The notes under the pieces are model-generated. The model saw only the letters and a list, made by a program, of their open reading frames with translations, made no database searches and was not told the DNA's origin. From the sequence record OQ990040: a stretch of 64,000 nt of DNA; one strand, given 5' to 3'. This document shows, piece by piece, positions 1 through 64,000 of this stretch. This stretch comes from Escherichia phage SUT_E520. Within the stretch, counting starts at the first letter, position 1, and each line of letters starts with the position of its first letter. The translations under genes and the position numbers were made by a program.

Positions 1-635
1 TCTACTTCAATGAAGGTAGAGGCGTTAGACTCGGACAGAACAAAGTCAACATTTGTTGCAAAGTCCTGGTATTCCTCGTCATGCTGCTTAATCAACTTCT
101 CCAGTTCCAGCGGATCAATCAAGAATGGAGTATTCTTGAGTTCCAGCAGGTTGAGTTGCATTTTAACTTCATCTTCGGAAGTTTTCTTATCACGGGTAGC
201 CATGCTATCCTGCAAACGCTCATATTTAGCATCAAACTGTGCTTTCTGCGTATTAAACTTAACCGTAGCGGCATGGAACTGCTTACGCATGTTAGCCAGC
301 AGTTGAGCTTTAAGCTCCATAGAACGCTTAGCTTCAATTGCTTCCGCAACAGTCATTTTACGAGAACCGATCTCAACGATTGTTTCTGCATTGCTCTTAA
401 TCAGAGCAGATTTAATACGATCACGCTGAGACATCATATCCAGCAGAGACTGGAAATCAGTCTTAATACGAGTAGACAGATCAGCTACTTCGATTGCAGC
501 GCCAACTACAACCTGGTTTTTATCCTTACCTTCACCAACAGCGATCAGAAGCTGCTGTTCAGTAGCTTTACGGATTTTAGCTTCCAGAGATTTGATAGTT
601 GCTAGAGCGCGAGTTTTAGAAATACGAGTAGTCAT
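1..635 (-). CDS. hypothetical protein, 3' part only (gene runs off the left edge of the window)
   Basis: My own translation of the minus strand from ATG at 635 (MTTRISKTRALATIKSLEAKIRK...) stays open to position 1; RBS-like AAGGAAACAAATAA upstream. Not in the ORF track because it is edge-truncated. The plus-strand ORFs 10..306 and 81..605 are low-complexity shadows. Confidence 0.5.
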   Translation of the reverse strand, partial: MTTRISKTRALATIKSLEAKIRKATEQQLLIAVGEGKDKNQVVVGAAIEVADLSTRIKTDFQSLLDMMSQRDRIKSALIKSNAETIVEIGSRKMTVAEAIEAKRSMELKAQLLANMRKQFHAATVKFNTQKAQFDAKYERLQDSMATRDKKTSEDEVKMQLNLLELKNTPFLIDPLELEKLIKQHDEEYQDFATNVDFVLSESNASTFIEV

Positions 636-688
636 TATTTGTTTCCTTATATGAGGTTTGAGATTTGAATTTGTTTAAAGTTGGTCTA

Positions 689-871
689 TTACAGACCAAT
701 TGCCAGCAGAGTGCGCAGAACAGTATCGTTACTGTTATCAATTTTAGGATTAGCACGATTTAGCAGATCAAAGATTTTCTGGACACCTGATTGACGTTCA
801 GCCATACGACGGATACCCAGATTACGAGTAGCTTTCTTACCATTTTTACGAACATTTTTAGATACTGGCAT
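689..871 (-). CDS. small basic hypothetical protein (60 aa)
   Basis: ORF track; compact spacing with neighbours on the same strand. Confidence 0.35.
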   Translation of the reverse strand: MPVSKNVRKNGKKATRNLGIRRMAERQSGVQKIFDLLNRANPKIDNSNDTVLRTLLAIGL

Positions 872-941
872 ATTTGTTTTCCTTTTATTGTTTTCTCAAA
901 TTTATGAATATATTATACAGAATTTTGGAGCCGGAAGCAAA

Positions 942-1643
942 TCAAATTTTCATTTTTTCGATCATAGCTGCAACACAATAGCTTTCAACTAAGGCATCAA
1001 ATGCAGGATCATGCTTAACCGGATAGATCCCATAACGAATGGTGTCCATCTTCTCCATTTTAGCTTTTGCCCAGCTAATACCTTCAGCCTCTAGATCTTT
1101 GTAACTATAATCAGCTTGCATCCAGAGATTACGAAGAGATCGAACATTGCCCAAATTCCAGAATTTCCACGGAACTACCTCTTCATTGGTTCCAGCATGG
1201 AATGTGTTTGCAGAGTAGATAGTCATATCAAACTCTGGGCCATTACCATAATACAAAGCATTTTCGCCTAGAGCCAACTCCATAATATTTTGAGCCATAG
1301 AGAAGGCAGCATAGTTTGAGCCAAATTTATTAGTGCAATGATGTTTACCATTTTGGAAGGCAATCAGTTTTGGATTACGTTCCTTCATAGCTTCCATAAT
1401 GTGAATAGCAGACGGGCTATTTTTAGCTTGATCCATCCAGAATGCTAGAGTAGATGCTGTAACTTTAGCACCAGAATTAAGCTGATCTTGTACATCCAAA
1501 GTAACAAATACTAGATCAGGGTCTTTATCAATTCCATGCATAGCCACAAAAGCGAAAGAAGGCATTGCGATATGAGTAGTACCACAATCTCCTGGAGTTC
1601 CCAGAGATTCAATATCTAGCATACCAAATGGTTTTACTTTCAT
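942..1643 (-). CDS. putative DEDDh-type 3'-5' exonuclease
   Basis: N-terminal FGMLDIESLG (D-x-E exo I-like motif) and C-terminal H-x4-D (HDPAFD) resembling DnaQ/Rv2179c-like exonucleases; motif-level only. Confidence 0.5.
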   Translation of the reverse strand: MKVKPFGMLDIESLGTPGDCGTTHIAMPSFAFVAMHGIDKDPDLVFVTLDVQDQLNSGAKVTASTLAFWMDQAKNSPSAIHIMEAMKERNPKLIAFQNGKHHCTNKFGSNYAAFSMAQNIMELALGENALYYGNGPEFDMTIYSANTFHAGTNEEVVPWKFWNLGNVRSLRNLWMQADYSYKDLEAEGISWAKAKMEKMDTIRYGIYPVKHDPAFDALVESYCVAAMIEKMKI

Positions 1644-1671
1644 AAGTTATCCTTTATTGTGTAGAAAACTA

Positions 1672-1908
1672 TTAAAGAGCTGTCTCTTTAATAGACTCCC
1701 ACTTCTTGGGGTCTTTAAAACCAGGGAGCATATCCTCACTGACATCCCAGTTCTCTTCCATAGAGAAGTCGGGCCATTCATCCCAACTACCTTCCAACTC
1801 TTCATAACAGGTATCCATTACCTCATGACTAGAAAGTCGTGTATAATCCCTAGCTGACTTATGGGTGGTAGCACGGTTAAAATCATTCTTTGCCACAAAA
1901 TTACGCAT
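1672..1908 (-). CDS. hypothetical acidic protein (78 aa)
   Basis: ORF track; same-strand operon context. Confidence 0.4.
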   Translation of the reverse strand: MRNFVAKNDFNRATTHKSARDYTRLSSHEVMDTCYEELEGSWDEWPDFSMEENWDVSEDMLPGFKDPKKWESIKETAL

Positions 1909-1949
1909 AGTTTCTCCAAATAAGAGGGGCTTTCGCCCCCTGATTTAAA

Positions 1950-2165
1950 TCACTTGCCCAGCAGTTTAAGGATATTTTCCATAATAGTTTGGGCAGATTT
2001 TTCACTCTTGTTGGTTTCAGCCAACTTTAAAGCGAGTTCTTCCTGCTGTTTCTGAATATCAGCTGCGATTTTTTGATCAGCCTCAATACGAGCTTGAAGC
2101 TCATCAGTGATAGTGGTAAAGGAAGCAACGATTTCAGTAACAGAACGTGGTTTCTTAGAGAACAT
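1950..2165 (-). CDS. hypothetical protein (71 aa, coiled-coil-like)
   Basis: ORF track; GC-rich hairpin immediately downstream of its stop. Confidence 0.4.
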   Translation of the reverse strand: MFSKKPRSVTEIVASFTTITDELQARIEADQKIAADIQKQQEELALKLAETNKSEKSAQTIMENILKLLGK

Positions 2166-2229
2166 AAAAAATATCCTTGATTAGTTAGAGAATTAGTGGA
2201 TTGTAGGGGCTTCTGCCCCTATTTATCTA

Positions 2230-2745
2230 TTACTTCGCTTTACGCTTGCGAGCTGGTTTAGCAGATTTACGAGCAGAATCACCAGTGAACTTAATGCCTA
2301 CACCGTAACACAGAGCGCGAACATTATCTTTACTATACTCTACGCCAAAGATATTTGGCTTAACAGAACCAAACTGTCCACGAGTATCGCGCAATACATC
2401 TGCTGTTGGTTTACGCTTCTGGTTAACTGCCTTCTCGTAGTCTTTCATAGACATACCATTACGAGAGAACAATTCAGCCCCAGCGTTGAAACTCAAAGAT
2501 ACTGGGACAGATTTGTGGCCGTAATTTTCTACATACATAACCATTTTGTAGGATTTACGGGTGGCATTTTTAGCTTTAGGCTTCTTACGAATCGGAGCCG
2601 GATTATTCAATGCTTGCGCAGCCTGAGCATCGGTAGGATGCTTACGCAGGTGACGTTCCAGACGAGCTTTGCGATTAGCCTCGGTCTGCGGGAAAGTTTT
2701 AACTGCCGGGGCTGCTTGAGTTTTTGCGTTTTTCTGCTTAGCCAT
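2230..2745 (-). CDS. hypothetical highly basic protein (171 aa), possible nucleic-acid binding
   Basis: Lys/Arg-rich N- and C-termini (KRKAK tail); RBS upstream. Confidence 0.5.
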   Translation of the reverse strand: MAKQKNAKTQAAPAVKTFPQTEANRKARLERHLRKHPTDAQAAQALNNPAPIRKKPKAKNATRKSYKMVMYVENYGHKSVPVSLSFNAGAELFSRNGMSMKDYEKAVNQKRKPTADVLRDTRGQFGSVKPNIFGVEYSKDNVRALCYGVGIKFTGDSARKSAKPARKRKAK

Positions 2746-2820
2746 TATTTGTTTTCCTTTTTGTTTATCAATTTATGAAGTATATTATACGAGAATTTGA
2801 AGCGTTTAGCAAATGAATTT

Positions 2821-3270
2821 TTAATTTATTAACTGTAAGCTTCTTTTAATTTCAGACCTTACTTGCATCAAAAGGACTCCTAAAGTATTATCCCCGATGC
2901 CTCGGCAAACACCCCAATATGTATCTCCCCAGGTATTTCCTTCGATCAAAGTTGCATTTTCTGTTGCTAACAGTTTATCTCTTAAATCAGGAATTGCAAA
3001 CTTTAATCGTAAAAGCTCTAGCATTACATCATCTTTTACTTTATCCCAGTCAGAGCGTAGGGTTAATTTACGTCCTCTACGTTTAGCAACTCCTGCATTT
3101 AGGGAGCGGAGTACATGAGCTACATCATCTTTTTGGTCGGATTTCATAGCCTGAAAAGCATGTTCTACAGTATCAGCATGCCATATCTCATTTAGATATT
3201 CGAAAGTAATTGGTGATAAATAAAAGTTAGATAAGAAACTATAAGTACCTTTAAATTCAGTAATCTTCAT
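2821..3270 (-). CDS. NADAR (YbiA-like, DUF1768) domain protein
   Basis: Aligns by eye to E. coli YbiA: FLSNFY...HAFQAMK and LLRLKF...LLAT...GNTWGDTYWGV...G.N.LG.LLM.VR. Confidence 0.7.
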   Translation of the reverse strand: MKITEFKGTYSFLSNFYLSPITFEYLNEIWHADTVEHAFQAMKSDQKDDVAHVLRSLNAGVAKRRGRKLTLRSDWDKVKDDVMLELLRLKFAIPDLRDKLLATENATLIEGNTWGDTYWGVCRGIGDNTLGVLLMQVRSEIKRSLQLIN

Positions 3271-3551
3271 TTTTTACGCCCCGCATCTTTAGCCTCCTCG
3301 GCTGTATAGATATACTGATAAGCCCCTTTGGAGTAGGCTGGAGCAGTACACATTTTCTTACGCTCAATCTCTTCTTGAGCTTTTCTTTCGCGTTCCGCTA
3401 ATTCTTCGTCCAAATAAACTAAACGTTGTTCTGGAGGAGGTGGAAGACGTGTTTCTGGCTCGCCAATATTAGCCTTTCTTATTTGACGAGGTGATTGTGC
3501 ACGTTTTCTCAATGGTTTAAATCCTAATGAATTTGAGTTATAGATCCGCAT
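3267..3551 (-). CDS. hypothetical protein (94 aa)
   Basis: ORF track; start/stop overlap with neighbours. Confidence 0.4.
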   Translation of the reverse strand: MRIYNSNSLGFKPLRKRAQSPRQIRKANIGEPETRLPPPPEQRLVYLDEELAERERKAQEEIERKKMCTAPAYSKGAYQYIYTAEEAKDAGRKK

Positions 3552-3628
3552 AAAGCCCTCCTCACTTTCAATACGAATATTATACTAAATTATAGGGCTT
3601 TAAGCAAGAGAATTTTTTAATTTATTTA

Positions 3629-4117
3629 TCACATCTCAGCCATTTCAGCTTCAGTAATAACTGTATTACATAAGGCGTCTACAGCCTCATTACCACTAAT
3701 ACCAGAATGTCCTTTAACCTTAATAAAGGTAGGGTTAGTATTATGAAAGTTGATATACTGCTGTGTTAATTTAAATGCTTCCTGCCAAAGTTCTAGATTA
3801 AGAGGAACTTCACCATCTGCTTTCTTCCAGCCTTTCCTTTGCCAAGAAAACATCCAACTTTCCATGCCATTTTTGCAATAAGCAGAGTCAGTATAGATAG
3901 CAATTGGTCTATTATCTTTTTTAACAGACCAACGTAGGGCTTCTACGATAGCTGTGAGTTCCATCTCATTATTTGTAGTTTTAGGATTATAACCAGATTT
4001 AGAACCTAAACGATCGTCGTTATCATCATAGACAATAAAACCCCAAGCACCTGGACCTGGATTAGACTTACAAGCACCATCTGTGTAAATGTGGAAAACC
4101 GACATTATACCTCCCAA
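3629..4117 (-). CDS. rnhA: ribonuclease H (RNase HI)
   Basis: IYTDGAC..NPGPGAWG N-terminal motif and ...GHSG..GNE..D C-terminal motif typical of RNase HI. Confidence 0.85.
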   Translation of the reverse strand: MGGIMSVFHIYTDGACKSNPGPGAWGFIVYDDNDDRLGSKSGYNPKTTNNEMELTAIVEALRWSVKKDNRPIAIYTDSAYCKNGMESWMFSWQRKGWKKADGEVPLNLELWQEAFKLTQQYINFHNTNPTFIKVKGHSGISGNEAVDALCNTVITEAEMAEM

Positions 4118-4386
4118 CTAATTTTAAGACCCATGTCTACAAAGGCGGCTTCTCGGTAGTATTGAGAGAGATGATACCCCTTATCCGATAAGGTTTTTAG
4201 TACCGATTTAGCGGCTCCTGGCATTTCTCTAGGATTATATAGCCACCTAGCGTAAGGATTATCTCGAATAATTACTTCTGTATTTCCAGACTTAGCAGCT
4301 TCTACAATCTTTTCTTCTATAAACTTTAGAAAAGCGGGTACTTCTGTTAATCCTGCAAGTTCTTGGGCTTCTTTGGCTGAAATCAT
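4105..4386 (-). CDS. hypothetical protein (93 aa)
   Basis: ORF track; overlapping start/stop with neighbours. Confidence 0.4.
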   Translation of the reverse strand: MISAKEAQELAGLTEVPAFLKFIEEKIVEAAKSGNTEVIIRDNPYARWLYNPREMPGAAKSVLKTLSDKGYHLSQYYREAAFVDMGLKISWEV

Positions 4387-4586
4387 GGCTTTTCACCTTC
4401 TGCTACACTTCTGGTTTTTGGTGGGATGGGAGGGTTAGGTTTTATAGCCGCTAATTCCCTATCTAAGAATTCCTCTATTGCTCTATCTACAAAGTAGTCA
4501 TAGGGTAAATGATAATGTTCTGATAGAGTAAGAAGTTTGTGCTCTTGGCTTTCTGTTAAATAAACTTTCTTTCTAAAGAGTCCCAT
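4383..4586 (-). CDS. hypothetical protein (67 aa)
   Basis: ORF track. Confidence 0.35.
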   Translation of the reverse strand: MGLFRKKVYLTESQEHKLLTLSEHYHLPYDYFVDRAIEEFLDRELAAIKPNPPIPPKTRSVAEGEKP

Positions 4587-4680
4587 ATGTGTATCTCCAA
4601 TCTATAAAATATATTATATTTAAATTTCACTAAATAAGCAAATGAAATTTAAATATAATAGCCCCGAAGGGCTATTTAAA

Positions 4681-5535
4681 TTACACAGTGAATGGATATG
4701 CAATAGCAGGATGGTGTTCGTAACCACGAACAGTAAAATCATCCTTATTTACCCAGGTCAATACATCCTCCAGAGTTCGGATATTTGGATTGATTTCTAG
4801 AGTAGGAGGTGCAAAGGGTTCACGATCAAATTGCTTATGCTCCATCAAAACATTATACTGATCCTCATAGATATGAAGATTGATAATCTTCTGGCGTGCA
4901 ATCCCTGGTTTAAGGCCTGTAATCTGTGCCATTAATGCTAGAAGCGTATAGCACTGAACCATGTTAAATACTTGGCCTAACAGGAAGTCATTAGATCTCT
5001 GGAAAGAGTTCAGATATAATGTATCTCCCAAAATAGAGAACTGATGAGTATGCATACATGGACGTAAGCAACCCTTTGAGAACTCCCCCGGATTCCAGAA
5101 GGTTAGAATTTCCCCACGATCATCAATGCCCTTTTTCAGATTATGATAAATCTTGGCTAGTTGGTCAAACATAAGACCATCGGAATTAGTCCACTGACGT
5201 CCTTGAACACCATAGACTCGTCCCATATCATCCTCACCTTTACGGTATGGATTGTCTAGCCAAGCTAAGTTTTCATTTGCATTAGCATTCCATGTGTTAA
5301 CACCAATAGCGCGGAATTGTGCTGCTGAATCATACCCACGTAGATACCCAATCATTTCCATTATTGCTTGTTTTGCAAACGCCTTACGAGTAGTAATAAG
5401 TGGGAATTCACCTGCACCTACGTTAAAAGTAAAATCTGCATCAATAATGGTGAGGCAACGAACCCCTGTTCTGGGATTCGTTACCCACTGACCTTCTGAT
5501 AGAATACGTTTTCCAACTTCTATATACTGATCCAT
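4681..5535 (-). CDS. thyA: thymidylate synthase
   Basis: 284-aa product with ThyA-like sequence; followed by DHFR, the classic thy-frd pairing. Confidence 0.85.
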
Positions 5536-6068
5536 TAATAAGTAACCAATTCCTGTACAAATCGCAGGCTGTTATCACTGTTTGCGCCAGTTGCGTAAAC
5601 TAAACGAGTAGATTCATAGTTGTAATCTAGAATCGTATTATCCAGATATACATCTGCCTCTAGTTTTTGATTACTAAAGATTGTGGATACAAAAGCACTT
5701 TCAATATGACCATATTGATACATTTCTAGAAGAAGGTTAGCACCACCTAGAACTACTGTCTGCTGATCTTTCAGAAATGTAGGTAAAGCATCCCCAATCT
5801 TAGAAATTGGGGTGTAAATATCATGTGTAATATCATCTGGCAGTGGACGATCAGCACGAATAAATAGGTCAGAAGCTCCAATCATACGTTCTCTAACGGC
5901 GTATGGAAGAGCTAAATAAGTACCCGCACCAATGATGATGTTATCTGGATTCAACACGTCCAGTTGAGAATAGAAAGCATCTAGTTCTTCTTTGAAGGAA
6001 CCCCATGGAAGTTTACCGCGGAGGCCGAACTCCCCATTCGGCCCAACTGCATACATTGCTGTAATCAT
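5535..6068 (-). CDS. frd: dihydrofolate reductase
   Basis: N-terminal ...[14 protein letters not shown]... resembles the DHFR fold motif; sits between thyA and nrdB. Confidence 0.75.
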
Positions 6069-7210
6069 AAGAAATCTCCAAATTCATTACCCAGATCTTT
6101 CAGAGTATCAGTAGAGGTCTCAGTTACCTGACCTACACGGTAGGCTGCACCAATCTGGATTTCTTGTGGAGCAGGCTGTAGAGAAGTAGTATCCAACCAG
6201 TTCATAATCCACGGAATAGGGTTTTTGGTGATTACTGGTAAATGACTAGGCCATTCTACACCGATGTGCATAAATGCATTACGTCCCACAAAATACAGAT
6301 ATTCTTCTAGAAGTTCTGCATTCAAGCCAATCAGACTACGACCTTTGAAAATGAAATGACCCCATTCAATTTCAGTTTTCAGAGTTTTCAGGAGCTGTGC
6401 TGGTGCTTTAGCCACTGCTTCATCTACCAGATCTTTGTCAAATTGCTGAAACATAATCTGGATGATTGCTTTGGACATCTGAGTGTGCAGAGCTTCATCT
6501 TTAGCGATTAATTGCAGATTTTTAGCAATACCTTGCAGAATATCGTTCTCTGCTAATGCAAAGGTACATGCAAAGGATGCGTAAAACTGCATTGCTTCCA
6601 GACCATAGATCGCAAAGTAAGCGTCTAATAGTTTAGCCTGAGTTTCACGTTTAACTTCAGGGAACTCAGTTTCTGGATATGTATTGTCGCCACGATGATC
6701 GCGTACTGCGATGAAATACTGACCTAACTGGTACAGTTCATCGAATAGTTCAACAGAATCAGCGATGCGCGCGAATGCTTCTTGGTTTTTGGTTACAGAA
6801 TCAATAAATTCTGCTGGATCAGTCAGCACATTACGAATAATATTGCTATAAGCACGACTATGCAGGTCTTCAAAATAGCTCCACTGTTTGAGCATACCTT
6901 CCAATTCTGGACGACTTACAAGCGGCATAATAGCTGCTTCAGGGGCACGACTAATAAAGGAATCAGTTTGAGTTTGCCATGCTAAGTTCAGGAGTGTAAT
7001 TTCCTGAATTTCTCGTGGGAGATTAGGCCATTGTTTCTTATCTGCTTCCAGACTGATTTCAGTTTCAGTCCAAAATTGAGAGCGCTGCAGAAGTGCCAGA
7101 CGTTCTAGTTCTGGATGTGCTACACGTACATAATCTGCGATACCGAGAGAATCTCCCAGGAAAAGGTCGGCGTTAGTATGATCCCAATTCAGGTTTAGTA
7201 AAGTAGTCAT
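6065..7210 (-). CDS. nrdB: ribonucleotide reductase class Ia beta subunit
   Basis: 381 aa; ferritin-like di-iron protein with NrdB-like C-terminus; adjacent to nrdA. Confidence 0.85.
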   Translation of the reverse strand: MTTLLNLNWDHTNADLFLGDSLGIADYVRVAHPELERLALLQRSQFWTETEISLEADKKQWPNLPREIQEITLLNLAWQTQTDSFISRAPEAAIMPLVSRPELEGMLKQWSYFEDLHSRAYSNIIRNVLTDPAEFIDSVTKNQEAFARIADSVELFDELYQLGQYFIAVRDHRGDNTYPETEFPEVKRETQAKLLDAYFAIYGLEAMQFYASFACTFALAENDILQGIAKNLQLIAKDEALHTQMSKAIIQIMFQQFDKDLVDEAVAKAPAQLLKTLKTEIEWGHFIFKGRSLIGLNAELLEEYLYFVGRNAFMHIGVEWPSHLPVITKNPIPWIMNWLDTTSLQPAPQEIQIGAAYRVGQVTETSTDTLKDLGNEFGDFL

Positions 7211-7276
7211 TGATTTTCCTCTTTCTCACTATTTCAGGAATATTATAGCAAATCTGGTAGCGATTAGCAAGTAAAA

Positions 7277-7759
7277 TTATAAACTATCAAGCTCCAATAG
7301 TTTAGCATCGCGCCATTCTATAGCATCCTCTAATTCTTTGAATGTTTTAGTATGTTTTACACCTTTTCTAGCAATCTGGACTTGGTAAGATCCGCTTGCT
7401 TTTTGGTGTATATTCTTAATACCTAACTTATTGTCTTTGTGCGCTCCGACATTCTTTCCATTGTTAAATCTATCAGATGCTAATAAATTAATTGCTCTAT
7501 TATCATGACGTATTCTGTTGTCATGGTCTACTTCTTTTGGAATGTATCCATGAGTGATATAGAATGCTAGGATATGTGCATAGTATTTTTTACCCCTTAC
7601 TTGCATTACTATATACCCTGAGCATTTTTCTAGAGAACCTGCTTCTTTGCCAGCAAACTTAGTATTAAAGGATTTATCTTCTCTAGGTTTGTGGGTAAAG
7701 ATTCCAGTTTCTGGATTATAGTCAAATAACCCAGCTATTTCTTTATATTTTTCTTCCAT
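7277..7759 (-). CDS. free-standing HNH homing endonuclease (HNH_3 with AP2-like C-terminal DNA-binding region)
   Basis: GY...AH.....THGYIP....VDHDNRIRHDNRAINL motif; inserted between nrdA and nrdB. Confidence 0.75.
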   Translation of the reverse strand: MEEKYKEIAGLFDYNPETGIFTHKPREDKSFNTKFAGKEAGSLEKCSGYIVMQVRGKKYYAHILAFYITHGYIPKEVDHDNRIRHDNRAINLLASDRFNNGKNVGAHKDNKLGIKNIHQKASGSYQVQIARKGVKHTKTFKELEDAIEWRDAKLLELDSL

Positions 7760-7814
7760 AATCTAAAATTACAGCTATGATAGGCCTAATAAAGGGGCTT
7801 TCGCCCCTTATTTA

Positions 7815-10148
7815 TTATAATTGACAACCACCGGATGCACATCCAGCAGCAGCTTCTTCACCTGCACCTCCACCATTTGCAGTATTGAAGTTTGCATAGT
7901 AGAAAGTTTTCCACCCATACTTAACAGCAGTCATGAAATCACGAACTACTACTGGGCCAGGAATGATTTCATTCTCAAACTTGGTGTAGTCATAGTACAT
8001 ATTCGTACTGATAGACTGACTGAAGAATTTCTGCATAGTTGCTACCCACTTGATCCACTCGATACGATCTACATCATAAGCCAGTTTATAGCTCATTAAC
8101 GTTTCCCAATCGGTTGCACCTGGAGCAATTGCAATTACTTTATTTACTGCACTACCCTTGATAGATACAATCTTACGAGGTGGTTCGATAGAGTTAGTAA
8201 CACCTAACAGAACAGAAGAACTTTCTCCCGGCATCTGAGCAGTCAGAACAGAGTTACGCATACCATATTTCAGAATATCTGCACGCAGAGACTCCCAATC
8301 CATTTCTAGACCTACGGATACCAGTTCATCAACAGTTTTCTTGTACGTGTCGATTACCAGAATTCCTTTAGATGGTTTAGTACGATCAAACCACTCACAT
8401 GCACCCTGTTCTTTAGCTAGGCGTACAGAGGCTTTATGCAGGAAGTAAGACAGTTTTTCAGCCTCACGGTGAATCCAGTTACGAGCTTCAATACCTTCAT
8501 AAGCCAGACCTTCTGCTGCCATTGCACCTGCTGCGTTCATCAGGCCAATACCAACATTACGACGTTTCTTAGCCGTATATTCCATAGTTGGGAACGGATA
8601 ATCCTGAATTTCAATAATTGTATCAACGAATTTCAGAAGGATGTAGCAAGTTTTTTCCCACTCAGCCAGAGATTCCATGCGTCCAAGTACAACACCGCCT
8701 AAGTTACACAGAGATACTTCACCAATATCCTCCGGCTTCATTTGATCAAGTTGTTCTTTTGTTTTATACAGTTCCGTGATATGATGGAACGGGCGTGTAG
8801 GCTGAGTAATTTCAACACAAAGGTTTGTCATACGGATCGGATCAAGGAAGTTACCGTGACGATTAGATTCCCCGATGTGATGAGCATACATACGTCCTGT
8901 TTCCATTCGGATACGTAGCCAAGTATCTAGGATTTCTTTTGCAGAGACTTTAGGAGCTGCTGGAACTGTTTTTCCTTCGTGGTCGATCTTTGTAAGAGAT
9001 GCCACACGTTTCTCCGCTGCCACGTAGATTTCTTCAAATTTAGCCTCGTCATCACTATAAAACGCTTCATGAACTTCTGGAGCATAGAAGTATGACATTA
9101 GCGTAATATCTTCGTTTTTAAGATAACGTTTTAACAAAAGATTGTTAAAGCTCAGAGAATAGTCCATCTTATCGATTTTATTCTCATCTGTAGCACGTTG
9201 TTGCTTAACCTGCATCAATTGAATGATTTCAGGGTCGAAGTACGTATAAGACACTGTGGCAGAACCACCACGAGTTTGCTGAGTATTGGCCTTTACTGAG
9301 CGGTCAATGTGTCGATAATATGGCAGTTTTCCGGAATGCGGGAATGCCCCATTTCGCACCGGATCAGCAATTGATCGGCTTTCAAGATGATACCCGATTC
9401 CCGCTCTGGCTGCGACCATTTTGAAGACGATGTGCTCGGCGGTGTCGATTGAATCCAACGTGTCAGTGGAATCCACGAGGCAGCAACTAGCAAATCCACG
9501 GTCACTAGAGCGCAGACCAACCAGTGGCGGCGTAGGAATGTTGATTTTGTGGAGTGACATTGCGTTGTAGAGGTCGATTGCATCTAGAATTGTCCAGTTA
9601 GGTTGAGATAACATCGCCATTGCCATACCCATGTAGGCAAACTGCGGAGTTTCATAGATTTCACCAGTGGCTATGTTACGACGGGAATACTTATCAAAGA
9701 ACTGTTTCAGCCCACCACTAGTAAAAAGACGGTCACGATCATGGTCGATAACCTGATTCAGAGCTTCAAATTGCTCATCGGTAATCCATGCACTCATGTC
9801 TTCCCATGCACCTACGCTAACCATATGGTCATGGAAGAAGCGCAGAGAAGGTGGTTCGAAGGAATCATAGAGGCGTTTACGCATTTGCGCAAGACGTAAT
9901 TCCTTTGCTGGCACATCATATGCTGGATTATCTTTGATAAGACTTTCAGCAGCTTTAATTAATGCATCCATCAGAGTGTCGGAATCTACAACCCCTTTAG
10001 GCAGAGTTTTTTGAGCAGCCATAGTAATGGCTGACCAACTTACATCAACTGTTTTGCAACCATACTCCGCCCAACCATTGAGTTTTTCAGGAGCAAAGTC
10101 TTCTACAGTACCGTCACGTTTAATTACTTTTTCAATGCGATGGCTCAT
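7815..10148 (-). CDS. nrdA: ribonucleotide reductase class Ia alpha subunit with N-terminal ATP-cone
   Basis: Long RNR-alpha-like protein. The track ORF extends to 10253, but the ATG at 10148 (MSHRIEKVIKRDG, ATP-cone start) has a good AAGGAAA RBS and is the likely start. Confidence 0.85.
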   Translation of the reverse strand: MSHRIEKVIKRDGTVEDFAPEKLNGWAEYGCKTVDVSWSAITMAAQKTLPKGVVDSDTLMDALIKAAESLIKDNPAYDVPAKELRLAQMRKRLYDSFEPPSLRFFHDHMVSVGAWEDMSAWITDEQFEALNQVIDHDRDRLFTSGGLKQFFDKYSRRNIATGEIYETPQFAYMGMAMAMLSQPNWTILDAIDLYNAMSLHKINIPTPPLVGLRSSDRGFASCCLVDSTDTLDSIDTAEHIVFKMVAARAGIGYHLESRSIADPVRNGAFPHSGKLPYYRHIDRSVKANTQQTRGGSATVSYTYFDPEIIQLMQVKQQRATDENKIDKMDYSLSFNNLLLKRYLKNEDITLMSYFYAPEVHEAFYSDDEAKFEEIYVAAEKRVASLTKIDHEGKTVPAAPKVSAKEILDTWLRIRMETGRMYAHHIGESNRHGNFLDPIRMTNLCVEITQPTRPFHHITELYKTKEQLDQMKPEDIGEVSLCNLGGVVLGRMESLAEWEKTCYILLKFVDTIIEIQDYPFPTMEYTAKKRRNVGIGLMNAAGAMAAEGLAYEGIEARNWIHREAEKLSYFLHKASVRLAKEQGACEWFDRTKPSKGILVIDTYKKTVDELVSVGLEMDWESLRADILKYGMRNSVLTAQMPGESSSVLLGVTNSIEPPRKIVSIKGSAVNKVIAIAPGATDWETLMSYKLAYDVDRIEWIKWVATMQKFFSQSISTNMYYDYTKFENEIIPGPVVVRDFMTAVKYGWKTFYYANFNTANGGGAGEEAAAGCASGGCQL

Positions 10149-10290
10149 TTGGCTTTCCTTTTTATAGTTATCAGGATTTAAGGAATATTCTACTTTATTA
10201 TCGGTCATTAGGCAAATAAAATTTTCTGATAGAAAAGGCCCGAGTATTTTCATACCCAGGCCCTGTATATTACCAGTCTAGCTTTTTAGC

Positions 10291-10512
10291 TTATTCAATT
10301 ACTTTAGCTCTAGCTACTTCTTTTAATAGAATATCTATGGAGGTGCTCAGCTCGTTATAATTGAATGGTTTATTTGGATTTGAGGTTACAATTTTCCACG
10401 CTAGGGTTGTCTTAGGACTTTCTTCCCCTTCCTTACGTGTAATCATATTAGCAGCACTCAGTGAAGTACGATGTATTTTAGTTTTACGGCTCAGATGAAC
10501 GACGTTTCCCAT
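10291..10512 (-). CDS. hypothetical protein (about 73 aa from MGNVVHL)
   Basis: ATG at 10512 one nt after the PhoH stop, preceded by GGGGAAGG RBS; the longer track ORF 10291..10581 overlaps PhoH. Confidence 0.35.
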   Translation of the reverse strand: MGNVVHLSRKTKIHRTSLSAANMITRKEGEESPKTTLAWKIVTSNPNKPFNYNELSTSIDILLKEVARAKVIE

Positions 10513-10513
10513 A

Positions 10514-11275
10514 TTACACCTTCCCCATGTCTTTAAAAATATCATAGAATGCTTTAGACTCAACAGAACGAACGTTATCAATCAATTCGATCATTGAGAA
10601 TGGGGCATTTTCGTATTTTTCATAGACTTCCATAAGGAGTGCTAGACCTGAGTCACCTTTAATGTCTTTCTGAGCTATATCTCCGCAGATAATTAAACGG
10701 CAGTCTTGTCCTACACGAGTTAGGAGACAAATCATTGCCTCAACGGAAATATTCTGAGCTTCATCGACAATTACATAGGAGTTGTTGAAAGTTCTGCCAC
10801 GAGCATGTTCGACAGCCAAAAATTTAATTTTCTGACGTTCGACATATCCTTTATACGCATGATCGCCGATGGCCCATTTCATACCATCAGCTATTGGCTC
10901 CAACCAAGGCTCTAGCTTTTCCGCTAGATCACCAGGAAGCATACCAAGAGACTTACCTAGAGGTTCATTAGGACGTACGAGAATCACTTGCTCAATATCT
11001 GAGTGAATGTCTGCGAGTTCCTGAGCTGCAAGAACGGACGGAATAAAGGTTTTACCAGTACCTGGCTCACCGATACCCACAGTCACTGTGTTGTTCTTGA
11101 TCATATTGATATATGATTTTTGCTCGCGGTTTTTACCTACTAGGGATTTAGCAACTGGGTTAGCGTAATCATTAGAAAAATCAGCCTGAATTACGTTATT
11201 CTCATATTTGTTGCCACGCTTTCTTGAACCATTACGGTTCTCTCTTTTTTGACGTGCTTTTCCCATAAATAACAC
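10514..11275 (-). CDS. phoH: PhoH-like ATPase
   Basis: Walker A GEPGTGKTF and Walker B VIVDEAQN in PhoH-like context. Confidence 0.85.
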   Translation of the reverse strand: MLFMGKARQKRENRNGSRKRGNKYENNVIQADFSNDYANPVAKSLVGKNREQKSYINMIKNNTVTVGIGEPGTGKTFIPSVLAAQELADIHSDIEQVILVRPNEPLGKSLGMLPGDLAEKLEPWLEPIADGMKWAIGDHAYKGYVERQKIKFLAVEHARGRTFNNSYVIVDEAQNISVEAMICLLTRVGQDCRLIICGDIAQKDIKGDSGLALLMEVYEKYENAPFSMIELIDNVRSVESKAFYDIFKDMGKV

Positions 11276-11618
11276 TCCTATAGTGTACTTCGCTAACAGA
11301 GGATCAACAAAAAGATCTTGTTTATCAACTTACAAATATATTATACCAATATATACAGTAAAAAGCAACTACAATTTTAAATAAGCCTATGATATTGCAT
11401 TTAAATAAAAAATTTGCTTGCTTTTAACGTGAGATGTGTGATACTAGATAATCATTTTATATCGCGTGCACGAGTGTGTGATTATACAATTTTTAATAGA
11501 GATTGGCAAATAAAATTTTTTGACTCAGATCATGTTACAGAACTTTATAGTAAAATATTGTTGACATCCGCCCTCGAATGAGTTATAATAGTAGTCTTAG
11601 TTAGAGAAGGAGAGTATA
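11276..11618. promoter_or_regulatory. divergent AT-rich promoter region between phoH (minus) and nrdD (plus)
   Basis: 340 bp non-coding with several TTGCTT/TTGACA and TATAAT-like hexamers on both strands. Confidence 0.5.
11561..11589 (+). promoter_or_regulatory. sigma70-type promoter for nrdD
   Basis: TTGACA - 17 bp - TATAAT, then GAAGGAG RBS and ATG at 11619. Confidence 0.6.
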
Positions 11619-13493
11619 ATGAATCGCAATGAAGAACTAAAGTATAAAGAAATGCAGGCGTTAATTAGAAACTGCAAAGAGATTATCGAAGGGTCAGCAG
11701 ATGAAGAGCTGCTGTTTAATAATGCTAATAAACCCTCAGAACGTTTCCCTACACAAAGGGATATGCTTGCAGGTGAATTGAGTAAGTATCTGATTCTAGA
11801 AGAAATGCCAATTCAGATTCGAAATGCTCATATGATTGGGGATATTCATTTCCATGATGCTGATTATGCTGCATTAGGCATGACTAACTGTTGTCTGGTA
11901 GCTTTGGAAGATATGTTGAAGAATGGTATGAAGGTTGGTAATGCTGAAATTAGCACTCCAAACTCTATCACTACTGCGGCGGCTATTACTGCTCAGATTA
12001 TCACTCAGGTTAGCTCCCATCAGTATGGTGGTACTTCTGTAGACCGCCTTGATGAAGTATTAGCCCCTTATGTTCGTAAATCATATGACAAAAATCATGC
12101 GTTTGCAAAACGTTGGACTAAGGATGAAGCCAAAGCATCCGTAATGGCTACGGAGATGACTGAAAAGGAAGTCTATGACGCTTGTCAGGGTTTAGAATAT
12201 GAAATCAATACCATGTTCAACTCTAACGGTCAGAGTCCATTTATTACCTTTGGTTTTGGTCTAGGAACTTCTTGGGAAGCACGTCTAGTACAGAAAGCAA
12301 TACTGAAAGTACGCATGGATGGTTTAGGTATCAATAAACGTACAGCTATCTTCCCGAAACTGGTATTTGTACTTCGTGATGGTGTTAACATGAAACCAGG
12401 AGATGTTAATTATGACATCAAGAAGTTAGCTATGAAATGTACTGCTGAACGTATGTATCCAGATTATATCAGCTATGACAAAGTTGTAGAAGTTACTGGA
12501 GACTATAAAGTTTCTATGGGCTGTCGTTCATTCCTAGCTGCTACAGAAGATGGTGAAACTGCCGGTCGTAATAACTTAGGTGTTGTTTCTGTAAACTTGC
12601 CTAGAATTGCTATCGAAGCTGAAGGAAATATTGACCTATTTTTTGATTTGCTTGAACTGCGTGTGGATACAGCGTTAAAAGCATTGGAGTGGAGAGTTGA
12701 TCGCTTAAAATACATCCAAGCTAAAGCTGCACCCATCCTCTATATGTCAGGAGCCTTTGGGTTACGCTTGGAGCCTGATGAATATGTATTCGATCATTTC
12801 TATAATCGTGCTTCTGTATCTCTAGGGTATATTGGCTGCCATGAAATGCTACAGTTCATGTTTGGCAAAGATATAGACACAATGTCCGAGACCTGCATCA
12901 AGTTTGTTCAGCGTGTATTGCAGTACATGCGGGATAGAGTCGATCAGAAGAAGGAAGAAACTAAGTTAGGTTATAGCCTGTATGCTACACCATCAGAATC
13001 CCTATGTGATCGCTTTTGTCGTCTAGACCGTGAATATTTCCCGGAACATGAAGATATTCTGTCCAAAGGATACTACACTAACTCTCACCACCTTGATGTG
13101 GAACGTAAAGTTGCTCCTAACGTGAAATTTGATTATGAATCTAACTTTACTCCGATTGCTTCTGGTGGGTGTATTTCCTACGTAGAATTACCGGATATGA
13201 AACGATTCCCAGATGCACTGGAATGGGTTATTAATTATGCTGCTAGTAAGGTTCATTACTTCGGTATTAATACTCCAGTGGATTCTTGCGGTAAATGTGG
13301 ATTCTTAGGTGAAACAATAGCATCCGAAGATGGATTTAAGTGCCCTATCTGTGGTAATCATGACCCCGAAACTCTTGAAGTAACTCGTCGAGTTTGTGGG
13401 TATCTTGGAAATCCGGGTGCTCGTCCATTTAACCCCGGCAAACAGCACGAGGTGATGGGCAGAGTGAAACATCAGGATATTCGAGCTAAATAA
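11619..13493 (+). CDS. nrdD: anaerobic ribonucleoside-triphosphate reductase (class III)
   Basis: C-terminal glycyl-radical motif RVCGYLGNP and Cys cluster CGKCGF...CPICG. Confidence 0.85.
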   Translation: MNRNEELKYKEMQALIRNCKEIIEGSADEELLFNNANKPSERFPTQRDMLAGELSKYLILEEMPIQIRNAHMIGDIHFHDADYAALGMTNCCLVALEDMLKNGMKVGNAEISTPNSITTAAAITAQIITQVSSHQYGGTSVDRLDEVLAPYVRKSYDKNHAFAKRWTKDEAKASVMATEMTEKEVYDACQGLEYEINTMFNSNGQSPFITFGFGLGTSWEARLVQKAILKVRMDGLGINKRTAIFPKLVFVLRDGVNMKPGDVNYDIKKLAMKCTAERMYPDYISYDKVVEVTGDYKVSMGCRSFLAATEDGETAGRNNLGVVSVNLPRIAIEAEGNIDLFFDLLELRVDTALKALEWRVDRLKYIQAKAAPILYMSGAFGLRLEPDEYVFDHFYNRASVSLGYIGCHEMLQFMFGKDIDTMSETCIKFVQRVLQYMRDRVDQKKEETKLGYSLYATPSESLCDRFCRLDREYFPEHEDILSKGYYTNSHHLDVERKVAPNVKFDYESNFTPIASGGCISYVELPDMKRFPDALEWVINYAASKVHYFGINTPVDSCGKCGFLGETIASEDGFKCPICGNHDPETLEVTRRVCGYLGNPGARPFNPGKQHEVMGRVKHQDIRAK

Positions 13494-13500
13494 GCTAATC

Positions 13501-13537
13501 AGCCGGGTTGCTAGTCGACCTGGCTTTTATTTTATTT
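13501..13537 (+). terminator. rho-independent terminator after nrdD
   Basis: AGCCGGGT / ACCTGGCT stem (one G-U pair) followed by TTTTATTTTATTT. Confidence 0.55.
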
Positions 13538-13564
13538 GCTTTCAGCCAAAAATTTATATATAAT
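13536..13564 (+). promoter_or_regulatory. early promoter with conserved leader
   Basis: TTGCTT - 17 bp - TATAAT, then ATAAATTTGAGAGGAG leader and ATG at 13593. Confidence 0.55.
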
Positions 13565-13592
13565 AGATTTATAAATTTGAGAGGAGAAAGGT

Positions 13593-13973
13593 ATGGAATT
13601 AAAGCCCTATATAGTTGAGTCTACATGTGGTGGTTTCCATCTTGGCGTAGACGATCTTAGAGAAGCTATTTTTGCATCTACTGGAGATTATTCCCATCTA
13701 GAGGGTATTGGATATTCATCAATTATTGGTGATTGGGTAGAAACAAATCTAGATGTATCACCATATAACTCAGATTGCTTGTTTGACGAGGATGAGGATG
13801 AAATAAAGTATGATATTGAATTTGTTTATAATAGAGTATTAAAAGTATACCAACGTAATCCCGAGGGATACGAAGATATTACTAAAGGTATTAAACAGTA
13901 TCTTAAAGATGTATACTATAATTTTTCTGATGAAGACCTAGAAACAGTTGCAGTGGAGTTTAATAATGGCTAA
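13593..13973 (+). CDS. hypothetical acidic protein (126 aa)
   Basis: ORF with strong RBS; acidic stretch DEDEDE. Confidence 0.45.
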   Translation: MELKPYIVESTCGGFHLGVDDLREAIFASTGDYSHLEGIGYSSIIGDWVETNLDVSPYNSDCLFDEDEDEIKYDIEFVYNRVLKVYQRNPEGYEDITKGIKQYLKDVYYNFSDEDLETVAVEFNNG

Positions 13974-14172
13974 GAATGTAAAACATCTTAAATATCGCTT
14001 AATTTACAATGGACGTATGGAAACAGAAGACCTGGCCCAATTAGCTATTAATTCTAACGAGGTTACAGTGCGTGCGCTGGCAATTGAAAAGTTGCGTGCC
14101 TCTTATGAAAATCGTGTTATGGAACTAGAGGAGAAACTTTATGGCATTCTCGAAGCCGATGCTACCAGATAA
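13948..14172 (+). CDS. hypothetical protein (74 aa)
   Basis: ORF track; overlapping operon spacing. Confidence 0.35.
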   Translation: MQWSLIMAKNVKHLKYRLIYNGRMETEDLAQLAINSNEVTVRALAIEKLRASYENRVMELEEKLYGILEADATR

Positions 14173-14362
14173 GGGTTTAAACGCCGCTTTGGAAAACGCA
14201 TTAATGCAGCACTGGGAAACTGGCTATAAGGATGGTGTTGAATCCTGCGCTACTATGCTAGAAGTTATTGCTAATACCTTAATGGAGAAAGGCAATAAAG
14301 AATTAGCTGAGCTATTAGACAGTATTGGGCAAAACTTCAGAGAACAGGTGAAAAATGCGTAG
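14141..14362 (+). CDS. hypothetical protein (73 aa)
   Basis: ORF track; overlapping operon spacing. Confidence 0.35.
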   Translation: MAFSKPMLPDKGLNAALENALMQHWETGYKDGVESCATMLEVIANTLMEKGNKELAELLDSIGQNFREQVKNA

Positions 14363-15170
14363 ATTAATTGTTATTAGCGGTGCAGGTTTGAGTGTTGAAA
14401 GTGGTGTACGAGCTTTTCGTACTGATACTGCTAGTGGTAAAGCATTGTGGGATGATTATGATCTAGAAGAAGTATGTAATATTCATGCCTTTCGTGGTAA
14501 TTTTTATCATAAAACCCATATGTTTTACAACAAGCGTCGTGAAGAGCTAAAAACTGTTGAACCCAATCTTGCGCATTTGCGTATCGGTGAATGGTATAAA
14601 CAATATCCAGGTCAAGTAGTAAACTTGACTACCAACGTTGATGACCTTATTGAGCGTTCTGGCGTTCCACATAATGACATTCTACACATTCATGGATATT
14701 TAAAAGAGGTTGTTGTAGCTGATAGCTACAATAGTAGCAATAAACGGATTATTGATGTAGGATACAATTCTATTGATCCAGATGATTATAAATGGGTTAA
14801 ACCTAATGTAATCTTCTTTGGAGAGCATGCTCCAGCATATGCGGAGATGTACAATGTTTTTGATGGTATTACCAGTCAAGATATGATCATTGTGGTTGGT
14901 TGCTCTAACCAAGTAATTAACTTCTACTGGGAATTATTTCCTGTTCTTAATTTGACTGCTGCCAAGCTAATGGTTGTTAACTACTATGATAGTGCCCTAG
15001 CGGCGGAACCGAGCTATCAAGGTATGACTCGTAGTGAGATGTACCAGCTGGAAGAACGCGGTATCCCTTACTGGGGTAAAGGTGCGGTAGATGCTTTCAG
15101 TGATCCTGATTTTATTGCTCGTGTAGAAGCTCATTTAGGGGGTAGACCTTATGTGTCAGGAAATAAGTAA
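14355..15170 (+). CDS. Sir2-like (sirtuin-fold) NAD-binding protein lacking the zinc ribbon
   Basis: GAGLSVESGVRAFR, NLAH...TTNVDDLIERSG, HIHGYL, PNVIFFGE and VVGCS align by eye to CobB/sirtuin motifs; no CxxC...CxxC zinc-binding cysteines. Confidence 0.7.
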   Translation: MRRLIVISGAGLSVESGVRAFRTDTASGKALWDDYDLEEVCNIHAFRGNFYHKTHMFYNKRREELKTVEPNLAHLRIGEWYKQYPGQVVNLTTNVDDLIERSGVPHNDILHIHGYLKEVVVADSYNSSNKRIIDVGYNSIDPDDYKWVKPNVIFFGEHAPAYAEMYNVFDGITSQDMIIVVGCSNQVINFYWELFPVLNLTAAKLMVVNYYDSALAAEPSYQGMTRSEMYQLEERGIPYWGKGAVDAFSDPDFIARVEAHLGGRPYVSGNK

Positions 15171-15663
15171 TACTCCAATTATTTTTCTAGACATTGATGG
15201 GGTGCTCAATTCGAGCATCTCCCACTATCATGCACCTGATGATGAAAAGATTTTCTTTGGAAGTGATTGGGTTTTCAAACCGCTTCTCAAGGCTTTTCAG
15301 GACTTTATTCGTCCTTCTCCAATAATGATTGTTGGAGTATCATCTTGGTTCTCTGTCAGAAATGAGATGGAGAACGTTCAGATTATGACCGGATTAGGCC
15401 TTATCGATCGTTTTCTTGGTACAACGGATTTTACTGGTGGTGGATTATCTAGGGGTAATTCTGTTCTTCGCTTCGTTGAAAAGCATAAGCTCAAACATTG
15501 GTGTGTGCTTGATGATGCGGGTGCTATGATGTATCAGTATCCAACGGTTATAGTCAACGGTAGGACTGGTATAAATCTTCAAGATTTAAAAGCTGTTAGC
15601 TATATGCTAGAATTTAGCCCAGATCTTGAAATGTGTAAATCCTTACAACAATTTAAGGTGTAA
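15151..15663 (+). CDS. HAD-superfamily phosphatase-like protein
   Basis: N-terminal FLDIDGVL (HAD motif I, DxDG) and a later VLDDAG acidic motif. Confidence 0.5.
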   Translation: MCQEISNTPIIFLDIDGVLNSSISHYHAPDDEKIFFGSDWVFKPLLKAFQDFIRPSPIMIVGVSSWFSVRNEMENVQIMTGLGLIDRFLGTTDFTGGGLSRGNSVLRFVEKHKLKHWCVLDDAGAMMYQYPTVIVNGRTGINLQDLKAVSYMLEFSPDLEMCKSLQQFKV

Positions 15664-15665
15664 AT

Positions 15666-16094
15666 ATGTTCAATAATGTATTCTCTAAAGAAGCTAACCC
15701 AATTTTGGTTAACTTTTGGCGTACTCTTCCAGCTAGCCTGTATAATGAGGCTATTAACTCTTTGAAAATATGGTGTGAGAATAACGAAATCTACTTTGCT
15801 TTTAAAGATGATATTGATGAAGCCCCCTGTATTGGTTTAATTGTTCAGGTAGAGGAGGGTCTTGAAGAGATTGTCGGCTGGAAAGAGTTAGATGAAATGG
15901 GCTTAGTTTTTGCGTTAAACTATAAGCTGTTTATGCCTGCTAAGCATCGCCTCGTTGTTAACTATAAAACTAGTGAATCTCCTGGTTTTCAAGTTAATGA
16001 ACGTTACGGTTGGTCTTACTCACCAGAAGAAGTGAATGATGGTATCCAAAAACTTCGCCGTTTCGGGTATATGATCCCAGGTTTAACTGCTTAA
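15666..16094 (+). CDS. hypothetical protein, paralog 1 of a tandem pair
   Basis: Shares DEAPCIGLIV, ELDEMGLVFALNYKLFMP and C-terminal RFGYMIPGL with the next ORF. Confidence 0.5.
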   Translation: MFNNVFSKEANPILVNFWRTLPASLYNEAINSLKIWCENNEIYFAFKDDIDEAPCIGLIVQVEEGLEEIVGWKELDEMGLVFALNYKLFMPAKHRLVVNYKTSESPGFQVNERYGWSYSPEEVNDGIQKLRRFGYMIPGLTA

Positions 16095-16103
16095 GGAGGC
16101 AGA

Positions 16104-16493
16104 ATGGAACAAGTATATTGGCGTCAGATTGACCCTAGTTTGGTGAAACGTGCGGAGAAGCTGCTACAACGTTGGTTGGGGGTAAGACAAGCCTCCTTCA
16201 CTTTTCCTGAGCAGCAAATAGATGATCCATGCATTGGCGTTTTCCTGTCTGGATACGCCAGGGAATGGGAACTGGATTGGAATGAGTTGTCTGCTATGGG
16301 TTTAATTGTTGCCCTAAATTTCTCTTTGTTCCATCCACGTGGTTTTGCCATATGTCGTGTGCCGGATGATGGTTGTTCGCCCCATCTTTTACAGGTGGAA
16401 AATGATATTTGGGAGTACACTCCAGATATTCTCAAAGAAGCTAAAGAACAATTAAACCGTGTTGGGATATATGTTCCGGGATTAAATGACTAA
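16104..16493 (+). CDS. hypothetical protein, paralog 2 of a tandem pair
   Basis: DDPCIGVFLSG, ELSAMGLIVALNFSLFHP and C-terminal RVGIYVPGL; GGAGG RBS. Confidence 0.5.
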   Translation: MEQVYWRQIDPSLVKRAEKLLQRWLGVRQASFTFPEQQIDDPCIGVFLSGYAREWELDWNELSAMGLIVALNFSLFHPRGFAICRVPDDGCSPHLLQVENDIWEYTPDILKEAKEQLNRVGIYVPGLND

Positions 16494-16519
16494 TGATTTT
16501 TATTAGCTGAACTCTGATT

Positions 16520-16545
16520 ACCGAGTCATTTTGGCTCGGTTTTAT
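16520..16545 (+). terminator. rho-independent terminator after the paralog pair
   Basis: ACCGAG - 9-nt loop - CTCGGT followed by TTTTAT. Confidence 0.55.
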
Positions 16546-16587
16546 CCGTACTCAAGACCAATGATAGCACCATCCGGAAAATTTTAC

Positions 16588-16616
16588 TTGCAGGATGCTC
16601 AAAATCTTGATATAAT
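16588..16616 (+). promoter_or_regulatory. promoter firing into the 16,620-17,115 non-coding region
   Basis: TTGCAG - 17 bp - TATAAT followed by a leader (ATTTATATTGAATTGAGAGAT) resembling the conserved early leader. Confidence 0.5.
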
Positions 16617-16679
16617 ATTTATATTGAATTGAGAGATATTAGTAAAAATTGATTTTGCTAATTTTTCTTGTTTACAATC

Positions 16680-17010
16680 CGCGATACGGAACAGTTAGGC
16701 TGCCCAATTAAGGGTTGTTTTAACTGTTACGTGTTAGTTTTTAAACAAATAGTTAATAGAATACTTAGCGATCTGCGTCCCGTAGGAACCCTGGTAAGGC
16801 CTCGAAGCAACCTAGATAGAGGTGGTTGTGAAGTGAGACGGGAGGAGTGAAAAACTCCGAGACGTGATTCTGTAAGTTATATTGCATCTAGTATGAGCTA
16901 GTACATGAAGCATTAGGTGAGCAAATCTGGCTTAGCGGCCATCCTCAAGGATTTGTGCGGTATAGCAAAGCAGCAGCGCAGCGTGAAAGTGGAAGTTGCC
17001 ACCCCACTTC
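16680..17010 (+). ncRNA. candidate structured non-coding RNA or long 5' leader / origin-proximal element
   Basis: GC-richer block with several local hairpins (e.g. GGAGTGAAAAACTCC), no credible ORF (only a TTG-start 60-aa ORF without RBS), no tRNA T-loop. Confidence 0.3.
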
Positions 17011-17115
17011 AGTATTTGCGATTAATTTGTTGAGAAATTGACAGTAACAGTTGTTCTATTCTTTCTGAATAGTCCTAAAGAAAACTTATTTCATTTCCAA
17101 CACAGGAGTATTGTT

Positions 17116-19905
17116 GTGTTCTCAATCCTACAAGGTCATGCAGGATTTCATCGCGATTTAGCCACAGGCAATTGGCGAGAAGTTAAAGCAGAAGACTATC
17201 TTTTTGCTAAAAGATTTTCCTCAAAGCATCCTGAAGGTAAACCAGCTTCAATGCCCTTCAAGTTTGATGTAATTGATGAAGTTGATCCTCAAACCCTAGT
17301 AGAAATGCTTCCTCTTATGAGACGTTTAACGTCTGACCCTCATATCGTTGCGGTACGAGGTCGATGTCTTACACCTAAAAATAATGTGCGACGTAAGAAG
17401 GGCAACTTTAATGTATCTAACCCAAGTCATATAATTGCAATGGACGTGGATGGTATTGTAGATACAGGTGGTTGCAACAAGTTTGATCTTGTTGGCATGG
17501 CTCGACATATTATTAGAATGTTAAATAGTATTAGTGAGGATATGTTTCCTCTTGATGCAGGGTTTATCGCTCATGCATCGTCTTCGGCTGGGCTAAAACC
17601 AGGTATCCGAATGCACTTAATACTAGAATCTAATGTTAAAGTAACTCAGGGTCAAATCAAATTCTTATTTACATCTATCAACGAAAGTAGTAGACAAAAG
17701 TATGGCTTTGATATTGCCGACTTAGCTTATTACTCTTCCGTACAGCTCCACTATTTTGCAGATCCGTTATTTACCGATGGTATAGTAGATCCGTTTAAAG
17801 CGGAGGGTGCTTCACGTCTGGTATTTGTTAAGGGTTCTAAAGTAAATTTACCCAATAATCTGGTTGACTATGAAACAACTAGAGGTGAGTTTAAGGAGGA
17901 GTTTTACTCTTTACTCGATCAAATTAAAGGTAAAAAAGCTGCCTCTGATAAAGTAGAGGAAACTATCAGCGAACTAGAAGAAGCTGAGGATGGAGTGTAT
18001 CTACGTATCATACCTAAACTCTATCACAGAGCCTTAGAGGATGGTGTTGATTTTGCATGGCTAGAAAAAGAAATCCGTCCAGCCTTATCAGAATATATTG
18101 CAACTAAAGATAACAGTCGCAATATTCAAGATTACTTTAATAACGGTCGTAAACAGGCTCTGAAAGCATTTGTTAATAATTCTAAACGTGATATACCTGA
18201 TGTTTTAAAGGGTATTCCACTTAAAAAGCTAGAAACTAATTCTCTAGAAACTGATAACTTCTTGAAATTAAATACTGTACCACCAGAAGGTTATATGACT
18301 TTTGTAAAAGCAAGTCTAGGTACAGGTAAAACTACAGCGGTTGTGCGTTGGTTAGATTCAGGAGTTATTAAAGGTAATTTCTTAGCAATTACCAATACTA
18401 GAGCACTGGTATCTTCAAATGCCAAGAAATTTAGTGCAGGACAATATGATAAGTCTGTAGATATGCTTAATTTTAAGCGGGGTGCTATTGACCGTATGTC
18501 CACAACTATTCACTCTTTGCATAAATTCAAGAGTTTTATTGGTCAAATTGATGCAATCTTTATCGATGAATGTGATGCAGTAATGAATGACCTATTATTC
18601 GCCCCGGTTGTTAAACAACGTCGCGAGTGTATTCAGGTTCTTCGGGATATTCTTGCAACTGCAAAAATCATTATATTATCTGATGGGGATATTAGTGCAG
18701 AAACAATTGAAGCATATGGTTCTTTGATTGAGTTTGATAAACCAGTAGCATTTTATAACCATCACCGTAAAATGCTATCAAAAGCTCATGCTTATGAGTT
18801 CCCGGATGAATCCAGTATTTGGGTTGCACTTCAGACTTCTCTAGAGATGGGTGAGAAATCTATCCTAGTATCTGACTGTGGGCCGGATGAACTGAATGAG
18901 AAGGGTATGGCATTGCGTCGTAATACGGGTGCGTTAGTTAAGGAAATCCACTCAAATTCTACATCCGATGTAGATATTCGACGTATTCTGGATTACACAA
19001 CTAATGAGCTAATTGATCAACAAATTGATTGCTTATTATGTAGTCCATCCGTAACAAGTGGTGTTGACTTCAACTATTTTGATAACGTATTCGTTATTAC
19101 TAGAACCAGCAACCAAGCGCCAAACATGCGTTTCCAAGCAATCAGGCGCGACCGTGGCGCTCAGAACATTTATTATTTTATTGATAAATCTACGAGTGGA
19201 TTCTCCGCAGGTTCTGAGCAATATAACATTGACGAAGGTTGGCTGGAGTTAGCACAACAATTATACGCACGTCGTAGAGAGCTGGAATCTAGGAATTATA
19301 CTAGTACTTTACGTTATTACTTGCTTGATCAGGGTGCAACTATTGATATTTTCAGTGAAAGCTGGGGAACTATCGAAGGTGCTGGGAAGGAATATACGGA
19401 AGAGCGAATCAAAGCTATTTTATATTCAACTCCTGATTATTGTGCTCCACGTCATGCTGATGCGTATGAAGCTAAACTACTTCTTGTTCGCTACTATCAT
19501 CTTGAGTCTATTAAAGATGTAACAGTTGAGCATGTTGAACAATATATCAAGGATAAACCTAATGATCGAGCGGCATTCTTCCATAAAATGCACGAGATGT
19601 TCTGGGAAGATATTAAGAAGTGTTCAAATGTCACTATCAAACCATTCATAGAAGCTCTGAAAGGTAAGAAGAAAGATTTCTTCCTTAAAACAGGTCAGAG
19701 TGCTAACCCAAAATATGCCAGAATGTATCTTGGTATGATGGGTATTGGTAAGGATATGAACACTGAAAATATTGTAGACTGGTACAGAACCTATTGTAAA
19801 ATCGAGTGTATGCCAATCCCCTATAAGTTTATGACTGATGAGGAGAAACATATGCATGATGAAGCAATGGCAGAGCTAGGTGCTAGAAATGACAGTGAAG
19901 AATAA
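17116..19905 (+). CDS. putative replication initiation protein: N-terminal primase-polymerase (AEP-like) domain fused to C-terminal SF2-type helicase/origin-binding domain
   Basis: N-terminal IIAMDVDG (hhhDhD-like) and KPGIRMHLIL (sGxGxH-like); C-terminal Walker A GTGKTT, Walker B IFIDECD, helicase-like SPSVTSGVDF and QAIRRDRG. Start moved to GTG 17116 (AGGAG RBS 7 nt upstream); the track ORF from 17038 has an implausible N-terminus. Confidence 0.6.
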   Translation: MFSILQGHAGFHRDLATGNWREVKAEDYLFAKRFSSKHPEGKPASMPFKFDVIDEVDPQTLVEMLPLMRRLTSDPHIVAVRGRCLTPKNNVRRKKGNFNVSNPSHIIAMDVDGIVDTGGCNKFDLVGMARHIIRMLNSISEDMFPLDAGFIAHASSSAGLKPGIRMHLILESNVKVTQGQIKFLFTSINESSRQKYGFDIADLAYYSSVQLHYFADPLFTDGIVDPFKAEGASRLVFVKGSKVNLPNNLVDYETTRGEFKEEFYSLLDQIKGKKAASDKVEETISELEEAEDGVYLRIIPKLYHRALEDGVDFAWLEKEIRPALSEYIATKDNSRNIQDYFNNGRKQALKAFVNNSKRDIPDVLKGIPLKKLETNSLETDNFLKLNTVPPEGYMTFVKASLGTGKTTAVVRWLDSGVIKGNFLAITNTRALVSSNAKKFSAGQYDKSVDMLNFKRGAIDRMSTTIHSLHKFKSFIGQIDAIFIDECDAVMNDLLFAPVVKQRRECIQVLRDILATAKIIILSDGDISAETIEAYGSLIEFDKPVAFYNHHRKMLSKAHAYEFPDESSIWVALQTSLEMGEKSILVSDCGPDELNEKGMALRRNTGALVKEIHSNSTSDVDIRRILDYTTNELIDQQIDCLLCSPSVTSGVDFNYFDNVFVITRTSNQAPNMRFQAIRRDRGAQNIYYFIDKSTSGFSAGSEQYNIDEGWLELAQQLYARRRELESRNYTSTLRYYLLDQGATIDIFSESWGTIEGAGKEYTEERIKAILYSTPDYCAPRHADAYEAKLLLVRYYHLESIKDVTVEHVEQYIKDKPNDRAAFFHKMHEMFWEDIKKCSNVTIKPFIEALKGKKKDFFLKTGQSANPKYARMYLGMMGIGKDMNTENIVDWYRTYCKIECMPIPYKFMTDEEKHMHDEAMAELGARNDSEE

Positions 19906-20122
19906 AAAATGGGAAACAAGGAAGTTTCCAGTAAAAGAACGTAAAGTTCCTGTTTACGACACTTCGGAAAAGCTATGTAGGGTGGTACCGCATAGATTAG
20001 CTGGCATCCCTAACATATCCGAGTGGTTACTTAAACAACGGAAAACAAACGTGTCTCTTCGTATCGGCTTTGAATTAGATAAAGTCTATGCTGAACTTGC
20101 TTCTTTACTCAAGGAATCGTAA
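19880..20122 (+). CDS. hypothetical small basic protein (80 aa; GTG start)
   Basis: ORF track; overlaps the 3' end of the preceding gene; no clear RBS. Confidence 0.3.
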   Translation: MLEMTVKNKKWETRKFPVKERKVPVYDTSEKLCRVVPHRLAGIPNISEWLLKQRKTNVSLRIGFELDKVYAELASLLKES

Positions 20123-20130
20123 AAATTTAT

Positions 20131-20159
20131 TTGCATAGTGCAAAAAATTTCTGTATAAT
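20131..20159 (+). promoter_or_regulatory. early promoter with conserved leader
   Basis: TTGCAT - 17 bp - TATAAT, then CATAAATTTGAGAGAGGAG leader and ATG at 20191. Confidence 0.55.
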
Positions 20160-20190
20160 AGATTCATAAATTTGAGAGAGGAGTTTAAAT

Positions 20191-20895
20191 ATGGCTGGTT
20201 CTCGTAGAAAGAAACATATCCATGAAATCCCGGATGAAGTCTTTAAAAAGGTTATAGAGCATCTGGAGAACGGTGGTACCAAGAAAGCAGCATGTGAAAT
20301 GCTCGGCGTATCATCCAATCCAACTATGGAAAGGATGATTGAAGAATGGCAAGACCGCCAGATTCAAGTGGCTGAAATGAAGAAAAAGAAACGTGGCACA
20401 CTCATTGAAGGCATTGAGTTAGCTAACGTTATTGAACAGTATTTGTCTGGTGATTCTTTTGAAGAAATTGCCGATCGTAATTACCGCTCTGTAGCAATGG
20501 TTAAATCTGTTCTGGAACGATATGGTGCTCTGCTTCGTTTGAATGATATTGTAGATCCATTGAATCCTCCAATTATTCCTGATGATGCTGTAGCAGAAGA
20601 ATTTGCAGTTGGTGAGCTTGTTTGGGTTCCTGGATACCAGTGTATCGGTGAAATCAAAAAAGCAATGGATAACCCTGTTGGTTGTTACCGTGTATGGCTT
20701 CTATCAGAAGGCAAACAACAGAACGTTCATTATATGAATTACGAGCTGGCTTCTGTTAAACATCTGGAAAAGTTAGGGGTAGACGTAAAATCTCTAGGAT
20801 ATAAGTGGACTCGTGAAGAAATTATTACGTTGATTAACGAAGCTGTTAAGGCTGCCCTGAAACTTGATAAAGAAAAAGGAAAACGCCGTGAGTAA
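20191..20895 (+). CDS. putative HTH DNA-binding protein (transcriptional regulator-like)
   Basis: HTH-like GGTKKAACEMLGVSSNPT and a second EEIADRNYRSVAMVKSVLERYG; basic C-terminus. Confidence 0.45.
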   Translation: MAGSRRKKHIHEIPDEVFKKVIEHLENGGTKKAACEMLGVSSNPTMERMIEEWQDRQIQVAEMKKKKRGTLIEGIELANVIEQYLSGDSFEEIADRNYRSVAMVKSVLERYGALLRLNDIVDPLNPPIIPDDAVAEEFAVGELVWVPGYQCIGEIKKAMDNPVGCYRVWLLSEGKQQNVHYMNYELASVKHLEKLGVDVKSLGYKWTREEIITLINEAVKAALKLDKEKGKRRE

Positions 20896-21139
20896 GCTAA
20901 CAGATTTGCTTAAAGATGGGGAAGTAAAAACTCTATATCGTAGAAGCTGGGATAATGACAATAATGGCTTAGTGTTACTAACTTTAGACGCTGACTCAGA
21001 TGTAGTTACCCAACATACCTGGGTAGCTGGTAATTATCCCTATAGTGAGGTTGTTACGTTAACAGTATGCGAAGCTATTGCTGACGATTGGGAGATTGCC
21101 AGCATTGATGATATGCTTGCTGTTGGCCTGGTGGAGTAA
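20864..21139 (+). CDS. hypothetical protein (91 aa)
   Basis: ORF track. Confidence 0.4.
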   Translation: MIKKKENAVSKLTDLLKDGEVKTLYRRSWDNDNNGLVLLTLDADSDVVTQHTWVAGNYPYSEVVTLTVCEAIADDWEIASIDDMLAVGLVE

Positions 21140-21156
21140 CTACAGAAAAATTTCAG

Positions 21157-21185
21157 TTGCTTAATCCTATAATTCTTGATATAAT
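21157..21185 (+). promoter_or_regulatory. early promoter
   Basis: TTGCTT - 17 bp - TATAAT upstream of the gene at 21243. Confidence 0.5.
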
Positions 21186-21242
21186 ATTCTCATAGTTTGA
21201 AAGAACTATTCTGTTTAATTCTTAATTAAGGAAATATAAAAT

Positions 21243-21653
21243 ATGACTACTCCAACTCAGTGGACTGATGAACTGTTCGAAAAAATGTCTTCCGAATACG
21301 TTGCTCGTATGGAGCAATTCCCAGAGGATGAACGTCCGGGTGTTAGCATGGAAATTGTTAGCGAAATTGCTCAGGAAAATGGTGTAACTCCGAACGGTTT
21401 TCGTATGAAGTTGACCAAAGCAGGTGTATATATCAAGAAAGCTGCTGGCTCTGCTTCTAAATCTAGTGCATCTACTGGAGAAAAAGCTTCTGGTGGTTCT
21501 CGCACTTCCAAAGCCCAAGCTCATGCCGATCTTCGTTCAGCATTCTCTGATGCTGGCCTAGCACCAGATTTTCTGGATGATGCAATTATCGACAAACTGA
21601 CCGGTAAAGCGGCTGCTCATCTGGCAGAAGCAATCCGAGCTATCACTAAGTAA
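21243..21653 (+). CDS. hypothetical protein (136 aa)
   Basis: ORF with AAGGAAA RBS; Ser/Ala-rich linker. Confidence 0.45.
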   Translation: MTTPTQWTDELFEKMSSEYVARMEQFPEDERPGVSMEIVSEIAQENGVTPNGFRMKLTKAGVYIKKAAGSASKSSASTGEKASGGSRTSKAQAHADLRSAFSDAGLAPDFLDDAIIDKLTGKAAAHLAEAIRAITK

Positions 21654-21689
21654 TTTTTAGATAAATCCACCAACAAAAGGAACACAGTT

Positions 21690-21986
21690 ATGACCAAAGC
21701 TGAAATTATCGCACAATGTGAAAAATTTGGTGAGTTTTATCTTCATTACGAGAAACTTCGTCAGAAAGGAACCACGTACCTTCAGGGTACGATGGAATTT
21801 GATCCAGCCCAAGATAAATATCTGGCTGAGCGTATTAAACGTGAACGTATTCGTAAAGCGAAAGATGATGAGATCCTTGTCTTCTCTCGTACTAATGATA
21901 GCTTCCGTTTTATTCCTGTCGAGAAAGTCCGTCGTGTGACTAGCCTCCAATCAGAGTTAGATCGTGCTTCTCCAGTAGGCCGATAA
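21690..21986 (+). CDS. hypothetical protein (98 aa)
   Basis: ORF with AAAGGAA RBS; terminator follows. Confidence 0.45.
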   Translation: MTKAEIIAQCEKFGEFYLHYEKLRQKGTTYLQGTMEFDPAQDKYLAERIKRERIRKAKDDEILVFSRTNDSFRFIPVEKVRRVTSLQSELDRASPVGR

Positions 21987-21996
21987 GAAACCAATT

Positions 21997-22020
21997 AGCC
22001 CCTATATGGGGCTTTTTGTG
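21997..22020 (+). terminator. rho-independent terminator
   Basis: AGCCCC - TATAT - GGGGCT followed by TTTTTGTG. Confidence 0.6.
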
Positions 22021-22036
22021 TATTTGGGATATGTAA

Positions 22037-22345
22037 ATGAGCGAACAGGTAAATCAAAACTATGAAGGACACGTTGATGACCAGTCCATCATACTTTGGG
22101 AGAAGGAGGGGGAACAAGTAAGATTAACAGTATCTGAATTTCGTGGGAATCTATACATGGGTATTCGTTACTGGCTTCTTGATATTAATGATGAATGGTT
22201 TCCAACGAAATCTGGCTTCTCTTTTCCTTACACCCTAGAAACAACATCACAGCTTTTCTATGCGTTTACACAGATTCTTAGCGAATCTGAGGTTTTACAT
22301 GAAGTACAGAAACGAGCTGAAGAACTCAAAGCCAAGAATGCCTAG
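22037..22345 (+). CDS. hypothetical protein (102 aa)
   Basis: ORF track; terminator overlaps its 3' end. Confidence 0.45.
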   Translation: MSEQVNQNYEGHVDDQSIILWEKEGEQVRLTVSEFRGNLYMGIRYWLLDINDEWFPTKSGFSFPYTLETTSQLFYAFTQILSESEVLHEVQKRAEELKAKNA

Positions 22346-22362
22346 TTCTTGGCTTTTTCTTT
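22331..22362 (+). terminator. rho-independent terminator
   Basis: GCCAAGAA - TGCCTAG - TTCTTGGC followed by TTTTTCTTT. Confidence 0.6.
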
Positions 22363-22372
22363 ATAAATGTAT

Positions 22373-22401
22373 TTGCTTTCAACTCAGTTTTGTTATATAA
22401 T
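22373..22401 (+). promoter_or_regulatory. early promoter with conserved leader
   Basis: TTGCTT - 17 bp - TATAAT, then TTTATATAAATTAATGAGAGGG leader. Confidence 0.55.
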
Positions 22402-22431
22402 ATTTATATAAATTAATGAGAGGGTTGCAAA

Positions 22432-22704
22432 GTGAAAAAGATAAGTATAAGTACACTTAAACCTTTCCCGTACATCGGACAGCCTCTTATACTTATGTGG
22501 GAGGGGAAGATTAATGGAGAAAAGTATACTAAAACTAGAAGTGGGTATAAGCTGATTTCACTTCATTACGAAAAAGAAGTATTAGTAGCTGAAATATACT
22601 CTCCGTTGTCAGATAGGCTAGTAAAAACTACATATTTGCATCTTTGCAAAAATTATACATGGCACGGATCCACTAGACAACCCACATACTATGAGGCAGA
22701 ATAA
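22432..22704 (+). CDS. hypothetical protein (90 aa; GTG start)
   Basis: ORF track; stop overlaps the ligase start (TAAATG). Confidence 0.4.
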   Translation: MKKISISTLKPFPYIGQPLILMWEGKINGEKYTKTRSGYKLISLHYEKEVLVAEIYSPLSDRLVKTTYLHLCKNYTWHGSTRQPTYYEAE

Positions 22705-23676
22705 ATGACCAATGTAAAAGACTTTATTAAACGTTGCCAAGAAGCATATTATCAAGGTATGTCTTTAATCTCTGATGAAGAGTATGATTGCCTGGTAAAA
22801 CGCTTTCCGTTAGAAGAAGAGATCGGACCTAAGGGCGATATTCCACATCTGTATCGTATGTATTCTTTACAGAAAGTTTATTATAATCGTGGAGATAAAC
22901 CTCCGTTTAACCCGTTAGGTCAAGTAGAAACTGATAAGTTAGATGGTTGTGCAATTTCTCTGTTATATATTAATGGCGAATTTGTTCAAGCACTAACTCG
23001 TGGTAATGGTATTCTAGGGAATGATGTCACAAGCAACGTAAGATTGCTGAATATCCCTAAAAAGATTTCCCAAAAAGTACCTACTCAAATCACTGGTGAA
23101 GTTCTAATTACAAAAGAAGTAGAAAATAAACGTAACTTTGCCTCTGGTGCTATTAACCTCAAAGATAGTGATGATTTTGTACAACGTATCGGAGAAGGTG
23201 GTTTAATCTTCGTTGCATATGGTATCCAGTGTTCTGCTGAATCTGTAGGTATTACAGAAGCATATTTAAAAGATATGCTTTGGCTGGAGAATGAGAACTT
23301 CTTAACAGTTGTTAATGTGCGTTCCTTCTTTAAATGGATTCCGACGGATGGTAAAGTTGTTCGTATTAATGACAACAACAAATTCTTCCGTGAAGGCTGG
23401 ACTAATAAATTCCCTCGTGGAGCATTCGCTATTAAAGAGGATGAAGAAGGCGAGGTTACAACTCTTACTAAAGTTGAATGGCAGGTAGGGGCTTCTGGTA
23501 AAGTAACTCCAGTTGGTTATTTCGAACCGGTAATTATTGATGATGCTACAATTGTTAAAGCGACTCTTAATAACGTTGATTATATTAACTCTCTTGATCT
23601 AGAGATCGGTTGCCAGATTCGAGTGATTCGTGCTGGTGGTGTAATCCCGTGCATAGTAGAGCGAGTATACGAGTAA
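22705..23676 (+). CDS. NAD-dependent DNA ligase, N-terminal half (adenylation and OB domains)
   Basis: Adenylation motif ETDKLDGCAIS (KxDG) and downstream LigA-like nucleotidyltransferase/OB sequence; ends before the Zn-finger/HhH/BRCT part. Confidence 0.75.
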   Translation: MTNVKDFIKRCQEAYYQGMSLISDEEYDCLVKRFPLEEEIGPKGDIPHLYRMYSLQKVYYNRGDKPPFNPLGQVETDKLDGCAISLLYINGEFVQALTRGNGILGNDVTSNVRLLNIPKKISQKVPTQITGEVLITKEVENKRNFASGAINLKDSDDFVQRIGEGGLIFVAYGIQCSAESVGITEAYLKDMLWLENENFLTVVNVRSFFKWIPTDGKVVRINDNNKFFREGWTNKFPRGAFAIKEDEEGEVTTLTKVEWQVGASGKVTPVGYFEPVIIDDATIVKATLNNVDYINSLDLEIGCQIRVIRAGGVIPCIVERVYE

Positions 23677-23726
23677 TACATAACCCTTTGCTACCCATCT
23701 ACCATATCGGAATTATAAAGTGGTTA

Positions 23727-23755
23727 TTGACATTTTCGCCGCTTAGGTATATACT
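23727..23755 (+). promoter_or_regulatory. sigma70-type promoter inside the ligase inter-ORF spacer
   Basis: TTGACA - 17 bp - TATACT. Confidence 0.55.
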
Positions 23756-23819
23756 AGTATCATTCAGTTGAGGGATAGAAAGTTATGGCGAGGGTAAGCA
23801 AAGTTAGTTAAAATTGTAG

Positions 23820-23848
23820 TTGCTAAATGCTTAAATACTTGCTATAAT
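23820..23848 (+). promoter_or_regulatory. early promoter with conserved leader
   Basis: TTGCTA - 17 bp - TATAAT, then TTTATATAAATTGATAAGGAAG leader. Confidence 0.55.
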
Positions 23849-23878
23849 ATTTATATAAATTGATAAGGAAGAAATTTG

Positions 23879-24649
23879 ATGAAAATCGAAATTCCAACAC
23901 AATGTCCCTCTTGTGGTTCTAAGCTAGATCTTGTCAACGGACAATTATTTTGTCGGAATAAGTCCAACTGTCCAGCGCAATCAAGTAAGTTAATTGAGAA
24001 CTTCTGTACAAAAATGAAGTTAAAGGGTTTTGGTCCAAAAACTATTGAGAAGCTGGAGCTGACGAAGATTTCAGAACTATTTTACCTAACCGAAGAAGAT
24101 TTGGTTAGAGCCGTGGGTAGCAAGGTTGCCGCTAAGTTAATTAGCGAATTAAATACTAAAGTTCGCGGAGACATTGACTTTGGTTCAGTTCTCGGTTCTT
24201 TAGGAATCCCTCTAATTGGAGAGGTTGCAGCAAAGAAATTATCCCAAAATTGCACTAGCTTCCACGATGTGAAGGCTGACGGCAAGGCTGGAGAAAATTA
24301 TAAAGCCTGGCTAAATTCCCCACAAGGCAAGGATGTTATCGAATTACCGTGGAAATTCTCAACTGGTGCTAAAGCTAAAACCGTCGTTACTGATGATTTA
24401 GTTGCCCAGCCAAATGGAATCGCGGTATGTATTACCGGATCTTTGCAAGACTTTGCAAATCGAACGGATGCAACAAACTATTTAGAAGGTCTAGGATATA
24501 CGGTTAAGAAATCTGTTACCAAAGACGTCAAATACCTAATCTGTGAGGATGAATCGAAGCGTTCTTCCTCATCTTATAAGAAAGCCGAAACGAATGGGAT
24601 AGAAATCCTGTCGATTAAAGAACTATTGGAGAAAAATAATAATGTCTAA
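23879..24649 (+). CDS. NAD-dependent DNA ligase, C-terminal half (Zn-finger, HhH, BRCT)
   Basis: Cys4 motif CPSCGS...CRNKSNCPAQ, HhH-like GIPLIGEVAAKKL, BRCT-like AVCITGSL...YLICED; ATG at 23879 preferred over TTG at 23876. Confidence 0.7.
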   Translation: MKIEIPTQCPSCGSKLDLVNGQLFCRNKSNCPAQSSKLIENFCTKMKLKGFGPKTIEKLELTKISELFYLTEEDLVRAVGSKVAAKLISELNTKVRGDIDFGSVLGSLGIPLIGEVAAKKLSQNCTSFHDVKADGKAGENYKAWLNSPQGKDVIELPWKFSTGAKAKTVVTDDLVAQPNGIAVCITGSLQDFANRTDATNYLEGLGYTVKKSVTKDVKYLICEDESKRSSSSYKKAETNGIEILSIKELLEKNNNV

Positions 24650-25409
24650 ACTGAACTGGAACGTAGAAGGTGTAACCGAGTCTCTGAAAGCAAAAGCCAC
24701 TGCTCTGGGTGTTTCTGTAATCTCTCAAGAACAAGTAGCCGCTATCGCCGCTGAACTGGCTGCTGAAACTGGCAAAGATGTTACCGCTCGCTCTGTTGGC
24801 TCTAAACTGCGTAAAGAAGGTTTTGAAGTACAGAAAGCTAACGAAGTACAGAAATCCCCGTGGACTCCTGAGCAGGAAGCTGAACTGGTTGATTTCCTGA
24901 ACGCTCATGCTGGTCAGTATACCTATGCTGAAATCGCTGCTGCTGTAGCTGGTGGTCAGTTCGGTGCTAAGCAGGTACAGGGTAAGATTCTGAGCCTGGA
25001 AATGACCGCTTCTGTTAAACCAACTGAAAAAGCTGCTGCTGTTCGTTCCTTTACTCCGGATGAAGAAACTGATTTTGTTAATCAGGTTGTTGCTGGTGCT
25101 ACTATTGAAGCTATCGCTGCTCACTTCGGTCGCAATATTAAGCAGATCCGTGGTAAAGCTCTGAGTCTGCTTCGTGAAGGTCGTATCGCTGCTATGCCGG
25201 TACAGGAAACCTCAAGTGCTAAAACTCGTGAAGATCTGTTAGAAGGTCTGGATCTGGTTAACATGACTGTTGCTGAGATCGCTGAGAAAACTGGTAAATC
25301 TGAGCGCGGTGTTAAATCTATGCTGTCTCGTCGTGGTCTGGTTGCTAAGGACTATGATGGTGCCGCTAAGCGTGCTAAACTGGATGCAAAAGCTGCGGCT
25401 GCTGAATAA
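24642..25409 (+). CDS. repeat-containing putative DNA-binding protein (T5 D5-like by position); strongly biased codon usage
   Basis: Three internally similar Ala-rich modules (...EIAAAVAGGQFGAKQVQGKILSLE... / ...IEAIAAHFGRNIKQIRGKALSLL... / ...VAEIAEKTGKSERGVKSMLS...); CTG/CGT/GGT/GCT-rich codons unlike neighbours. Confidence 0.45.
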   Translation: MSKLNWNVEGVTESLKAKATALGVSVISQEQVAAIAAELAAETGKDVTARSVGSKLRKEGFEVQKANEVQKSPWTPEQEAELVDFLNAHAGQYTYAEIAAAVAGGQFGAKQVQGKILSLEMTASVKPTEKAAAVRSFTPDEETDFVNQVVAGATIEAIAAHFGRNIKQIRGKALSLLREGRIAAMPVQETSSAKTREDLLEGLDLVNMTVAEIAEKTGKSERGVKSMLSRRGLVAKDYDGAAKRAKLDAKAAAAE

Positions 25410-25491
25410 TCTGGTAAATTAAACCTAAGGGGAGGGGGCTATGCTCCTTCCCCTTTTTGCATTTAGAAGGCACGAAAGCGTGCAAAGGAGA

Positions 25492-26964
25492 ATGACCTTG
25501 TTTAACGTGCAAGCTGTAGTGTTGAAGATGCTTCTAGCTTCCGAACAGAAGCAAATAGCATTGGAAACATTCTCAAAACTGCATAAAGATCATTTTAATG
25601 ACGCTTTCTCCTCAATTTACCAAGCCGTCCAGAATTATTATAAAAAATATAACACAATGCCGTCCATTGACGCACTTATGCTTGAAGCTAATAGGAACGC
25701 CCGCCTTTCTCAAGCCCTAGTCGTCTTAGCTAACACTCAAATTCCAGAAGTGAGCATGGAACAGGCACTTGAAGTCCTAGAGGCCGAGTATACACAGGAT
25801 TTATTCCTGAAGCTTCTAGAAACAGACGTGCTTCAAGATTTAACAATGCTGGATCAGGGAGAAATTCTCAACCGAGTTGCCTCCCTTCACTTAAAATTAG
25901 AAGAGAAAGTAACGAATACTGGAAAAGTATTCAACGCAGATAACATGCGTATTTTCCAGAGAGAAGAAGATACCAAACTGAACTTAATCGCTCTTGGTAT
26001 TTGTAATGAGTTCGATGCTCAAATTGGTTTAGCTCGCACAGAAACGTTACTGCTTGGTGGTTGGCGTGGTACTGGTAAATCCATTATCTGTTCAAACATA
26101 CAGGTTCAGCAATATTTGAATGGAGATATTGCTCCATACTTCTCAATTGAGATGAAAGAACATGAAGTATTTAGACGTAATCTAGCCATGTTAGCCGGGG
26201 TATCAGCACTAGCAATGCGTAATAATACTCTAGAAGGTGCAGCTCTATTGAGATTAGCCAGAACTAGAGCTAGAATGTTCAACGGGGGTGAAGAGCTTTT
26301 CGATAACTTCGTTAAACAGTATACAATGGCTAAGATGAGTGATTTCTACGATATGGAGAGTAAGCTAATAGAGGGGTATGAACTACATACTCCTATGATT
26401 ATCGTTTATGACCCTGAACTGTCCATTACAACAGTTGACGTAGAATTAAATAAATTAGTTGCTAGATATGGTGATAAAGTTACAGTAGCTTTACTGGACT
26501 ATATTAACCAAACCCGACTTCCAGATTCTAAAACCATTGATATGTATGACTGGAAGGAACAGATGGTTGTTAGCTCGTCTTTCAAATCCATCTGCCAGAA
26601 ACATAACGTGGCTGGCGTAGCTCCCTACCAGATCGATCAAGATGGTAGAACACGTATGTCAAAGGGGATTCTTGATTCCGCAGACATGGCTGCTAATCTT
26701 AATGCTGCTAAAGCTGATAATGGTCAAGGTGCTATTATGTTTGACTTTGTTAAGACTCGTTCTTCTGATAGCGTGAAGTTTATGCCTAAAATGAATTGGG
26801 AAACTCTGCGAATGGATAATACTACCAACCTAGCAATGGAAGATATATCTCAAATGGAAGCTGAGTTCGTTATCCCTATTGAGAAGGATAAGCCGGCTCA
26901 ACCTAAACGTGCTAAGAAAGACAAAACTGAAAATTCAACAGGTGAACAGGCCAGCGATATATGA
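25492..26964 (+). CDS. DnaB/RecA-fold replicative helicase-like ATPase
   Basis: Walker A LLGGWRGTGKS and downstream Walker B-like acidic strand. Start uncertain: the track ORF begins at 25441 inside a terminator-like hairpin; in-frame ATG at 25492 follows AAGGAG. Confidence 0.6.
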   Translation: MTLFNVQAVVLKMLLASEQKQIALETFSKLHKDHFNDAFSSIYQAVQNYYKKYNTMPSIDALMLEANRNARLSQALVVLANTQIPEVSMEQALEVLEAEYTQDLFLKLLETDVLQDLTMLDQGEILNRVASLHLKLEEKVTNTGKVFNADNMRIFQREEDTKLNLIALGICNEFDAQIGLARTETLLLGGWRGTGKSIICSNIQVQQYLNGDIAPYFSIEMKEHEVFRRNLAMLAGVSALAMRNNTLEGAALLRLARTRARMFNGGEELFDNFVKQYTMAKMSDFYDMESKLIEGYELHTPMIIVYDPELSITTVDVELNKLVARYGDKVTVALLDYINQTRLPDSKTIDMYDWKEQMVVSSSFKSICQKHNVAGVAPYQIDQDGRTRMSKGILDSADMAANLNAAKADNGQGAIMFDFVKTRSSDSVKFMPKMNWETLRMDNTTNLAMEDISQMEAEFVIPIEKDKPAQPKRAKKDKTENSTGEQASDI

Positions 26965-27851
26965 GTAGAATAACAGAACTACTTGATCTGAAAGGCATTG
27001 AATATAAAGACACAGGTGGGGACATCCTCATCTGTTGTCTCAATCCAGATCATGACGATAAACACCCAAGTTTGCGTATTGATCCTGAAACAGGTATTAT
27101 GCACTGCTTGAGTTGTGGCTTCGGTAAAGGTATACCGAGCATTTACCATTATTTTAATGAGACTCAGTACCGACAGTCTCCAAGACTATCGCAGGTACGT
27201 AAAAAGATTTCAGAGATTAGGAATGGATCTACAAATCTTGCAATTCCTGAATCTGCTTACCTTTTCGAAGGTGATTTCCGAGGTATAAGTTCTAAGACCT
27301 TGAAGAAATACTTTGCTTTCCAACACCAAGCAGACTGGGAAGGCAGAATTGTATTCCCAATCACAGATGCTGTTGGACGCAATATCCTATTTTTGGGTCG
27401 TTCTATAAACAGTTCTGCCCCTCCTAAATACTTAGTAAAACCAAAACAAGTTTCACCACCGATTTTCCCTGTACGATATAATACTCCAGTTCTTATTCTA
27501 GTTGAAGGTATCTTTGATATGCTGAACCTAGAGGATAATGGTATAGACTATGCTTCTTGCTGCTTTGGTACACATCAGTTTACTTCAGATAACATTGCAG
27601 ATAAGTTTAGCCCTTATATTATTGCTGGTGTAAAAGTTGTTGTTATCTTACTAGATAATGATGCTTCTGGTAATAAAGCTGCACAAGCGTTGGCCAAGCT
27701 AATTCGTACAAAAACGCGTTTAACACCTGTAGTGGCTAACTTTCTTCTACCCGAAGGTAAAGACCCTGGTGACTTAAATAAAGAAGAAATTGATATGTTA
27801 GCAAAACGTATTGAAATTTTAGTTGCTGAATCGCTTAAAGATTTGGTATAA
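26961..27851 (+). CDS. DnaG-like DNA primase (zinc-binding plus TOPRIM)
   Basis: CHC2-type zinc motif CCLNPDHDDKHPSL...HCLSCG, TOPRIM-like LVEGIFDMLNL and ILLDNDASG. Confidence 0.8.
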   Translation: MSRITELLDLKGIEYKDTGGDILICCLNPDHDDKHPSLRIDPETGIMHCLSCGFGKGIPSIYHYFNETQYRQSPRLSQVRKKISEIRNGSTNLAIPESAYLFEGDFRGISSKTLKKYFAFQHQADWEGRIVFPITDAVGRNILFLGRSINSSAPPKYLVKPKQVSPPIFPVRYNTPVLILVEGIFDMLNLEDNGIDYASCCFGTHQFTSDNIADKFSPYIIAGVKVVVILLDNDASGNKAAQALAKLIRTKTRLTPVVANFLLPEGKDPGDLNKEEIDMLAKRIEILVAESLKDLV

Positions 27852-27852
27852 T
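27823..27852 (+). promoter_or_regulatory. promoter for the DNA polymerase gene, within the 3' end of the primase gene
   Basis: TTGCTG - 18 bp - TGGTATAAT (extended -10); leader contains a TTGGTAAGT...ACTTACCAA hairpin ahead of a GAGGAG RBS. Confidence 0.45.
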
Positions 27853-27913
27853 ATATTGGTAAGTTAGAGAAGAAACACTGAAGTTATACTTACTTACCAA
27901 GAGGAGATTAAAT

Positions 27914-29239
27914 TTGAAAATCGCAGTAGTTGATAAAGCTCTAAATAACACTCGTTACGATAAACATTTCCAGCTATACGGCGAGGAAGTTGATGTATTT
28001 CATATGTGTAACGAGAAGTTATCTGGTCGTTTGCTTAAAAAGCACATTACTATTGGAACACCAGAAAATCCATTTGATCCGAATGATTACGATTTTGTTA
28101 TACTAGTAGGTGCTGAACCTTTCCTGTATTTCGCAGGTAAGAAAGGCATTGGTGACTATACTGGTAAACGTGTAGAATATAATGGATATGCTAACTGGAT
28201 TGCAAGTATCAGCCCAGCCCAGTTACACTTTAAGCCTGAAATGAAACCAGTTTTCGATGCAACAGTAGAGAATATCCACGATATTATCAATGGTCGTGAA
28301 AAGATTGCAAAAGCTGGTGATTACCGTCCTATTACTGACCCTGATGAGGCGGAAGAATATATCAAGATGGTGTATAATATGGTTATCGGACCTGTCGCAT
28401 TCGACTCCGAAACCTCAGCACTATACTGTCGAGATGGTTATCTGCTTGGTGTTTCTATATCTCACCAAGAGTATCAGGGTGTATATATCGATTCTGATTG
28501 TCTCACAGAGGTTGCAGTATATTATCTCCAGAAAATTCTGGATAGTGAAAACCACACTATTGTTTTTCACAACTTGAAGTTTGATATGCACTTTTATAAG
28601 TACCATCTGGGACTTACTTTTGATAAAGCACATAAAGAACGCAGGCTCCATGATACAATGTTGCAGCATTATGTTCTAGATGAGCGTCGTGGTACTCATG
28701 GCTTGAAATCTCTAGCAATGAAGTATACCGATATGGGTGACTATGACTTTGAACTAGATAAGTTCAAAGATGATTACTGCAAAGCACATAAAATCAAGAA
28801 AGAAGATTTCACCTATGATTTAATTCCGTTTGATATTATGTGGCCTTACGCTGCAAAAGATACCGATGCCACCATACGCTTGCACAACTTCTTCTTACCA
28901 AAAATTGAGAAGAATGAAAAACTTTGCAGTCTGTATTATGATGTTCTAATGCCTGGTTGTGTATTTCTCCAGCGTGTTGAGGATCGTGGTGTACCAATTT
29001 CTATTGATCGCTTGAAAGAAGCTCAGTATCAGTTAACTCATAATCTGAATAAAGCTCGTGAGAAACTATATACTTATCCAGAAGTCGTTCAGCTAGAAAA
29101 AGATCAGAATGAAGCGTTTAATCCAAACTCTGTTAAGCAGCTACGTGTTCTTCTGTTTGATTATGTTGGCTTAACTCCAACAGGTAAATTGACGGATACT
29201 GGAGCAGACTCTACAGATGCAGAAGCTCTGAACGAACTG
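27914..29239 (+). CDS. family A DNA polymerase, N-terminal part with 3'-5' exonuclease domain; interrupted by an N-run
   Basis: TTG start after AAGAGGAG RBS; exo motif FDSETSALY. Track ORF 27914..29410 reads through the gap into a wrong frame. Confidence 0.8.
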
Positions 29240-29339
29240 NNNNNNNNNNNNNNNNNNNNNNNNNNNNNNNNNNNNNNNNNNNNNNNNNNNNNNNNNNNNN
29301 NNNNNNNNNNNNNNNNNNNNNNNNNNNNNNNNNNNNNNN
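29240..29339. other. N-run (assembly gap) without duplicated flanks, inside the DNA polymerase gene
   Basis: 100 N; flanks not identical; polymerase frame resumes after the gap. Confidence 0.9.
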
Positions 29340-30350
29340 GGGTATCGTGTAATCGCATGGGACTTAACAACTGCGGAAGTTTATTATGCTGCTGTTCTAT
29401 CTGGGGATAGAAATATGCAACAGGTATTTATCAATATGAGAAATGAACCTGATAAATACCCGGACTTCCACTCTAACATCGCACACATGGTATTTAAACT
29501 CCAATGCGAGCCTCGTGATGTTAAAAAGTTATTCCCAGCTCTGCGTCAGGCTGCTAAGGCAATTACCTTCGGTATTTTGTATGGTTCTGGCCCAGCTAAA
29601 GTAGCTCATTCTGTTAACGAAGCTCTTCTGGAACAGGCTGCTAAGACAGGAGAACCGTTTGTTGAATGTACTGTTGCGGATGCGAAGGACTATATCGAAA
29701 CTTACTTCGGTCAGTTCCCACAGCTTAAGCGTTGGATTGATAAGTGCCACGATCAGATTAAGAATCATGGATTTATCTATAGTCACTTTGGTCGTAAGCG
29801 TCGTCTGCACAATATCCACTCCGAAGACCGTGGTGTTCAGGGTGAAGAAATTCGTTCTGGATTTAACGCAATCATTCAGTCTGCTTCCTCTGATAGCCTC
29901 CTTTTAGGTGCTGTAGATGCAGATAATGAGATCATTTCTCTTGGCCTAGAACAAGAGATGAAGATTGTTATGCTGGTTCATGACTCCGTGGTTGCTATTG
30001 TTCGTGAGGATTTGATCGACCAATACAATGAAATCCTGATTCGTAATATTCAGAAAGACCGTGGTATCAGTATTCCTGGCTGTCCGATTGGTATTGATTC
30101 AGATTCTGAAGCTGGAGGTTCTCGTGACTATTCTTGTGGTAAGATGAAGAAACAGCACCCATCAATCGCTTGTATTGATGATGATGAATATACTCGTTAT
30201 GTCAAGAGTGTATTACTTGATGCAGAGTTCGAGTATAAGAAACTAGCTGCAATGGATAAAGAGCATCCAGATCATAGCAAATACAAGGATGATAAGTTTA
30301 TTGCTGTATGTAAAGATTTGGATAACGTAAGAAGGATTCTCGGTGCTTGA
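29340..30350 (+). CDS. family A DNA polymerase, C-terminal polymerase part; continues out of the N-run
   Basis: Frame is open from the first base after the gap; motif B RQAAKAITFGILYG and motif C LVHDS. Confidence 0.8.
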   Translation, partial: GYRVIAWDLTTAEVYYAAVLSGDRNMQQVFINMRNEPDKYPDFHSNIAHMVFKLQCEPRDVKKLFPALRQAAKAITFGILYGSGPAKVAHSVNEALLEQAAKTGEPFVECTVADAKDYIETYFGQFPQLKRWIDKCHDQIKNHGFIYSHFGRKRRLHNIHSEDRGVQGEEIRSGFNAIIQSASSDSLLLGAVDADNEIISLGLEQEMKIVMLVHDSVVAIVREDLIDQYNEILIRNIQKDRGISIPGCPIGIDSDSEAGGSRDYSCGKMKKQHPSIACIDDDEYTRYVKSVLLDAEFEYKKLAAMDKEHPDHSKYKDDKFIAVCKDLDNVRRILGA

Positions 30351-30840
30351 TTTCAAATTGCCCGTCTATACGTTACGGGCGTTTGTATCAATTGAGCAAG
30401 AAGGTGATTATTCCGTAATTACAACAAGATATAATAAATATGTGCTAGATAACAGGAAGTTGCCTGGCACGTTTTCTCAACGTAGGCTCATTCTATTTGA
30501 GAAACGGAAAGAATTACCGTACAAGCTCTATCCTATTAGAGGTAGAATATCAATGTTGTCCCAATTAGTTGGGTCAAAGCGTAGCCAATTTATAGATTCT
30601 GATGGAAATCTTATTAATTGGAAGAAAACTACGTTCTATGATGTTGTTACCTCTAAAGTTTTGAATTCAGCTAGAATTTATAACGGAAAATACCAATGCT
30701 ATGTAGCTAAAGTTCCATACCCATTTGTATTATCCTATGTTCCAGCTTATATAAGCTATATTCTGGTAAATAATAGCCCTGTTATTTATCAAGTCCATCA
30801 AGAGGAGCCTGAAATTCCTAGACTTAGAATAAAATTATGA
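30343..30840 (+). CDS. hypothetical protein (165 aa)
   Basis: ORF track; overlapping start/stop with flanking replication genes. Confidence 0.4.
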   Translation: MLDFKLPVYTLRAFVSIEQEGDYSVITTRYNKYVLDNRKLPGTFSQRRLILFEKRKELPYKLYPIRGRISMLSQLVGSKRSQFIDSDGNLINWKKTTFYDVVTSKVLNSARIYNGKYQCYVAKVPYPFVLSYVPAYISYILVNNSPVIYQVHQEEPEIPRLRIKL

Positions 30841-32189
30841 AGGTTGTTATATCTAATAAAGCCTATTTCAAGCCCGATGATGAACTTTGGGATTATTGTA
30901 GTAAGCAAACCACTTATCACATAGAGACAATGACTAGTAAATACCCTATTATGTATAAGAATAGTGGTGTTGTTGCTAAAGAGATTAAGTGGATTCCTAT
31001 CACGCGTCTGGATTTATTAGATGCTAAAGGAGTAAAATACGAATTAGTAGATAAACGTACATTAGCTCCGGTAGATATACCAAAACCTAAGTTCAAGCTG
31101 CGTGAAGAAGACCAGCTCCCAATATATGAAGAGTGCGATGATACCTGTATTATTAATGGTAAGCCTGGGTTTGGTAAAACTATCCTAGCCCTTGCACTTG
31201 CGTATAAATTTGGCCAGAAAACTTTGGTAATCTGTACGAATACATCCATTCGTGAAATGTGGGCAGCAGAAGTTCGTAAATGGTTTGGGTTTGAACCGGG
31301 CATTATAGGTTCTGGGAAATACAATATTGATCCACCAATTGTAGTCAGTAATATTCAAACAGTGAATAAACATGCGAATAATCTTTCTAAAGTATTCGGT
31401 ACTGTTATAGTTGATGAAGTTCACCATTGTGTGGCTACAACTTTCACCAACTTCCTAGAAATATCATGTGCTCGCTATAAGATTGGACTATCTGGAACAT
31501 TAAAACGGAAAGATGGTCTACAAGTTATGTTCAAAGATTTCTTTGGATATAAGATCTTTAGCCCACCGGTTAATAATACTGTTGCACCTACAATCCATAG
31601 GTACTCCGTGCCTGTTGAGTTATCAGGAAACCAAAACGTACCATGGGCATTACGTGCTAATGATGTGTATAACCATCCTGAATATCGAGAGACTATTATA
31701 AACTTAGCACACTTATACGTGAATATGGGGCATAAAGTACTCATTGTAAGTGACAGAACAGAGTTAATCCAAACAGTACTAGAAGCTCTCGCACAGCGTG
31801 GTGTTACAACATATGAAATTATAGGGGCAACCCACTTGGATGACCGATTAAAAATTCAGGAAAATATAGCAAAAGGTGGGCCTTGTGTACTTGCAGCAGC
31901 TCAAAGTATCTTCTCTGAAGGTATTTCCCTTAATGAGCTATCTTGTTTAATAATGGGGAGTCTCATTAATAATGAATCTCTCATTGAACAGCTTGCAGGA
32001 CGTGTTCAACGTATTGTCGATGGTAAACTCGACCCTATTGTTGTAGATCTAATTATGAAAGGTGGCACTGGACTAAGACAGGCTTCTGGACGTATGGCAG
32101 TATATCGTAACAACGGGTGGAAAACTATTACCATGACTCCTGAGAAAGCAGTTCAATTAGCTAAAATTGCATTTGGCAACAGCTCATAA
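30837..32189 (+). CDS. SF2 DExH-box helicase (T5 D10-like by position)
   Basis: Walker A GKPGFGKT, DExH box VIVDEVHH, C-terminal helicase motif QLAGRVQR. Confidence 0.7.
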   Translation: MKVVISNKAYFKPDDELWDYCSKQTTYHIETMTSKYPIMYKNSGVVAKEIKWIPITRLDLLDAKGVKYELVDKRTLAPVDIPKPKFKLREEDQLPIYEECDDTCIINGKPGFGKTILALALAYKFGQKTLVICTNTSIREMWAAEVRKWFGFEPGIIGSGKYNIDPPIVVSNIQTVNKHANNLSKVFGTVIVDEVHHCVATTFTNFLEISCARYKIGLSGTLKRKDGLQVMFKDFFGYKIFSPPVNNTVAPTIHRYSVPVELSGNQNVPWALRANDVYNHPEYRETIINLAHLYVNMGHKVLIVSDRTELIQTVLEALAQRGVTTYEIIGATHLDDRLKIQENIAKGGPCVLAAAQSIFSEGISLNELSCLIMGSLINNESLIEQLAGRVQRIVDGKLDPIVVDLIMKGGTGLRQASGRMAVYRNNGWKTITMTPEKAVQLAKIAFGNSS

Positions 32190-32201
32190 ATGATGTATAA
32201 T
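32173..32201 (+). promoter_or_regulatory. early promoter with conserved leader (first of two tandem copies)
   Basis: TTGGCA - 17 bp - TATAAT, then CATAAATTTGAGAGAGAAAG and a TTCGGA...TCCGAA hairpin. Confidence 0.5.
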
Positions 32202-32272
32202 ATATACATAAATTTGAGAGAGAAAGTTTCGGATTGATAAGAAAGTCCGAAGCAGAAAAATAAAAATTTTAG

Positions 32273-32302
32273 TTGCTAAATTCTCTCGAAATCTAGTATA
32301 AT
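32273..32302 (+). promoter_or_regulatory. early promoter with conserved leader (second tandem copy)
   Basis: TTGCTA - 17/18 bp - TATAAT, then CATAAATTCGAGGAGAAAAC. Confidence 0.5.
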
Positions 32303-32409
32303 ATATACATAAATTCGAGGAGAAAACAAAAATTAAATTCTTCGATTATGAAAAGCTATACTTACTAGCTAGAGGAAATTCCGACCTAATTATCAAGCTA
32401 TTCAAAAGA

Positions 32410-32694
32410 ATGCTTACAGAGCCTGATGCTCATCAATTATTGGTCGGTTCCTCATTCATTTTGAATGAATCAACAATAGTTGATAATCCAAATAAATTGT
32501 CTAATAGACAACTGGCAGAATATCTAGGAATTTTAAGTCTACGAAATTATGCCGAATACAAGTTTACAAACGATCCTAGTTTGGACATACAATATGTTCC
32601 AGTATGGATACCACGTTTAGTAATCGACACTAACCCACTAATCGCAATTAACAAATCGAAATTAATCTTTAAAGAGGAAATAAAATATGGCTAA
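32410..32694 (+). CDS. hypothetical protein (94 aa)
   Basis: ORF track; weak RBS. Confidence 0.3.
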   Translation: MLTEPDAHQLLVGSSFILNESTIVDNPNKLSNRQLAEYLGILSLRNYAEYKFTNDPSLDIQYVPVWIPRLVIDTNPLIAINKSKLIFKEEIKYG

Positions 32695-33453
32695 GTCTTG
32701 GGGCGAAACTACTGGCGGTTCTAACGATAAAATCGAATTCCTGAAGTTCAACAACGGTATCACTCGTGTTCGTATCGTTTCTGGTGTTCTTCCACGTTAT
32801 GTCTATTGGCTGACTAATAAAGAGGGTAACGTAGCTCCTTTCGAATGTCTCCGTTTTAACCGTGACAAAGAGAGCTTTGTTCGTGGTAAAGCTGATCCGG
32901 TTCATGAGATGGGCTTCTTCGAGAAAGAGCTGGATAAAGATGGTAATCGTGTTCCGCTGAAACCGAAGAAAAACTATATCGCTTTTGTTATCGACCGTTC
33001 TGATAACAAACTGAAAGTAATGGAAGTCAAGGCTACTATTCTGAAAGGCATCCAGTCTATCATGAAGCAGCTGAGCCTGGCAACTCCGTTTGATATTGAT
33101 ATTTCTATCGAGAAAAAAGGTAAAGGTTTCGATACTGAGTATGATGTACAGCAGATTGCTGCTATGCAGTTCCAGATTAAGCTGCAAGATCCTAACAGTG
33201 CAGAATCTAAGCAATATGCTGCAGATGTAGATCTGATCGGTGAAGCTATGTGTGATGAAGATGGCGACATCATTAAGTTCGAAAAAGTTCCTTCTCTGGA
33301 ACAAACCTATCCGGTTCCTACCTATGAAGAGCAGAAAGAAGCAATTCTAGCCTTCATGGAAGGTCGTGAGAATAAAGATGATGATGCCAAATCTGGTAAT
33401 AGCAATGCAGGCTCCCAGAAAGGTATTGACACAGAAGCTGCAAGCGATCTGGA
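32687..33453 (+). CDS. putative ssDNA-binding protein (3' end lost in an N-run); optimal-codon usage
   Basis: AGAGGAAA RBS; acidic C-terminal region (DTEAASDL...) as in SSB tails; CTG/CGT/GGT-rich codons. SSB assignment is tentative. Confidence 0.4.
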
Positions 33454-33553
33454 NNNNNNNNNNNNNNNNNNNNNNNNNNNNNNNNNNNNNNNNNNNNNNN
33501 NNNNNNNNNNNNNNNNNNNNNNNNNNNNNNNNNNNNNNNNNNNNNNNNNNNNN
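33454..33553. other. N-run (assembly gap) without duplicated flanks, between the SSB-like and SbcD-like genes
   Basis: 100 N; flanks differ. Confidence 0.9.
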
Positions 33554-34471
33554 GAATGGCAGAAGCGTCGCTTCCTGATGCTAGGAGAACGGTTAAATGA
33601 TATATTCCATAATCATAACTGTGATCTTCATATTGCTGGTGGTGATATACTTGATGTTGCCGACCCGTCGTCAGAAGAAATAGAACTGCTTGAACAGTTC
33701 ATGTCAAGACTTGACCATCCAGGCAAAATCTTTACTGGAAATCATGAAATGTTAACGAAAACCATTTCATGTCTATATCATTATGCAGGAGTTATTAATA
33801 AAGTAACGAGTGGTAAGTGGGAAGTAATTACCAAACCATATCGTTCCCCTGAATTTGATATTGTTCCATATGACGAAATCCATAAATCTAAGTGGAAACC
33901 ATCTGAATCAAAACTATGTTTCACGCATGTTCGTGGTGAAATCCCTCCACATGTAAAACCAGAAATTGATCTAACTAAGTACAACTGTTATGATACTGTA
34001 ATTGCTGGCGATTTACATTCTTATACTAATAGCCAGACTATCGGATCTACTAGACTCCTCTACCCAGGGTCTCCATTAACTACATCGTTCCATAGAGAAC
34101 GCACAAAAGGTACAAATGGTTGCTTTATCGTTGATACCGACACATTAAAAGTAGAATGGATTGAACTCGGTGATTTACCACAACTGATTCGTAAAACAAT
34201 CGGAGCTGGTGAAGAGATGGAACCTAGTGATTATGATCGTGTAGTCTATGAAGTTACTGGTGACGTTGTTCAATTAAAGTCTATCAAAGACTCTGATTTA
34301 TTAGATAAGAAGATTAACCATCGAGTTACTAAAGACGCTAAGTTAAATCTTGTTGATCTTGATATGTTAGGCGAACTTGAACTTTACTTCCGTGAAGTTG
34401 AGAAGCTATCTCAAGGCGACATTGATAGAATCTTGGCTAGAGCTGCGAAATATGTCAAAGATTACAATTAA
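33554..34471 (+). CDS. Mre11/SbcD-like calcineurin-fold nuclease (5' end lost in an N-run)
   Basis: Phosphoesterase motifs AGGDILD, GNHE, GDLH; the track fuses it to the upstream gene across the gap. Confidence 0.7.
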   Translation, partial: EWQKRRFLMLGERLNDIFHNHNCDLHIAGGDILDVADPSSEEIELLEQFMSRLDHPGKIFTGNHEMLTKTISCLYHYAGVINKVTSGKWEVITKPYRSPEFDIVPYDEIHKSKWKPSESKLCFTHVRGEIPPHVKPEIDLTKYNCYDTVIAGDLHSYTNSQTIGSTRLLYPGSPLTTSFHRERTKGTNGCFIVDTDTLKVEWIELGDLPQLIRKTIGAGEEMEPSDYDRVVYEVTGDVVQLKSIKDSDLLDKKINHRVTKDAKLNLVDLDMLGELELYFREVEKLSQGDIDRILARAAKYVKDYN

Positions 34472-36821
34472 GACACTAAAATTTAGTAACGTTATGTCTT
34501 ACGGTAAGGACATCGTAATTCATCTCGATAAGAATCCCGTTACTCAACTAATCGGGGGCAATGGGCTAGGGAAATCTACAATTGCTACTGTTATTGAAGA
34601 ACTATTCTATAATAAGAACTCACGCGGTATTAAGAANNNNNNNNNNNNNNNNNNNNNNNNNNNNNNNNNNNNNNNNNNNNNNNNNNNNNNNNNNNNNNNN
34701 NNNNNNNNNNNNNNNNNNNNNNNNNNNNNNNNNNNNAATGGGCTAGGGAAATCTACAATTGCTACTGTTATTGAAGAACTATTCTATAATAAGAACTCAC
34801 GCGGTATTAAGAAAGATGCTCTGTTCTCTTGGTCTTCTCCGAAAAAAGAATACGATATGCACGCTTATTTCTCGAAAGATGAGGATGAGTATGAACTGCA
34901 TAAAGTAGTTAAGTCAACTGCTAAAGTAACTCTTATTAAGAATGGGGAAGATATTAGTGGACACACGGCAACCCAAACATACAAGATGATTGAAGAAATT
35001 ATGGGTGGTGACTTCCAAACATTCACCAAACTGATTTATCAATCGGTGGGCTCCAATCTAGACTTTCTAAAAGCAACGGATGCAACACGTAAGGCTTTTC
35101 TTGTTAACTTGTTCAATCAAGAACAGTATAAAGAAATGTCAGAAACTATTAAGGCTGACCGTAAAGAAATAGCAAATACCTTAAACAATTTGCAAGGCCA
35201 AATGGCTGTAATTACGAAAATCCTTAATGGAAAGAATAATCTAGGAACTCTACAGGAACCTGTAGAAGTACCGGAGTTTGATGAAGAACCATTAGCACAA
35301 GAACTTACTGAATCGAAAATTAAGGCGGCATTAGCCAAGTCTCAAGAGGCTAATATTACTAAATTGCGTAATTTGGACAAAGCTGTACAAGTTGCCGAAC
35401 AATCTTTCGAACCTTTCAAAAATTTACCCGCGCCCACCGACCAAAACGAAGAGATCTCAAGTGTTACGCGTGACCTAACGATTGTGACCTCACGTGCTGG
35501 TGAAGTTAAGAAACGTTATCAGAAGTTCAAGCAAGAGGCTTCAAATACTGAATGTCCTACTTGTGGTACTCATCTGGANNNNNNNNNNNNNNNNNNNNNN
35601 NNNNNNNNNNNNNNNNNNNNNNNNNNNNNNNNNNNNNNNNNNNNNNNNNNNNNNNNNNNNNNNNNNNNNNNNNNNNNNGAAGTTAAGAAACGTTATCAGA
35701 AGTTCAAGCAAGAGGCTTCAAATACTGAATGTCCTACTTGTGGTACTCATCTGGATACAACTGCCGCTCAAAAAGCAATGGATATGGCTAGAACAGAATA
35801 TGATCCTCTGTTCAAAGAGAAGCAATCTCTTGAAGCTAAGCTAGAACAGTTGAGGAAAGAACAACTTGAGTACGTTGCGTATATTAGAGCAAAGGATGCC
35901 TTGGATAAAGCAGTGGTAGCTAGGGACGAGTTCAAAAATTCAATGAGTGATGCTTCTTTTGAAGAACTCAATGTGCAAATCCTACAGGTGCAAATCCGAC
36001 AATTAGAACAGGAAATCGCTGATGGNNNNNNNNNNNNNNNNNNNNNNNNNNNNNNNNNNNNNNNNNNNNNNNNNNNNNNNNNNNNNNNNNNNNNNNNNNN
36101 NNNNNNNNNNNNNNNNNNNNNNNNNGATGCTTCTTTTGAAGAACTCAATGTGCAAATCCTACAGGTGCAAATCCGACAATTAGAACAGGAAATCGCTGAT
36201 GGACGTTCTAAGGTTGCAATTGCCAAAGAGCATAATGCAAATGTCGAATTAGCCAATGCAAAATATAAAGCGAAACTAGAACAGATTGAGAAAGCTGAAG
36301 CAGAAATGTCCGAGATTACTTCCAAATTAAATGAAGTATCAGAAGCTGTTGCTGATCTCGATATTCTGATTGCTGCATTGAAGAATTTAGTAGGATATAA
36401 ACTAGAGCATAGTGTGAAAGTATTTGAAGAACTAATTAATAAATACCTTTCTATTATGACTGGCGGTAAATTCGCACTTGGATTTGAACTTGATGAAACA
36501 AAATTACAAGTAGTAATCTTCAATGATGGAAATCGTACCAGTATGGAGAACTGCTCTACTGGTCAACAGAGTCGAATTAACCTAGCAACCCTGTTAGCTA
36601 TTCGGATGCTGTTAACATCTATTAGTAAAGTTAATATTAATCTTCTATTCCTTGATGAAGTAATTAGCTTTATTGATACGAAAGGACTTGACACTCTTGT
36701 TGAATTATTAAACGAGGAAGAAAGTCTAAATTCTATCATTGTTTCTCATGGGCATACGCATCCACTAGCTCATAAGATTACTGTCAAAAAAGATGCAGAA
36801 GGATTTTCCTACTTAGAATAA
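34452..36821 (+). CDS. SbcC/Rad50-like ATPase; length inflated by three artefactual 177-nt insertions
   Basis: Walker A GGNGLGKST, long coiled-coil with CPTCG zinc hook-like motif, C-terminal signature/Walker B region LLFLDEVISFID. ATG 34452 (MSKITIKTLKF) preferred over the track start 34377. Confidence 0.7.
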   Translation: MSKITIKTLKFSNVMSYGKDIVIHLDKNPVTQLIGGNGLGKSTIATVIEELFYNKNSRGIKXXXXXXXXXXXXXXXXXXXXXXXXXXXXXXXXXXNGLGKSTIATVIEELFYNKNSRGIKKDALFSWSSPKKEYDMHAYFSKDEDEYELHKVVKSTAKVTLIKNGEDISGHTATQTYKMIEEIMGGDFQTFTKLIYQSVGSNLDFLKATDATRKAFLVNLFNQEQYKEMSETIKADRKEIANTLNNLQGQMAVITKILNGKNNLGTLQEPVEVPEFDEEPLAQELTESKIKAALAKSQEANITKLRNLDKAVQVAEQSFEPFKNLPAPTDQNEEISSVTRDLTIVTSRAGEVKKRYQKFKQEASNTECPTCGTHLXXXXXXXXXXXXXXXXXXXXXXXXXXXXXXXXXXEVKKRYQKFKQEASNTECPTCGTHLDTTAAQKAMDMARTEYDPLFKEKQSLEAKLEQLRKEQLEYVAYIRAKDALDKAVVARDEFKNSMSDASFEELNVQILQVQIRQLEQEIADXXXXXXXXXXXXXXXXXXXXXXXXXXXXXXXXXXDASFEELNVQILQVQIRQLEQEIADGRSKVAIAKEHNANVELANAKYKAKLEQIEKAEAEMSEITSKLNEVSEAVADLDILIAALKNLVGYKLEHSVKVFEELINKYLSIMTGGKFALGFELDETKLQVVIFNDGNRTSMENCSTGQQSRINLATLLAIRMLLTSISKVNINLLFLDEVISFIDTKGLDTLVELLNEEESLNSIIVSHGHTHPLAHKITVKKDAEGFSYLE
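34637..34736. other. N-run flanked by identical 77-nt copies (34560-34636 = 34737-34813)
   Basis: Exact 77-mer AATGGGCTAGGGAAATCT...GCGGTATTAAGAA on both sides. Confidence 0.9.
35579..35678. other. N-run flanked by identical 77-nt copies
   Basis: GAAGTTAAGAAACGTTATCAG...ACTCATCTGGA repeated on both sides. Confidence 0.9.
36026..36125. other. N-run flanked by identical 77-nt copies
   Basis: GATGCTTCTTTTGAAGAACTC...ATCGCTGATGG repeated on both sides. Confidence 0.9.
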
Positions 36822-36824
36822 AAC

Positions 36825-37484
36825 ATGGCTGTAGATAGTAGAGAGAAAGGTAAACGTGGTGAATATCAGGTAAGAGATATTCTACGTGAGCGTACAGGTC
36901 TTGAGTGGGAACGTGTTCCTGGCTCTGGTGCTTTTGGCCAGAGCCACGGACTGAAAGGTGACATCTANNNNNNNNNNNNNNNNNNNNNNNNNNNNNNNNN
37001 NNNNNNNNNNNNNNNNNNNNNNNNNNNNNNNNNNNNNNNNNNNNNNNNNNNNNNNNNNNNNNNNNNNCGTACAGGTCTTGAGTGGGAACGTGTTCCTGGC
37101 TCTGGTGCTTTTGGCCAGAGCCACGGACTGAAAGGTGACATCTACCTTCCACCACAAAGCGGACACATTAGTAAATACTGCTTCGAAGTTAAGTGGTATA
37201 AAGATGATAATATATCAAGTAATTTATTTAATGTTGGTGAATCCACTCTAGAGAAGTGGTGGCAGCAGTGCTCACGTGAAGGTGAGCAGATGAACTCCAA
37301 ACCTGCATTAATATTCAAAAAAGACAGAGGACAGTGGTTAATAGCTTTGGATAGCTCAGACCCAATGGTTGACAACTTAATGAGTCGTACCCATATGGTG
37401 TTAAATAAGAAAGACATGGAAATCGTAATTGGTTTATTTGAACCGTGGCTACATCATGCATCTGTTGAGGACTTAATTAAATAA
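36825..37484 (+). CDS. hypothetical protein (T5 D14-like by position); inflated by one artefactual duplication
   Basis: ORF track; sits between the SbcC-like and flap endonuclease genes. Confidence 0.45.
   Translation: MAVDSREKGKRGEYQVRDILRERTGLEWERVPGSGAFGQSHGLKGDIXXXXXXXXXXXXXXXXXXXXXXXXXXXXXXXXXXRTGLEWERVPGSGAFGQSHGLKGDIYLPPQSGHISKYCFEVKWYKDDNISSNLFNVGESTLEKWWQQCSREGEQMNSKPALIFKKDRGQWLIALDSSDPMVDNLMSRTHMVLNKKDMEIVIGLFEPWLHHASVEDLIK
36968..37067. other. N-run flanked by identical 77-nt copies
   Basis: CGTACAGGTCTTGAGTGGGAACG...GGTGACATCTA repeated on both sides. Confidence 0.9.
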
Positions 37485-38536
37485 TGAGTAAATCCTGGGG
37501 AAAATTTATTGAAGAAGAGGAAGCTGAAATGGCTTCCCGTCGTAACCTAATGATTGTCGATGGAACTAACTTAGGCTTTCGCTTCAAACATAACAACAGT
37601 AAAAAACCATTTGCCTCAAGTTATGTTTCCACTATTCAGTCTCTAGCAAAATCTTATTCTGCTAGAACTACAATAGTTTTAGGAGATAAGGGGAAGTCTG
37701 CATTCCGCTTAGAGCATTTACCTGAGTATAAGGGTAATCGAGATGAGAAATACTCTCAGCGTACGGAAGAGGAGAAAGCGTTAGATGAGCAGTTCTTCGA
37801 GTATTTGAAAGATGCTTTCGAGTTATGTGAAACTACATTCCCAACTTTCACTATTCGGGGTGTAGAAGCAGATGATATGGCNNNNNNNNNNNNNNNNNNN
37901 NNNNNNNNNNNNNNNNNNNNNNNNNNNNNNNNNNNNNNNNNNNNNNNNNNNNNNNNNNNNNNNNNNNNNNNNNNNNNNNNNTTGAAAGATGCTTTCGAGT
38001 TATGTGAAACTACATTCCCAACTTTCACTATTCGGGGTGTAGAAGCAGATGATATGGCAGCTTATATTGTTAAACTGATCGGGCATCTATATGATCACGT
38101 TTGGCTGATTTCTACTGATGGTGACTGGGATACTTTATTAACTGATAAAGTATCTCGCTTCTCTTTCACAACACGTCGTGAATACCATCTTCGTGATATG
38201 TATGAGCATCATAATGTTGACGATGTAGAGCAGTTTATCTCCCTGAAAGCAATTATGGGTGATTTAGGGGATAATATCCGAGGTGTTGAAGGTATTGGGG
38301 CAAAGCGCGGGTATAATATTATTCGTGAATTTGGTAACGTTCTGGATATTATTGATCAGCTTCCACTGCCTGGAAAACAGAAATATATACAGAATTTAAA
38401 TGCTTCGGAAGAATTGCTTTATCGAAACCTAATTCTGGTTGATTTACCTACCTACTGTGTGGATGCTATTGCTGCTGTAGGTCAAGATGTATTAGATAAA
38501 TTTACAAAAGATATTTTGGAGATTGCAGAACAATGA
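37484..38536 (+). CDS. 5'-3' exonuclease / flap endonuclease (FEN); inflated by one artefactual duplication
   Basis: PIN-like N-terminus LMIVDGTNLGFR and H3TH-like region; corrected length 350-59 = 291 aa. Confidence 0.85.
   Translation: MSKSWGKFIEEEEAEMASRRNLMIVDGTNLGFRFKHNNSKKPFASSYVSTIQSLAKSYSARTTIVLGDKGKSAFRLEHLPEYKGNRDEKYSQRTEEEKALDEQFFEYLKDAFELCETTFPTFTIRGVEADDMXXXXXXXXXXXXXXXXXXXXXXXXXXXXXXXXXXLKDAFELCETTFPTFTIRGVEADDMAAYIVKLIGHLYDHVWLISTDGDWDTLLTDKVSRFSFTTRREYHLRDMYEHHNVDDVEQFISLKAIMGDLGDNIRGVEGIGAKRGYNIIREFGNVLDIIDQLPLPGKQKYIQNLNASEELLYRNLILVDLPTYCVDAIAAVGQDVLDKFTKDILEIAEQ
37882..37981. other. N-run flanked by identical 77-nt copies
   Basis: TTGAAAGATGCTTTCGAGTTATG...GATGATATGGC repeated on both sides. 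Confidence 0.9.
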
Positions 38537-38979
38537 TTAAAATTAAATTAACTCATCCAGATTGTATGCCTAAGATTGGTTCCGAAGATGCCGCAGGTAT
38601 GGATCTGCGAGCATTCTTTGGTACTAATCCTGCCGCAGACTTACGCGCTATTGCACCAGGCAAATCTCTTATGATTGACACCGGTGTCGCGGTAGAAATT
38701 CCGCGAGGTTGGTTCGGTTTGGTAGTTCCTCGTAGTTCTTTAGGTAAACGCCATTTGATGATTGCAAATACCGCAGGAGTGATTGACTCAGACTATCGTG
38801 GAACTATTAAGATGAATCTGTTTAACTACGGTTCTGAAATTCAAACTCTGGAGAATTTTGAAAGACTTTGTCAGCTAGTAGTAGTACCACACTACTCAAC
38901 TCATAATTTTGAAATCGTTGACGAACTAGGGGAGACTGATCGTGGGGAAGGTGGATTTGGAAGTTCAGGAAGCAAATAA
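38533..38979 (+). CDS. dut: dUTP pyrophosphatase
   Basis: 148 aa with dUTPase motifs AAGMDLRA, RSSLG, GVIDSDYRG, C-terminal GFGSSG. Confidence 0.9.
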   Translation: MIKIKLTHPDCMPKIGSEDAAGMDLRAFFGTNPAADLRAIAPGKSLMIDTGVAVEIPRGWFGLVVPRSSLGKRHLMIANTAGVIDSDYRGTIKMNLFNYGSEIQTLENFERLCQLVVVPHYSTHNFEIVDELGETDRGEGGFGSSGSK

Positions 38980-39208
38980 TTTTACTGATCCTAATATGAT
39001 AGGTATTGATACTAATATGTTAACTTATCAGATTAAAACTGCTGAACCAGAAACGTTTGTGCTAAAAACAGATAAAGAAGGTAATGTTACTTTCTGGGAC
39101 CCTGAAGGTTTTGTAGAGCTTTGTACTAATACGGATAATGAGCATTTAAAACTACTATTAGCTATTTATAATCTTGGTATTATAGAAGGTTGTAGAAGCA
39201 AGTAATAG

Positions 39209-39246
39209 AAAAACCCCGGTGGATTTTGTCCACCGGGGTTTCTTTG
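39209..39246. terminator. bidirectional rho-independent terminator at the early/late convergence point
   Basis: AAAAA-CCCCGGTGGA-TTTTG-TCCACCGGGG-TTTCTTT: perfect 10-bp GC-rich stem with A-run and T-run on either side. Confidence 0.75.
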
Positions 39247-39261
39247 TACTATGTATATGTA

Positions 39262-42030
39262 CTATGAGTTATCTGGCTTAATAAGCTCGCTAACAAGTTT
39301 CTTCAGTTCGGTTAATTCTTGCTCAAGTTTGTTAACTTTATCAGCTTGATAACGAAATGCGCAAGCTAGATCTGCCATAATGACGTTGTTATCAAGTGCT
39401 AATGTGTCATCTGCTTTGTCAACAACAATTTGGCGGTCTACATATTCTTCACCGTCATCGTTAACACCTATAACATCTGCAAAAATATCTCCACCAGGAA
39501 TTAATTTTACATATTCCGGGTCTATTTTTAGAAGGTCTTGGGCTATTAAGCCAAATCGCTGTATGTTGCTTCCATTGTATTTAAACATTGTCGGAAGCCA
39601 CTGCATAACGCGATCATAGCTTTCTTTTCCATCTGTATAGATTATATCGTGCTTTAAATCTCTGTCAGAGTTAGCGGCCTTTTGAAAAATGAAGTTTCCA
39701 TTTGATGACCATGTGGTTATATCGTTTGAGGCTGGTTGAAACTGGAAGTTACAGAAAAAATTACCATCACCACGAAGTCTTAACGAGCAAAAAGGCCAAG
39801 CATTATTTCCCTGTGGGATAAGACCCCAAGTTGCACGAATTGGATAACCACCAGTTGATTGTGTACCCCATGAAAGGCCAGGCGCCCATCCACCATCATT
39901 GTTAGGAATAATCTCGCCCCAAACAAGAGCATTACCCCAATAGTTAGGATCATCCCAGCCCATTTGTTGGGTTTTGCCAGTGTATTGAGCAGAATGAGTT
40001 CTGCCGTCAGGGTAAAACTTGTGCATATAGGACTGTATCCCTGCTTGATACAATTCTATTCCAAAAGATTCAACGTGTGTGTCGCCTCTTCTGATTAAAC
40101 CAGCGATAGCGTAATCGTCATACCAGTTGTAACGACTTACACCAGTCCATGTGTTTATTGGTGGATTCATGATTGAGAATAGTTGTGACGCATTGCGTTC
40201 ATTCCCGTCTGCATAAATACCAGCCCCAGGAGCTAAGGAAATACTTTTCGCTCCCGAAAAAGTACCATTTTCATTAAACTGATAATACTGTGCTAACCCA
40301 TTATGAAATACGCCTATTGTATGCTTTCCTACGCCTACTTGAGTCTCAAAATACGACTGAGAAGAACCAATATCTTCGCCTTGGGTATTCTTTAGTTTTG
40401 AATGGTATATACCTGCGTTTGCAGTAACTGCATTTTCCGTTTCATTTTCAACATTAAGACTAAGGAACTTTGGCGCATGTTTCTCACCAAGCCCTATATT
40501 ATTTCTGATACCATTCGCATCCTTAGCACCTGTACCACCAAATTGAATACCTAGTGGTAGCCATTGATCGGTGGTAGCATCATAAACGCCCCAATGATCC
40601 CCGTCAGCTGGAATGGTTAGATACTTGTTTTTATTTGGAGAATATAAAACTGTTTCTACAGAATTCTGAAACAGCCTATCAACTCCTAAATTATATCTAG
40701 CACCTTCAGGAGTATCTGCTCCTGTACCCCCAGCCGCAGTTGATAATGGAAGAGTTTCCCATGAAATTCCGTCACCTGTTGCATTTCTCTGAAGTACAAT
40801 AAGACCATCATCTCTAATAACAAATCTATATAATCTATTATGTGAATATAAAAAAGTATGAACCCCATCTTGCACAAGTGAGTCTATAAGGAGTGTCTGA
40901 CGAGAAGCATTGATATCCAACAGATCTGAAAGATTATTTTCTTTTAATAACGATTTACTAATGATACCTTCAGCTTTTCCAGCAGCCACTTCCGCGCGCC
41001 CAGCGTCTGTAGATGCGCTTTGTGCGCTACCAGCAGCATTGCTAGCTTGTTGTCCTGCTTCGATAGCGCTATTGCTTGCTTGTGCAGCGGAAGCAGCAGC
41101 AGCATCTTTTAGCGTGGTAGTTTCGGACACAGCAGCGTCCTTAATTCCCTGTGTGTCTATTTTTAGCTGCTCAACGTCTGATTTTAAAGCTACTGTCTCT
41201 GCTACTGCAGTATCCTTAATACCTTGTGTATCTATTTTTAGCTGTTCAACATCTGATTTTAAGCCTTGAATAGTAGTTACTGATTGGCTAGCTGAGGCTG
41301 CGGAATGGGCTGCATTGGTTTCACTAGTTTTTGCATTGGTTTCACTAGTTTTTGCATTGGTTTCACTAGCTTTTGCATTAGTTTCCGAGGTTTTTGCAGC
41401 GGATGCTGATGCGGCGGCTTGTGCAGAGAATATTTCTGCCCCATCTCTATAGCCTTTAGAATCCGAAGCAGAAGCAGCAGCATTAGTTTCACTAGCCTTT
41501 GCCTTATCTTCACTAGTCTTTGCTGCAATAGCAGAAGCAGCAGCATTAGTTTCACTAGCCTTTGCCTTATCTTCGCTAGCCTTTGCATTAGTCTCACTAG
41601 TTTTTGCGTTAGTCTCACTAGTTTTTGCATTAGTTTCACTAGCCTTTGCCTTATCTTCGCTAGTTTTAGCATTAGTCTCAGATATTTTAGCTGCAGCTGC
41701 TGATTCCTCCGATTTAGTAGCTGATGCAGCAGATTGAGTAGCAGATGTAGCGGACTGAGTGGCAGAGGCTTCAGAAGCTCCAGCAGAAATAGCAGCTTCC
41801 TGTTCAGAGTTCTTAGCATTAAGCTCCGAAGTTTTAGCCGCTATCTCAGAATCTTTTGCAGCTGCAGCAGACTTAGCTGCAGCCTCAATAGAAGATACTA
41901 ACTCACTTGCAGTAATAGAGCTAATAGAATTACCTAGAGTTACTGTATATCTAGGAAACTTACTAGCAGTAGCTTTAGTATCATCAATATTTAATATTTG
42001 TTGTACAATAATTTTAGTAGTTACTGCCAT
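39262..42030 (-). CDS. L-shaped tail fiber protein (pb1-like) with C-terminal intramolecular chaperone domain
   Basis: N-terminal Ala/Ser-rich coiled region with TSETNAK-type heptad repeats; C-terminal S74-like region ...DLKHDIIYTDGKESYDRVMQWLP...GLIAQDL.... Confidence 0.75.
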   Translation of the reverse strand: MAVTTKIIVQQILNIDDTKATASKFPRYTVTLGNSISSITASELVSSIEAAAKSAAAAKDSEIAAKTSELNAKNSEQEAAISAGASEASATQSATSATQSAASATKSEESAAAAKISETNAKTSEDKAKASETNAKTSETNAKTSETNAKASEDKAKASETNAAASAIAAKTSEDKAKASETNAAASASDSKGYRDGAEIFSAQAAASASAAKTSETNAKASETNAKTSETNAKTSETNAAHSAASASQSVTTIQGLKSDVEQLKIDTQGIKDTAVAETVALKSDVEQLKIDTQGIKDAAVSETTTLKDAAAASAAQASNSAIEAGQQASNAAGSAQSASTDAGRAEVAAGKAEGIISKSLLKENNLSDLLDINASRQTLLIDSLVQDGVHTFLYSHNRLYRFVIRDDGLIVLQRNATGDGISWETLPLSTAAGGTGADTPEGARYNLGVDRLFQNSVETVLYSPNKNKYLTIPADGDHWGVYDATTDQWLPLGIQFGGTGAKDANGIRNNIGLGEKHAPKFLSLNVENETENAVTANAGIYHSKLKNTQGEDIGSSQSYFETQVGVGKHTIGVFHNGLAQYYQFNENGTFSGAKSISLAPGAGIYADGNERNASQLFSIMNPPINTWTGVSRYNWYDDYAIAGLIRRGDTHVESFGIELYQAGIQSYMHKFYPDGRTHSAQYTGKTQQMGWDDPNYWGNALVWGEIIPNNDGGWAPGLSWGTQSTGGYPIRATWGLIPQGNNAWPFCSLRLRGDGNFFCNFQFQPASNDITTWSSNGNFIFQKAANSDRDLKHDIIYTDGKESYDRVMQWLPTMFKYNGSNIQRFGLIAQDLLKIDPEYVKLIPGGDIFADVIGVNDDGEEYVDRQIVVDKADDTLALDNNVIMADLACAFRYQADKVNKLEQELTELKKLVSELIKPDNS
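41300..41700 (-). repeat. 21-bp tandem repeats inside the tail fiber gene
   Basis: Iterated TTTTGCATTGGTTTCACTAGT-like units in two blocks; generate same-strand phantom ORFs 41277..41819 and 41419..41703. Confidence 0.7.
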
Positions 42031-42452
42031 TATTTAGTTACCCCATCACTGATAAATACTTTACCCTCCATTATACGAAAGGAGCTAATTGCAGATCCTA
42101 TAACATCTCTAGTCATAATTATATCATAGTATCCTGCGAATCGCTGACGAGGGTTATATTTATCTCTATCTTTAGATGCTCTAGCCCCTATATTTTCCAC
42201 AGATTCTACTGGCAAACTTATAGCTACAGCCCCTTGAGCAGCATCAATAATATTAGTAGTAAAGGATGCTAATATCTCCGCATTCTCATCTAGGCTATTT
42301 TTTATAGTACCCCTTAGAGAATACCCGGTTAAGTTAACGGGGGTATTTGTAGGTGGATAAGTACTATCATCAACATCTAAGAACTGCATCATTAAACCAT
42401 ATGGTACTTTCTCATCTATTACTAAATCTATAACTCTATTTTCAGTACTCAT
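42030..42452 (-). CDS. tail collar protein (T5 p132-like, 140 aa)
   Basis: Size and position between pb4-like and tail fiber genes match the T5 arrangement as I recall it. Confidence 0.55.
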
Positions 42453-42455
42453 TAT

Positions 42456-45035
42456 TTACCTTATATGGATGTACCCGTTTTGCAGGTCTATCTTCATTCT
42501 GTAATAGGCTTCCGGNNNNNNNNNNNNNNNNNNNNNNNNNNNNNNNNNNNNNNNNNNNNNNNNNNNNNNNNNNNNNNNNNNNNNNNNNNNNNNNNNNNNN
42601 NNNNNNNNNNNNNNNACCATTGCTGGGTTAACCCAACCGGAACCATTCCATTGACGAGTAAATGCAGATTGCGGAGCATTACTATTAAACTCTGTCAATA
42701 CATCATATCTAACTGGAGGACTACCAAAGTTATTCTGGAAGAAGGCATTAGCCTGCCCATCATCCCAACCACCAAGACCAGGAATACCTAAGGAATACAT
42801 TCCAGGACCACGTTGTCCATCATGTCCTATAGTACCTTCAGTACCACTCCACTGAACTACATCAGACCAGCTAGTACCTGCAAGTAGCTTATTAGTAACT
42901 GGGTCAAGTGTACCCGTAGTCGCATAGATATTTTGTGTCATATCTGTACGATTAGGTGGAGTTTTTGACCAACCAGGAGGCGGATAATCTTGTTCTAGTG
43001 GCTTTGCTGGAAGTGCAGTTGATATCTTATAAACAAATACTGTTTGCTTGCCCTGTATACCTGTTTGGATATCTACATCGCCATTTGGTGTTCCAATTAC
43101 TACTCCACTAGAAATACGTAGTACATCACCATCATAACGAATCCACTGTGTGGCATTACCAATGTCTAACTTAGCTTTGGCAGAGGTATTATCCATGCCC
43201 ATCCAAATACCGGAGTTATTATCCCCCCAAGATTTACCTTGAGTGTAAATTGCTGGATTATCCTTACCGGATAAGTTAGTCATGATAAAATTCGCAGCAT
43301 TAATATCTCTAGTAATTACTTTACCATCAACGTTAACAACACGGTTTATAGGATCAAAAGAAATAGGTGCTTTTCCCTCTTCATCTAGCAGACCAATGTT
43401 AATAGCACCAGTAGCTGCATCGATTAAGAATGTCTGTCTCCAGATTTCTCCATCTTTCATGCTGCCCTTAATAAAGGCATAGTTAACATCAATACCAGTC
43501 TCATTGACAAAGCTGTTATCTAGAGGAGTATCTTCATTCAATATAAATGTTACAGGAGCTGATTCTGTTATATCTTGTTTATTTGGTCCCCAGGCAATTG
43601 ATGATACCTTAAAGGTATGTTCAACTTTCCATGGGAATGATATAATTGTTGCAGCTCTGGCAGCACCAACGTTTATCTTTTGNNNNNNNNNNNNNNNNNN
43701 NNNNNNNNNNNNNNNNNNNNNNNNNNNNNNNNNNNNNNNNNNNNNNNNNNNNNNNNNNNNNNNNNNNNNNNNNNNNNNNNNNACCTTAAAGGTATGTTCA
43801 ACTTTCCATGGGAATGATATAATTGTTGCAGCTCTGGCAGCACCAACGTTTATCTTTTGAGCTTTAGCCCAGCCAGTCTTAGCGTATTCTTCAGAATTTA
43901 TATATGTAACCAAGAACTCACGAACATTAGCACCACCACCGCGTTCCCAATCCCACTCAATTCTAACATCATATCGTTCTTTACCATCAGCAATTCGTGC
44001 AGCTTTAAAAACAATATTGATAGGTGCAGTAGGAGGAACAAAATTATAAGCTACTGTTAAAATATTAGGGAATTCATAGTACCCAGAAGAATCAACTGTA
44101 ACACCATCAGGCATAGTTACTTGACCAGATATTCTGATCTTATAATCTCCGATAGGAACTCCACCAAATTTAATAGTAGNNNNNNNNNNNNNNNNNNNNN
44201 NNNNNNNNNNNNNNNNNNNNNNNNNNNNNNNNNNNNNNNNNNNNNNNNNNNNNNNNNNNNNNNNNNNNNNNNNNNNNNNACCATCAGGCATAGTTACTTG
44301 ACCAGATATTCTGATCTTATAATCTCCGATAGGAACTCCACCAAATTTAATAGTAGAACCTAAAGCCCCAATGTAATACTTAGTCCAAGGACTGTCTTCA
44401 GTAGCTGTACTTTTTAACTCAATAGTACAGTAGCTTGCTTCACCAGTTGTTTCTACGACAACTATCGGTGCACCTACCCCAACATCCACAGGTTCTGATT
44501 CAGATCTTGCTGCAACAATTATTGGCTTCTCTTTTGTCCTAAAGTTAGTCTCATTAGAGAGATTGATACCAATCTTAGCCTCTAGCAGTTCAGAATCAAT
44601 AATAGAGTCGTAGAAAGCCCCTTGAATCTCGTAAGAGGTTGAAGGGGTCAGGTTATTAATCATTATGAAGAAAGTATCTATACCAGTATAATCACGTCTA
44701 TCTATACTTTCTCCTGTCTTTAACCAAAAAGATCTACCAATAANNNNNNNNNNNNNNNNNNNNNNNNNNNNNNNNNNNNNNNNNNNNNNNNNNNNNNNNN
44801 NNNNNNNNNNNNNNNNNNNNNNNNNNNNNNNNNNNNNNNNNNNGAAGAAAGTATCTATACCAGTATAATCACGTCTATCTATACTTTCTCCTGTCTTTAA
44901 CCAAAAAGATCTACCAATAACGTCATAGTCAGTATATATAGAGTGCTGGACATATGCCATTGTATATCCAGTCATTATACTATTTAAGACCATTTTGGCT
45001 GGTGCATTATTCGAAATCATTAAATGGATGCCCAC
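42456..45035 (-). CDS. tail tip central fiber protein (pb4-like); inflated by three artefactual duplications and carrying one further N-run
   Basis: Large beta-rich protein between the baseplate hub and collar genes; corrected length about 859 - 3x59 = 682 aa. Confidence 0.65.
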   Translation of the reverse strand: MGIHLMISNNAPAKMVLNSIMTGYTMAYVQHSIYTDYDVIGRSFWLKTGESIDRRDYTGIDTFFXXXXXXXXXXXXXXXXXXXXXXXXXXXXXXXXXXIGRSFWLKTGESIDRRDYTGIDTFFIMINNLTPSTSYEIQGAFYDSIIDSELLEAKIGINLSNETNFRTKEKPIIVAARSESEPVDVGVGAPIVVVETTGEASYCTIELKSTATEDSPWTKYYIGALGSTIKFGGVPIGDYKIRISGQVTMPDGXXXXXXXXXXXXXXXXXXXXXXXXXXXXXXXXXXTIKFGGVPIGDYKIRISGQVTMPDGVTVDSSGYYEFPNILTVAYNFVPPTAPINIVFKAARIADGKERYDVRIEWDWERGGGANVREFLVTYINSEEYAKTGWAKAQKINVGAARAATIISFPWKVEHTFKXXXXXXXXXXXXXXXXXXXXXXXXXXXXXXXXXXQKINVGAARAATIISFPWKVEHTFKVSSIAWGPNKQDITESAPVTFILNEDTPLDNSFVNETGIDVNYAFIKGSMKDGEIWRQTFLIDAATGAINIGLLDEEGKAPISFDPINRVVNVDGKVITRDINAANFIMTNLSGKDNPAIYTQGKSWGDNNSGIWMGMDNTSAKAKLDIGNATQWIRYDGDVLRISSGVVIGTPNGDVDIQTGIQGKQTVFVYKISTALPAKPLEQDYPPPGWSKTPPNRTDMTQNIYATTGTLDPVTNKLLAGTSWSDVVQWSGTEGTIGHDGQRGPGMYSLGIPGLGGWDDGQANAFFQNNFGSPPVRYDVLTEFNSNAPQSAFTRQWNGSGWVNPAMXXXXXXXXXXXXXXXXXXXXXXXXXXXXXXXXXXPEAYYRMKIDLQNGYIHIR
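42516..42615. other. N-run (assembly gap) without duplicated flanks, near the 3' end of the pb4-like gene
   Basis: 100 N; flanks differ. Confidence 0.9.
43683..43782. other. N-run flanked by identical 77-nt copies
   Basis: ACCTTAAAGGTATGTTCAACTTTCC...TTTATCTTTTG repeated on both sides. Confidence 0.9.
44180..44279. other. N-run flanked by identical 77-nt copies
   Basis: ACCATCAGGCATAGTTACTTGACC...TTTAATAGTAG repeated on both sides. Confidence 0.9.
44744..44843. other. N-run flanked by identical 77-nt copies
   Basis: GAAGAAAGTATCTATACCAG...CTACCAATAA repeated on both sides. Confidence 0.9.
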
Positions 45036-47869
45036 TCCACAGACTGTTCTCCATCATCTCCTTCTGCTCTAATACGAAAATATAGTTTTCTATTTATTCC
45101 TAGAGCATCACTGTTATGAAGAGCAAAATCTGCCTTATTATACATTAATAAATAGTCATAAGTATACTGATTTTCAATACGTACACTTCTTAGCATTCTA
45201 TTCTGGGAGTCATAGATTTCCAGAGTATAGAATATACTTTCTATTATATCTTCTTCTGGTATCCTATCCCAAGCTAGTTTTACATCTGGGCCTACAAATT
45301 CAGTTACATCCCCAGAAGCCGTATTAGTTACCCTAAAATTAGATACTACACTTAGGTTTTTAGCAGAGTTAAGTTCTATAGATAAGGTTACTGGAGAACT
45401 TCTTCTACCATTTATATCCACAGCCCTTATTTCAAATATCGCTAAGCCTGCAGGCTCTCCAATTATCTCTTGGATCATGCGTTCATTGGGATTTGTTTCT
45501 AGTTGCTGCACAATATAAGGCTCAGCATGCCCGGAATGCACGATAGAGTAATAAACTACGTTATTAGTTAAGCTTGGAAGCCAAGATAACTCACCATTTT
45601 TTCCTATAGAACCAACTAAACCACCGGGTGTAGGAGTATATTTAAAATCTCTAGGAGGAAGAACGTTGTTACTAATATCTGGTATATCATTACCACTATT
45701 ATCTACTTGATCAGAGTTGATAAATACATCTTCCCCATACTCCTGTAGAGTAACATTTATCTTTCCTTCTCTAGAGTTTTCGACTTCATCTACTAAAAAG
45801 TACTTCTTATCCCATCCGTAACGGTCGTATGTAAATGCAATAGCATCGTTAGGCTCAATACCAATGAATTGATATGGTAAAGAAAATGAGAGGGTTCTAG
45901 AATACCTAGATTTCTTAAGTTCTCTGTCTGCAAAACTTCTAGCAGTATAGTAGTTAGTTATATTTGCAAAAGATAATTGTAATTTTTTATCTAAATTTTT
46001 ATCCTGCTCTTTATATTTAGAGTTATAAAAGGTAATAGAGTTAGTTTTCCAGCTAAGAGCTGGGTCTACTATGGATGCTTGAACTGAGTTGAATTTATTT
46101 CTACCAGTAGTATCTGATAGCTCTAAATCACCATAAGTATCCAGAAAATTAATCTCTAATGGAGTATTAGAATATTTTTCTACAGTAATCCTATATTGAC
46201 CAGATAAGTTGTTAATAGCCCCACCGTAGGATTCTAGTAAACCTTGCACATTTTTAAATACTGATTCAGATGTATCTAGAATAGTATTCATTTGTACTAT
46301 TTGTCTATTTTCTGCTAATGGATCAGTCCACCCAACATATCTCCAGTATGGCTGCCAGGATACTTGGTAAGATTCATCTATAATATCTAAGATAGCAGCT
46401 TCTTGTACCAATTGTTGTAGGGGGAACTGATCAATAGCAATGTTTGCACCATACCTATCTGAAGTTAAGTAGTCAAGTGTTTGCCAAATACCATTTAAAC
46501 TAGTACTATTAGCAGTTACTCTACCATCAGGATGATAGATTTTTATCTTCTTACCCTGAATCTCAGCACTAACTTCTGGAATCTCAGTTCTATTTTCATT
46601 AATAGTAAAGCGTACTACCGCGTATGCAGTATCTAATAATTTATATCTAGTATCCCAGTACTCAGGCCCATTACCGTTCATATTTTGGAGATAGAACCCA
46701 CGTTCCTTCGCTATATTTACTAATACTTCAGAAGCCGTTTGATCAGCTTTTCCATGATAAGTCCAAATCCTTATATCACCATTACCATCATTATATTTAT
46801 ATTCCTGACCGTGCACAGAAGGACTACTAGAAGATATTCCTGATGCTATTCTTTGCATGGTGTCTCCTGCTACTTTTTTAACACCGAAACAGGTTCTAGC
46901 AGAGCTATCATTAGAGTCCATACAAATCATAGGGTTATCCCCAAAGGAAAAGTCAAGAAAACCGTCTATCTCTCCTTCAGCAAAAGCGTATACTACGTAA
47001 ACTATATTAGGATTGTGTAATTCCGTATCCGCAAAAATAGGTATTCCCGGTATTTTCTGTACACCATAAACTACTGGTATATACTTAGCAGCAAGGTTAA
47101 AATCTATATCTACTTCTTTAGTAACAGTCTCATAATACTTTTTAAGACTATAACTTCTAGATAGTCCAAATAGCTTTTTCTTAGACTTTAGCTTGTATCT
47201 TTCTTCCTGTACCTGATACTTTGCTAGAATAGAGATACTTTTATTGGCATGAAAGAACCCATAATCTTCCTGGTATTCAAGTCTTTTAGCCCCGTTAGAT
47301 GGAACTAATTGTCCTGCTACAACCTCAAGCCCTCTATGAGAAGCATCATCAGTAAACCTACCGTTAACCCTATCAAAATCATAGAATTGGTTAGAACAAT
47401 TCCAAGTAATTGTAGAGGTTCCAACCCCAGAAGTACTAATGTTGTCCTTAATACCTCCACCAGTAATTCTCCCTCTAAAGTATAATAAAGGGCCATTTGT
47501 GTCTGGGTCTACAGGTAAAATAGAACCATCCTCTGTAATAATTGCTTGGTGGATTGATACTAGTCTATCTAAAAAGGATACACCATTCTGCACTAATTTC
47601 AGTACTTCATCCTGTGCTGTACCTGTAATAGTAAAAGATAGGCTGCCAATAGATAAATCTCTATTTTGTTTATGTGTGCTAATAGACTTAACTTTACCGG
47701 CCTGGTACAAAATACCATTATATAGTACATCTCTAAAATAGTCAGTTAAGTAAATAAAAGCAGTACTAGTACCTGTAGAGCCGGGTAATTCTAGAGAAAT
47801 TAGACTAGCAGTTTTTATTCTGCTATTATTTTTTAAGTAGTTTCTAGCACTATCTAATATTTTTTTCAT
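45020..47869 (-). CDS. baseplate hub / tail-associated protein (pb3-like, 949 aa)
   Basis: Length identical to T5 pb3 as I recall it; directly downstream of Dit. Confidence 0.75.
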   Translation of the reverse strand: MKKILDSARNYLKNNSRIKTASLISLELPGSTGTSTAFIYLTDYFRDVLYNGILYQAGKVKSISTHKQNRDLSIGSLSFTITGTAQDEVLKLVQNGVSFLDRLVSIHQAIITEDGSILPVDPDTNGPLLYFRGRITGGGIKDNISTSGVGTSTITWNCSNQFYDFDRVNGRFTDDASHRGLEVVAGQLVPSNGAKRLEYQEDYGFFHANKSISILAKYQVQEERYKLKSKKKLFGLSRSYSLKKYYETVTKEVDIDFNLAAKYIPVVYGVQKIPGIPIFADTELHNPNIVYVVYAFAEGEIDGFLDFSFGDNPMICMDSNDSSARTCFGVKKVAGDTMQRIASGISSSSPSVHGQEYKYNDGNGDIRIWTYHGKADQTASEVLVNIAKERGFYLQNMNGNGPEYWDTRYKLLDTAYAVVRFTINENRTEIPEVSAEIQGKKIKIYHPDGRVTANSTSLNGIWQTLDYLTSDRYGANIAIDQFPLQQLVQEAAILDIIDESYQVSWQPYWRYVGWTDPLAENRQIVQMNTILDTSESVFKNVQGLLESYGGAINNLSGQYRITVEKYSNTPLEINFLDTYGDLELSDTTGRNKFNSVQASIVDPALSWKTNSITFYNSKYKEQDKNLDKKLQLSFANITNYYTARSFADRELKKSRYSRTLSFSLPYQFIGIEPNDAIAFTYDRYGWDKKYFLVDEVENSREGKINVTLQEYGEDVFINSDQVDNSGNDIPDISNNVLPPRDFKYTPTPGGLVGSIGKNGELSWLPSLTNNVVYYSIVHSGHAEPYIVQQLETNPNERMIQEIIGEPAGLAIFEIRAVDINGRRSSPVTLSIELNSAKNLSVVSNFRVTNTASGDVTEFVGPDVKLAWDRIPEEDIIESIFYTLEIYDSQNRMLRSVRIENQYTYDYLLMYNKADFALHNSDALGINRKLYFRIRAEGDDGEQSVEWASI

Positions 47870-48480
47870 AGACTTTCCCGTAAATTTAGTGAGATGTTGG
47901 AGTATGTTCCGTTATTATTTAGTGTAGATCCAAAAGCATCACCATTCATGAGTTTTGTTCTAAATAGGATTCCATTAAATACTGGCTTCTCCGCTCCAGT
48001 AGTAGTTATAAATAAATCAGGGTATAAGTTTATAGACCATGTATTACCTGATTTGTTAAATGATGTTATTTTATATACTTTTGGGTGGTTAGACAGCTTA
48101 AATAGATCCCCCGGTTTTGGGGTACCTGTAAGAAACCCTTTTGTATCCATAGTTATATTAGAACCCTTCTGTCCAGCAGGTATATTTACTAGACTAGTAT
48201 TACCTCTAACTCTAAAAGCTTCGTATTGGGGTAATATAACATCTATATAACCACCAGTCCTTTTGTATTCTAGAATAAAAGCATCTAGAACACTATATTC
48301 ATCTGGAAATAATTCTGGATAAGAAATATTTATACCCCAGTATTGAGCAGATACCTTAACTTCGTTAACTTTACCATTTGGTAACTCATCACGAATTACT
48401 GGGTCATTATCAATCAGGTTAACACTTTCGAATCCTAAGCCTGAAAGTTCTGGATTCGTGTATGGGTCTGGTAATCTCAT
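47866..48480 (-). CDS. distal tail protein Dit (pb9-like, 204 aa)
   Basis: Size and position immediately after the tape measure gene. Confidence 0.7.
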   Translation of the reverse strand: MRLPDPYTNPELSGLGFESVNLIDNDPVIRDELPNGKVNEVKVSAQYWGINISYPELFPDEYSVLDAFILEYKRTGGYIDVILPQYEAFRVRGNTSLVNIPAGQKGSNITMDTKGFLTGTPKPGDLFKLSNHPKVYKITSFNKSGNTWSINLYPDLFITTTGAEKPVFNGILFRTKLMNGDAFGSTLNNNGTYSNISLNLRESL

Positions 48481-48589
48481 AGTTAATTTCTCCTCTTTAA
48501 TAACAATATTATAATAGTATTAGAAAATTTTATCAAGAAATTTTTATTTTTCCATAAAGAAAAGGAGGACTCAAAGTCCTCCTCCAGTT

Positions 48590-51500
48590 TTAAGAATTTC
48601 CTAATGTTTTCAGACTAGCACCGTTCTCATTCAGAGCTAATTCTACTGCGTCTCTTAGAGCACTACTATTACTAGAAGCAAACTCTCTAAAACTTGCAGC
48701 ATCCATAGCACTAATATTCAAGATGATAGGTCTTCCTGAAGTTGAGTTAGATGAAGTTTTTAGCTCATCATTAGGTGTAGCTTTCATAGGAATCATAGGG
48801 GTAACTACTTCTGTACCATGCTCACCCATTTGATAGCTAACCCCAGGGTACATATTACCACCCTCAGCACGAGGAACGAAAGAGTTAGCGCTACCTATAC
48901 CTTGATCGCCACGAATATAAGACAGTTCACCTGCATTAGCAGACATGGACACATCTATATTCTTCTGACGTTCTCCTAAGGTTAGGTAACTAGTTGTATC
49001 CGCTCCAGAATCTGCAATACTTGACATACCAGATGCAGAAGATGCTTGAGCAAGAGCTAAGGCACCTGCCAAACCTGCCGCCACCATCAAAGGAATAGAG
49101 AACGGGTACGGTACAGCTGTCGCCGCTTGCATTACAGCTACTGCAGTTTGGATGATGATCTGCTTCTTAGCTGCGTCTTGTTGAATCTTCAACTTTTCAG
49201 CTTCTAGTTTCTTCAACTTAGCTTTAGATGCTTCTGATTTACCATCACGTTTCTGCTCTGCTGCAATAGCCTGATCAATTGCACTAACCTGTTGACTAGT
49301 ACTATATTGAATCATAGAGGCCACAGTCTGCATACCTGCTGCGATCGTGGAAGTAGTGTCTAAAGACCCCATAGAGAACTGAATCATAGCATTGGTTAAA
49401 TTACCCATGCTTTGAGCTACAGCAGTTGCTTCGGAATTTAACTCAGATAGTTTAGAAATTGCCTGATCATAAGAAGCCATTCTATTTCCCATATCAGCAA
49501 AATCTTTATCTTCTCCAGATAGTCCAGTTGTAGGAGTGTACACAGCACCTAAAGAAGATCCAACAGAAGCTTGCATCTCCGCATTTCTCTGTGCCCTTAA
49601 ACCTGCTAGTTGTGCCCTAGTTTCAGCTATCTTTTTATTATATTCCGCTTGTGCCGCAGCATTACCTAATGTTTTCTGCTTTAAGTCTTCATATAATTTT
49701 AGCTGTTCCTGTAAGCGCTCCGCATTTCCCATTAATGGTTTAGCAGTAAATTGTCTTTGCTGTTCTTCCTCTCTACCAGCAGCCATTGAAGCAATCTGAT
49801 CTTGGCGGAATTTCCAGATTTCACGTTCAATTTGGGCTTGAGCACGTCTAGACTGTTCCGCCTCTTTCTGTTTATCAGCTTGTTTTGTATACCATTCGTA
49901 CTTCTCTTTTTCAATGGTCAATTCAAGATTTAACTGTGCTAAACGATACTGAGTATCTGTCATAGTACGGTTATTTAAGAGAGCTATCTCACGGTCTACA
50001 CCCAGAATTTTATCTGTATAATCCTTAACTTTCTTCTGAGCTTCCATACCCTGATTGGTAAGCTTAAGTTTCTCCAGCTGAATTTTTTCAATCTCTTTCT
50101 CAACAGCTTTATTTCCCTGATTAGTTTGAAGTACACGGCGTAAAGCAGCCTCTTGCTCTTCTAACTGTTGGAGTTCTAAACGCCTACCGGCTTCCTGTGC
50201 TTTTTCTTTATCTTTAGTTTGGTTGTATACGTCAGCTATCTTCTGTTGAACTGCTAACTGGTTCTTAGTCTCATTACCGGTTAGTTTAACGTACTCAGAT
50301 AAGGCCTGAGACGCAGTTTTCATTTCAGACAGAGTATTATAGCCTAGGTTAAGGTTTTTAACATACTCGTCTGCACTTTTACCAGTACCTTGAGATAGTG
50401 ATTCTATATTTTTTATAGCATCTGCTAAAGTAGCACTAGTCTTAGCAGCAGTATCTGTATTCTGAGCAACGTTCTGTATATCATTAGCTAAGTCACTAGC
50501 AGTTTTCTTAGTCTGATTATATGCCTTTTGTTGTTCAGTTAGTCCTTTTAATACAGTAGAGTTAAAATCGTATACAGCATCAGGATCAGTAGTATCTCTC
50601 TGTAGATTAATCTGTTTCTGAAACTCTGGATTAGCTTTTGCAGCAGCAGCTCCAGCAGCCTGATAAGCTGATTTCCAAGCATTGAGGTTCTCTGTAGAAT
50701 CCTCTACTTCCTTACCGAGTCTAGTTACTTGTAGACCCATAGCTGCGGTTTCTTCTACAAACTTTTTATTAGCTTCGGAAGCACCCGCGGCTGCAATACC
50801 AACAGGAATACCTTCACCAACTTGACGTATAGCTAGTTTTGTATAGAAATCTGCTTGTTCCATTCGTTTATCGAACTCAGATTTTAGCTTATTACGCTTA
50901 TCAAGAGATTCCTTATACATATCTAGAGCTTTATTATAGCCTTCTTCAGAAGCAGCTAAACTTAAAGCAACAGCACCAACGTTGGTAGGGTCTATCTGTC
51001 TATTAGTTTTTTCTTGAGCTCTAGCTGCCTCAGCAGATATAGAAGCCTGAGATGTATAAAATACTGTGTTGATAGCATCAATTACTGGCCCTAAATACTT
51101 AGCAGCAGCTTGTTGTATTTTTCTTAGTGCAGCATCTGCATTAGCAGCAAATTGCTCCCATGGAGTTGCACGTAGTACTTCATCTAGATAGCCAAACCGT
51201 TTAGTAGATTCAGCAATTACTGCATTAGCATATGCTTGTTGCTTCTGGAAAGTGGTAAGACTATTAACATTATATGTTATACCTGTGTTTGCAGCATTTA
51301 ACTGTTTAACATAATCAGCGTATGCGTCATTAAGACGGATAGTGACACCAAGTTCATCCAGAAGTTCGATTTCTTGTTTAGATACGCCCTTAATTACACG
51401 GTTAAGTGCATCAGTCATATCAACGCCAAGAACAGCAGCCGCACGACGAGCTACTAAACCAAATTTATTAAGTTGTTCAGCATCAAATCCATAAGCAGAT

Positions 51501-52270
51501 GCTGAAGATGCCTGTCTCATTGCTTCCTCAAAAGAAATAGCATATCCAGCAGCTTCTTGTAGTGATCTAGCAAGGGTCTGAACAGGAGTACCTGTCTGAG
51601 TACCTACTATAACACCAAATTTTTCTAGACGATTTAGCTGATCACCTAGTTTAAGTTGTTCAAATGCTGATTGCAAAACGAAGATGTTGGAAGCAAGAGC
51701 TGCGTACATAATAGGTAGACTACCACCGATCTTAGCCATTGCCGCAAAATCACGAGTTGCACCACGTGCTGAACCAGAGGTATTACCAATAGCTCTAGAA
51801 GCTCTACCAGCGGCACCAGCAGTGTCGTTAAAACCTCTAGCTGTACCACCTAATGCTCTATTAGTATCGTATAATCTATCCTGGACTTTTTCTGTTGCAG
51901 CTGCAACATCATTACCCATTGTTTTAACAGATCTAGAAACTCCATCAAATCCAATTTCTAGTTTATCTGTTACTTCAATAAGTTGGATAGCCAGGTAATC
52001 TAGCTTATCACCAATACCATCAATGGATTTAGTAATACCAGCCATACCCCTACTAGCTTGCATTTTAGTAAGACTTTTCGCTGCTCTGTCTGCTGCCCTC
52101 TCAATGGAATAAAGAGTTCTGGGCATTTTACCTAACTGCTCATTTGTCAGTTCGGAAGCAGCAGCAGCATTTTCCAACGCATCAGATACGTTTTCAATAG
52201 ACTTTGCAGTACGAGTTGCCCCCTTCTGTTTAACGTCTATTAGTAATTCTCGTATTAGCTTATCAGTCAT
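48590..52270 (-). CDS. tail tape measure protein (pb2-like, 1226 aa)
   Basis: Very long Ala/Gln/Lys-rich coiled-coil protein with hydrophobic segments and a C-terminal region, in canonical position. Confidence 0.9.
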   Translation of the reverse strand: MTDKLIRELLIDVKQKGATRTAKSIENVSDALENAAAASELTNEQLGKMPRTLYSIERAADRAAKSLTKMQASRGMAGITKSIDGIGDKLDYLAIQLIEVTDKLEIGFDGVSRSVKTMGNDVAAATEKVQDRLYDTNRALGGTARGFNDTAGAAGRASRAIGNTSGSARGATRDFAAMAKIGGSLPIMYAALASNIFVLQSAFEQLKLGDQLNRLEKFGVIVGTQTGTPVQTLARSLQEAAGYAISFEEAMRQASSASAYGFDAEQLNKFGLVARRAAAVLGVDMTDALNRVIKGVSKQEIELLDELGVTIRLNDAYADYVKQLNAANTGITYNVNSLTTFQKQQAYANAVIAESTKRFGYLDEVLRATPWEQFAANADAALRKIQQAAAKYLGPVIDAINTVFYTSQASISAEAARAQEKTNRQIDPTNVGAVALSLAASEEGYNKALDMYKESLDKRNKLKSEFDKRMEQADFYTKLAIRQVGEGIPVGIAAAGASEANKKFVEETAAMGLQVTRLGKEVEDSTENLNAWKSAYQAAGAAAAKANPEFQKQINLQRDTTDPDAVYDFNSTVLKGLTEQQKAYNQTKKTASDLANDIQNVAQNTDTAAKTSATLADAIKNIESLSQGTGKSADEYVKNLNLGYNTLSEMKTASQALSEYVKLTGNETKNQLAVQQKIADVYNQTKDKEKAQEAGRRLELQQLEEQEAALRRVLQTNQGNKAVEKEIEKIQLEKLKLTNQGMEAQKKVKDYTDKILGVDREIALLNNRTMTDTQYRLAQLNLELTIEKEKYEWYTKQADKQKEAEQSRRAQAQIEREIWKFRQDQIASMAAGREEEQQRQFTAKPLMGNAERLQEQLKLYEDLKQKTLGNAAAQAEYNKKIAETRAQLAGLRAQRNAEMQASVGSSLGAVYTPTTGLSGEDKDFADMGNRMASYDQAISKLSELNSEATAVAQSMGNLTNAMIQFSMGSLDTTSTIAAGMQTVASMIQYSTSQQVSAIDQAIAAEQKRDGKSEASKAKLKKLEAEKLKIQQDAAKKQIIIQTAVAVMQAATAVPYPFSIPLMVAAGLAGALALAQASSASGMSSIADSGADTTSYLTLGERQKNIDVSMSANAGELSYIRGDQGIGSANSFVPRAEGGNMYPGVSYQMGEHGTEVVTPMIPMKATPNDELKTSSNSTSGRPIILNISAMDAASFREFASSNSSALRDAVELALNENGASLKTLGNS

Positions 52271-52353
52271 GTTTTATTTTTCCCAATAAAAAAGGCTCTG
52301 GGCAAATCACCCAGAGCCAAGCCTCATCGTGGAACGCCCATTGGAGGAAACTT

Positions 52354-52722
52354 TTACCGTGCACGAGATCTAGCATGTGGCTTAACGTTAGGAATCCTTC
52401 CGTTTTGCGGTTTATGCTGCTCAGCACGCTTACGTGCAGCATCTACAGCTTTAGCATCAAATATATTGATAATGTGTAGAACGAATTCTTTTTCTATAGG
52501 ATCAGTAATCCCATAAATATCAAATAAAACACCTAATGCAGCCTTATCCTTACCTATAAAAATAGGGAAGTCACCCGGTATGAAACAGTCAATTAGACTG
52601 TTATAAATATTCATACTAATAGATACAATAGGTGGAAAATCTTCGAGTTCAACGGGCATAGCCTTAGGATCAGGCTCTATACCCATTGACTCGCAAAGTA
52701 TTAAATATTGTTGTTTAGTCAT
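52354..52722 (-). CDS. putative tail assembly chaperone (downstream ORF of a possible pair)
   Basis: Position immediately upstream of the tape measure gene; its reading frame stays open upstream across the stop of the preceding ORF. Confidence 0.4.
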   Translation of the reverse strand: MTKQQYLILCESMGIEPDPKAMPVELEDFPPIVSISMNIYNSLIDCFIPGDFPIFIGKDKAALGVLFDIYGITDPIEKEFVLHIINIFDAKAVDAARKRAEQHKPQNGRIPNVKPHARSRAR

Positions 52723-52783
52723 TTTAGATGCTGAGCTTTTAATACATTTGTCTGCAAAATCAGCAACAGCATCTAGGAGTTCT

Positions 52784-53188
52784 TTACGCTTTTGGGCTAC
52801 GAAAAGTGTCTAAGTGGAACACTGTTTGGTTGATCCAAGAATCAAACGCAGCAGAGTTCTGCATAAGCATTACAGCATTATCGCGGCTAAAAGGAACTTC
52901 AGTAGCGGGATCAGCATCTGTTTCAATCAGCATCAGTTTTTCAACGTCACCTACAGTCAAACCAGTCCAACCTTTAATAGCTGCGTCAACAAATGCTTCA
53001 ATGAACTTATCATCATCCTGCACTTGTATCAGTGTACCATTAACCCATTCGTCACGTTTAGCAGAAGAAATAACACGTTTAGAGGTAGCGCGAGACATAT
53101 AGTTAAGTTCTAGTTTAAAGTTTGGCATACCTGGGTAGGAAAGAGTAATAGTACGAGTATCAAGAGTAATATCTTTTAAATTAATCAT
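52784..53188 (-). CDS. putative tail assembly chaperone (upstream ORF of a possible pair)
   Basis: Position between the p140-like and tape measure genes; acidic protein. Confidence 0.4.
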   Translation of the reverse strand: MINLKDITLDTRTITLSYPGMPNFKLELNYMSRATSKRVISSAKRDEWVNGTLIQVQDDDKFIEAFVDAAIKGWTGLTVGDVEKLMLIETDADPATEVPFSRDNAVMLMQNSAAFDSWINQTVFHLDTFRSPKA

Positions 53189-54084
53189 TTTTTAATTTCT
53201 CCAAAGAAATCTATTCTCACTGGGTCTGAAGAAGCAGTAGGTATAATATCCCACTCAACTCTATACACATCTGAGAAATCTAGGCGTTTTGTAATACGTG
53301 CTGAAGGAAAATCTATAGAAATATTATTATTTCTTATATTTAAAGGTACATCTACCTCTGGTTCGACATTGTAAACCATATCTCCTGCAAAACGTTTTAA
53401 GTAATATAGAGAAATAGTTGCCGAAGCATTCATTTCATTTACATAAGCTCTTTTATTATTATAGATTTTATTTATATCAAAAACACTCTTATCTTCTCTC
53501 CAAGAGCACTGCTGCTGGAAAGATAAAGAGGCAGAGATAAGACCTGGTAAGACGCTACCATTAGTAGAAGCTATTACTGGGCTATAAGACATTACTTCAC
53601 CCTGTATAATAGAACCTGCTTCTCTATATGTAGATACTTCGGAAAATTTCCCCGATTCAATACCAACATTAAGAATTGGTATGTTCTTATCTAAAGAAAA
53701 ATCTACCGTAGATACATAACAGTTTTCAAAATATACACAGTTATTATCTTTATTTACTATATAGATATTGAACATAATAGGTTCAATATTATTACTATAT
53801 AGTGGGAGTAAGAAAGTATTACCTTTTCTATCAAAACCTAACCATTCAAAGAAGTTAGCCTCAGTAAGAGTATTACTGAAATTTACTGCTAGAGAGATAG
53901 AAGAGGGGGTTTGAGCATTTATAATAGAGTCTGCATAGTTAGTTCTACGATGAACAGTCCTACGAAGAGTCTTGAATTCCTCGTAGGAAGTCTGTATATC
54001 ATAGTTTGATAGGGCATCAAAATGAAATGCCCTACCATCATACTCAACTATAACTTTTGACTCTCTCATTAGAGAGTAGTACAT
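53185..54084 (-). CDS. minor tail protein (T5 p140-like, 299 aa)
   Basis: Size and position directly downstream of the tail tube gene. Confidence 0.5.
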   Translation of the reverse strand: MYYSLMRESKVIVEYDGRAFHFDALSNYDIQTSYEEFKTLRRTVHRRTNYADSIINAQTPSSISLAVNFSNTLTEANFFEWLGFDRKGNTFLLPLYSNNIEPIMFNIYIVNKDNNCVYFENCYVSTVDFSLDKNIPILNVGIESGKFSEVSTYREAGSIIQGEVMSYSPVIASTNGSVLPGLISASLSFQQQCSWREDKSVFDINKIYNNKRAYVNEMNASATISLYYLKRFAGDMVYNVEPEVDVPLNIRNNNISIDFPSARITKRLDFSDVYRVEWDIIPTASSDPVRIDFFGEIKK

Positions 54085-54088
54085 TTAA

Positions 54089-55495
54089 TTAGCCACCAGC
54101 AGTAACTGTAATGCTCTTAGTACCTTCTACACCAGAACCGTCTTTAGCTACAGCTTTGACAGTAACAGAACCTGTCTTAGTAGTGTCCGCAGTTAATAAA
54201 CCAGATTCTGGATCAATTGTAGCTGCATCACCACTAGAAATAGACCAAGTTACAGCACTATTAGTAGCATCTGGCGGAGTTACTTCAACAGACATCTGTA
54301 GAGTATTACTGTTCTGTACTGAAGTAGCATTACCAACAGATTTAACTGTGATTGATTCAACTAGTTTTGGTGGAGTTTTAGCTCCATCTCCTGTAGCAAT
54401 CAGATTAGCCACAGTGGTTTTAGTATACTTGTTAGAGAAACCAAGATAACCTTCATCACCAGTATCCAAATCTGTAGGGATAGCTTTAAACTCTACTGAA
54501 GTACCAAGTACATCATCAGTCTCAATAGTAGGAATGTTAACGTGAGCCTGTTTAGCAACCAGCACAGCTGCCGGACGTTCATCATCGTATTCACCACCAA
54601 GGATAAGTGCGATTTCAAACTTGTTAACTACCTTCAAGGTTTTGATAAGATCTTTGTACAGTTCCATAGAACCAAGAGATTTATCATTTAGATAGGCAGT
54701 TAGTGAACCAGTTAATTCAAATGCACCAGTAAATGAACCGATCGGAATATTTACACGGGACATAATATTCGGGGTTAGGTACGTGATGTTGTTATTAATG
54801 GTGAAAGTACCACCAGTAATAGGGATATCATATGCCTTATCAGAATCCATATCCTTAATTTTCAGGATAGTCAGTTTGTTCTTAATATAAGAACTCTGAA
54901 TAGTCATATAAGTTTCATCATCAATACCTACAGTATCAGGATCAAATGGTTGCTCATCCAAAGGAATAAGCTGGTTACCATTACCTGACCAAGTTACACG
55001 ACCAATATCCTCAATATCAACGTTAACTTCTGCCTGGTTGATCTGGCAAGAGTCGATGTAACTCCATGCTTTGTCAGTCAGGATGTAGATATGCAGCATT
55101 GCCAGTTCGTGGTACGCGTTATCTTTAAAGTTAACCATAAAATTGGTTTCGTTATTATGTGCTCCTGTGTCACCTTCTAGGTTAAGAGCTTTACCACTAG
55201 AAAGAGCGTGCCATAACATATAGTCAGGAACAATCTGTTTGTTAGTAGTTTTATCTTTATACGGAAGGATATAAGTAGAGAAACTCCACTCAGCCGCGTT
55301 TAAAGAGTCATTAAAACGTTTAGAACCACGAGTTGGACGCGGACCAGCTTCATTAACAGTAATATCTGTTGAGTTACTGTCCTGACCCCAAGAAATATCA
55401 TCCTGAACTAGAATCTCTTGCGTGTTGGTCTTATTATGACCAGTCTTAACCGTAGACACGAAGATTCGAGTATTACGTAATAGTTGTAAAGACAT
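54089..55495 (-). CDS. major tail tube protein (pb6-like) with C-terminal Ig-like (Big_2-type) domain
   Basis: 468 aa; C-terminal beta-rich TVTxxAxxG-type Ig-like segment; canonical position. Confidence 0.8.
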   Translation of the reverse strand: MSLQLLRNTRIFVSTVKTGHNKTNTQEILVQDDISWGQDSNSTDITVNEAGPRPTRGSKRFNDSLNAAEWSFSTYILPYKDKTTNKQIVPDYMLWHALSSGKALNLEGDTGAHNNETNFMVNFKDNAYHELAMLHIYILTDKAWSYIDSCQINQAEVNVDIEDIGRVTWSGNGNQLIPLDEQPFDPDTVGIDDETYMTIQSSYIKNKLTILKIKDMDSDKAYDIPITGGTFTINNNITYLTPNIMSRVNIPIGSFTGAFELTGSLTAYLNDKSLGSMELYKDLIKTLKVVNKFEIALILGGEYDDERPAAVLVAKQAHVNIPTIETDDVLGTSVEFKAIPTDLDTGDEGYLGFSNKYTKTTVANLIATGDGAKTPPKLVESITVKSVGNATSVQNSNTLQMSVEVTPPDATNSAVTWSISSGDAATIDPESGLLTADTTKTGSVTVKAVAKDGSGVEGTKSITVTAGG

Positions 55496-55521
55496 TTAAT
55501 TATTTTCTCCTAATCTGTAAC

Positions 55522-56007
55522 TTATCTGCGAAGTGACCTACGTGGAGGCTGATACCTCACTGTTACATTTATTTCTGCTAAACCATATGGGGCCAGTAGA
55601 CCCTCATCTGTACTAACTGATGTAATGATCATATCAGTTGCCTCACATGGGAAGGTCGATCCATTAGGTTTACTAACAGTATATTCTAAATTTCCACCTG
55701 TGTCAATAACGGTTTTTATATCCGCTACGAGTTTTTCAAGTTGCTCTTGAATGTCTGTTTTCTCTTTATCGTACACCAGGATTGGAAGTTCTAAAAACAT
55801 CCACTGTTGGCCTGAAGGAAGATACTGCCCAGTTTCAGTTCCGATATGAACTGCCACATAAGGAAACTCTCGTATTTCCTCAAATTTATAAGTTTGACGA
55901 GAAACGTTTCCATATAGGTTATTAAAATATTCGTCAGGTTGAGAACCGTCCAACTGTTTAGATATACGGTCAACCAGAGCTTGTGCAATACTTGTTCTAT
56001 GATCCAT
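55522..56007 (-). CDS. tail terminator protein (T5 p142-like, 161 aa)
   Basis: Size and position between head-completion and tail tube genes. Confidence 0.5.
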   Translation of the reverse strand: MDHRTSIAQALVDRISKQLDGSQPDEYFNNLYGNVSRQTYKFEEIREFPYVAVHIGTETGQYLPSGQQWMFLELPILVYDKEKTDIQEQLEKLVADIKTVIDTGGNLEYTVSKPNGSTFPCEATDMIITSVSTDEGLLAPYGLAEINVTVRYQPPRRSLRR

Positions 56008-56010
56008 TTA

Positions 56011-56778
56011 TTAGGTTCCTTGATTAACCTTGATTTTATATCTAGAGTGAATCAGGTCTCTTGCAGCTTTTGCTATAGCCTCACCAATAAGTTTTTGTGG
56101 GTTTCTAGCACCTGGGTAGGGTCGTAAAGATAATCTTCTATATGTAGATACTGCTGGATTAAATACAGAATATGGACGTACCATATAATTATACGTCACG
56201 TTTAGTTCGGGGGCACCTTTACTAGTCTCTGCATCCCTAAGCATAACATCTTTAATTTTTAGAGAATTTGCAAATCTACCAGTTCTAAACTTTAATGGCG
56301 CTCCTGCCTTTTTCATATCTTTTATCAAATATTCCTTAGCAACTATTTCAAGAATAGTACGCATATTACTATTTGATACAAAACGACCGGAAGCACCTGT
56401 TACTGCACCAGAATAACCATCTTCCACATCTCTAGGATCACCGAAGTTTACCTGTACTCTACCTGTAGAACGTTTTTTACCTACAGCAGATTTTTTACCA
56501 GCGGTTGCTTGTATTAAGTTCTCTAGAGCACCTAAATCTCCCGAAAGATCTAAACTAGAGGATACCGCTTTTAGTATAGAGGCTGTTCTAACATCAAGAA
56601 GATCTTGTGATACGGGTTTTGAAAACTTAAAAGATACTTGAGCAACAGTACCATCTCTGGTAGGATCTTTTAACCCTGTCTCAACAGAGTACACAACAGT
56701 ATTCTTATTATTTTCAGATCGTCCTGCAGTATCTAGCTGCTCTTTAATAATTTGTTTAGCTAGATCGGAAAGAGACAT
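56011..56778 (-). CDS. tail completion / neck protein (255 aa)
   Basis: Position in the head-to-tail joining module. Confidence 0.45.
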   Translation of the reverse strand: MSLSDLAKQIIKEQLDTAGRSENNKNTVVYSVETGLKDPTRDGTVAQVSFKFSKPVSQDLLDVRTASILKAVSSSLDLSGDLGALENLIQATAGKKSAVGKKRSTGRVQVNFGDPRDVEDGYSGAVTGASGRFVSNSNMRTILEIVAKEYLIKDMKKAGAPLKFRTGRFANSLKIKDVMLRDAETSKGAPELNVTYNYMVRPYSVFNPAVSTYRRLSLRPYPGARNPQKLIGEAIAKAARDLIHSRYKIKVNQGT

Positions 56779-57290
56779 TATACTCTCCTGTATACTTCAA
56801 TAATAGTACGAATATGCTCTGGAATACCAGACTTAGTGCTATTGAAGGTTACTGTTTCACCACCAATTGTTTTAGCTTGGCGATAATCTTGTTTATGCCA
56901 ATGATCTACTAGCATACACGCTGCTAACTTAAGATCTTCAGGCACTGGGTTAAATCCACCTTGTGTATACGCTACGTCCATATAACCTTCTGGAGGATTA
57001 AATTTGAGAAGGATAATACCGTCAGAGTATAGTTTATACTGCTCTGGGTCAATCTCATTATCATTAATCGTCACTTTAGTTACGGAGGTAGCAGATGGTG
57101 AACTCAGAAAATATTTCCTACGTGTAGGTTTTGTATTGATTAACTGGTCTACCGCATCAGCATCATCCATGCCTAGAAGGCTCGTAATCAGCGCATTGGC
57201 AGCAGTAATCATCATTTCTACACCGGATTCTAGTTCAGGTCGCTTTAAGCTACCATATAATCTATAATCTTCGGCTGTAATGATTTGCAT
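56778..57290 (-). CDS. head completion / head-tail connector protein (170 aa)
   Basis: Position immediately after the capsid gene; ATGA-type overlap with the next gene. Confidence 0.5.
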   Translation of the reverse strand: MQIITAEDYRLYGSLKRPELESGVEMMITAANALITSLLGMDDADAVDQLINTKPTRRKYFLSSPSATSVTKVTINDNEIDPEQYKLYSDGIILLKFNPPEGYMDVAYTQGGFNPVPEDLKLAACMLVDHWHKQDYRQAKTIGGETVTFNSTKSGIPEHIRTIIEVYRRV

Positions 57291-57350
57291 TTATTTTTCC
57301 CCAATAAAAAAGGAGAGCCGAAGCTCTCCTTATCGGCTGAAAAGCCTGTA

Positions 57351-58727
57351 TTAAGATGCAGCGTAAGCACCAGATACAACGCCGTTATTAAAGTAACGTT
57401 GCAGGTTAACACGCTGAGTAACGTAGTACGCATCACGCTGTTTACCAGCTTGGCGCTCACGTTCAACAGTAACAGCACGCTGACGCGGCATTACGAAGTT
57501 ATCTTTATAAACAATAACTGCGAACTCTGCAGAGTTAGCTTTAGCCGGGAAGAACTCAGAAACTACAACCGGCAGACCGTAAATACGACCAACCTGACCT
57601 TGCAGTTTAACAGCATCATTACCAACTTGGGCAACATCCTGCCATTCTTCATCTTCCAGCAGATCGTAATAAGCATCCATAGATACAATCAGTACCAGTT
57701 TGCTCAGTTTCAGACCATGACGGCCCAGTTTACGGCGCAGTTTAGAGATAGTTTTAGCAGTTACCAGAACAGAACCATCAGCTTTAGCTTCAGTAATAAC
57801 TTTAGCACTATCGCCTTCAGCCAGTTTCAGCAGACCCTTAGGCTTACCAGTACCGTCACCAGTCATGAAAGCTTCTTCGATAGAAACAGCGTGTGCTTCA
57901 ATCAGACGCTTACGCAGCAGCGGTAGCAGGGAGAAGATTGCATCTTCTTCAGTTTCATCAGTAATGAAGGACTTAGCAGCCAGTTTATAGGTTTTGAACT
58001 GAATTTCAGTCAGAGCACCTTTAACTTCGTCACCAGTAGTAGCATCAGTACCATATGCGCTAGCATCTACCCAAGTAGCTTTACCAGCATCTGGTTCAAC
58101 CAGCATAGTAAGAATTTTGCTGGACATTGGCAGTTCTTCAAACAGAGCACCAACTACTAGTTCTTTCTGCAGGTCACGAATAATACGCTGGGAGAAAATA
58201 GTTTCGTAGCTTTCACTAGAAACTTCTACTGAAGAGGACTGGTTTACAGTTTTCAGGTGTCTCTGGCCATGTTCGGTATCAAATACACCTTTTTCCATCA
58301 CGTAAGACAGAAGAACCAGTTTTTCAACTTCATCTTCAAAGTTTTCCTGAGTACCGTACAGTGCTTTAGCTACGCTATCACCAACGAAGGAACGACCTTC
58401 ACGAGCTGCTAGCAGAGATTTGATTTCGTCCTGAAGACCAACAATAGTTTCCTGCTGTTTTTCTACAGTCTGTGCAAACAGTTCTGCGCTCTTCTTAGAT
58501 TTCTCATCCAGGGATTTAACCAGTTCCAGAGCTTCTTCTAGCTTCTGACGATCTTCGCCAACTGCTTTAGAAACCAGGTCATTCATACGAGCCAGTTCTT
58601 TTTCTTCCTGCTCTTTACGCATACGTTCAGCTTCAGCAGCTTTCTGAGCAGCGGTCAGACCTTCCAGAGATTTAGCCAGATCACCCAGACCAAGTTCTTC
58701 TTTCAGCTTATTAATATCAATAGTCAT
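57351..58727 (-). CDS. major capsid protein precursor with N-terminal scaffold (delta) domain (pb8-like, 458 aa)
   Basis: N-terminal about 150 aa is a charged coiled-coil followed by an HK97-fold-like body; length matches T5 pb8 as I recall it; optimal-codon bias; hairpin plus T-run downstream. Confidence 0.9.
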   Translation of the reverse strand: MTIDINKLKEELGLGDLAKSLEGLTAAQKAAEAERMRKEQEEKELARMNDLVSKAVGEDRQKLEEALELVKSLDEKSKKSAELFAQTVEKQQETIVGLQDEIKSLLAAREGRSFVGDSVAKALYGTQENFEDEVEKLVLLSYVMEKGVFDTEHGQRHLKTVNQSSSVEVSSESYETIFSQRIIRDLQKELVVGALFEELPMSSKILTMLVEPDAGKATWVDASAYGTDATTGDEVKGALTEIQFKTYKLAAKSFITDETEEDAIFSLLPLLRKRLIEAHAVSIEEAFMTGDGTGKPKGLLKLAEGDSAKVITEAKADGSVLVTAKTISKLRRKLGRHGLKLSKLVLIVSMDAYYDLLEDEEWQDVAQVGNDAVKLQGQVGRIYGLPVVVSEFFPAKANSAEFAVIVYKDNFVMPRQRAVTVERERQAGKQRDAYYVTQRVNLQRYFNNGVVSGAYAAS

Positions 58728-58744
58728 TTTTAAATAATTCTCCG

Positions 58745-59377
58745 TTATTCTTTAACGTAGCCTAAAGCTATCGCAAGTTTTTCTAGTTCAGAAAGATTAC
58801 GTTCTTGAGCTGGGACAGCTTTAGAACTTATTGCAGTAAAAGATTTACGCCATTCAGTATAATCATGACCATTCATACTCTTAGCGAGATTGAATGTTGA
58901 GTCCTGATTACAAGGTACAGAAACTACCGAAACTTCGTATAGTTCTAAATCTTTAATAATAAATATATCAGTAGCTTCATCCCACTCTGCATCTAGGCAG
59001 CGGAATCCGATACTAAAAGTTTTCAGTACACCGTTTTTAATTAGCGAAAAGATAGCCGGGTCAGAACTTTCATAGATCTCACATTCGATTTCGAGACCCA
59101 TTTCAGTAGGATTAAGATCAATACACTTGCCGATTGGACGACGATGGTCGTGTCCGAAAAGAATAATCGGGTTTTTCATGTAGTTAGCAAGTGCATTAGA
59201 TGTTTTCCATGCAGAGGCAGGAATTACATCACCAGCGCGATCTTTACTAATTGTATTAGCGAATCCACGGATTTTTACAACACCCTCTTTGGATTCGCTA
59301 TCAATAGATTTAATATAAGCATCTAAATGAACCGGTGCTGATTTTAACTTGTTATAGTCAATAGCAGCTTGTGTCAT
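58745..59377 (-). CDS. prohead maturation protease (pb11-like, 210 aa)
   Basis: Position between decoration and capsid genes; size matches T5 pb11. Confidence 0.75.
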   Translation of the reverse strand: MTQAAIDYNKLKSAPVHLDAYIKSIDSESKEGVVKIRGFANTISKDRAGDVIPASAWKTSNALANYMKNPIILFGHDHRRPIGKCIDLNPTEMGLEIECEIYESSDPAIFSLIKNGVLKTFSIGFRCLDAEWDEATDIFIIKDLELYEVSVVSVPCNQDSTFNLAKSMNGHDYTEWRKSFTAISSKAVPAQERNLSELEKLAIALGYVKE

Positions 59378-59380
59378 TTA

Positions 59381-59863
59381 TTAGCCTCCAACACCGGGAT
59401 TAACCGTTACTGTGCATGCAGTAGAAGGTTTACTAACTTTCTTGCTATCTGTAACCGTTACTTTATAGACTCCCGAATCATCAGTAGCTGCTGCAGGCTT
59501 AGTATAGGTAGCTCCTGAAGCATCTGGAATAGGAGAACCATCTTTAGTCCATGCATAAGTATAAGGACCAGTTCCGCCGGTTGCAGTAACAGAAAGTGTT
59601 AATGCTGTACCTTCTGTAATAGACATACTAGCAGTTAAATCTTTAGAAAGAGTTAATGGTGGAGCAGGAGGAACTGCTTTACCATAAGCCTCTACAAATT
59701 TCTTCCATACTTTACGGTTAGTATGCGCAGATGAAAGTCCTAGTTCTCTACGCAGAAAAGCATAGCTAGGAACATATTTATGCGCAGCAACCGTAGCAAA
59801 GAAGATATGAGATTCTGGTAGTTTTTCACCAAAAATGGTCTTTAGACCATTATAATCAATCAT
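59381..59863 (-). CDS. capsid decoration protein (pb10-like) with C-terminal Ig-like domain
   Basis: 160 aa; C-terminal TLSVTATGGTGPYTYAWTKDGSPI...GVYKVTVTD Ig-like motif. Confidence 0.7.
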   Translation of the reverse strand: MIDYNGLKTIFGEKLPESHIFFATVAAHKYVPSYAFLRRELGLSSAHTNRKVWKKFVEAYGKAVPPAPPLTLSKDLTASMSITEGTALTLSVTATGGTGPYTYAWTKDGSPIPDASGATYTKPAAATDDSGVYKVTVTDSKKVSKPSTACTVTVNPGVGG

Positions 59864-61431
59864 TCTTTATCTCCCTCGGTGGAACCTTGAGGTCTGCCAC
59901 CTTCTTGACCAGATACACCTGTTACAGAACCAGCAACGTTAGCAGGAATACGAATCTTATCCATCTGCTCATCATCTAAAGGTTCAAGGTTCAGCTCTAA
60001 ACGAGCTTCGTTACCAGTCATAATACCATTATTAACCAATGAGGTTAAATGTTTAGCCTCAGCTTCTTTATCTGGTGTTAATGCAGCTACTTCCTTAGTA
60101 TTAGGAGTAATCTTATAACCAAAAAAGAAAGTAAGAGAACTAGTCAGTTTGTTCAGCATAGGAATGATAGTCATATAATAGAACAGTTCGATATTTGGTC
60201 GAATGTTCGCATTATTACCACCATCAAGCAGTACTTGCGGAACACCAAAGGCTAGACAGATAGATTTATTAAATCCTTCAATGTCTTCCTTGAAGTCTAG
60301 GTCTTTAAAAGAGGATATTTGGGAGTACGGTTTAGCTTTCATACCACCATCTAGAATCAGGACAGAGGACTGACCAGTACTAGGATTATAATCTAGTTGT
60401 AATTCTTCTTGTTTACGCTCACGCAATTTCTTGTTCAGGATTTCATCCGTCTCAAGAATAAGACCAATCACNNNNNNNNNNNNNNNNNNNNNNNNNNNNN
60501 NNNNNNNNNNNNNNNNNNNNNNNNNNNNNNNNNNNNNNNNNNNNNNNNNNNNNNNNNNNNNNNNNNNNNNNAGTTGTAATTCTTCTTGTTTACGCTCACG
60601 CAATTTCTTGTTCAGGATTTCATCCGTCTCAAGAATAAGACCAATCACAGTTCCATTATCGAGGAATTTCTCTTTAAAGTTAAGCATCTTAGAACGCTTC
60701 TCAAGAGAGTCAATAACAGTAGCAACACGAGATTGTCCAGAAATTTGAGAATTTGTGCCACACACGTAACTGTTATCCTTTATAAAGATAATCTCATCTA
60801 CGCGATAGTCTATCTGGTTATTAAATATAAATTTTTTGATAAACTTATTGGCATCTGCCTCTACTTGCATTAATGCAGCAGGGACATGGTAAAGTGCTGT
60901 GCCATCCCAATAGATGTATGCACAACCTTCAAAAAGTAGGTCAGTGACTACAAGTCTACGGAATGTGCTTATATNNNNNNNNNNNNNNNNNNNNNNNNNN
61001 NNNNNNNNNNNNNNNNNNNNNNNNNNNNNNNNNNNNNNNNNNNNNNNNNNNNNNNNNNNNNNNNNNNNNNNNNNTGTGCCATCCCAATAGATGTATGCAC
61101 AACCTTCAAAAAGTAGGTCAGTGACTACAAGTCTACGGAATGTGCTTATATCCATGAATGGATTAGGTCGTACATTTAAGAGAGTGTCTAGAGTCTTTGC
61201 CTTGATGCCATTGGCATACGTGACAATATTATATTTATCTCCGACAGTATAAGAACACTCCGCCGCACTATCTATAACCATATTAGCAGTTCTATTGAGA
61301 ATCTCAATTTTACTGTAGGCTTGTCCAGTGGTAAAAGGCTTACGGTTAGTGCGATGACTAACTGGTTCCATGTCTCTTATAATACGTTGACCCGGATTTA
61401 GCTTTTCAGTAATCCAGCTTTTAAAACCCAT
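59860..61431 (-). CDS. portal protein; inflated by two artefactual duplications
   Basis: Position after terminase; corrected length 523 - 2x59 = 405 aa. Confidence 0.8.
   Translation of the reverse strand: MGFKSWITEKLNPGQRIIRDMEPVSHRTNRKPFTTGQAYSKIEILNRTANMVIDSAAECSYTVGDKYNIVTYANGIKAKTLDTLLNVRPNPFMDISTFRRLVVTDLLFEGCAYIYWDGTXXXXXXXXXXXXXXXXXXXXXXXXXXXXXXXXXXISTFRRLVVTDLLFEGCAYIYWDGTALYHVPAALMQVEADANKFIKKFIFNNQIDYRVDEIIFIKDNSYVCGTNSQISGQSRVATVIDSLEKRSKMLNFKEKFLDNGTVIGLILETDEILNKKLRERKQEELQXXXXXXXXXXXXXXXXXXXXXXXXXXXXXXXXXXVIGLILETDEILNKKLRERKQEELQLDYNPSTGQSSVLILDGGMKAKPYSQISSFKDLDFKEDIEGFNKSICLAFGVPQVLLDGGNNANIRPNIELFYYMTIIPMLNKLTSSLTFFFGYKITPNTKEVAALTPDKEAEAKHLTSLVNNGIMTGNEARLELNLEPLDDEQMDKIRIPANVAGSVTGVSGQEGGRPQGSTEGDKE
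60472..60571. other. N-run flanked by identical 77-nt copies
   Basis: AGTTGTAATTCTTCTTGTTTACGC...GACCAATCAC repeated on both sides. Confidence 0.9.
60975..61074. other. N-run flanked by identical 77-nt copies
   Basis: TGTGCCATCCCAATAGATGTATGC...GTGCTTATAT repeated on both sides. Confidence 0.9.
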
Positions 61432-62132
61432 TATAAGAACCTTGCGAATCCTGATTTTGTTTCAGTCTTGACTTGTGTCTTTTCTTGAGGATTCTGTAAT
61501 TTGTCTTTCTGCTTTTGAACCCACANNNNNNNNNNNNNNNNNNNNNNNNNNNNNNNNNNNNNNNNNNNNNNNNNNNNNNNNNNNNNNNNNNNNNNNNNNN
61601 NNNNNNNNNNNNNNNNNNNNNNNNNTCCTGATTTTGTTTCAGTCTTGACTTGTGTCTTTTCTTGAGGATTCTGTAATTTGTCTTTCTGCTTTTGAACCCA
61701 CACTTTTTGCTTATTAGCAGAAAATAAAGGAGGTTCTTTTGTGTAAACCTTATGTAATAATTGGTGATGGTGTACACAAAGGGTAACAGTGTCTTCTACT
61801 AGCTCATGCCTATATCGATCATAGAATGCCGTCCTATTTGAAAGGACTATTTCTTCGTCAGTGAAATCCAATTGGAGTTCTTTAGCAAATTTTTTAACTA
61901 GTAGAGACACCGTATGGTAATGATGAAGCTCTAATTCTTCAGCACAACCGCAGATAGCACATTGAGAGTCTTTTTTATATTGACTTTTTATTCCGTCTCT
62001 CATAAGGGATATAGCATCGCGTTTATATTTTATATTGCTTGCCATAGTGTTCTCCTCAACTGTATGAATATAGTATACATAATCGTATCGAATTTGTAAA
62101 GGGGATTTTAAAATGCAGGAATGGGATACCAA
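61431..62132 (-). CDS. hypothetical Cys/His-rich protein; inflated by one artefactual duplication
   Basis: CAICGC...HHYH...CVHHHQLLH cluster suggests metal binding; lies between terminase and portal genes. Confidence 0.45.
   Translation of the reverse strand: MVSHSCILKSPLQIRYDYVYYIHTVEENTMASNIKYKRDAISLMRDGIKSQYKKDSQCAICGCAEELELHHYHTVSLLVKKFAKELQLDFTDEEIVLSNRTAFYDRYRHELVEDTVTLCVHHHQLLHKVYTKEPPLFSANKQKVWVQKQKDKLQNPQEKTQVKTETKSGXXXXXXXXXXXXXXXXXXXXXXXXXXXXXXXXXXWVQKQKDKLQNPQEKTQVKTETKSGFARFL
61525..61625. other. N-run flanked by identical 77-nt copies
   Basis: TCCTGATTTTGTTTCAGTCTTGAC...TGAACCCACA repeated on both sides. Confidence 0.9.
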
Positions 62133-62159
62133 CTGAGTAGTATCCCTTCCTATACTTAT

Positions 62160-63476
62160 TTATTTACCACGGGAAATAGAGTAAATTCCATAGCGCAGAG
62201 CATCACAGAGGTGAGAGTTAGCATCATGACGTGGTTTTTCACGTGATAATTTTTCTTCACCTTCTTGGAAATCCCACTTGTAATTCTGCAATGCGTGAAT
62301 TAATGAGGAACATGAAGCATCCACAATAATCTTGCCTTGTTGGAATAGTGCTTGTAAACATGCTAATCCATCTAGGACAGATTTTTTAGCTGGAGCCGAT
62401 GCAATTTCATGTTCATAAGCTAAGTCCTGACGGAACTGAGCTGCGGCAGAGTCAACAAAAACACGATCAACTTTATAACGATCTATACAGTGCTGAATAT
62501 ACGTAGCATGCTGAGCTGTGGTTTTCTCCGCCTGCTGGTACTCTTCTAATACATAGTAAGTATCCGTATCGTAATGATATTTAATAGTAAGAACTGCTGT
62601 AGGATCACGATAACCAACGTCAATACCAAGCAATGTTTCGAATGCTTCATCATCTTTAAAGAAGTGACGCATACCTTTAAGGTCTTTAACATGGTCTATA
62701 GCATTAAAGGTATCGAAGATCTGACCTTCGAATACAGAGAAGTCAGCCTCGTATTCTTGGCGAAAGTAGTTTTTACTAACTGTACGACGTGCTTCTTCGA
62801 TATCATTCAGATCAGCACGTGGGTTATCACGATATGTACCATGAATAGATACCCAGTTAGGTAATGTATCATCAAATCCGTAGGCATAAAACTCTTTAAA
62901 CCAGTTACCACCACGAGGAGTAGAGATAAATAGAGCCTTAGAGTTTGGTTTATCTAGGGTAGGACGCAACTGAACTCTAAAGGCATCACCACCCACATCG
63001 GAAATTGCCGCCTCATCAAAGATGATAAAGTCATATGAACGTCCAACTGCGGAGTCAGCCTGAGCTGCAGAAGCTAGTTTAAACAGTGAGCCGTTTGCCA
63101 GCTCAATCTCTTTATCTTTAGCATTCTCACGTTCGGTTTGTAGGCCATATTTTTTAATAAGACCCCGAATCTGAGACCATCCGATGTTGGCTAGTGAGTA
63201 GTTAGGGGCAACTACTAACACTTTCACATTAGGTTCCAACAATTTTAGGAACCCAAGTGTGTATGCGATGAAGGATTTACCTACACGGCGTGATACACAC
63301 GCCGTTACAAAACGATGTCTAGGGTCCTCTAAAGCATTGATGATTGCTATTTGAGGACCATTAGGTGTAATACCTTCTTGTGCTAGTATTCCCGAAACAG
63401 GTAAACGAAAGAAACGTTTGTCTATTCCGAAATCAATAACATCTACTGTGTTAACGTAGGGTCTTGATACTTCCAT
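62160..63476 (-). CDS. terminase large subunit
   Basis: 438 aa; Walker A VSRRVGKSF, Walker B FIIFDEAA, C-terminal nuclease-like acidic residues. Confidence 0.9.
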   Translation of the reverse strand: MEVSRPYVNTVDVIDFGIDKRFFRLPVSGILAQEGITPNGPQIAIINALEDPRHRFVTACVSRRVGKSFIAYTLGFLKLLEPNVKVLVVAPNYSLANIGWSQIRGLIKKYGLQTERENAKDKEIELANGSLFKLASAAQADSAVGRSYDFIIFDEAAISDVGGDAFRVQLRPTLDKPNSKALFISTPRGGNWFKEFYAYGFDDTLPNWVSIHGTYRDNPRADLNDIEEARRTVSKNYFRQEYEADFSVFEGQIFDTFNAIDHVKDLKGMRHFFKDDEAFETLLGIDVGYRDPTAVLTIKYHYDTDTYYVLEEYQQAEKTTAQHATYIQHCIDRYKVDRVFVDSAAAQFRQDLAYEHEIASAPAKKSVLDGLACLQALFQQGKIIVDASCSSLIHALQNYKWDFQEGEEKLSREKPRHDANSHLCDALRYGIYSISRGK

Positions 63477-63976
63477 TACTTCTTACCTCCAGTAGCTAGG
63501 GAAGTAATTAAGTCCATGTAGTTTTGATCCCCAGCTCCAGCAATAATATTATTCTGGATGTTGGTCTGNNNNNNNNNNNNNNNNNNNNNNNNNNNNNNNN
63601 NNNNNNNNNNNNNNNNNNNNNNNNNNNNNNNNNNNNNNNNNNNNNNNNNNNNNNNNNNNNNNNNNNNNTTCCAGAGAATATCCATAATATCTTGGTCAGA
63701 ACCCATGCCAGTTTCTTCCAGTTCCTCTAGTTTACGCTTGATAACCTCATCTAGAACACCAAATAAACGATCTCTGTTACGGAATCCACTCTCCATAAAA
63801 ATATCGTTTAAGTAATTCTTAACTTCACTACGATTCATAATATCTCGGAAAGCAATTTCGGACATCCCAAGACTACGTGCGGCAGAAGGCACATCGCTGC
63901 CGCACTGTAAATACGCTTCAATTACATCCATCCCTTCAGGGGACATAAGATCTGGTACTAATACATCATTTGCCAT
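63476..63976 (-). CDS. putative terminase small subunit (interrupted by an N-run)
   Basis: Small HTH-like protein ([19 protein letters not shown]) immediately upstream of the large terminase gene with start/stop overlap. Confidence 0.5.
63569..63668. other. N-run (assembly gap) without duplicated flanks, inside the putative small terminase gene
   Basis: 100 N; flanks differ. Confidence 0.9.
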
Positions 63977-64000
63977 ATTTCCTCCTTTAGGTAAGGCGTT

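What the first reader, a model, noticed from the sequence alone, without database searches (positions are those of the whole stretch)
16494..17115. 620-bp non-coding region with its own promoter and a GC-rich structured core upstream of the primase-polymerase/helicase gene
This is the largest ORF-free stretch in the window. It starts with a terminator (16520-16545) and a promoter (16588-16616) with a leader resembling the conserved early leader, but the next credible start codon is 500 nt away (GTG 17116). The intervening 16680-17010 is visibly more GC-rich than its surroundings and contains several local hairpins, with no tRNA-like T-loop and no plausible ORF. It could be a structured 5' UTR, an independent small RNA, or a replication origin next to its initiator protein.
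Basis: seen in the sequence. Interest (0 to 1): 0.65.

Follow-up and report, generated by a model that had tools for sequence, protein, structure and literature searches.

The report
Undescribed structured RNA before T5 helicase gene
The 620-base "empty" stretch in front of the replication primase-helicase gene (D2) of this T5-like phage encodes a large, intricately folded RNA of about 450 bases that is conserved by shape across several phage genera, matches no known RNA family, and probably works together with that replication protein.

Summary
Window 16494-17115 is a real non-coding gap in a T5-like phage, equivalent to T5 58928-59544. It starts with a terminator and a T5 early promoter and ends at the GTG of D2.

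I show D2 to be an AEP primase-polymerase fused to a UL9/Rep-like helicase.

The gap encodes a structured + strand RNA: leader hairpin L, hairpin P0, a ~330-nt core closed by a ~35-bp helix P1 (with P2-P6 inside), then hairpin P7 before the ribosome site.

Evidence for the fold:
- Five sequence types keep the same helices despite 35-54% core identity: two "alleles" in T5-like phages, two Pectobacterium types and one Klebsiella type.
- A covariance model built from allele A alone finds all the others full-length (E 1e-28 to 4e-7).
- 94% of cells pair, and 47 of 62 pairs change on both sides.
- G-U pairs far outnumber A-C.

There is no conserved ORF, no Rfam hit, no E. coli homologue, no iterons and no prior description found.

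The core allele is always co-inherited with the D2 allele but reassorts with upstream genes.

Function is inferred. Most likely it is a D2-linked RNA operator. Rivals are an origin pre-primer or an excised ncRNA.

The parts
16521..16545 (+). Intrinsic terminator of the upstream DUF7415 operon (7-bp stem CCGAGUC/GGCUCGG, 5-nt loop, U tract)
   Evidence: Read from the sequence. Annotated as a terminator at the equivalent T5 position. Conserved in alignment A1. Not called by the simple scanner.
16588..16616 (+). T5 early (host sigma-70) promoter: -35 TTGCAG 16588-16593, 17-nt spacer, extended -10 TGaTATAAT 16608-16616. The transcription start is inferred at about 16623.
   Evidence: Annotated promoter in T5 RefSeq. 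CTTGC...TATAAT is invariant across T5-like, Klebsiella, Pectobacterium and Providencia phages. The transcription start is inferred, not mapped.
16627..16673 (+). Leader hairpin L (about 20 bp; its 5' strand holds the shared early-leader GAGAGA)
   Evidence: Predicted in every type. 17 of 20 pairs change on both sides across five types, and 96-99% of cells are canonical.
16678..16714 (+). Hairpin P0, carrying the most conserved sequence island AUACGGAACAGUUAGGCUGCCC
   Evidence: 13 bp, 5 of them with double changes, for example GG/CC to AG/CU in the Klebsiella type. GGCUGC at 16698-16703 could pair with GCGGCC at 16935-16940; this is untestable because both are invariant.
16722..16764 (+). 5' strand of the long closing helix P1 (P1a 16722-16742, P1b 16746-16754, P1c 16759-16764)
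   Evidence: Pairs with 17012-17052. Exact 9-bp repeat I13 plus I2. G-C to G-U to A-U series at AACUGUUAC/GUAACAGUU. The sequence is entirely different but still paired in My1, DU_PP_V and Providencia.
16768..16984 (+). Core domain closed by P2 (16768-16778 with 16976-16984). It holds P3 (16779-16842, with P3b 16802-16836), P4 (16844-16858), conserved J4/5 GAGACGUG (16859-16866), P5 (16876-16966) with P5a (16885-16919) and P5b (16921-16956), which includes the GGCUUAGCGGCC hairpin at 16929-16940.
   Evidence: A covariance model from allele A only finds all other types full-length. 94.4% of cells are paired and 47 of 62 pairs change on both sides, against shuffled and slid controls. P2 exists in five sequence versions. 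The P2-to-P2 length is 206-215 nt in seven types. P3a (16788-16801) is not supported (47% paired).
16988..17008 (+). Hairpin P6, with loop AAGUUGCCACC conserved in four of five types
   Evidence: 6 bp, 5 with double changes. Loop motif comparison.
17012..17052 (+). 3' strand of the closing helix P1
   Evidence: See the 5' strand. 35 bp in total, with 26 pairs changed on both sides across types.
17056..17072 (+). Hairpin P7 (CUAUUC-UUUCU-GAAUAG), about 45 nt before the start codon; nearly invariant in T5-like phages
17097..17118 (+). Small hairpin CAACA/UGUUG that presents the Shine-Dalgarno AGGAG (17104-17108) in its loop, followed by the GTG start (17116-17118)
   Evidence: An analogous ACAG/CUGU hairpin occurs in My1.
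17116..19905 (+). D2 gene (929 aa): N-terminal AEP primase-polymerase domain plus a UL9/CyRepA-like SF2 helicase. Its allele (aa 1-600) is co-inherited with the RNA core allele.
   Evidence: Identity with the biochemically studied T5 D2 bipolar helicase rests on matching domain coordinates (PMC3632103) and the AY692264 annotation. Linkage.

Best explanation
Shown, at about 0.9 confidence:
- The gap encodes a functional structured RNA on the + strand.
- Host RNA polymerase is expected to start at a T5 early promoter (transcription start about 16623). It would transcribe a ~450-nt leader that folds into hairpin L, hairpin P0, a ~330-nt multi-branched core closed by the 35-bp helix P1, and hairpin P7, and then run on into the D2 coding sequence.
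- Selection acts on the RNA fold, not on a protein or on double-stranded DNA.

Inferred mechanism, at about 0.4:
- The RNA is the cognate cis-acting partner of the D2 replication-initiator module.
- It would be an operator that D2, or another early protein, recognises through the invariant loops: P0 GGAACAGUUAGGCUGCC, J4/5 GAGAAGUG, P5b GGCUUAGCGGCC and the P6 loop.
- Binding would set how much D2 is made, through mRNA stability or translation from the nearby P7-SD segment.
- P1 would act as a double-stranded processing stalk, an RNase III-type site. Cleavage there would separate the core from the D2 message, leaving P7 at the new 5' end.

The specific binding partner, any cleavage and any effect on D2 level are all inferences.
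For: Homology and conservation:
- The same gap, with the same length (leader 492-503 nt in 32 unique T5-like sequences), has invariant 5' and 3' parts.
- It is present with the same promoter and architecture in Klebsiella (Sugarlandvirus), Pectobacterium My1 and DU_PP_V, and probably in Providencia phages.

Structure:
- Alleles A and B are only 35-42% identical in the core but fold alike.
- A structure-only alignment scores 232.6, against a mean of 111 and a maximum of 175 for 20 dinucleotide shuffles, and it puts the conserved islands in register.
- The five-type consensus has 142 bp, most with compensatory changes.
- A covariance model from allele A alone recovers DU_PP_V (102 bits), My1 (70), Klebsiella (35) and allele B (30 bits, E 4e-7). 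All hits are full-length and at the homologous site, with no other hit in 370 kb.
- 94.4% of cells are paired, against 75% when shuffled and 36-43% when slid. 47 of 62 pairs change on both sides, against 25.5 and 10-19. None of 500 shuffles reached any of the five measures.
- Compensatory pairs occur even within allele A.

Strand:
- 14-23 G-U pairs against 0-5 A-C pairs.
- alifold energies are -136/-126/-68 for + and -102/-93/-50 for -.

Not coding.

Cis link to D2:
- The RNA always lies directly upstream of D2, with no terminator between them.
- The P7-SD segment is 85-97% conserved where synonymous sites are 72%.
- The core allele and the D2 allele agree in 33 of 33 loci, while the upstream genes are reassorted in at least 11 loci.
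Against: - No transcript, processing or binding data exist here.
- In contig L291 a perfect consensus promoter lies between a (larger) structured region and D2. Yet the RNA is retained, which a pure D2-expression operator does not predict.
- 330-450 nt is far larger than known phage translational operators.
- The core-D2 linkage may be mere proximity: only about 70 conserved nt separate them, against more than 200 on the upstream side. Many of the loci are also near-duplicates.
- No conserved alternative pairing that would sequester the SD was found. The P0/P1 alternative (repeat I5) is not kept in other types.
- My structural alignment was optimised for structure, and the covariance-model alignment leans to the model. 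Both effects are controlled but not removed.
Confidence: 0.4

Rival explanations
1. Origin pre-primer. The structured transcript would work in replication initiation, like ColE1 RNA II or the R-loop origins of T4 (oriF/oriG) and T7. Transcription from the strong early promoter through the AT-rich leader would give an RNA whose fold promotes a persistent RNA-DNA hybrid or a defined 3' end. D2 (PrimPol-helicase), encoded next door and co-adapted with the core, would be loaded there or would extend the RNA.
For: - D2 has the make-up of an initiator: AEP PrimPol plus a helicase related to herpes UL9 origin-binding protein and to the plasmid Rep CyRepA1.
- No T5 origin has been mapped at sequence level in the papers I could read.
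- Origin and initiator are usually adjacent and exchanged as one module, as seen for core plus D2 aa 1-600.
- L291 keeps the RNA although D2 has its own promoter.
- The promoter is followed by a 28%-GC stretch and then a G-rich RNA, with GC skew +0.2 to +0.27.
- More distant relatives have an AT-rich non-coding region with conserved boxes at the same place.
Against: - No iterons or repeat families.
- No GC-skew inflection at this site; the sign changes lie near 12 and 40 kb of the window.
- No antisense promoter, that is, no RNA I analogue.
- Recombitron editing of T5 shows one consistent strand bias, read by its authors as dominant unidirectional replication from one genome end (PMC10055335).
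- An AEP primase needs no RNA polymerase primer.
- T4 and T7 origin transcripts are not highly structured.
Confidence: 0.25
2. Excised trans-acting RNA. P1 would be a processing stalk, like the RNase III stems that release 16S and 23S rRNA or cut T7 early RNA. It would free a stable core RNA of about 300 nt that acts elsewhere, as a ribonucleoprotein scaffold, a decoy for a host factor or defence sensor, or a ribozyme. Its place upstream of D2 would be only a convenient early transcription unit.
For: - P1a is a near-continuous 20-bp duplex in every type, extended to about 35 bp by P1b and P1c.
- The size, the many junctions and the invariant loops resemble RNP RNAs or ribozymes more than operators.
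- The core has been exchanged as a cassette and is far more diverged than neighbouring synonymous sites: 35-42% against 72%.
- An optional 89-nt extra domain occurs in 51 phages.
- L291 has a separate D2 promoter.
Against: - The RNA is never found away from D2 in any genome examined.
- There is no terminator or independent 3' end signal.
- The core allele never separates from the D2 allele.
- There is no similarity to any Rfam family, including ribozymes.
- No processing data exist.
Confidence: 0.2
3. DNA-level element. The conserved fold would be used by single-stranded DNA, as a single-strand initiation signal like RSF1010 ssiA/ssiB (recognised by the AEP-like primase RepB') or a plasmid sso. 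Alternatively the conserved islands would be double-stranded binding sites of an origin.
For: - D2 carries an AEP primase domain, and RepB' appears among the fold matches.
- Covariation alone cannot tell RNA from same-strand ssDNA.
- The element is adjacent to an initiator gene.
Against: - 12-16% of pairs are G-U, which would be weak G-T in DNA, with almost no A-C.
- A dedicated conserved promoter and 5' leader hairpin sit directly upstream, in the same orientation.
- Known ssi signals are about 40-150 nt, not 450.
- The conserved islands are not repeated.
- GCTTAGCGGC elsewhere in the window occurs at chance level.
Confidence: 0.07
4. No function of its own: a spacer whose apparent structure is an artefact, or a region coding for small proteins as several GenBank records annotate.
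For: - Short ORFs of 33-60 aa are annotated here in some records.
- Structure-optimising alignment can create spurious helices. Shuffles also gave many 'compensatory' pairs in the pairwise Sankoff alignments.
Against: - The ORFs differ between alleles, are broken within allele A and show no codon-position pattern.
- The length is constant to within 3 nt.
- The covariance model from one allele finds the others.
- All five measures beat all 500 shuffles and all slid controls.
- The element is conserved across genera whose D2 proteins are only 73-78% identical.
Confidence: 0.03

Closest known systems
ColE1 RNA II (plasmid replication pre-primer)
   Same: - A transcript of about 500 nt from a strong promoter.
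- A conserved multi-stem fold matters for function.
- It lies beside the replication functions.
- The element studied here is 495 nt from transcription start to D2 start and is co-inherited with the initiator allele.
   Different: - No antisense RNA I promoter.
- No mapped origin or RNase H site.
- No sequence or Rfam similarity.
- The transcript continues into a protein gene.
Long autoregulatory mRNA leaders (E. coli rne 5' UTR, about 360 nt; the L20 operator of rpmI-rplT with its long-range pseudoknot; T4 gene 32 and gene 43 operators)
   Same: - A structured 5' leader directly upstream of the regulated gene.
- Long-range helices.
- Conserved loops that could be protein-binding sites.
- A conserved ribosome-binding segment.
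   Different: - Much larger than the phage operators.
- No known RNA-binding activity of D2.
- No Rfam match to rne5 or any other leader.
- The L291 second promoter does not fit.
RNase III processing stalks (rRNA operon stems; T7 early RNA R sites; lambda N leader)
   Same: - A long-range duplex of 20 bp or more enclosing a folded RNA, within an early phage transcript made by host polymerase.
   Different: - Cleavage is untested.
- T7 sites are local hairpins of about 60 nt, not stalks around a 300-nt domain.
Large structured ncRNA classes of unknown or recently found function seen in phages (GOLLD, ROOL; also OLE, raiA, HEARO/omega RNA)
   Same: - Large size, many helices and covariation-supported structure.
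- Invariant loops.
- Phage-encoded.
- Discovered by comparative analysis.
   Different: - No covariance-model match to any of them.
- Different genomic context: always the 5' leader of a PrimPol-helicase gene.
- Restricted to Demerecviridae of Enterobacterales as far as sampled.
Single-strand initiation signals ssiA/ssiB of RSF1010 (recognised by the primase RepB')
   Same: - A strand-specific folded nucleic acid next to, or used by, an AEP-type primase.
   Different: - Those signals are about 40-nt DNA hairpins.
- The element here is 450 nt, transcribed, and rich in G-U pairs.

Membership tests
Any Rfam 15 family (including RNase P, tmRNA, 6S, group I/II introns, riboswitches, T-box, rne5, GOLLD, ROOL, HEARO, small ribozymes) | Covariance-model match at or near the family's gathering score | tested here: not met
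   The window scan at E<=10 gave only chance hits of 13-14 bits. All other sequence types scanned at E<=1 gave nothing in the element.
tRNA / tmRNA | Cloverleaf or tRNA-like domain detectable by ARAGORN | tested here: not met
   0 genes in the whole window.
RNase P RNA (lead from an eye resemblance of ACAGAAC..CCGGCU and GGCUUAGCGGCC to CR-IV/V) | Match to the RNase P models; P4 pseudoknot and conserved regions CR-I to CR-V | tested here: not met
   No RNase P hit at E<=10. The resemblance is from memory and is treated as coincidence.
Structured cis-regulatory mRNA leader | Consistently placed between a promoter and the same gene family, on the coding strand | tested here: met
   Upstream of D2 in T5-like, Klebsiella, Pectobacterium and Providencia phages, each with a conserved promoter.
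Structured cis-regulatory mRNA leader | Conserved secondary structure supported by covariation | tested here: met
Structured cis-regulatory mRNA leader | Expression platform: terminator/antiterminator or SD-sequestering alternative pairing | tested here: not met
   No terminator between the RNA and D2. The SD sits in a hairpin loop. The only alternative pairing seen (P0 with the P1 5' strand, repeat I5) is not conserved in other types.
Structured cis-regulatory mRNA leader | Effect on expression of the downstream gene; a ligand or protein partner | not testable with these tools
   Needs reporter fusions, D2 quantification and binding assays.
Transcript-primed origin (ColE1 RNA II / T4 oriF-oriG / T7 primary origin type) | Promoter followed by an AT-rich unwinding region, next to replication genes | tested here: met
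   A promoter at 16588-16616 is followed by a 28-31% GC stretch at 16600-16750. The D2 initiator gene lies downstream.
Transcript-primed origin (ColE1 RNA II / T4 oriF-oriG / T7 primary origin type) | Mapped start of DNA synthesis or a persistent R-loop at the site | not testable with these tools
   No origin map of T5 at sequence resolution in the papers read. Published strand-bias data argue against a dominant central origin.
Transcript-primed origin (ColE1 type) | Antisense regulator RNA (RNA I) with its own promoter | tested here: not met
   No promoter-like site on the - strand of 16300-17300.
Iteron-type origin (lambda ori, plasmid oriV, herpes oriS) | Repeated initiator-binding sites flanking an AT-rich region | tested here: not met
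   Only four two-copy direct repeats of 9-14 nt, at chance level.
Iteron-type origin | Compositional skew inflection at the origin | tested here: not met
   GC skew is positive on both sides. The sign changes lie near 12 kb and 40 kb of the window. This is a weak test in phages, where skew follows transcription.
RNase III processing stalk | Duplex of about two helical turns (20 bp or more) | tested here: met
   P1a is 20 bp, and P1b plus P1c add 15 bp. It is present in all types with different sequences.
RNase III processing stalk | Staggered cleavage in vivo that depends on rnc | not testable with these tools
   Needs 5'/3' end mapping in rnc+ and rnc- hosts.
Small protein-coding gene | ORF conserved in frame and length, with a third-position substitution bias | tested here: not met
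AEP primase-polymerase (for the N-terminal domain of the downstream protein D2) | Catalytic motifs DxD, sxH and hD on an AEP fold | tested here: met
   D110/D112, S155/S157/G159/H167 and D202 are invariant in 31 homologues at 25-78% identity. AF2 pLDDT is 87.9. The top Foldseek hits are all AEP enzymes, but weak (E 3e-3 to 0.1, TM 0.2-0.4). Activity was not tested.

The most novel reading that the evidence does not exclude
This could be a new class of large structured RNA that is the dedicated RNA cofactor of an AEP primase-polymerase/helicase replication initiator. One form of this is a folded pre-primer or loading platform that D2 recognises through the invariant loops, which would make T5-type initiation RNA-guided. 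Another is a catalytic or RNP-forming RNA excised from the early transcript. Either way it would be a replication-linked RNA with no counterpart among known phage systems.
Probability: 0.3. Interest if true: 0.85.

Novelty: new variant of a known kind. Interest (0 to 1): 0.72.

Why it matters
T5 is a classical model phage, yet its origin of replication and the control of its initiator D2 remain undefined at sequence level. This region has been annotated as empty, or as spurious small ORFs, since the genome was published.

A ~450-nt RNA with about 142 conserved base pairs is rare. RNAs of that size and complexity are usually ribozymes, RNP scaffolds or elaborate sensors.

If the RNA is D2's partner, it gives a direct handle on how a PrimPol-helicase initiator is regulated or targeted. 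The two natural, swappable alleles (A and B), each linked to its own D2 allele, are a ready-made specificity experiment.

Practically, it corrects annotations in hundreds of Demerecviridae genomes. It also flags a conserved element that phage engineers should not disrupt.

Tried and rejected
- **Rfam.** Scans of the window and of all other sequence types found nothing.
- **tRNA/tmRNA.** None found.
- **Coding potential.** Rejected.
- **MAFFT and profile-only structural alignment of the alleles.** These were poor. mafft-qinsi was unavailable. I therefore wrote a banded Sankoff/LocARNA-like aligner.
- **Automatic alignment of the Providencia type over the whole leader.** This failed. A core-only alignment gave 49 of 60 canonical pairs, so I call it a probable member, not a proven one.
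- **Pattern scans of genome contigs and metagenome contigs.** The pattern ACRGAACAGTNNGGCTGC was too loose. Absence outside Demerecviridae is therefore not established by those scans.
- **E. coli genomes.** No match in 5,426 complete genomes.
- **Riboswitch-like alternative pairing** of P0 with the P1 5' strand (repeat I5). Not conserved in other types, so rejected.
- **RNase P resemblance.** Rejected.
- **Iterons and skew as origin signals.** Absent.
- **A mobile-element reading of the 89-nt insertion.** It is single-copy per genome and always at this locus, so rejected.
- **Literature searches** for a T5 ncRNA, an origin map or a transcriptome. Nothing relevant found. Bourguignon 1976 is not held.
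- **The search for homologous proteins with only the N-terminal 400 aa.** It returned fragments; the full-length query worked.
Full report
**Where we are.**
- The window is a T5-like phage (Demerecviridae, Tequintavirus). The stretch 16494-17115 is 100% identical to Escherichia phage SUT_E1520 and has homologues in 537 phage records.
- It corresponds to T5 (NC_005859) 58928-59544. That lies between T5.107, one of two tandem DUF7415 genes, and T5.108, annotated 'replication origin binding'. The RefSeq record annotates only a terminator and a promoter at its 5' end.

**The observation.**
- The gap is real. The upstream gene stops at 16493, and the credible start of the next gene is GTG 17116 with AGGAG at 17104-17108.
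- 16494-17037 is the largest part of the window not covered by any ORF of 70 aa or more.
The promoter has -35 at 16588-16593 and an extended -10, TGaTATAAT, at 16608-16616.
- The promoter is conserved in four other genera.
- The TTGAGAG leader is shared with other early promoters of the window, including the one matching T5 P-N25.
- GC content rises to 0.44-0.46 in 16700-17050, against 0.28-0.35 just upstream.
- There are no tRNAs and no Rfam match.

**The downstream gene.**
- The 929-aa product has the Herpes_ori_bp signature at aa 394-533. These are the same coordinates reported for the biochemically studied T5 D2 bipolar helicase (PMC3632103), and AY692264 names the gene D2.
- Its helicase core matches the plasmid Rep family CyRepA1 and solved herpesvirus origin-binding proteins.
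- The N-terminal 390 aa had no family assignment. In 31 homologues at 25-78% identity, D110, D112, S155, S157, G159, H167 and D202 are invariant.
- An AlphaFold model (pLDDT 87.9) gives only AEP enzymes as its top Foldseek hits: LigD polymerase, ASFV and S-2L PrimPol, human PrimPol and RepB'. The scores are weak.

**Two alleles.**
- Aligning 11 and then 32 unique T5-like leaders shows a nearly invariant 5' part (about 16620-16735) and 3' part (about 17043-17115). Total length is constant at 492-503 nt.
- The central ~300 nt falls into exactly two groups. They are at least 85% identical within a group and 35-42% identical between groups.
- The window carries allele A and T5 carries allele B.
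- Flanking genes of the two phages are 88-92% identical, and third codon positions in D2 are 72% identical. The core is therefore far more diverged than neutral sites next to it.
- Core A is closer to Pectobacterium phage DU_PP_V (52-54%) than to core B (identification of L049).

**The structure.**
- RNAalifold on each allele separately gives the same plan.
- MAFFT cannot align the alleles and mafft-qinsi was unavailable. I therefore wrote a banded Sankoff-type aligner.
- With no reward for sequence identity, it aligns A to B with a score of 232.6. Twenty dinucleotide shuffles gave a mean of 111 and a maximum of 175, and reversed B gave 152. The conserved islands GAUCUGCGU, GGCUUAGCGGCC and AGCGCAGC fall in register.
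- A five-type alignment (A, B, DU_PP_V, My1, Klebsiella) gives a consensus of 142 bp. In window coordinates the helices are:
  - L: 16627-16673
  - P0: 16678-16714
  - P1: 16722-16764 with 17012-17052
  - P2: 16768-16778 with 16976-16984
  - P3: 16779-16842, including P3b
  - P4: 16844-16858
  - P5: 16876-16966, including P5a and P5b, with the GGCUUAGCGGCC hairpin at 16929-16940
  - P6: 16988-17008
  - P7: 17056-17072
- P2 alone exists as CUGCGU/GCGCAG, CUGUGU/GCACAG, CUACAC/GUGUAG, CUAGAA/UUCUAG and UGCUA/UAGCA. CUACAU/GUGUAG occurs within allele A.
- The distance between the P2 strands is 206-215 nt in seven types.

**Independent check with the supplied tools.**
- I built a covariance model from the 11 allele-A cores only (221 positions, 62 bp) and searched 370 kb of loci.
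- It found full-length matches at the homologous site, on the right strand, in:
  - DU_PP_V: 102 bits, E 1e-28
  - My1: 70 bits, E 6e-19
  - the Klebsiella type: 35 bits, E 2e-8
  - every allele-B locus including T5: 30 bits, E 4e-7
- There were no other hits.
- On the resulting alignment, 94.4% of cells pair. This compares with 75.0 +/- 0.7% after shuffling and 36-43% with the partner slid.
- 47 of 62 pairs change on both sides, against 25.5 +/- 2.6 shuffled and 10-19 slid.
- The covariation score is 0.438, against 0.152 shuffled and 0.04-0.09 slid. None of 500 shuffles reached any of the five measures.
- Only P3a is unsupported.
- Caveats: this alignment is fitted to the model, the sequences are related, and E-values from the short calibration are rough.

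**Which molecule.**
- The + strand folds better than the - strand in every data set: -136/-126/-68 against -102/-93/-50 kcal/mol. For the single sequence, z is -3.2 against -2.4.
- The helices hold 14-23 G-U pairs but only 0-5 A-C pairs.
- Together with the conserved promoter in the same orientation, this points to the + strand RNA rather than dsDNA. It argues against, but cannot exclude, + strand ssDNA.
- Small ORFs annotated here in several records differ between alleles, are frameshifted or stopped within allele A, and show no codon-position bias.

**Distribution.**
- The element, with promoter and leader hairpin, occurs in Markadamsvirinae, Sugarlandvirus, Myunavirus and DU_PP_V.
- Providencia-type phages (L042, L292) keep the promoter, L, a different P0, a P1 of new sequence, P2 and GCUUAGCGGCG. 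After core-only structural alignment, 49 of 60 consensus pairs are canonical, so I call them probable members.
- L291 (D2 66% identical) has a ~700-nt structured region with GCCUUAGCGGG and then a second consensus promoter just before D2.
- L293 (63%) has a shorter, unassigned leader.
- Phages with D2 at 46-51% identity have an AT-rich divergent intergenic region with conserved boxes and no such RNA. Vibrio phage D260 has no gap at all.
- There is no homologue in 5,426 complete E. coli genomes.
- My scans of the genome and metagenome collections used too loose a pattern. Apart from two phage contigs, they say little.

**Links to D2.**
- In 33 of 33 loci where both could be typed, the core allele and the D2 allele (nt 1-2000) agree. 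The two upstream genes are discordant with the core in at least 11 loci.
- The A/B divergence of D2 is confined to aa 1-600.
- Core plus the D2 N-terminal two-thirds thus behave as one cassette.
- This is what co-adapted partners would show. It is also what close physical linkage would show, because only about 70 conserved nt separate the two. Many of the loci are near-duplicates as well.

**What it is not.**
- It has no iterons and no skew inflection.
- It has no antisense promoter and no terminator between the RNA and D2.
- No conserved alternative pairing sequesters the SD.
- A T5 recombitron study reports a single strand bias, read as replication from one genome end (PMC10055335). Older electron microscopy reported multiple internal origins (cited in PMC3632103). 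I could not read that paper.

**Mechanism.**
- Shown: a conserved, strand-specific, covarying fold lying between an early promoter and D2.
- Inferred: the transcription start, continuity of the transcript with D2 mRNA, and everything about function.
- I put about 0.9 on 'functional structured RNA'. Within that:
  - About 0.4: a D2-linked cis operator. It would be bound by a protein at the invariant loops and would control D2 synthesis, with P1 as a likely RNase III stalk.
  - About 0.25: a ColE1-RNA-II-like origin pre-primer used by D2.
  - About 0.2: an excised trans-acting RNA.
- The L291 second promoter and the cassette behaviour pull towards the last two. The invariable position and the hyper-conserved P7-SD segment pull towards the first.

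**Novelty.**
- I found no description of this RNA in Rfam 15 or in the searchable literature.
- It is a new RNA family. Its broad kind, a large structured leader or ncRNA, is known. Its pairing with a PrimPol-helicase initiator is not.

Noticed in passing
L004:683-780 (Gostya9); the equivalent insertion point in the window is between 16660 and 16661: An optional 89-97-nt insertion, flanked by TTTTTCTT on both sides, sits between leader hairpin L and P0 in 51 T5-like phages (Gostya9, DT571/2, SP3, NR01, Yersinia phiR2-01 and others). It is single-copy per genome. I saw it in allele-A leaders (Gostya9, L017, L039) and in one allele-B leader (L025). It looks like an extra RNA domain rather than a mobile element.
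   Followed up: partly
L291:~700-1500: A metagenomic relative (D2 66% identical) has a structured region of about 700 nt (MFE -217 kcal/mol) behind its own consensus promoter. It contains GCCUUAGCGGG. A second perfect TTGACA-18-TATAAT promoter lies only about 45 nt before D2.
   Followed up: partly
L294:1132-1500, L295:1122-1500, L296:1074-1500: In phages whose D2 is 46-51% identical, the D2-upstream region is an AT-rich divergent intergenic region, with phoH on the other strand. It has conserved boxes AAGTTACGTGTG and CGCGCCTnAGAC and no structured RNA. This may be a classical origin or operator region.
   Followed up: no
window 17116-19905: The A/B divergence of D2 is confined to aa 1-600 (81-96% identity per 100-aa block). 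Residues 600-900 are 99-100% identical, and the last ~30 residues diverge again (57%). The variable cassette is therefore the RNA core plus the PrimPol domain and the first half of the helicase.
   Followed up: partly
L009:116-607 and L010:116-600: AKFV33 and KKP_3831 carry a putative homing-endonuclease gene directly upstream of the element, in place of the terminator and spacer. They have a different promoter sequence, but the leader is identical from GAGAGA onward.
   Followed up: no
window 16531-16632, 16668-16850, 16917-17033, 17038: Several GenBank records annotate 33-60-aa 'hypothetical proteins' inside the RNA, or start D2 at the upstream TTG 17038 or further upstream (for example PP407513, MH631454, HQ406778, MW006478). 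These ORFs are not conserved and are probably mis-annotations.
   Followed up: yes
window 15666-16094 and 16104-16493: Two tandem DUF7415 genes lie directly upstream of the element, in the same early gene block as the T5 genes annotated Sir2. Their alleles reassort freely relative to the RNA/D2 cassette.
   Followed up: partly
window ~12000 and ~40000: GC skew changes sign, from - to + near 12 kb and from + to - near 40 kb. This probably follows changes of transcription direction, and neither change coincides with the element.
   Followed up: no
window 16698-16703 and 16935-16940: The two most conserved islands, GGCUGC in P0 and GCGGCC in the P5b hairpin, are complementary (6 bp with one G-U; My1 has a C-to-U change that keeps a G-U pair). 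This could be a long-range tertiary contact, or two copies of one protein site.
   Followed up: partly
L293:1069-1500: A T5-like contig (D2 63% identical, with SIR2 and DUF7415 upstream) has a shorter 334-nt leader. It has the GAGAGAA leader hairpin and CAGUUAGGCAG but lacks GCUUAGCGG, and the allele-A covariance model does not detect it. It may be a reduced or different variant.
   Followed up: no

Follow-up and report, generated by a model that had tools for sequence, protein, structure and literature searches.

Which protein starts DNA synthesis in a T5-like phage that also encodes a DnaB-like helicase and a DnaG-type primase? The question is raised by the gene at 17116..19905 (+) in the window, by which we mean the whole stretch of 64,000 nucleotides from Escherichia phage SUT_E520 that was analysed. 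This gene runs from a GTG start to a stop codon at 19905 and encodes 929 amino acids, in which a domain resembling the archaeo-eukaryotic primases (AEP) appears to be fused to a UL9-type SF2 helicase.

Identity of the gene and previous work on T5 D2

The open reading frame is real, as a CDS with exactly the same coordinates is present in OQ885479, a record 100% identical. The window belongs to a T5-like phage and, across the compared region, has 100% DNA identity to Escherichia phage SUT_E1520. The encoded protein is 92% identical to T5 D2 (AAU05245) over 926 residues, and PHROG 3712 covers it along its full length (E 4e-198 and 0 for the two halves). Full-length similarity, PHROG 3712 and the T5 gene order thus place it in the T5 D2 orthologous group of the Demerecviridae. 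The T5 orthologue has the same GTG start, genomic position and neighbours and shows no substantive difference in the protein, although T5, unlike the phage studied here, carries HNH endonuclease genes after D2 and between dnaB and the primase gene. A Shine-Dalgarno sequence, AGGAG (17104..17108, +), was read from the sequence 7 nt 5' of the GTG, and an RBS is annotated at the equivalent place in phage Lindwurm. The N-terminal domain of D2 is present in 905 phage records. In phage SUT_E420, the AEP-coding region seems to contain an insertion of 177 nt, but this is an artefact of a partial genome record, which has 100 consecutive N there.

The gene itself is already known as that of the T5-family D2 "origin-binding" helicase, required for phage DNA replication. 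Its database labels are inconsistent and include 'replication origin binding protein', 'DNA primase C', 'OriC binding protein' and 'hypothetical protein'; some GenBank records name the gene "DNA primase".

T5 is a classical model phage, and D2, of which only the helicase half has been studied so far, is easily purified. The purified T5 protein is an ATP-dependent bipolar SF2 helicase (PMC3632103). In the same work, Wong et al. described D2 amber mutants as showing no net DNA replication and already proposed an initiator role for the protein (PMC3632103). Their annotation comprised helicase motifs, an HTH and coiled coils only, the primase domain going unrecognised, and they reported no primase activity (PMC3632103).

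Domain organisation of D2

The helicase family of D2 is clear. The SF2 core, of the UL9, N15 RepA and CyRepA type, occupies residues 381-700 (18256..19215, +) and contains Walker A (GTGKTT, 402-407), Walker B (IFIDECD, 481-487), motif V (SPSVTSGVDF, 643-652) and motif VI (QAIRRDRG, 674-681); motifs I, II, V and VI are invariant in the D2 family. Pfam Herpes_ori_bp (PF02399) matches the protein at 29.2 bits, above the cut-off of 20. The full-length model has a pLDDT of 88, and the top four Foldseek hits in the PDB are structures of the HSV-1 origin-binding protein (OBP), 9hgj and 9hgi, with E-values of 2e-15 to 2e-13. By its Pfam score, its motifs and its structural likeness to HSV-1 OBP, D2 is a UL9/Herpes_ori_bp-type SF2 helicase. 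The NCBIfam model CyRepA1 (NF042913) also aligns to residues 393-722 (E 5e-35), but D2 is not a member of that family, because its 121.6 bits fall below the 200-bit cut-off and the helicase region alone aligns.

From a structure model and residue conservation, the N-terminal third of the protein (residues 1-260; 17116..17895, +) is predicted to be an AEP catalytic domain with an intact active site. Motif I, IIAMDVDG (hhhDhD; 17431..17454, +; residues 106-113), supplies D110 and D112, both invariant in 30/30 D2-family proteins, D112 also in 42/42 sequences when remote homologues are included. The motif II region, SSSAGLKPGIRMHLIL (17578..17625, +), contains PGIRMHLIL (residues 162-170) with H167, which is invariant in 30/30 D2-family proteins, as is S155. 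The segment GIRMH167 sits on a beta-strand, and the 's' position of the sxH motif is occupied by Arg or Lys instead of a small residue; in six remote homologues among the 42 sequences, Arg replaces the motif II His itself. Motif III, DIADLAYY (hD; 17710..17733, +), carries D202, invariant in 42/42. The three motifs occur in canonical order, and the AEP domains of the 30 relatives average only 29% identity. Following the motif definition of PMC5862659, we assign the domain to the AEP superfamily by its predicted catalytic fold, motif I (hhhDhD/E), motif II (sxH) and motif III (hD/E).

The preliminary description of this locus had proposed an AEP-like N-terminus fused to a C-terminal P-loop helicase, and this fusion is supported, the helicase being SF2 of the UL9 type. 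All six motifs it quoted occur in the translation of 17116-19905, between residues 106 and 681. Lack of an AEP fold, or of the catalytic acidic residues, was to count against the proposal, and the DxD, His and Asp proved invariant in 30 divergent relatives. Structure prediction, also suggested there, gave an AEP domain model with a pLDDT of 94.1, and a viral fold search with this domain returned phage primase-helicases. The suggested HMM searches had a divided outcome: the origin-binding helicase family was recovered with Herpes_ori_bp as above, whereas no AEP/PrimPol family was detected.

The sequence-profile searches did not recognize the N-terminal domain as an AEP. Neither the domain nor its homologue alignments matched an AEP family in Pfam or NCBIfam, a PDB profile search matched no solved AEP, and hhalign against a small alignment of the S-2L PrimPol family gave a non-significant probability of 0.4; the sole local alignment in that comparison, likewise non-significant, places H167 on the motif II His of the S-2L PrimPol. 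A word-indexed homologue search yielded only two fragments, so that an exhaustive search of representatives was needed. PHROG 16950, 'DNA primase', is matched by 26 of the 42 sequences, and in remote homologues the domain is followed by PriCT_2 and VapE, DUF5906 or D5 helicases.

Between the two catalytic regions lies a four-helix linker domain (residues 262-380; 17899..18255, +), at the site taken by PriCT domains in other AEP-helicase fusions. In the AF2 model its helices span 278-356 and residues 250-261 are disordered. Many AEP primases require a PriCT domain for dinucleotide synthesis. No PriCT profile matched the helical region after the AEP domain in 30 family members, and an HMM of residues 262-380 gave matches in homologues only at E >= 0.17, with an hhalign probability of 0.2; an assignment of the linker as a PriCT-2 domain was rejected, as the similarity is not significant. 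Residues 308-329 of T5 D2, within this region, form an HTH in the prediction of Wong et al. (PMC3632103). The protein ends in an alpha-helical domain (residues 701-929; 19216..19902, +) with confident helices in the AF2 model and a mean family identity of only 23%, which we regard as a candidate DNA- or partner-binding domain. No zinc finger was found in D2.

These observations bear on whether the AEP-like domain still works. It could be a catalytically dead relic that serves as a DNA-binding or oligomerization module, leaving the DnaG-type enzyme as the only working primase of the phage. The unmatched curated AEP profiles, the absence of zinc-finger and PriCT helper domains and the change from His to Arg in motif II of the six remote homologues are in keeping with such a loss. 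Against it, the invariance of D110, D112, H167 and D202 in 30/30 proteins at 29% mean identity, and of D112 and D202 in 42/42, is hard to explain without catalysis, and we consider a dead domain quite improbable. Primer synthesis is a putative activity of the AEP domain of D2.

Role of D2 in phage DNA replication

The D2 gene is preceded by a non-coding region of 622 nt (16494..17115, +) that comprises a terminator-like hairpin, promoters and then a leader of ~440-490 nt. One consensus promoter lies at 16649-16678, and an extended -10, TGATATAAT, was identified by eye at 16608-16616, where T5 has an annotated putative promoter. The region has an RNA fold z of -2.5, and an Rfam search of it returned no family. 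No convincing iteron-like repeats were found upstream of D2, only short two-copy matches. Distant D2 homologues are also preceded by long non-coding stretches. The centre of the region (16782-17042) is unrelated to its counterpart in T5, and because it is not conserved even with that phage, we claim no origin at 16494-17115. To our knowledge, T5-like phages have no known replication origin, and none has been mapped beside D2.

Intact genes for a DnaB-like helicase and a DnaG-type primase lie 5.5 kb downstream of D2. The former (25441..26964, +; dnaB in the T5 annotation) encodes a DnaB-type SF4 replicative helicase by virtue of its RecA-type domain (Pfam DnaB_C, 35.7 bits, cut-off 27; PHROG 19, E 1e-62). 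The gene had been described earlier as 25492-26964; it is real, but its start in public records is 25441, and 25492 is an in-frame internal ATG. The latter (26961..27851, +) had been called a bacterial-type primase, and this is borne out by the CHC2 zinc ribbon, the catalytic core N-domain and Toprim: Zn_ribbon_DnaG, DNAG_N, Toprim_2 and Toprim_4 all score above Pfam cut-offs, PHROG 47 matches at E 5e-57, and the Toprim motifs VEGIFD and DND can be read in the translation. A survey of ten neighbouring ORFs yielded no further initiator-like gene. The order of D2, DnaB, DnaG and PolA is retained in a relative at 33% identity; in one at 22% identity, the contig stops before the DnaB, DnaG and PolA genes.

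The earlier reading of two distinct priming and unwinding systems agrees with these intact genes downstream of D2; a role confined to initiation, which that reading also raised for one of them, is putative. The predicted intact AEP domain next to a DnaG-type primase implies that these phages would carry two unrelated primases.

One way to divide the labour would make D2 the main replicative primase-helicase, moving with the fork as do N15 RepA or vaccinia D5, with DnaB and DnaG as auxiliaries that would serve, for example, lagging-strand synthesis or late recombination-dependent replication. DNA synthesis does require D2, Wong et al. speculated that D2 works at the replication fork (PMC3632103), and N15 RepA, whose core is homologous to that of D2, is an SF2 helicase fused to a primase for which a replicative function is cited as experimentally confirmed (PMC4889955). 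However, intact DnaB-like and DnaG-like genes stay beside the polymerase across the family, and monomeric or dimeric SF2 helicases are rarely the processive fork helicase where a hexameric DnaB homologue exists (PMC4889955). We consider this role quite improbable.

We consider instead that D2, with its AEP, short helical, UL9-like SF2 helicase and C-terminal helical domains, is most likely a replication initiator, a view to which we give a modest preference. In this model, D2 would bind duplex DNA and open it with ATP, the AEP domain would then make the first primer or primers on the exposed strand, and the T5 DNA polymerase would elongate them; the separate DnaB-like helicase and DnaG-type primase would thereafter run fork progression and lagging-strand priming. 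The origin specificity of D2 and the hand-off to the DnaB/DnaG machinery are the inferred parts of this scheme. In its favour, the helicase core shares homology with the cores of N15 RepA and CyRepA1, both fusions with a primase-type domain and both reported to drive replication of their own replicon (PMC4889955; PMC10079941), the amber mutants show no net replication and the ten ORFs hold no rival initiator-like gene. Weighing against it are the lack of sequence-profile recognition as an AEP, of a zinc finger and of a demonstrable PriCT, as well as the absence of a mapped origin beside D2 and the unconserved centre of the upstream region; moreover, a recombineering study inferred that T5 replication is predominantly unidirectional from one genome end (PMC10055335).

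A different use of the same activities is fork restart or damage tolerance, in which the helicase-coupled AEP would re-prime past blocks as eukaryotic PrimPol does while DnaB and DnaG do all the regular priming; the single-strand interruptions naturally present in T5 virion DNA could be among these blocks. T5 D2 is reported to unwind forked and tailed substrates in a bipolar and structure-dependent manner (PMC3632103), which suits fork remodelling, a full DnaB/DnaG/PolA set is present, and sequence-specific origin binding of D2 has not been demonstrated. The amber phenotype is nevertheless more severe than loss of a restart factor would give, and the helicase family of D2, with UL9, N15 RepA and CyRepA1, is known from initiators. 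A restart enzyme seems unlikely.

Returning to initiation, a more specific proposal extends to T5-like phages in general (>900 genomes): one essential protein of AEP-UL9 type may open the origin and prime there, possibly with dNTPs as PrimPols do, before a DnaB-DnaG-PolA fork takes over. We put this forward tentatively, as a possibility that we do not yet hold to be probable.

Related primase-helicase fusions and significance

HSV-1 UL9 (9hgj, 9hgi) is the best match to the helicase half of D2 (PDB phmmer E 2e-5; ~550-590 aligned columns in Foldseek), although sequence identity is only ~15%; initiation has been linked to both of these SF2 helicases. Unlike D2, UL9 has no primase domain, the herpesvirus AEP primase UL52 being separately encoded. 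UL9 is reported to be unidirectional, 3'-5', whereas D2 is bipolar, and sequence-specific origin binding, putative for D2, has been shown for UL9.

Among tailed phages, RepA of N15 (and of PY54) is, like D2, a fusion of a primase domain and an SF2 helicase. The N15 and D2 helicase cores align with 21% identity across 329 columns (pairwise E 6e-5), and every motif falls in register, but the primase domain of N15 RepA is of the DnaG/Toprim type rather than AEP (PMC4889955), and N15, unlike the phage studied here, has no separate DnaB/DnaG/PolA set. The cyanobacterial plasmid Rep protein CyRepA1 (Slr7037) similarly combines a primase-related N-terminal domain with a DEXDc helicase (PMC10079941); that domain is DUF3854, which its authors suggest to be related to Toprim, not AEP (PMC10079941). 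The AEP-SF2 arrangement, with the AEP domain N-terminal to a UL9-like SF2 helicase, recurs in phages and plasmids, in gp68 of phage PAU and in the fusions of All3500-family AEPs with UL9-like pVOG9714 helicases (PMC4889955; PMC5862659). The AEP domain predicted for D2 matches no curated AEP profile. T5 and T5-like phages are not mentioned in the main texts of these two studies. The AEP assignment of D2 and the two-primase arrangement were not found in the searchable literature.

In a global survey, Rhodothermus phage RM378 was reported as the only dsDNA virus to combine an AEP with a DnaG-type primase (PMC4889955). The T5-like phages would seem to add a second case of this combination, and a much larger one. 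If the AEP domain is active, a whole phage family would join that single reported virus (PMC4889955), and the way T5 starts DNA synthesis in the absence of a recognizable DnaA- or lambda-O-type initiator would be explained. It would also link a tailed-phage protein both to the herpesvirus origin-binding helicase and to the herpesvirus-type primase fold. One domain-based name could replace the inconsistent database labels of D2. Should the proposal hold, D2 would be the phage counterpart of herpesvirus UL9 plus UL52 in one polypeptide, and the reported 'either AEP or DnaG' rule would have in the Demerecviridae a large exception that is amenable to experiment.

The D2 gene and the T5-like early replication region

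The open reading frame at 17116..19905 on the forward strand is real and has the coordinates first assigned to it, an identical record annotating the same CDS from 17116 to 19905. Translation starts at a GTG (17116) seven bases downstream of AGGAG, the position at which the published cloning primer for T5 D2 also starts (GTG-Phe-Ser-Ile-Leu-Gln; PMC3632103); a mechanical ORF list begins the frame at an upstream TTG (17038). The encoded protein is 92% identical to T5 D2 (AAU05245) over 926 residues, and the gene itself is already known, as T5 D2, the 'replication origin binding protein'. Purified T5 D2 is a helicase that depends on ATP and works in either polarity, 5'-3' or 3'-5' (PMC3632103). 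Wong et al. noted its likeness to herpesvirus UL9 and RepA-like proteins and located in it the Walker A/B motifs, motifs V and VI, coiled coils and, at 308-329, a putative HTH (PMC3632103). Citing earlier genetics in which D2 amber mutants showed no net DNA replication, they also proposed an initiator role; their description lacks a primase domain and leaves the first 380 residues essentially unannotated (PMC3632103). The idea of D2 as a primase is already present as an unexplained database label, since several GenBank records call the gene 'DNA primase C' or 'putative DNA primase'.

Across bases 17000-20000, Escherichia phage SUT_E1520 (Demerecviridae, Tequintavirus) is 100% identical, many other T5-like phages are 97-98% identical, and 506 phage records match. 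The genes are arranged as in T5's early replication region, in the order nrd genes, several small ORFs, D2, a split NAD-dependent ligase, a D5-like regulator, a DnaB-like helicase, a DnaG-like primase, a family A DNA polymerase and the D10 helicase. The ligase occupies two genes about 200 nt apart (22705-23676 and 23876-24649), the adenylation/OB part in one and the BRCT/Zn part in the other, as in T5 and in two relatives (L006 and L007) whose D2 proteins are merely 22-33% identical. Upstream, the gene for a Sir2-like protein of the NAD-dependent deacetylase family, an unusual enzyme for the early region of a lytic phage, is overlapped by the next ORF, which in its C-terminal half hits a 'Sir2' PHROG as well (14355-15663). 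Masked or gap sequence forms fifteen runs, each of exactly 100 N, at 29240-29339 and at 14 further sites (33454-33553 to 63569-63668); one breaks the DNA polymerase gene, which the identical public record gives as one CDS.

In T5, D2 is immediately followed by an HNH endonuclease gene (L003:4781-5281; compare 19905-20122 here), and a gene annotated as HNH-motif-similar lies between dnaB and the primase gene (L003:12075-12608; compare 26961-26964). Both are missing in this phage, whose primase gene begins just before dnaB ends, and phage Lindwurm has an HNH gene after D2 at yet another position. These varied positions suggest that mobile homing endonucleases come and go in the replication module. 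The 234-aa gene at 20191-20895 is named 'D3 protein' in the T5 record AY692264 and 'D2 protein' in the Lindwurm and ABTNLsp9 records. PHROG 3611 calls it a 'helicase' despite its shortness; no P-loop was seen by eye in its translation, and the label has probably spread from confusion over the D2 name.

A predicted AEP domain joined to a UL9-like helicase

The preliminary description read the protein as a fusion of an archaeo-eukaryotic primase (AEP)-like domain and a helicase, and all six motifs it quoted were found (residues 106-113, 162-170, 402-407, 481-487, 643-652 and 674-681). In the helicase half, Pfam Herpes_ori_bp was recovered at residues 394-533 (29.2 bits; cut-off 20), and the only significant PDB sequence matches were HSV-1 origin-binding protein (OBP) entries. 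When an AlphaFold model of full-length D2, built on 30 family members (mean pLDDT 88.2), was compared with the PDB by Foldseek, HSV-1 OBP chains took the first four places (E 2e-15 to 2e-13, with some 550-590 columns aligned), ahead of RecQ, BLM, DEAD-box and further SF2 helicases. NCBIfam CyRepA1 aligns on residues 393-722 (E 5e-35), yet under its cut-off, and the N15 RepA helicase region is 21% identical, with every motif in register (pairwise E 6e-5). In both, a UL9-type helicase is likewise joined to a primase-related domain, and each has been reported to drive replication of its own replicon.

The N-terminal third drew no hit in Pfam or NCBIfam, whether in D2, in 42 trimmed homologues or in 30 full-length family members, and HMM profiles of the domain found nothing among PDB sequences. 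When 1.84 billion representative proteins were searched exhaustively with residues 1-380, 81 homologues emerged. Full-length D2-like proteins make up about 30 of them (25-80% full-length identity); the others share only residues about 30-260, followed by PriCT_2 (4/44), VapE-like (10/44), DUF5906 (8/44), D5_N or Pox_D5 domains, with which phage and plasmid AEP primases are customarily paired (PMC5862659). PHROG 16950 'DNA primase' was matched by 26 of the 42 trimmed domains. Listed for the domain were the monkeypox E5 AEP domain (6.3), poxvirus D5 (5.8), HSV UL52 primase (5.7, 163 aligned residues), archaeal and bacterial NHEJ polymerases, cyanophage S-2L PrimPol (5.3), HP0184, eukaryotic and archaeal PriS, CAPP, ASFV C962R and RSF1010 RepB'.

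A rival reading holds that this domain is a catalytically dead AEP-like DNA-binding module. The acidic residues whose absence would have spoken against a primase are present: using the motif definitions of PMC5862659, the three AEP motifs occur in order (IIAMD110VD112, GIRMH167 and IAD202), and D110, D112, H167 and D202 do not vary among the 30 D2-family proteins, although the domain has a mean pairwise identity of just 29%. D112 and D202 remain invariant in 42/42 once remote homologues are added. No zinc-finger motif was found. The linker (262-380), modelled as four helices preceded by a disordered segment (250-261), sits where PriCT domains lie in related fusions and has no significant PriCT_2 similarity. 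The structural reading first given, that of a fusion, is supported.

A probable initiator and its upstream non-coding stretch

The best-supported reading is that D2 is an initiator primase-helicase. It would open duplex DNA, an activity demonstrated for the T5 protein; its AEP domain may then prime on the exposed strand, and the primer would be handed to the T5 polymerase and the DnaB/DnaG fork machinery. This reading is favoured because the reported D2-mutant phenotype is an absence of DNA synthesis, because every characterised helicase relative (UL9, N15 RepA and CyRepA1) is an initiator, and because no other recognisable initiator occurs among the ten ORFs neighbouring D2. Alternatively, D2 could be a PrimPol-helicase for restart or damage tolerance. 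Less in line with the initiator reading are the lack of a mapped origin, features of the sequence upstream, and a recombineering study which inferred that replication runs from one end of the genome and mainly in a single direction.

The non-coding stretch before D2 (16494-17115) is unusually long at 622 nt and contains promoters, a hairpin resembling a terminator and a leader of 440-490 nt; no convincing iterons were found in it, and it has no Rfam match. Its central 260 nt (16782-17042) are unrelated to an equally long T5 segment, both flanks being 90% identical, and have a GC content of 42-50% across most of their length, versus about 39% for the genome, with an RNA fold z of -2.5. The missing iterons and the unrelated centre are the upstream features in question. 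Long non-coding stretches also precede D2 in the distant relatives (1049 nt, L006:1179-2226; 724 nt, L007:7291-8013), the latter containing 42-nt repeats about 150 nt apart. Possible explanations of the stretch are a leader RNA, an origin and a swapped cassette. Directly upstream of the leader lies a tandem paralogue pair, adjacent ORFs of 142 and 129 aa (15666-16094 and 16104-16493), both matching PHROG 2502 of unknown function (about E 1e-62).

Two primase types, one of them predicted, in one phage family

The separate bacterial-type pair is also present. The DnaG-type primase (26961-27851) matched Pfam above curated cut-offs as well as PHROG, and carries the CHC2 ribbon, Toprim Glu and DxD motifs. 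The DnaB-like helicase, which carries a P-loop, was recovered by Pfam, likewise above the curated cut-off, and by PHROG, and ends at 26964 as described; public records place its start at 25441 rather than 25492. A rival to the initiator reading would make D2 itself the main fork helicase-primase.

P0022, a D2 homologue with 33% identity, is encoded in the same arrangement, together with the split ligase, DnaB, DnaG and PolA; the contig of one at 22% (P0036) stops after the ligase and a D5-like gene, ahead of the expected DnaB/DnaG position. As many as 905 phage records contain the N-terminal domain; these phages, some 100-127 kb in size, infect Escherichia, Salmonella, Klebsiella, Vibrio, Proteus, Providencia, Aeromonas and Pectobacterium. 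Given this shared order at 33% identity and these 905 records, it is an old and conserved trait of the phage family to carry a predicted AEP-helicase fusion alongside a helicase and a primase of bacterial type.

A global dsDNA virus survey stated that a virus has one or the other, an AEP or a DnaG homologue, and named Rhodothermus phage RM378 as the sole exception (PMC4889955); in its main text, T5 and T5-like phages go unmentioned. Neither of two papers that mention phage T5 and also use the term 'archaeo-eukaryotic' connects the one with the other. The architecture, an AEP with a UL9-like SF2 helicase, is of an already known kind, being the same as in PAU gp68 and the All3500-family fusions. 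What is new here is modest but real: the well-supported assignment of an AEP with an intact active site to a classical, purifiable and essential T5 protein, which implies that the whole phage family carries both primase types.

Follow-up and report, generated by a model that had tools for sequence, protein, structure and literature searches.

Known parallels of k-mer overlaps in phage assemblies

For 150-bp reads, the default maximum k of the assembler SPAdes is 77. Elsewhere, SPAdes was run with k=21,33,55,77 and produced a circular contig whose first 77 bp were the same as its last 77 (PMC8767329). The duplications described here, found in a 64,000-nt stretch of Escherichia phage SUT_E520 (OQ990040; hereafter the window), are likewise exact, presumably also have the length of the final k (77), come from the same assembler and are cured by trimming one copy. 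However, whereas the published overlap joins a single circular contig to itself, those in the window lie between different neighbouring contigs and have been fixed in a deposited scaffold with 100 N between the copies. A nearer parallel is provided by SUT_E420 (OQ990039.1, 'partial genome'), which comes from the same laboratory, paper and pipeline as SUT_E520. Like the window, its region 40001-104819 contains runs of 100 N with exact 77-nt duplicate flanks (12 of the 14 N-runs), and its contigs are all exact substrings of the SUT_E1520 genome. Two contigs, of 15,628 and 403 nt, are identical in the two assemblies, and four breakpoints coincide, but most SUT_E420 breakpoints lie elsewhere and more sequence is missing at its true gaps (652 and 475 bp). 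The first position of the window aligns with SUT_E420 position 41931, yet the N-runs are arranged differently, so that SUT_E420 is not the source of the window. The third point of reference, the complete Tequintavirus genome SUT_E1520 (OQ885479.1), has the same sequence as the repaired window over 62,193 nt; it differs in being free of N-runs and duplicated 77-mers, and provides the 540 bp that the window lacks.

Overlaps and gaps in the window

The window contains 15 N-runs, each of exactly 100 N. As the original prediction had stated, the 77 nt preceding the N-run are identical to the 77 nt following it at 11 of them, without a single mismatch in a direct comparison of the flanks. The longest exact flank match is 77 nt at every one of these junctions and never longer, and the span 34560-61702 is bounded exactly by the first left and the last right copy (Table 1). 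Since the chance of an exact 77-nt match at one fixed offset is approximately 4^-77, the flank identity is not random. At the four other N-runs, 52-62 of the 77 flank positions are mismatched. Each junction 77-mer is present in two copies in the window, at the flanks only, and in one copy in positions 40001-107754 of phage EC148. A search of viral_contigs for the exact junction pattern (30 nt + 100 N + 30 nt) gave no match. Segments 4 and 6 happen to be of equal length (842 nt), without any similarity to each other.

Table 1. Positions of the duplicated junctions and true gaps in the window, with the genes affected and the outcome of comparison with complete genomes
Feature	Position	100 N	Gene or region	Comparison and effect
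Junction 1	34560-34813 (77-mers 34560-34636 and 34737-34813)	34637-34736	D13/SbcC-like (+ strand)	77-bp overlap in EC148 and SUT_E1520
Junction 2	35502-35755	35579-35678	D13/SbcC-like	77-bp overlap in EC148 and SUT_E1520
Junction 3	35949-36202	36026-36125	D13/SbcC-like	77-bp overlap in EC148 and SUT_E1520; breakpoint common to SUT_E420
Junction 4	36891-37144	36968-37067	D14	77-bp overlap in EC148 and SUT_E1520
Junction 5	37805-38058	37882-37981	D15 flap endonuclease	77-bp overlap in EC148 and SUT_E1520
Junction 6	43606-43859	43683-43782	pb4 central straight fibre (- strand)	77-bp overlap in EC148 and SUT_E1520
Junction 7	44103-44356	44180-44279	pb4 (- strand)	77-bp overlap in EC148 and SUT_E1520
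Junction 8	44667-44920	44744-44843	pb4 (- strand)	77-bp overlap in EC148 and SUT_E1520; breakpoint common to SUT_E420
Junction 9	60395-60648	60472-60571	portal (- strand)	77-bp overlap in EC148 and SUT_E1520; breakpoint common to SUT_E420
Junction 10	60898-61151	60975-61074	portal (- strand)	77-bp overlap in EC148 and SUT_E1520; breakpoint common to SUT_E420
Junction 11	61449-61702	61526-61625	145-aa SciA nicking endonuclease (- strand), the Cys/His-rich protein of the original prediction	77-bp overlap in EC148 and SUT_E1520
True gap		29240-29339	DNA polymerase	replaces 231 bp (SUT_E1520 74328-74098); residues 443-519 lost, reading frame broken
True gap		33454-33553	end of D11 ssDNA-binding gene, intergenic spacer and first 20 codons of D12/SbcD	replaces 103 bp
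True gap		42516-42615	3' part of pb4	replaces 124 bp; in frame by luck, 8 codons short
True gap		63569-63668	small terminase (sciB/terS)	replaces 82 bp; in frame, 6 codons too long

The window is colinear with Tequintavirus genomes, with 96-100% identity to EC148, T5_ev212 and SUT_E1520. All 16 N-delimited segments are exact and colinear substrings of SUT_E1520, and in this genome as well as in EC148 neighbouring segments share exactly 77 bp at each of the 11 duplicated junctions. The overlap between neighbouring contigs is thus exact and of one fixed length, as is expected of unmerged de Bruijn graph overlaps. By comparison with SUT_E1520, the other four N-runs conceal real sequence, as had been suspected, and once repaired the window (62,193 nt) is, base for base, SUT_E1520 103567-41375 on the opposite strand. 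The N-runs are of constant length despite true distances of -77 (11 times), +231, +103, +124 and +82, which fits the convention of 100 N for a gap of unknown length. The piece missing at the gap in the 3' part of pb4 was found inside contig 11 of SUT_E420.

Could the duplications be real, that is, tandem 77-bp repeats flanking unsequenced DNA within phage genes? Only the appearance of the raw sequence speaks for this, together with the preserved reading frame (177 nt equal 59 codons), which could resemble the result of selection but follows arithmetically from 100 + 77. Both copies would then be expected in independent assemblies or relatives, yet the complete relatives examined are without the duplication, and SUT_E1520, identical to every segment, has each 77-mer once, in contiguous sequence. 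A query of 4,501 bp spanning D12-D15 covers 3,616 bp (4,501 - 5x177) in the best complete genomes; at least 80% of it is covered in one place by 314 of the 447 matching phage records, and in all 15 top matches listed the span is about 3,616 bp, not 4,501 bp. Single contigs of the independently assembled sibling SUT_E420 bridge seven of the 11 junctions and two of the four gaps, and at the bridged junctions the 77-mer is present once. Moreover, the spacer of 100 N is the same at 15/15 runs, including the four without duplication. Genuine duplication can therefore practically be dismissed, and we assign a probability of about 0.95 to the reading that the eleven duplications are unmerged k-mer overlaps, accompanied by four small true gaps, and are an artefact rather than biology. 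In the paper on this phage series, 150-bp paired-end reads were assembled with SPAdes 3.15.3, multiple contigs were joined manually in SnapGene, and Prokka was used. The reads and assembler are consistent with the origin in a k=77 de Bruijn assembly that had been proposed; the final k of 77 itself and the use of 100-N spacers are inferred. Because SPAdes would have ended at k=77, neighbouring graph contigs would share exactly one 77-mer. The submitters may then have used a related genome to put the contigs in order and linked them by conventional 100-N spacers while leaving the shared 77-mer untrimmed, so that each such joint would add 177 nt (59 codons).

Consequences for genes and annotation

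Untrimmed joints of this kind would lead to over-long ORFs in a naive six-frame reading and to truncated CDSs in the deposited annotation, and both are present. Since 100 + 77 nt is a whole number of codons, the unrepaired ORFs run through the junctions in frame, and the predicted inflation by 59 codons per junction agrees with the raw and true codon counts for D13 (789/612), D14 (219/160), the flap endonuclease (350/291), the portal (523/405) and SciA (204/145). When each N-run and one flank copy are collapsed, these ORFs are continuous, and the sequence encodes full-length, gap-free D13/SbcC (612 aa), D14 (160 aa), flap endonuclease (291 aa), portal (405 aa) and SciA (145 aa); the original prediction had anticipated 291 aa and about 405 aa for the flap endonuclease and portal. 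Its expectation that collapsing would restore a pb4 of about 688 aa did not hold. The protein has 685 aa in SUT_E1520, EC148 and the relatives examined, and collapsing restores the gene only partly because a true gap of 124 bp lies within it. The name SciA nicking endonuclease was taken from the annotations of related records; a Pfam scan of this 145-aa Cys/His-rich protein gave no match at E<=0.001.

In the deposited annotation the CDSs are truncated rather than inflated, an example being a 160-aa 'flap endonuclease', presumably because N-runs interrupt gene calling by the annotation program. Truncated CDSs predicted from the window were compared with the deposited SUT_E520 proteins, and six of six matched exactly (WLW39261.1, WLW39265.1, WLW39266.1, WLW39267.1, WLW39268.1 and WLW39286.1); two of these proteins are listed for SUT_E520 only. 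In a DNA search, the flap endonuclease fragment specific to SUT_E520 matched just two short, unrelated ENA metagenome contigs. Through the SUT_E520 and SUT_E420 records, truncated proteins stand in NCBI nr under full functional names: a 'flap endonuclease' and a 'portal protein' of 160 aa each, a 64-aa 'protein D14', a 171-aa 'exonuclease subunit 2' and a 311-aa 'DNA polymerase'. Automated ORF scans through the N-runs would give, conversely, proteins that are 59 to 177 codons too long, as well as a false D11-D12 fusion, an ORF of 594 aa (32687-34471) generated by the gap at the end of D11.

Cause of the contig breaks and a possible genotype mixture

The breakpoints themselves are not placed at random with respect to natural variation. 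Using polymorphism in public relatives as an indirect measure of variation in the sample that was sequenced, we found the base just outside the 77-mer to be polymorphic in a nine-genome panel at 10 of the 11 junctions, against a random expectation of 4.05 (P=0.00025). In phage Elw alone the flanking base differs at 9/11 junctions, compared with a baseline of 0.106 (P=7e-8). The polymorphic side strictly alternates (right, left, right, left) along successive junctions, the four true gaps are likewise bounded by variable sites, and most SUT_E420 junctions, too, lie next to sites that vary among T5-like phages. Bubbles that opened and closed in the de Bruijn graph at variable sites could have ended the contigs. 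In de Bruijn assemblies of strain mixtures, contigs end one k-mer from variable sites and on alternating sides, as is the case here, with the difference that the alternative arms are absent from the window and the bubble is deduced from polymorphism in the population. At the true gaps, short variable contigs of 236-385 nt (154 nt more than the missing length) may have been omitted from the scaffold. Because of the variable flanking sites at 10/11 junctions and the alternating sides, it is probable, judging from the sequence patterns, that the reads held a second, closely related genotype, whether from a mixed lysate or from cross-contaminated libraries, and that this caused the breaks.

The same overlap artefact might also have arisen from breaks of another kind, at coverage drop-outs or at branches created by sequencing errors at very high depth. 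SPAdes assemblies of phage libraries that are uneven or sequenced too deeply are commonly fragmented, the search for a second genotype yielded none, and junction 11 is without flanking polymorphism in the nine-genome panel. Drop-outs, however, would not leave exact overlaps of length k, and random error branches would miss natural polymorphic sites, in contrast to the enrichment and alternation seen here; the flank pattern also recurs in SUT_E420 and at the four true gaps. In addition, according to the paper, the receptor-binding protein of SUT_E520 is slightly different, yet every contig of the window is identical to SUT_E1520. Breaks due to coverage or errors therefore appear unlikely. Genomic repeats, in which 77-mers recurring elsewhere make paths unresolvable, are the commonest cause of branching in de Bruijn graphs, and the L-shaped tail fibre gene does have internal degenerate repeats. 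These coincide with no junction, however, and we reject repeats as the cause, as very improbable, because the junction 77-mers are single copy in EC148 40001-107754, a region that lies outside the first 40 kb and the terminal repeats, and occur in the window only at the two flanks.

Variation within the sample thus remains the preferred cause of the breaks. When the second genotype was sought in ten relatives, not one shared the 77-mers of every junction, and each of the nine divergent relatives of the panel failed to fit at one junction or more. The fourth phage of the series, SUT_E1620 (an Epseptimavirus of about 85% identity), was considered as a contaminant and rejected: it differs inside most junction 77-mers, with 12 differences in that of junction 1 and 23 in that of junction 8, and it shows no significant enrichment at the flanks (5/11, P=0.07). 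Neither does SUT_E420 qualify as the carrier of the alternative alleles, all its contigs being exact substrings of SUT_E1520.

A more tentative reading, which we consider possible if somewhat doubtful, is that the SUT_E520 and SUT_E420 lysates each held a second T5-like genotype beside the SUT_E1520 type, so that the breakpoints would record a real biological mixture. The second genotype would then show full identity in long stretches, such as 15.6 kb with tail and head genes, and would be interrupted by mosaic replacement patches. Two of these, of about 0.7 kb each, would lie within D13-D14, and short ones in pb4 and portal. A further patch would stretch from the flap endonuclease gene across the L-shaped tail fibre and into pb4, and another from SciA across the terminase genes in the direction of the receptor-binding protein.

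The duplications themselves represent no new element, gene or mechanism, and their relevance is to database curation. The public records of SUT_E520 and SUT_E420 both carry unmerged 77-bp overlaps and small true gaps, and an exact repair of the whole window is possible from SUT_E1520. The examination of junction flanks for polymorphism offers a simple, read-free indicator that a fragmented assembly stems from a mixed sample. If the mixture is real, the deposited records would be composite, and the breakpoints would capture a moment of patchwise recombination among T5-like phages that circulate together.

Duplicated flanks and their resolution in complete genomes

A direct scan of the window found 15 N-runs, all of exactly 100 N, and at 11 of them the preceding 77 nt are identical to the following 77 nt without a single mismatch, the exact match never extending beyond 77. 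The first left copy and the last right copy delimit 34560-61702, exactly the interval of the original prediction, whose 11 duplicated flanks are thus borne out. Chance alone would yield 77 matching nt at a fixed offset with a probability of about 4^-77, so the pattern is real. Each junction 77-mer occurs in the window as its two flanks only, and the flanks of the other four N-runs mismatch at 52-62 of 77 positions.

The region belongs to a T5-like phage (Tequintavirus). Searching with 4,501 bp that span five junctions gave matches in 447 phage records. In the best complete genomes, SUT_E1520 (OQ885479.1), EC148 and T5_ev212 (99.9-100% identity), the query covers 3,616 bp, i.e. 4,501 - 5 x 177. 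When the window was split at the N-runs and each of the 16 segments aligned to EC148, all were colinear, with neighbors overlapping by exactly 77 bp at 11 of 11 duplicated junctions; in SUT_E1520 all 16 are exact colinear substrings with the same overlap. Once the overlaps were merged and the four remaining gaps filled from SUT_E1520, the repaired window of 62,193 nt (64,000 - 1,500 N - 847 + 540) was base for base SUT_E1520 103567-41375 on the opposite strand. This is what was to be expected of unmerged contig overlaps, as originally proposed, and the four non-duplicated N-runs do hide real sequence. We give a probability of about 0.95 to the reading that the unmerged k-mer overlaps and the four small true gaps are an assembly and submission artefact.

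The artefact probably comes from a SPAdes run ending at k=77, the default for 150-bp reads, in which graph-adjacent contigs would share one 77-mer; the contigs would have been ordered along a relative and joined by the conventional 100-N spacer with the 77-mer untrimmed. The 77-nt size matches the de Bruijn overlap suggested earlier, and in an independent SPAdes assembly (largest k 77) the contig ends were identical over 77 bp, although for the present record we infer the value of k.

Other differences from EC148 were observed. Window 1-29239 is a mosaic, with blocks of 99.8%, 96.4% and 98.7% identity, and ~190 bp of EC148 (57289-57479, near the SIR2-family deacetylase region) are missing at window ~15157-15159. 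A ~530-bp insertion not in EC148 (49910/49945) separates the genes for the two subunits of the class Ia ribonucleotide reductase and contains a 160-aa ORF. The SUT phages carry this ORF; its product has an HNH_3 endonuclease domain (Pfam E=1.6e-8) and is probably a homing endonuclease of the free-standing type.

The sibling record and the cause of the breaks

The source study describes four phages, SUT_E420, SUT_E520 (OQ990040), SUT_E1520 and SUT_E1620, and gives as its methods 150-bp paired-end reads, SPAdes 3.15.3, the joining of contigs by hand in SnapGene, and Prokka (PMC10668671). SUT_E420 (OQ990039.1, a 'partial genome' of the same lab series) has 14 N-runs of 100 N in 40001-104819, 12 of them with exact 77-nt duplicate flanks, mostly at positions unlike those of the window. 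Its contigs, like the window segments, are all exact substrings of SUT_E1520, and the two records have four breakpoints and two identical contigs (15,628 and 403 nt) in common. The large terminase of SUT_E420 and SUT_E520 was placed on a separate tree branch from that of SUT_E1520 (PMC10668671). In the window and in SUT_E420 alike the gene (SUT_E1520 41881-43197; SUT_E420 103498-104814) lies inside exact SUT_E1520 substrings, so that the branch difference does not stem from the deposited sequences.

Nine divergent T5-like genomes were aligned to the collapsed window (each N-run and one 77-mer copy removed), and the first base beyond each shared 77-mer was scored. In this panel the flanking base varies at 10 of 11 junctions, versus 4.05 +/- 1.61 under random placement (P=0.00025), and in phage Elw alone at 9 of 11 (baseline 0.106, P=7e-8). 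The variable side alternates over junctions 1-8, beginning on the right and ending on the left, and is the right at junction 9 (in some relatives also the left), the left at junction 10 and neither at junction 11. Variable sites likewise bound the four true gaps, and the pattern was replicated at SUT_E420's own junctions. Alternation is expected if successive junctions are bubbles opening and closing in the de Bruijn graph. Taking polymorphism in public relatives as a proxy for variation in the sample, we consider it likely that a second, closely related genotype was present among the reads.

Other origins of the junctions are less satisfactory. There is virtually no chance that they are genuine tandem 77-bp duplications, because the identical complete genome SUT_E1520 has none, the complete relatives examined speak against them, and single SUT_E420 contigs bridge 7 of the 11 junctions (and span 2 of the 4 gaps). 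Repeat-induced breaks are very improbable: the junction 77-mers are single copy in EC148 40001-107754 and confined to the two flanks in the window, and the degenerate direct repeats of the L-shaped tail fibre gene (80-95% identity, ~40-150 nt, secondary BLAST hits) lie at no contig junction. Coverage drop-outs or error branches would yield the same artefact but leave both the exact k-length overlaps and the match with natural polymorphic sites unexplained, and are rather unlikely.

Differences between the second genotype and the SUT_E1520 type would be patchy: two patches of ~0.7 kb within D13-D14, one reaching from the flap endonuclease gene across the L-shaped tail fibre and into pb4, short ones in pb4 and portal, and one from SciA through the terminase genes and onward. 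The slightly different receptor-binding protein of SUT_E520 (PMC10668671), whose gene starts just past the window's end, fits such a patchy genotype. It was not recovered among SUT_E1620 and the nine panel genomes, all rejected as they differ inside most junction 77-mers. The mixture may have been present in the lysate or have arisen by library cross-contamination.

Reading frames and deposited proteins

Naive ORFs cross the N-runs in frame, and raw and true codon counts agree with the predicted inflation of 59 codons per junction for D13, D14, FEN, portal and SciA, the last being the 'Cys/His-rich protein' of the original prediction; the lengths given there for collapsed FEN (291 aa) and portal (405 aa) were exact. 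pb4 is also inflated by junctions, but its true length in these phages is 685 rather than ~688 aa and it stays incomplete after collapsing, as a real 124-bp gap remains. With this exception, EC148 proteins align to the collapsed window full-length and gap-free at 99.75-100% identity. The 231-bp gap costs the DNA polymerase residues 443-519 and causes a frameshift. At the 103-bp gap, D11 (ssDNA-binding protein) reads on into D12 (SbcD-like), a false ORF absent from the artefacts listed earlier, and the 124-bp (pb4) and 82-bp (small terminase) gaps keep the frame by chance.

Features of the window and deposited SUT_E520 products
Feature	Window position	Raw (codons)	True (codons)	Deposited product	Remark
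Duplicated-flank N-runs (starts)	34637, 35579, 36026, 36968, 37882, 43683, 44180, 44744, 60472, 60975, 61526
True gaps	29240; 33454; 42516; 63569				231; 103; 124; 82 bp missing vs SUT_E1520
HNH_3 ORF	7277-7759 (-)
DNA polymerase	29415-30350			311 aa, WLW39261.1
False D11-D12 ORF	32687-34471				594 aa; D11 257 aa, D12 325 aa
Exonuclease subunit 1	33578-34471			297 aa, WLW39265.1
Exonuclease subunit 2	36306-36821			171 aa, WLW39266.1
D13/SbcC-like		789	612		three junctions
D14	37290-37484 (product)	219	160	64 aa, WLW39267.1
D15 flap endonuclease (FEN)	38054-38536 (product)	350	291	160 aa, WLW39268.1	102,434-bp contig
L-shaped tail fibre repeats	~41467-41680 (-)
pb4 central straight fibre		854	685		three junctions, minus 8 codons (real gap)
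Portal	59860-60342 (product)	523	405	160 aa, WLW39286.1	two junctions
SciA nicking endonuclease		204	145
Large terminase	61.7-63.1 kb (-)

The deposited annotation contains truncated rather than inflated proteins; the predicted inflation holds for naive reading through the N-runs only. In SUT_E420, CDSs begin anew at the first in-frame ATG past each N-run, and the annotated CDSs for D12, D13, D14, FEN, pb4, portal and DNA polymerase are fragments cut short. Applied to the window, this restart rule predicted six truncated products, and all six are present in NCBI as Escherichia phage SUT_E520 proteins. On these protein matches the window is almost certainly a part of OQ990040. The truncation presumably results from a gene caller that does not build genes across N-runs. 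Every substantive point of the original prediction is supported, with refinements as to gap sizes, pb4 and annotation truncation.

T5-like protein fragments (relatives of DNA polymerase, D13, D14, FEN and portal) are also deposited as 'partial' proteins of Exophiala dermatitidis, Luteibacter rhizovicinus and Enterococcus faecalis (for the last, many MFP90.../WP_4114... entries, from contigs of 228-1,194 bp), which looks like T5-like phage contamination of unrelated assemblies.

In NCBI nr, truncated scaffold products of SUT_E520 bear the functional names of the complete proteins. The junctions are no biological feature of the phage; they are an artefact of unmerged overlaps in a public phage record and matter for curation alone.
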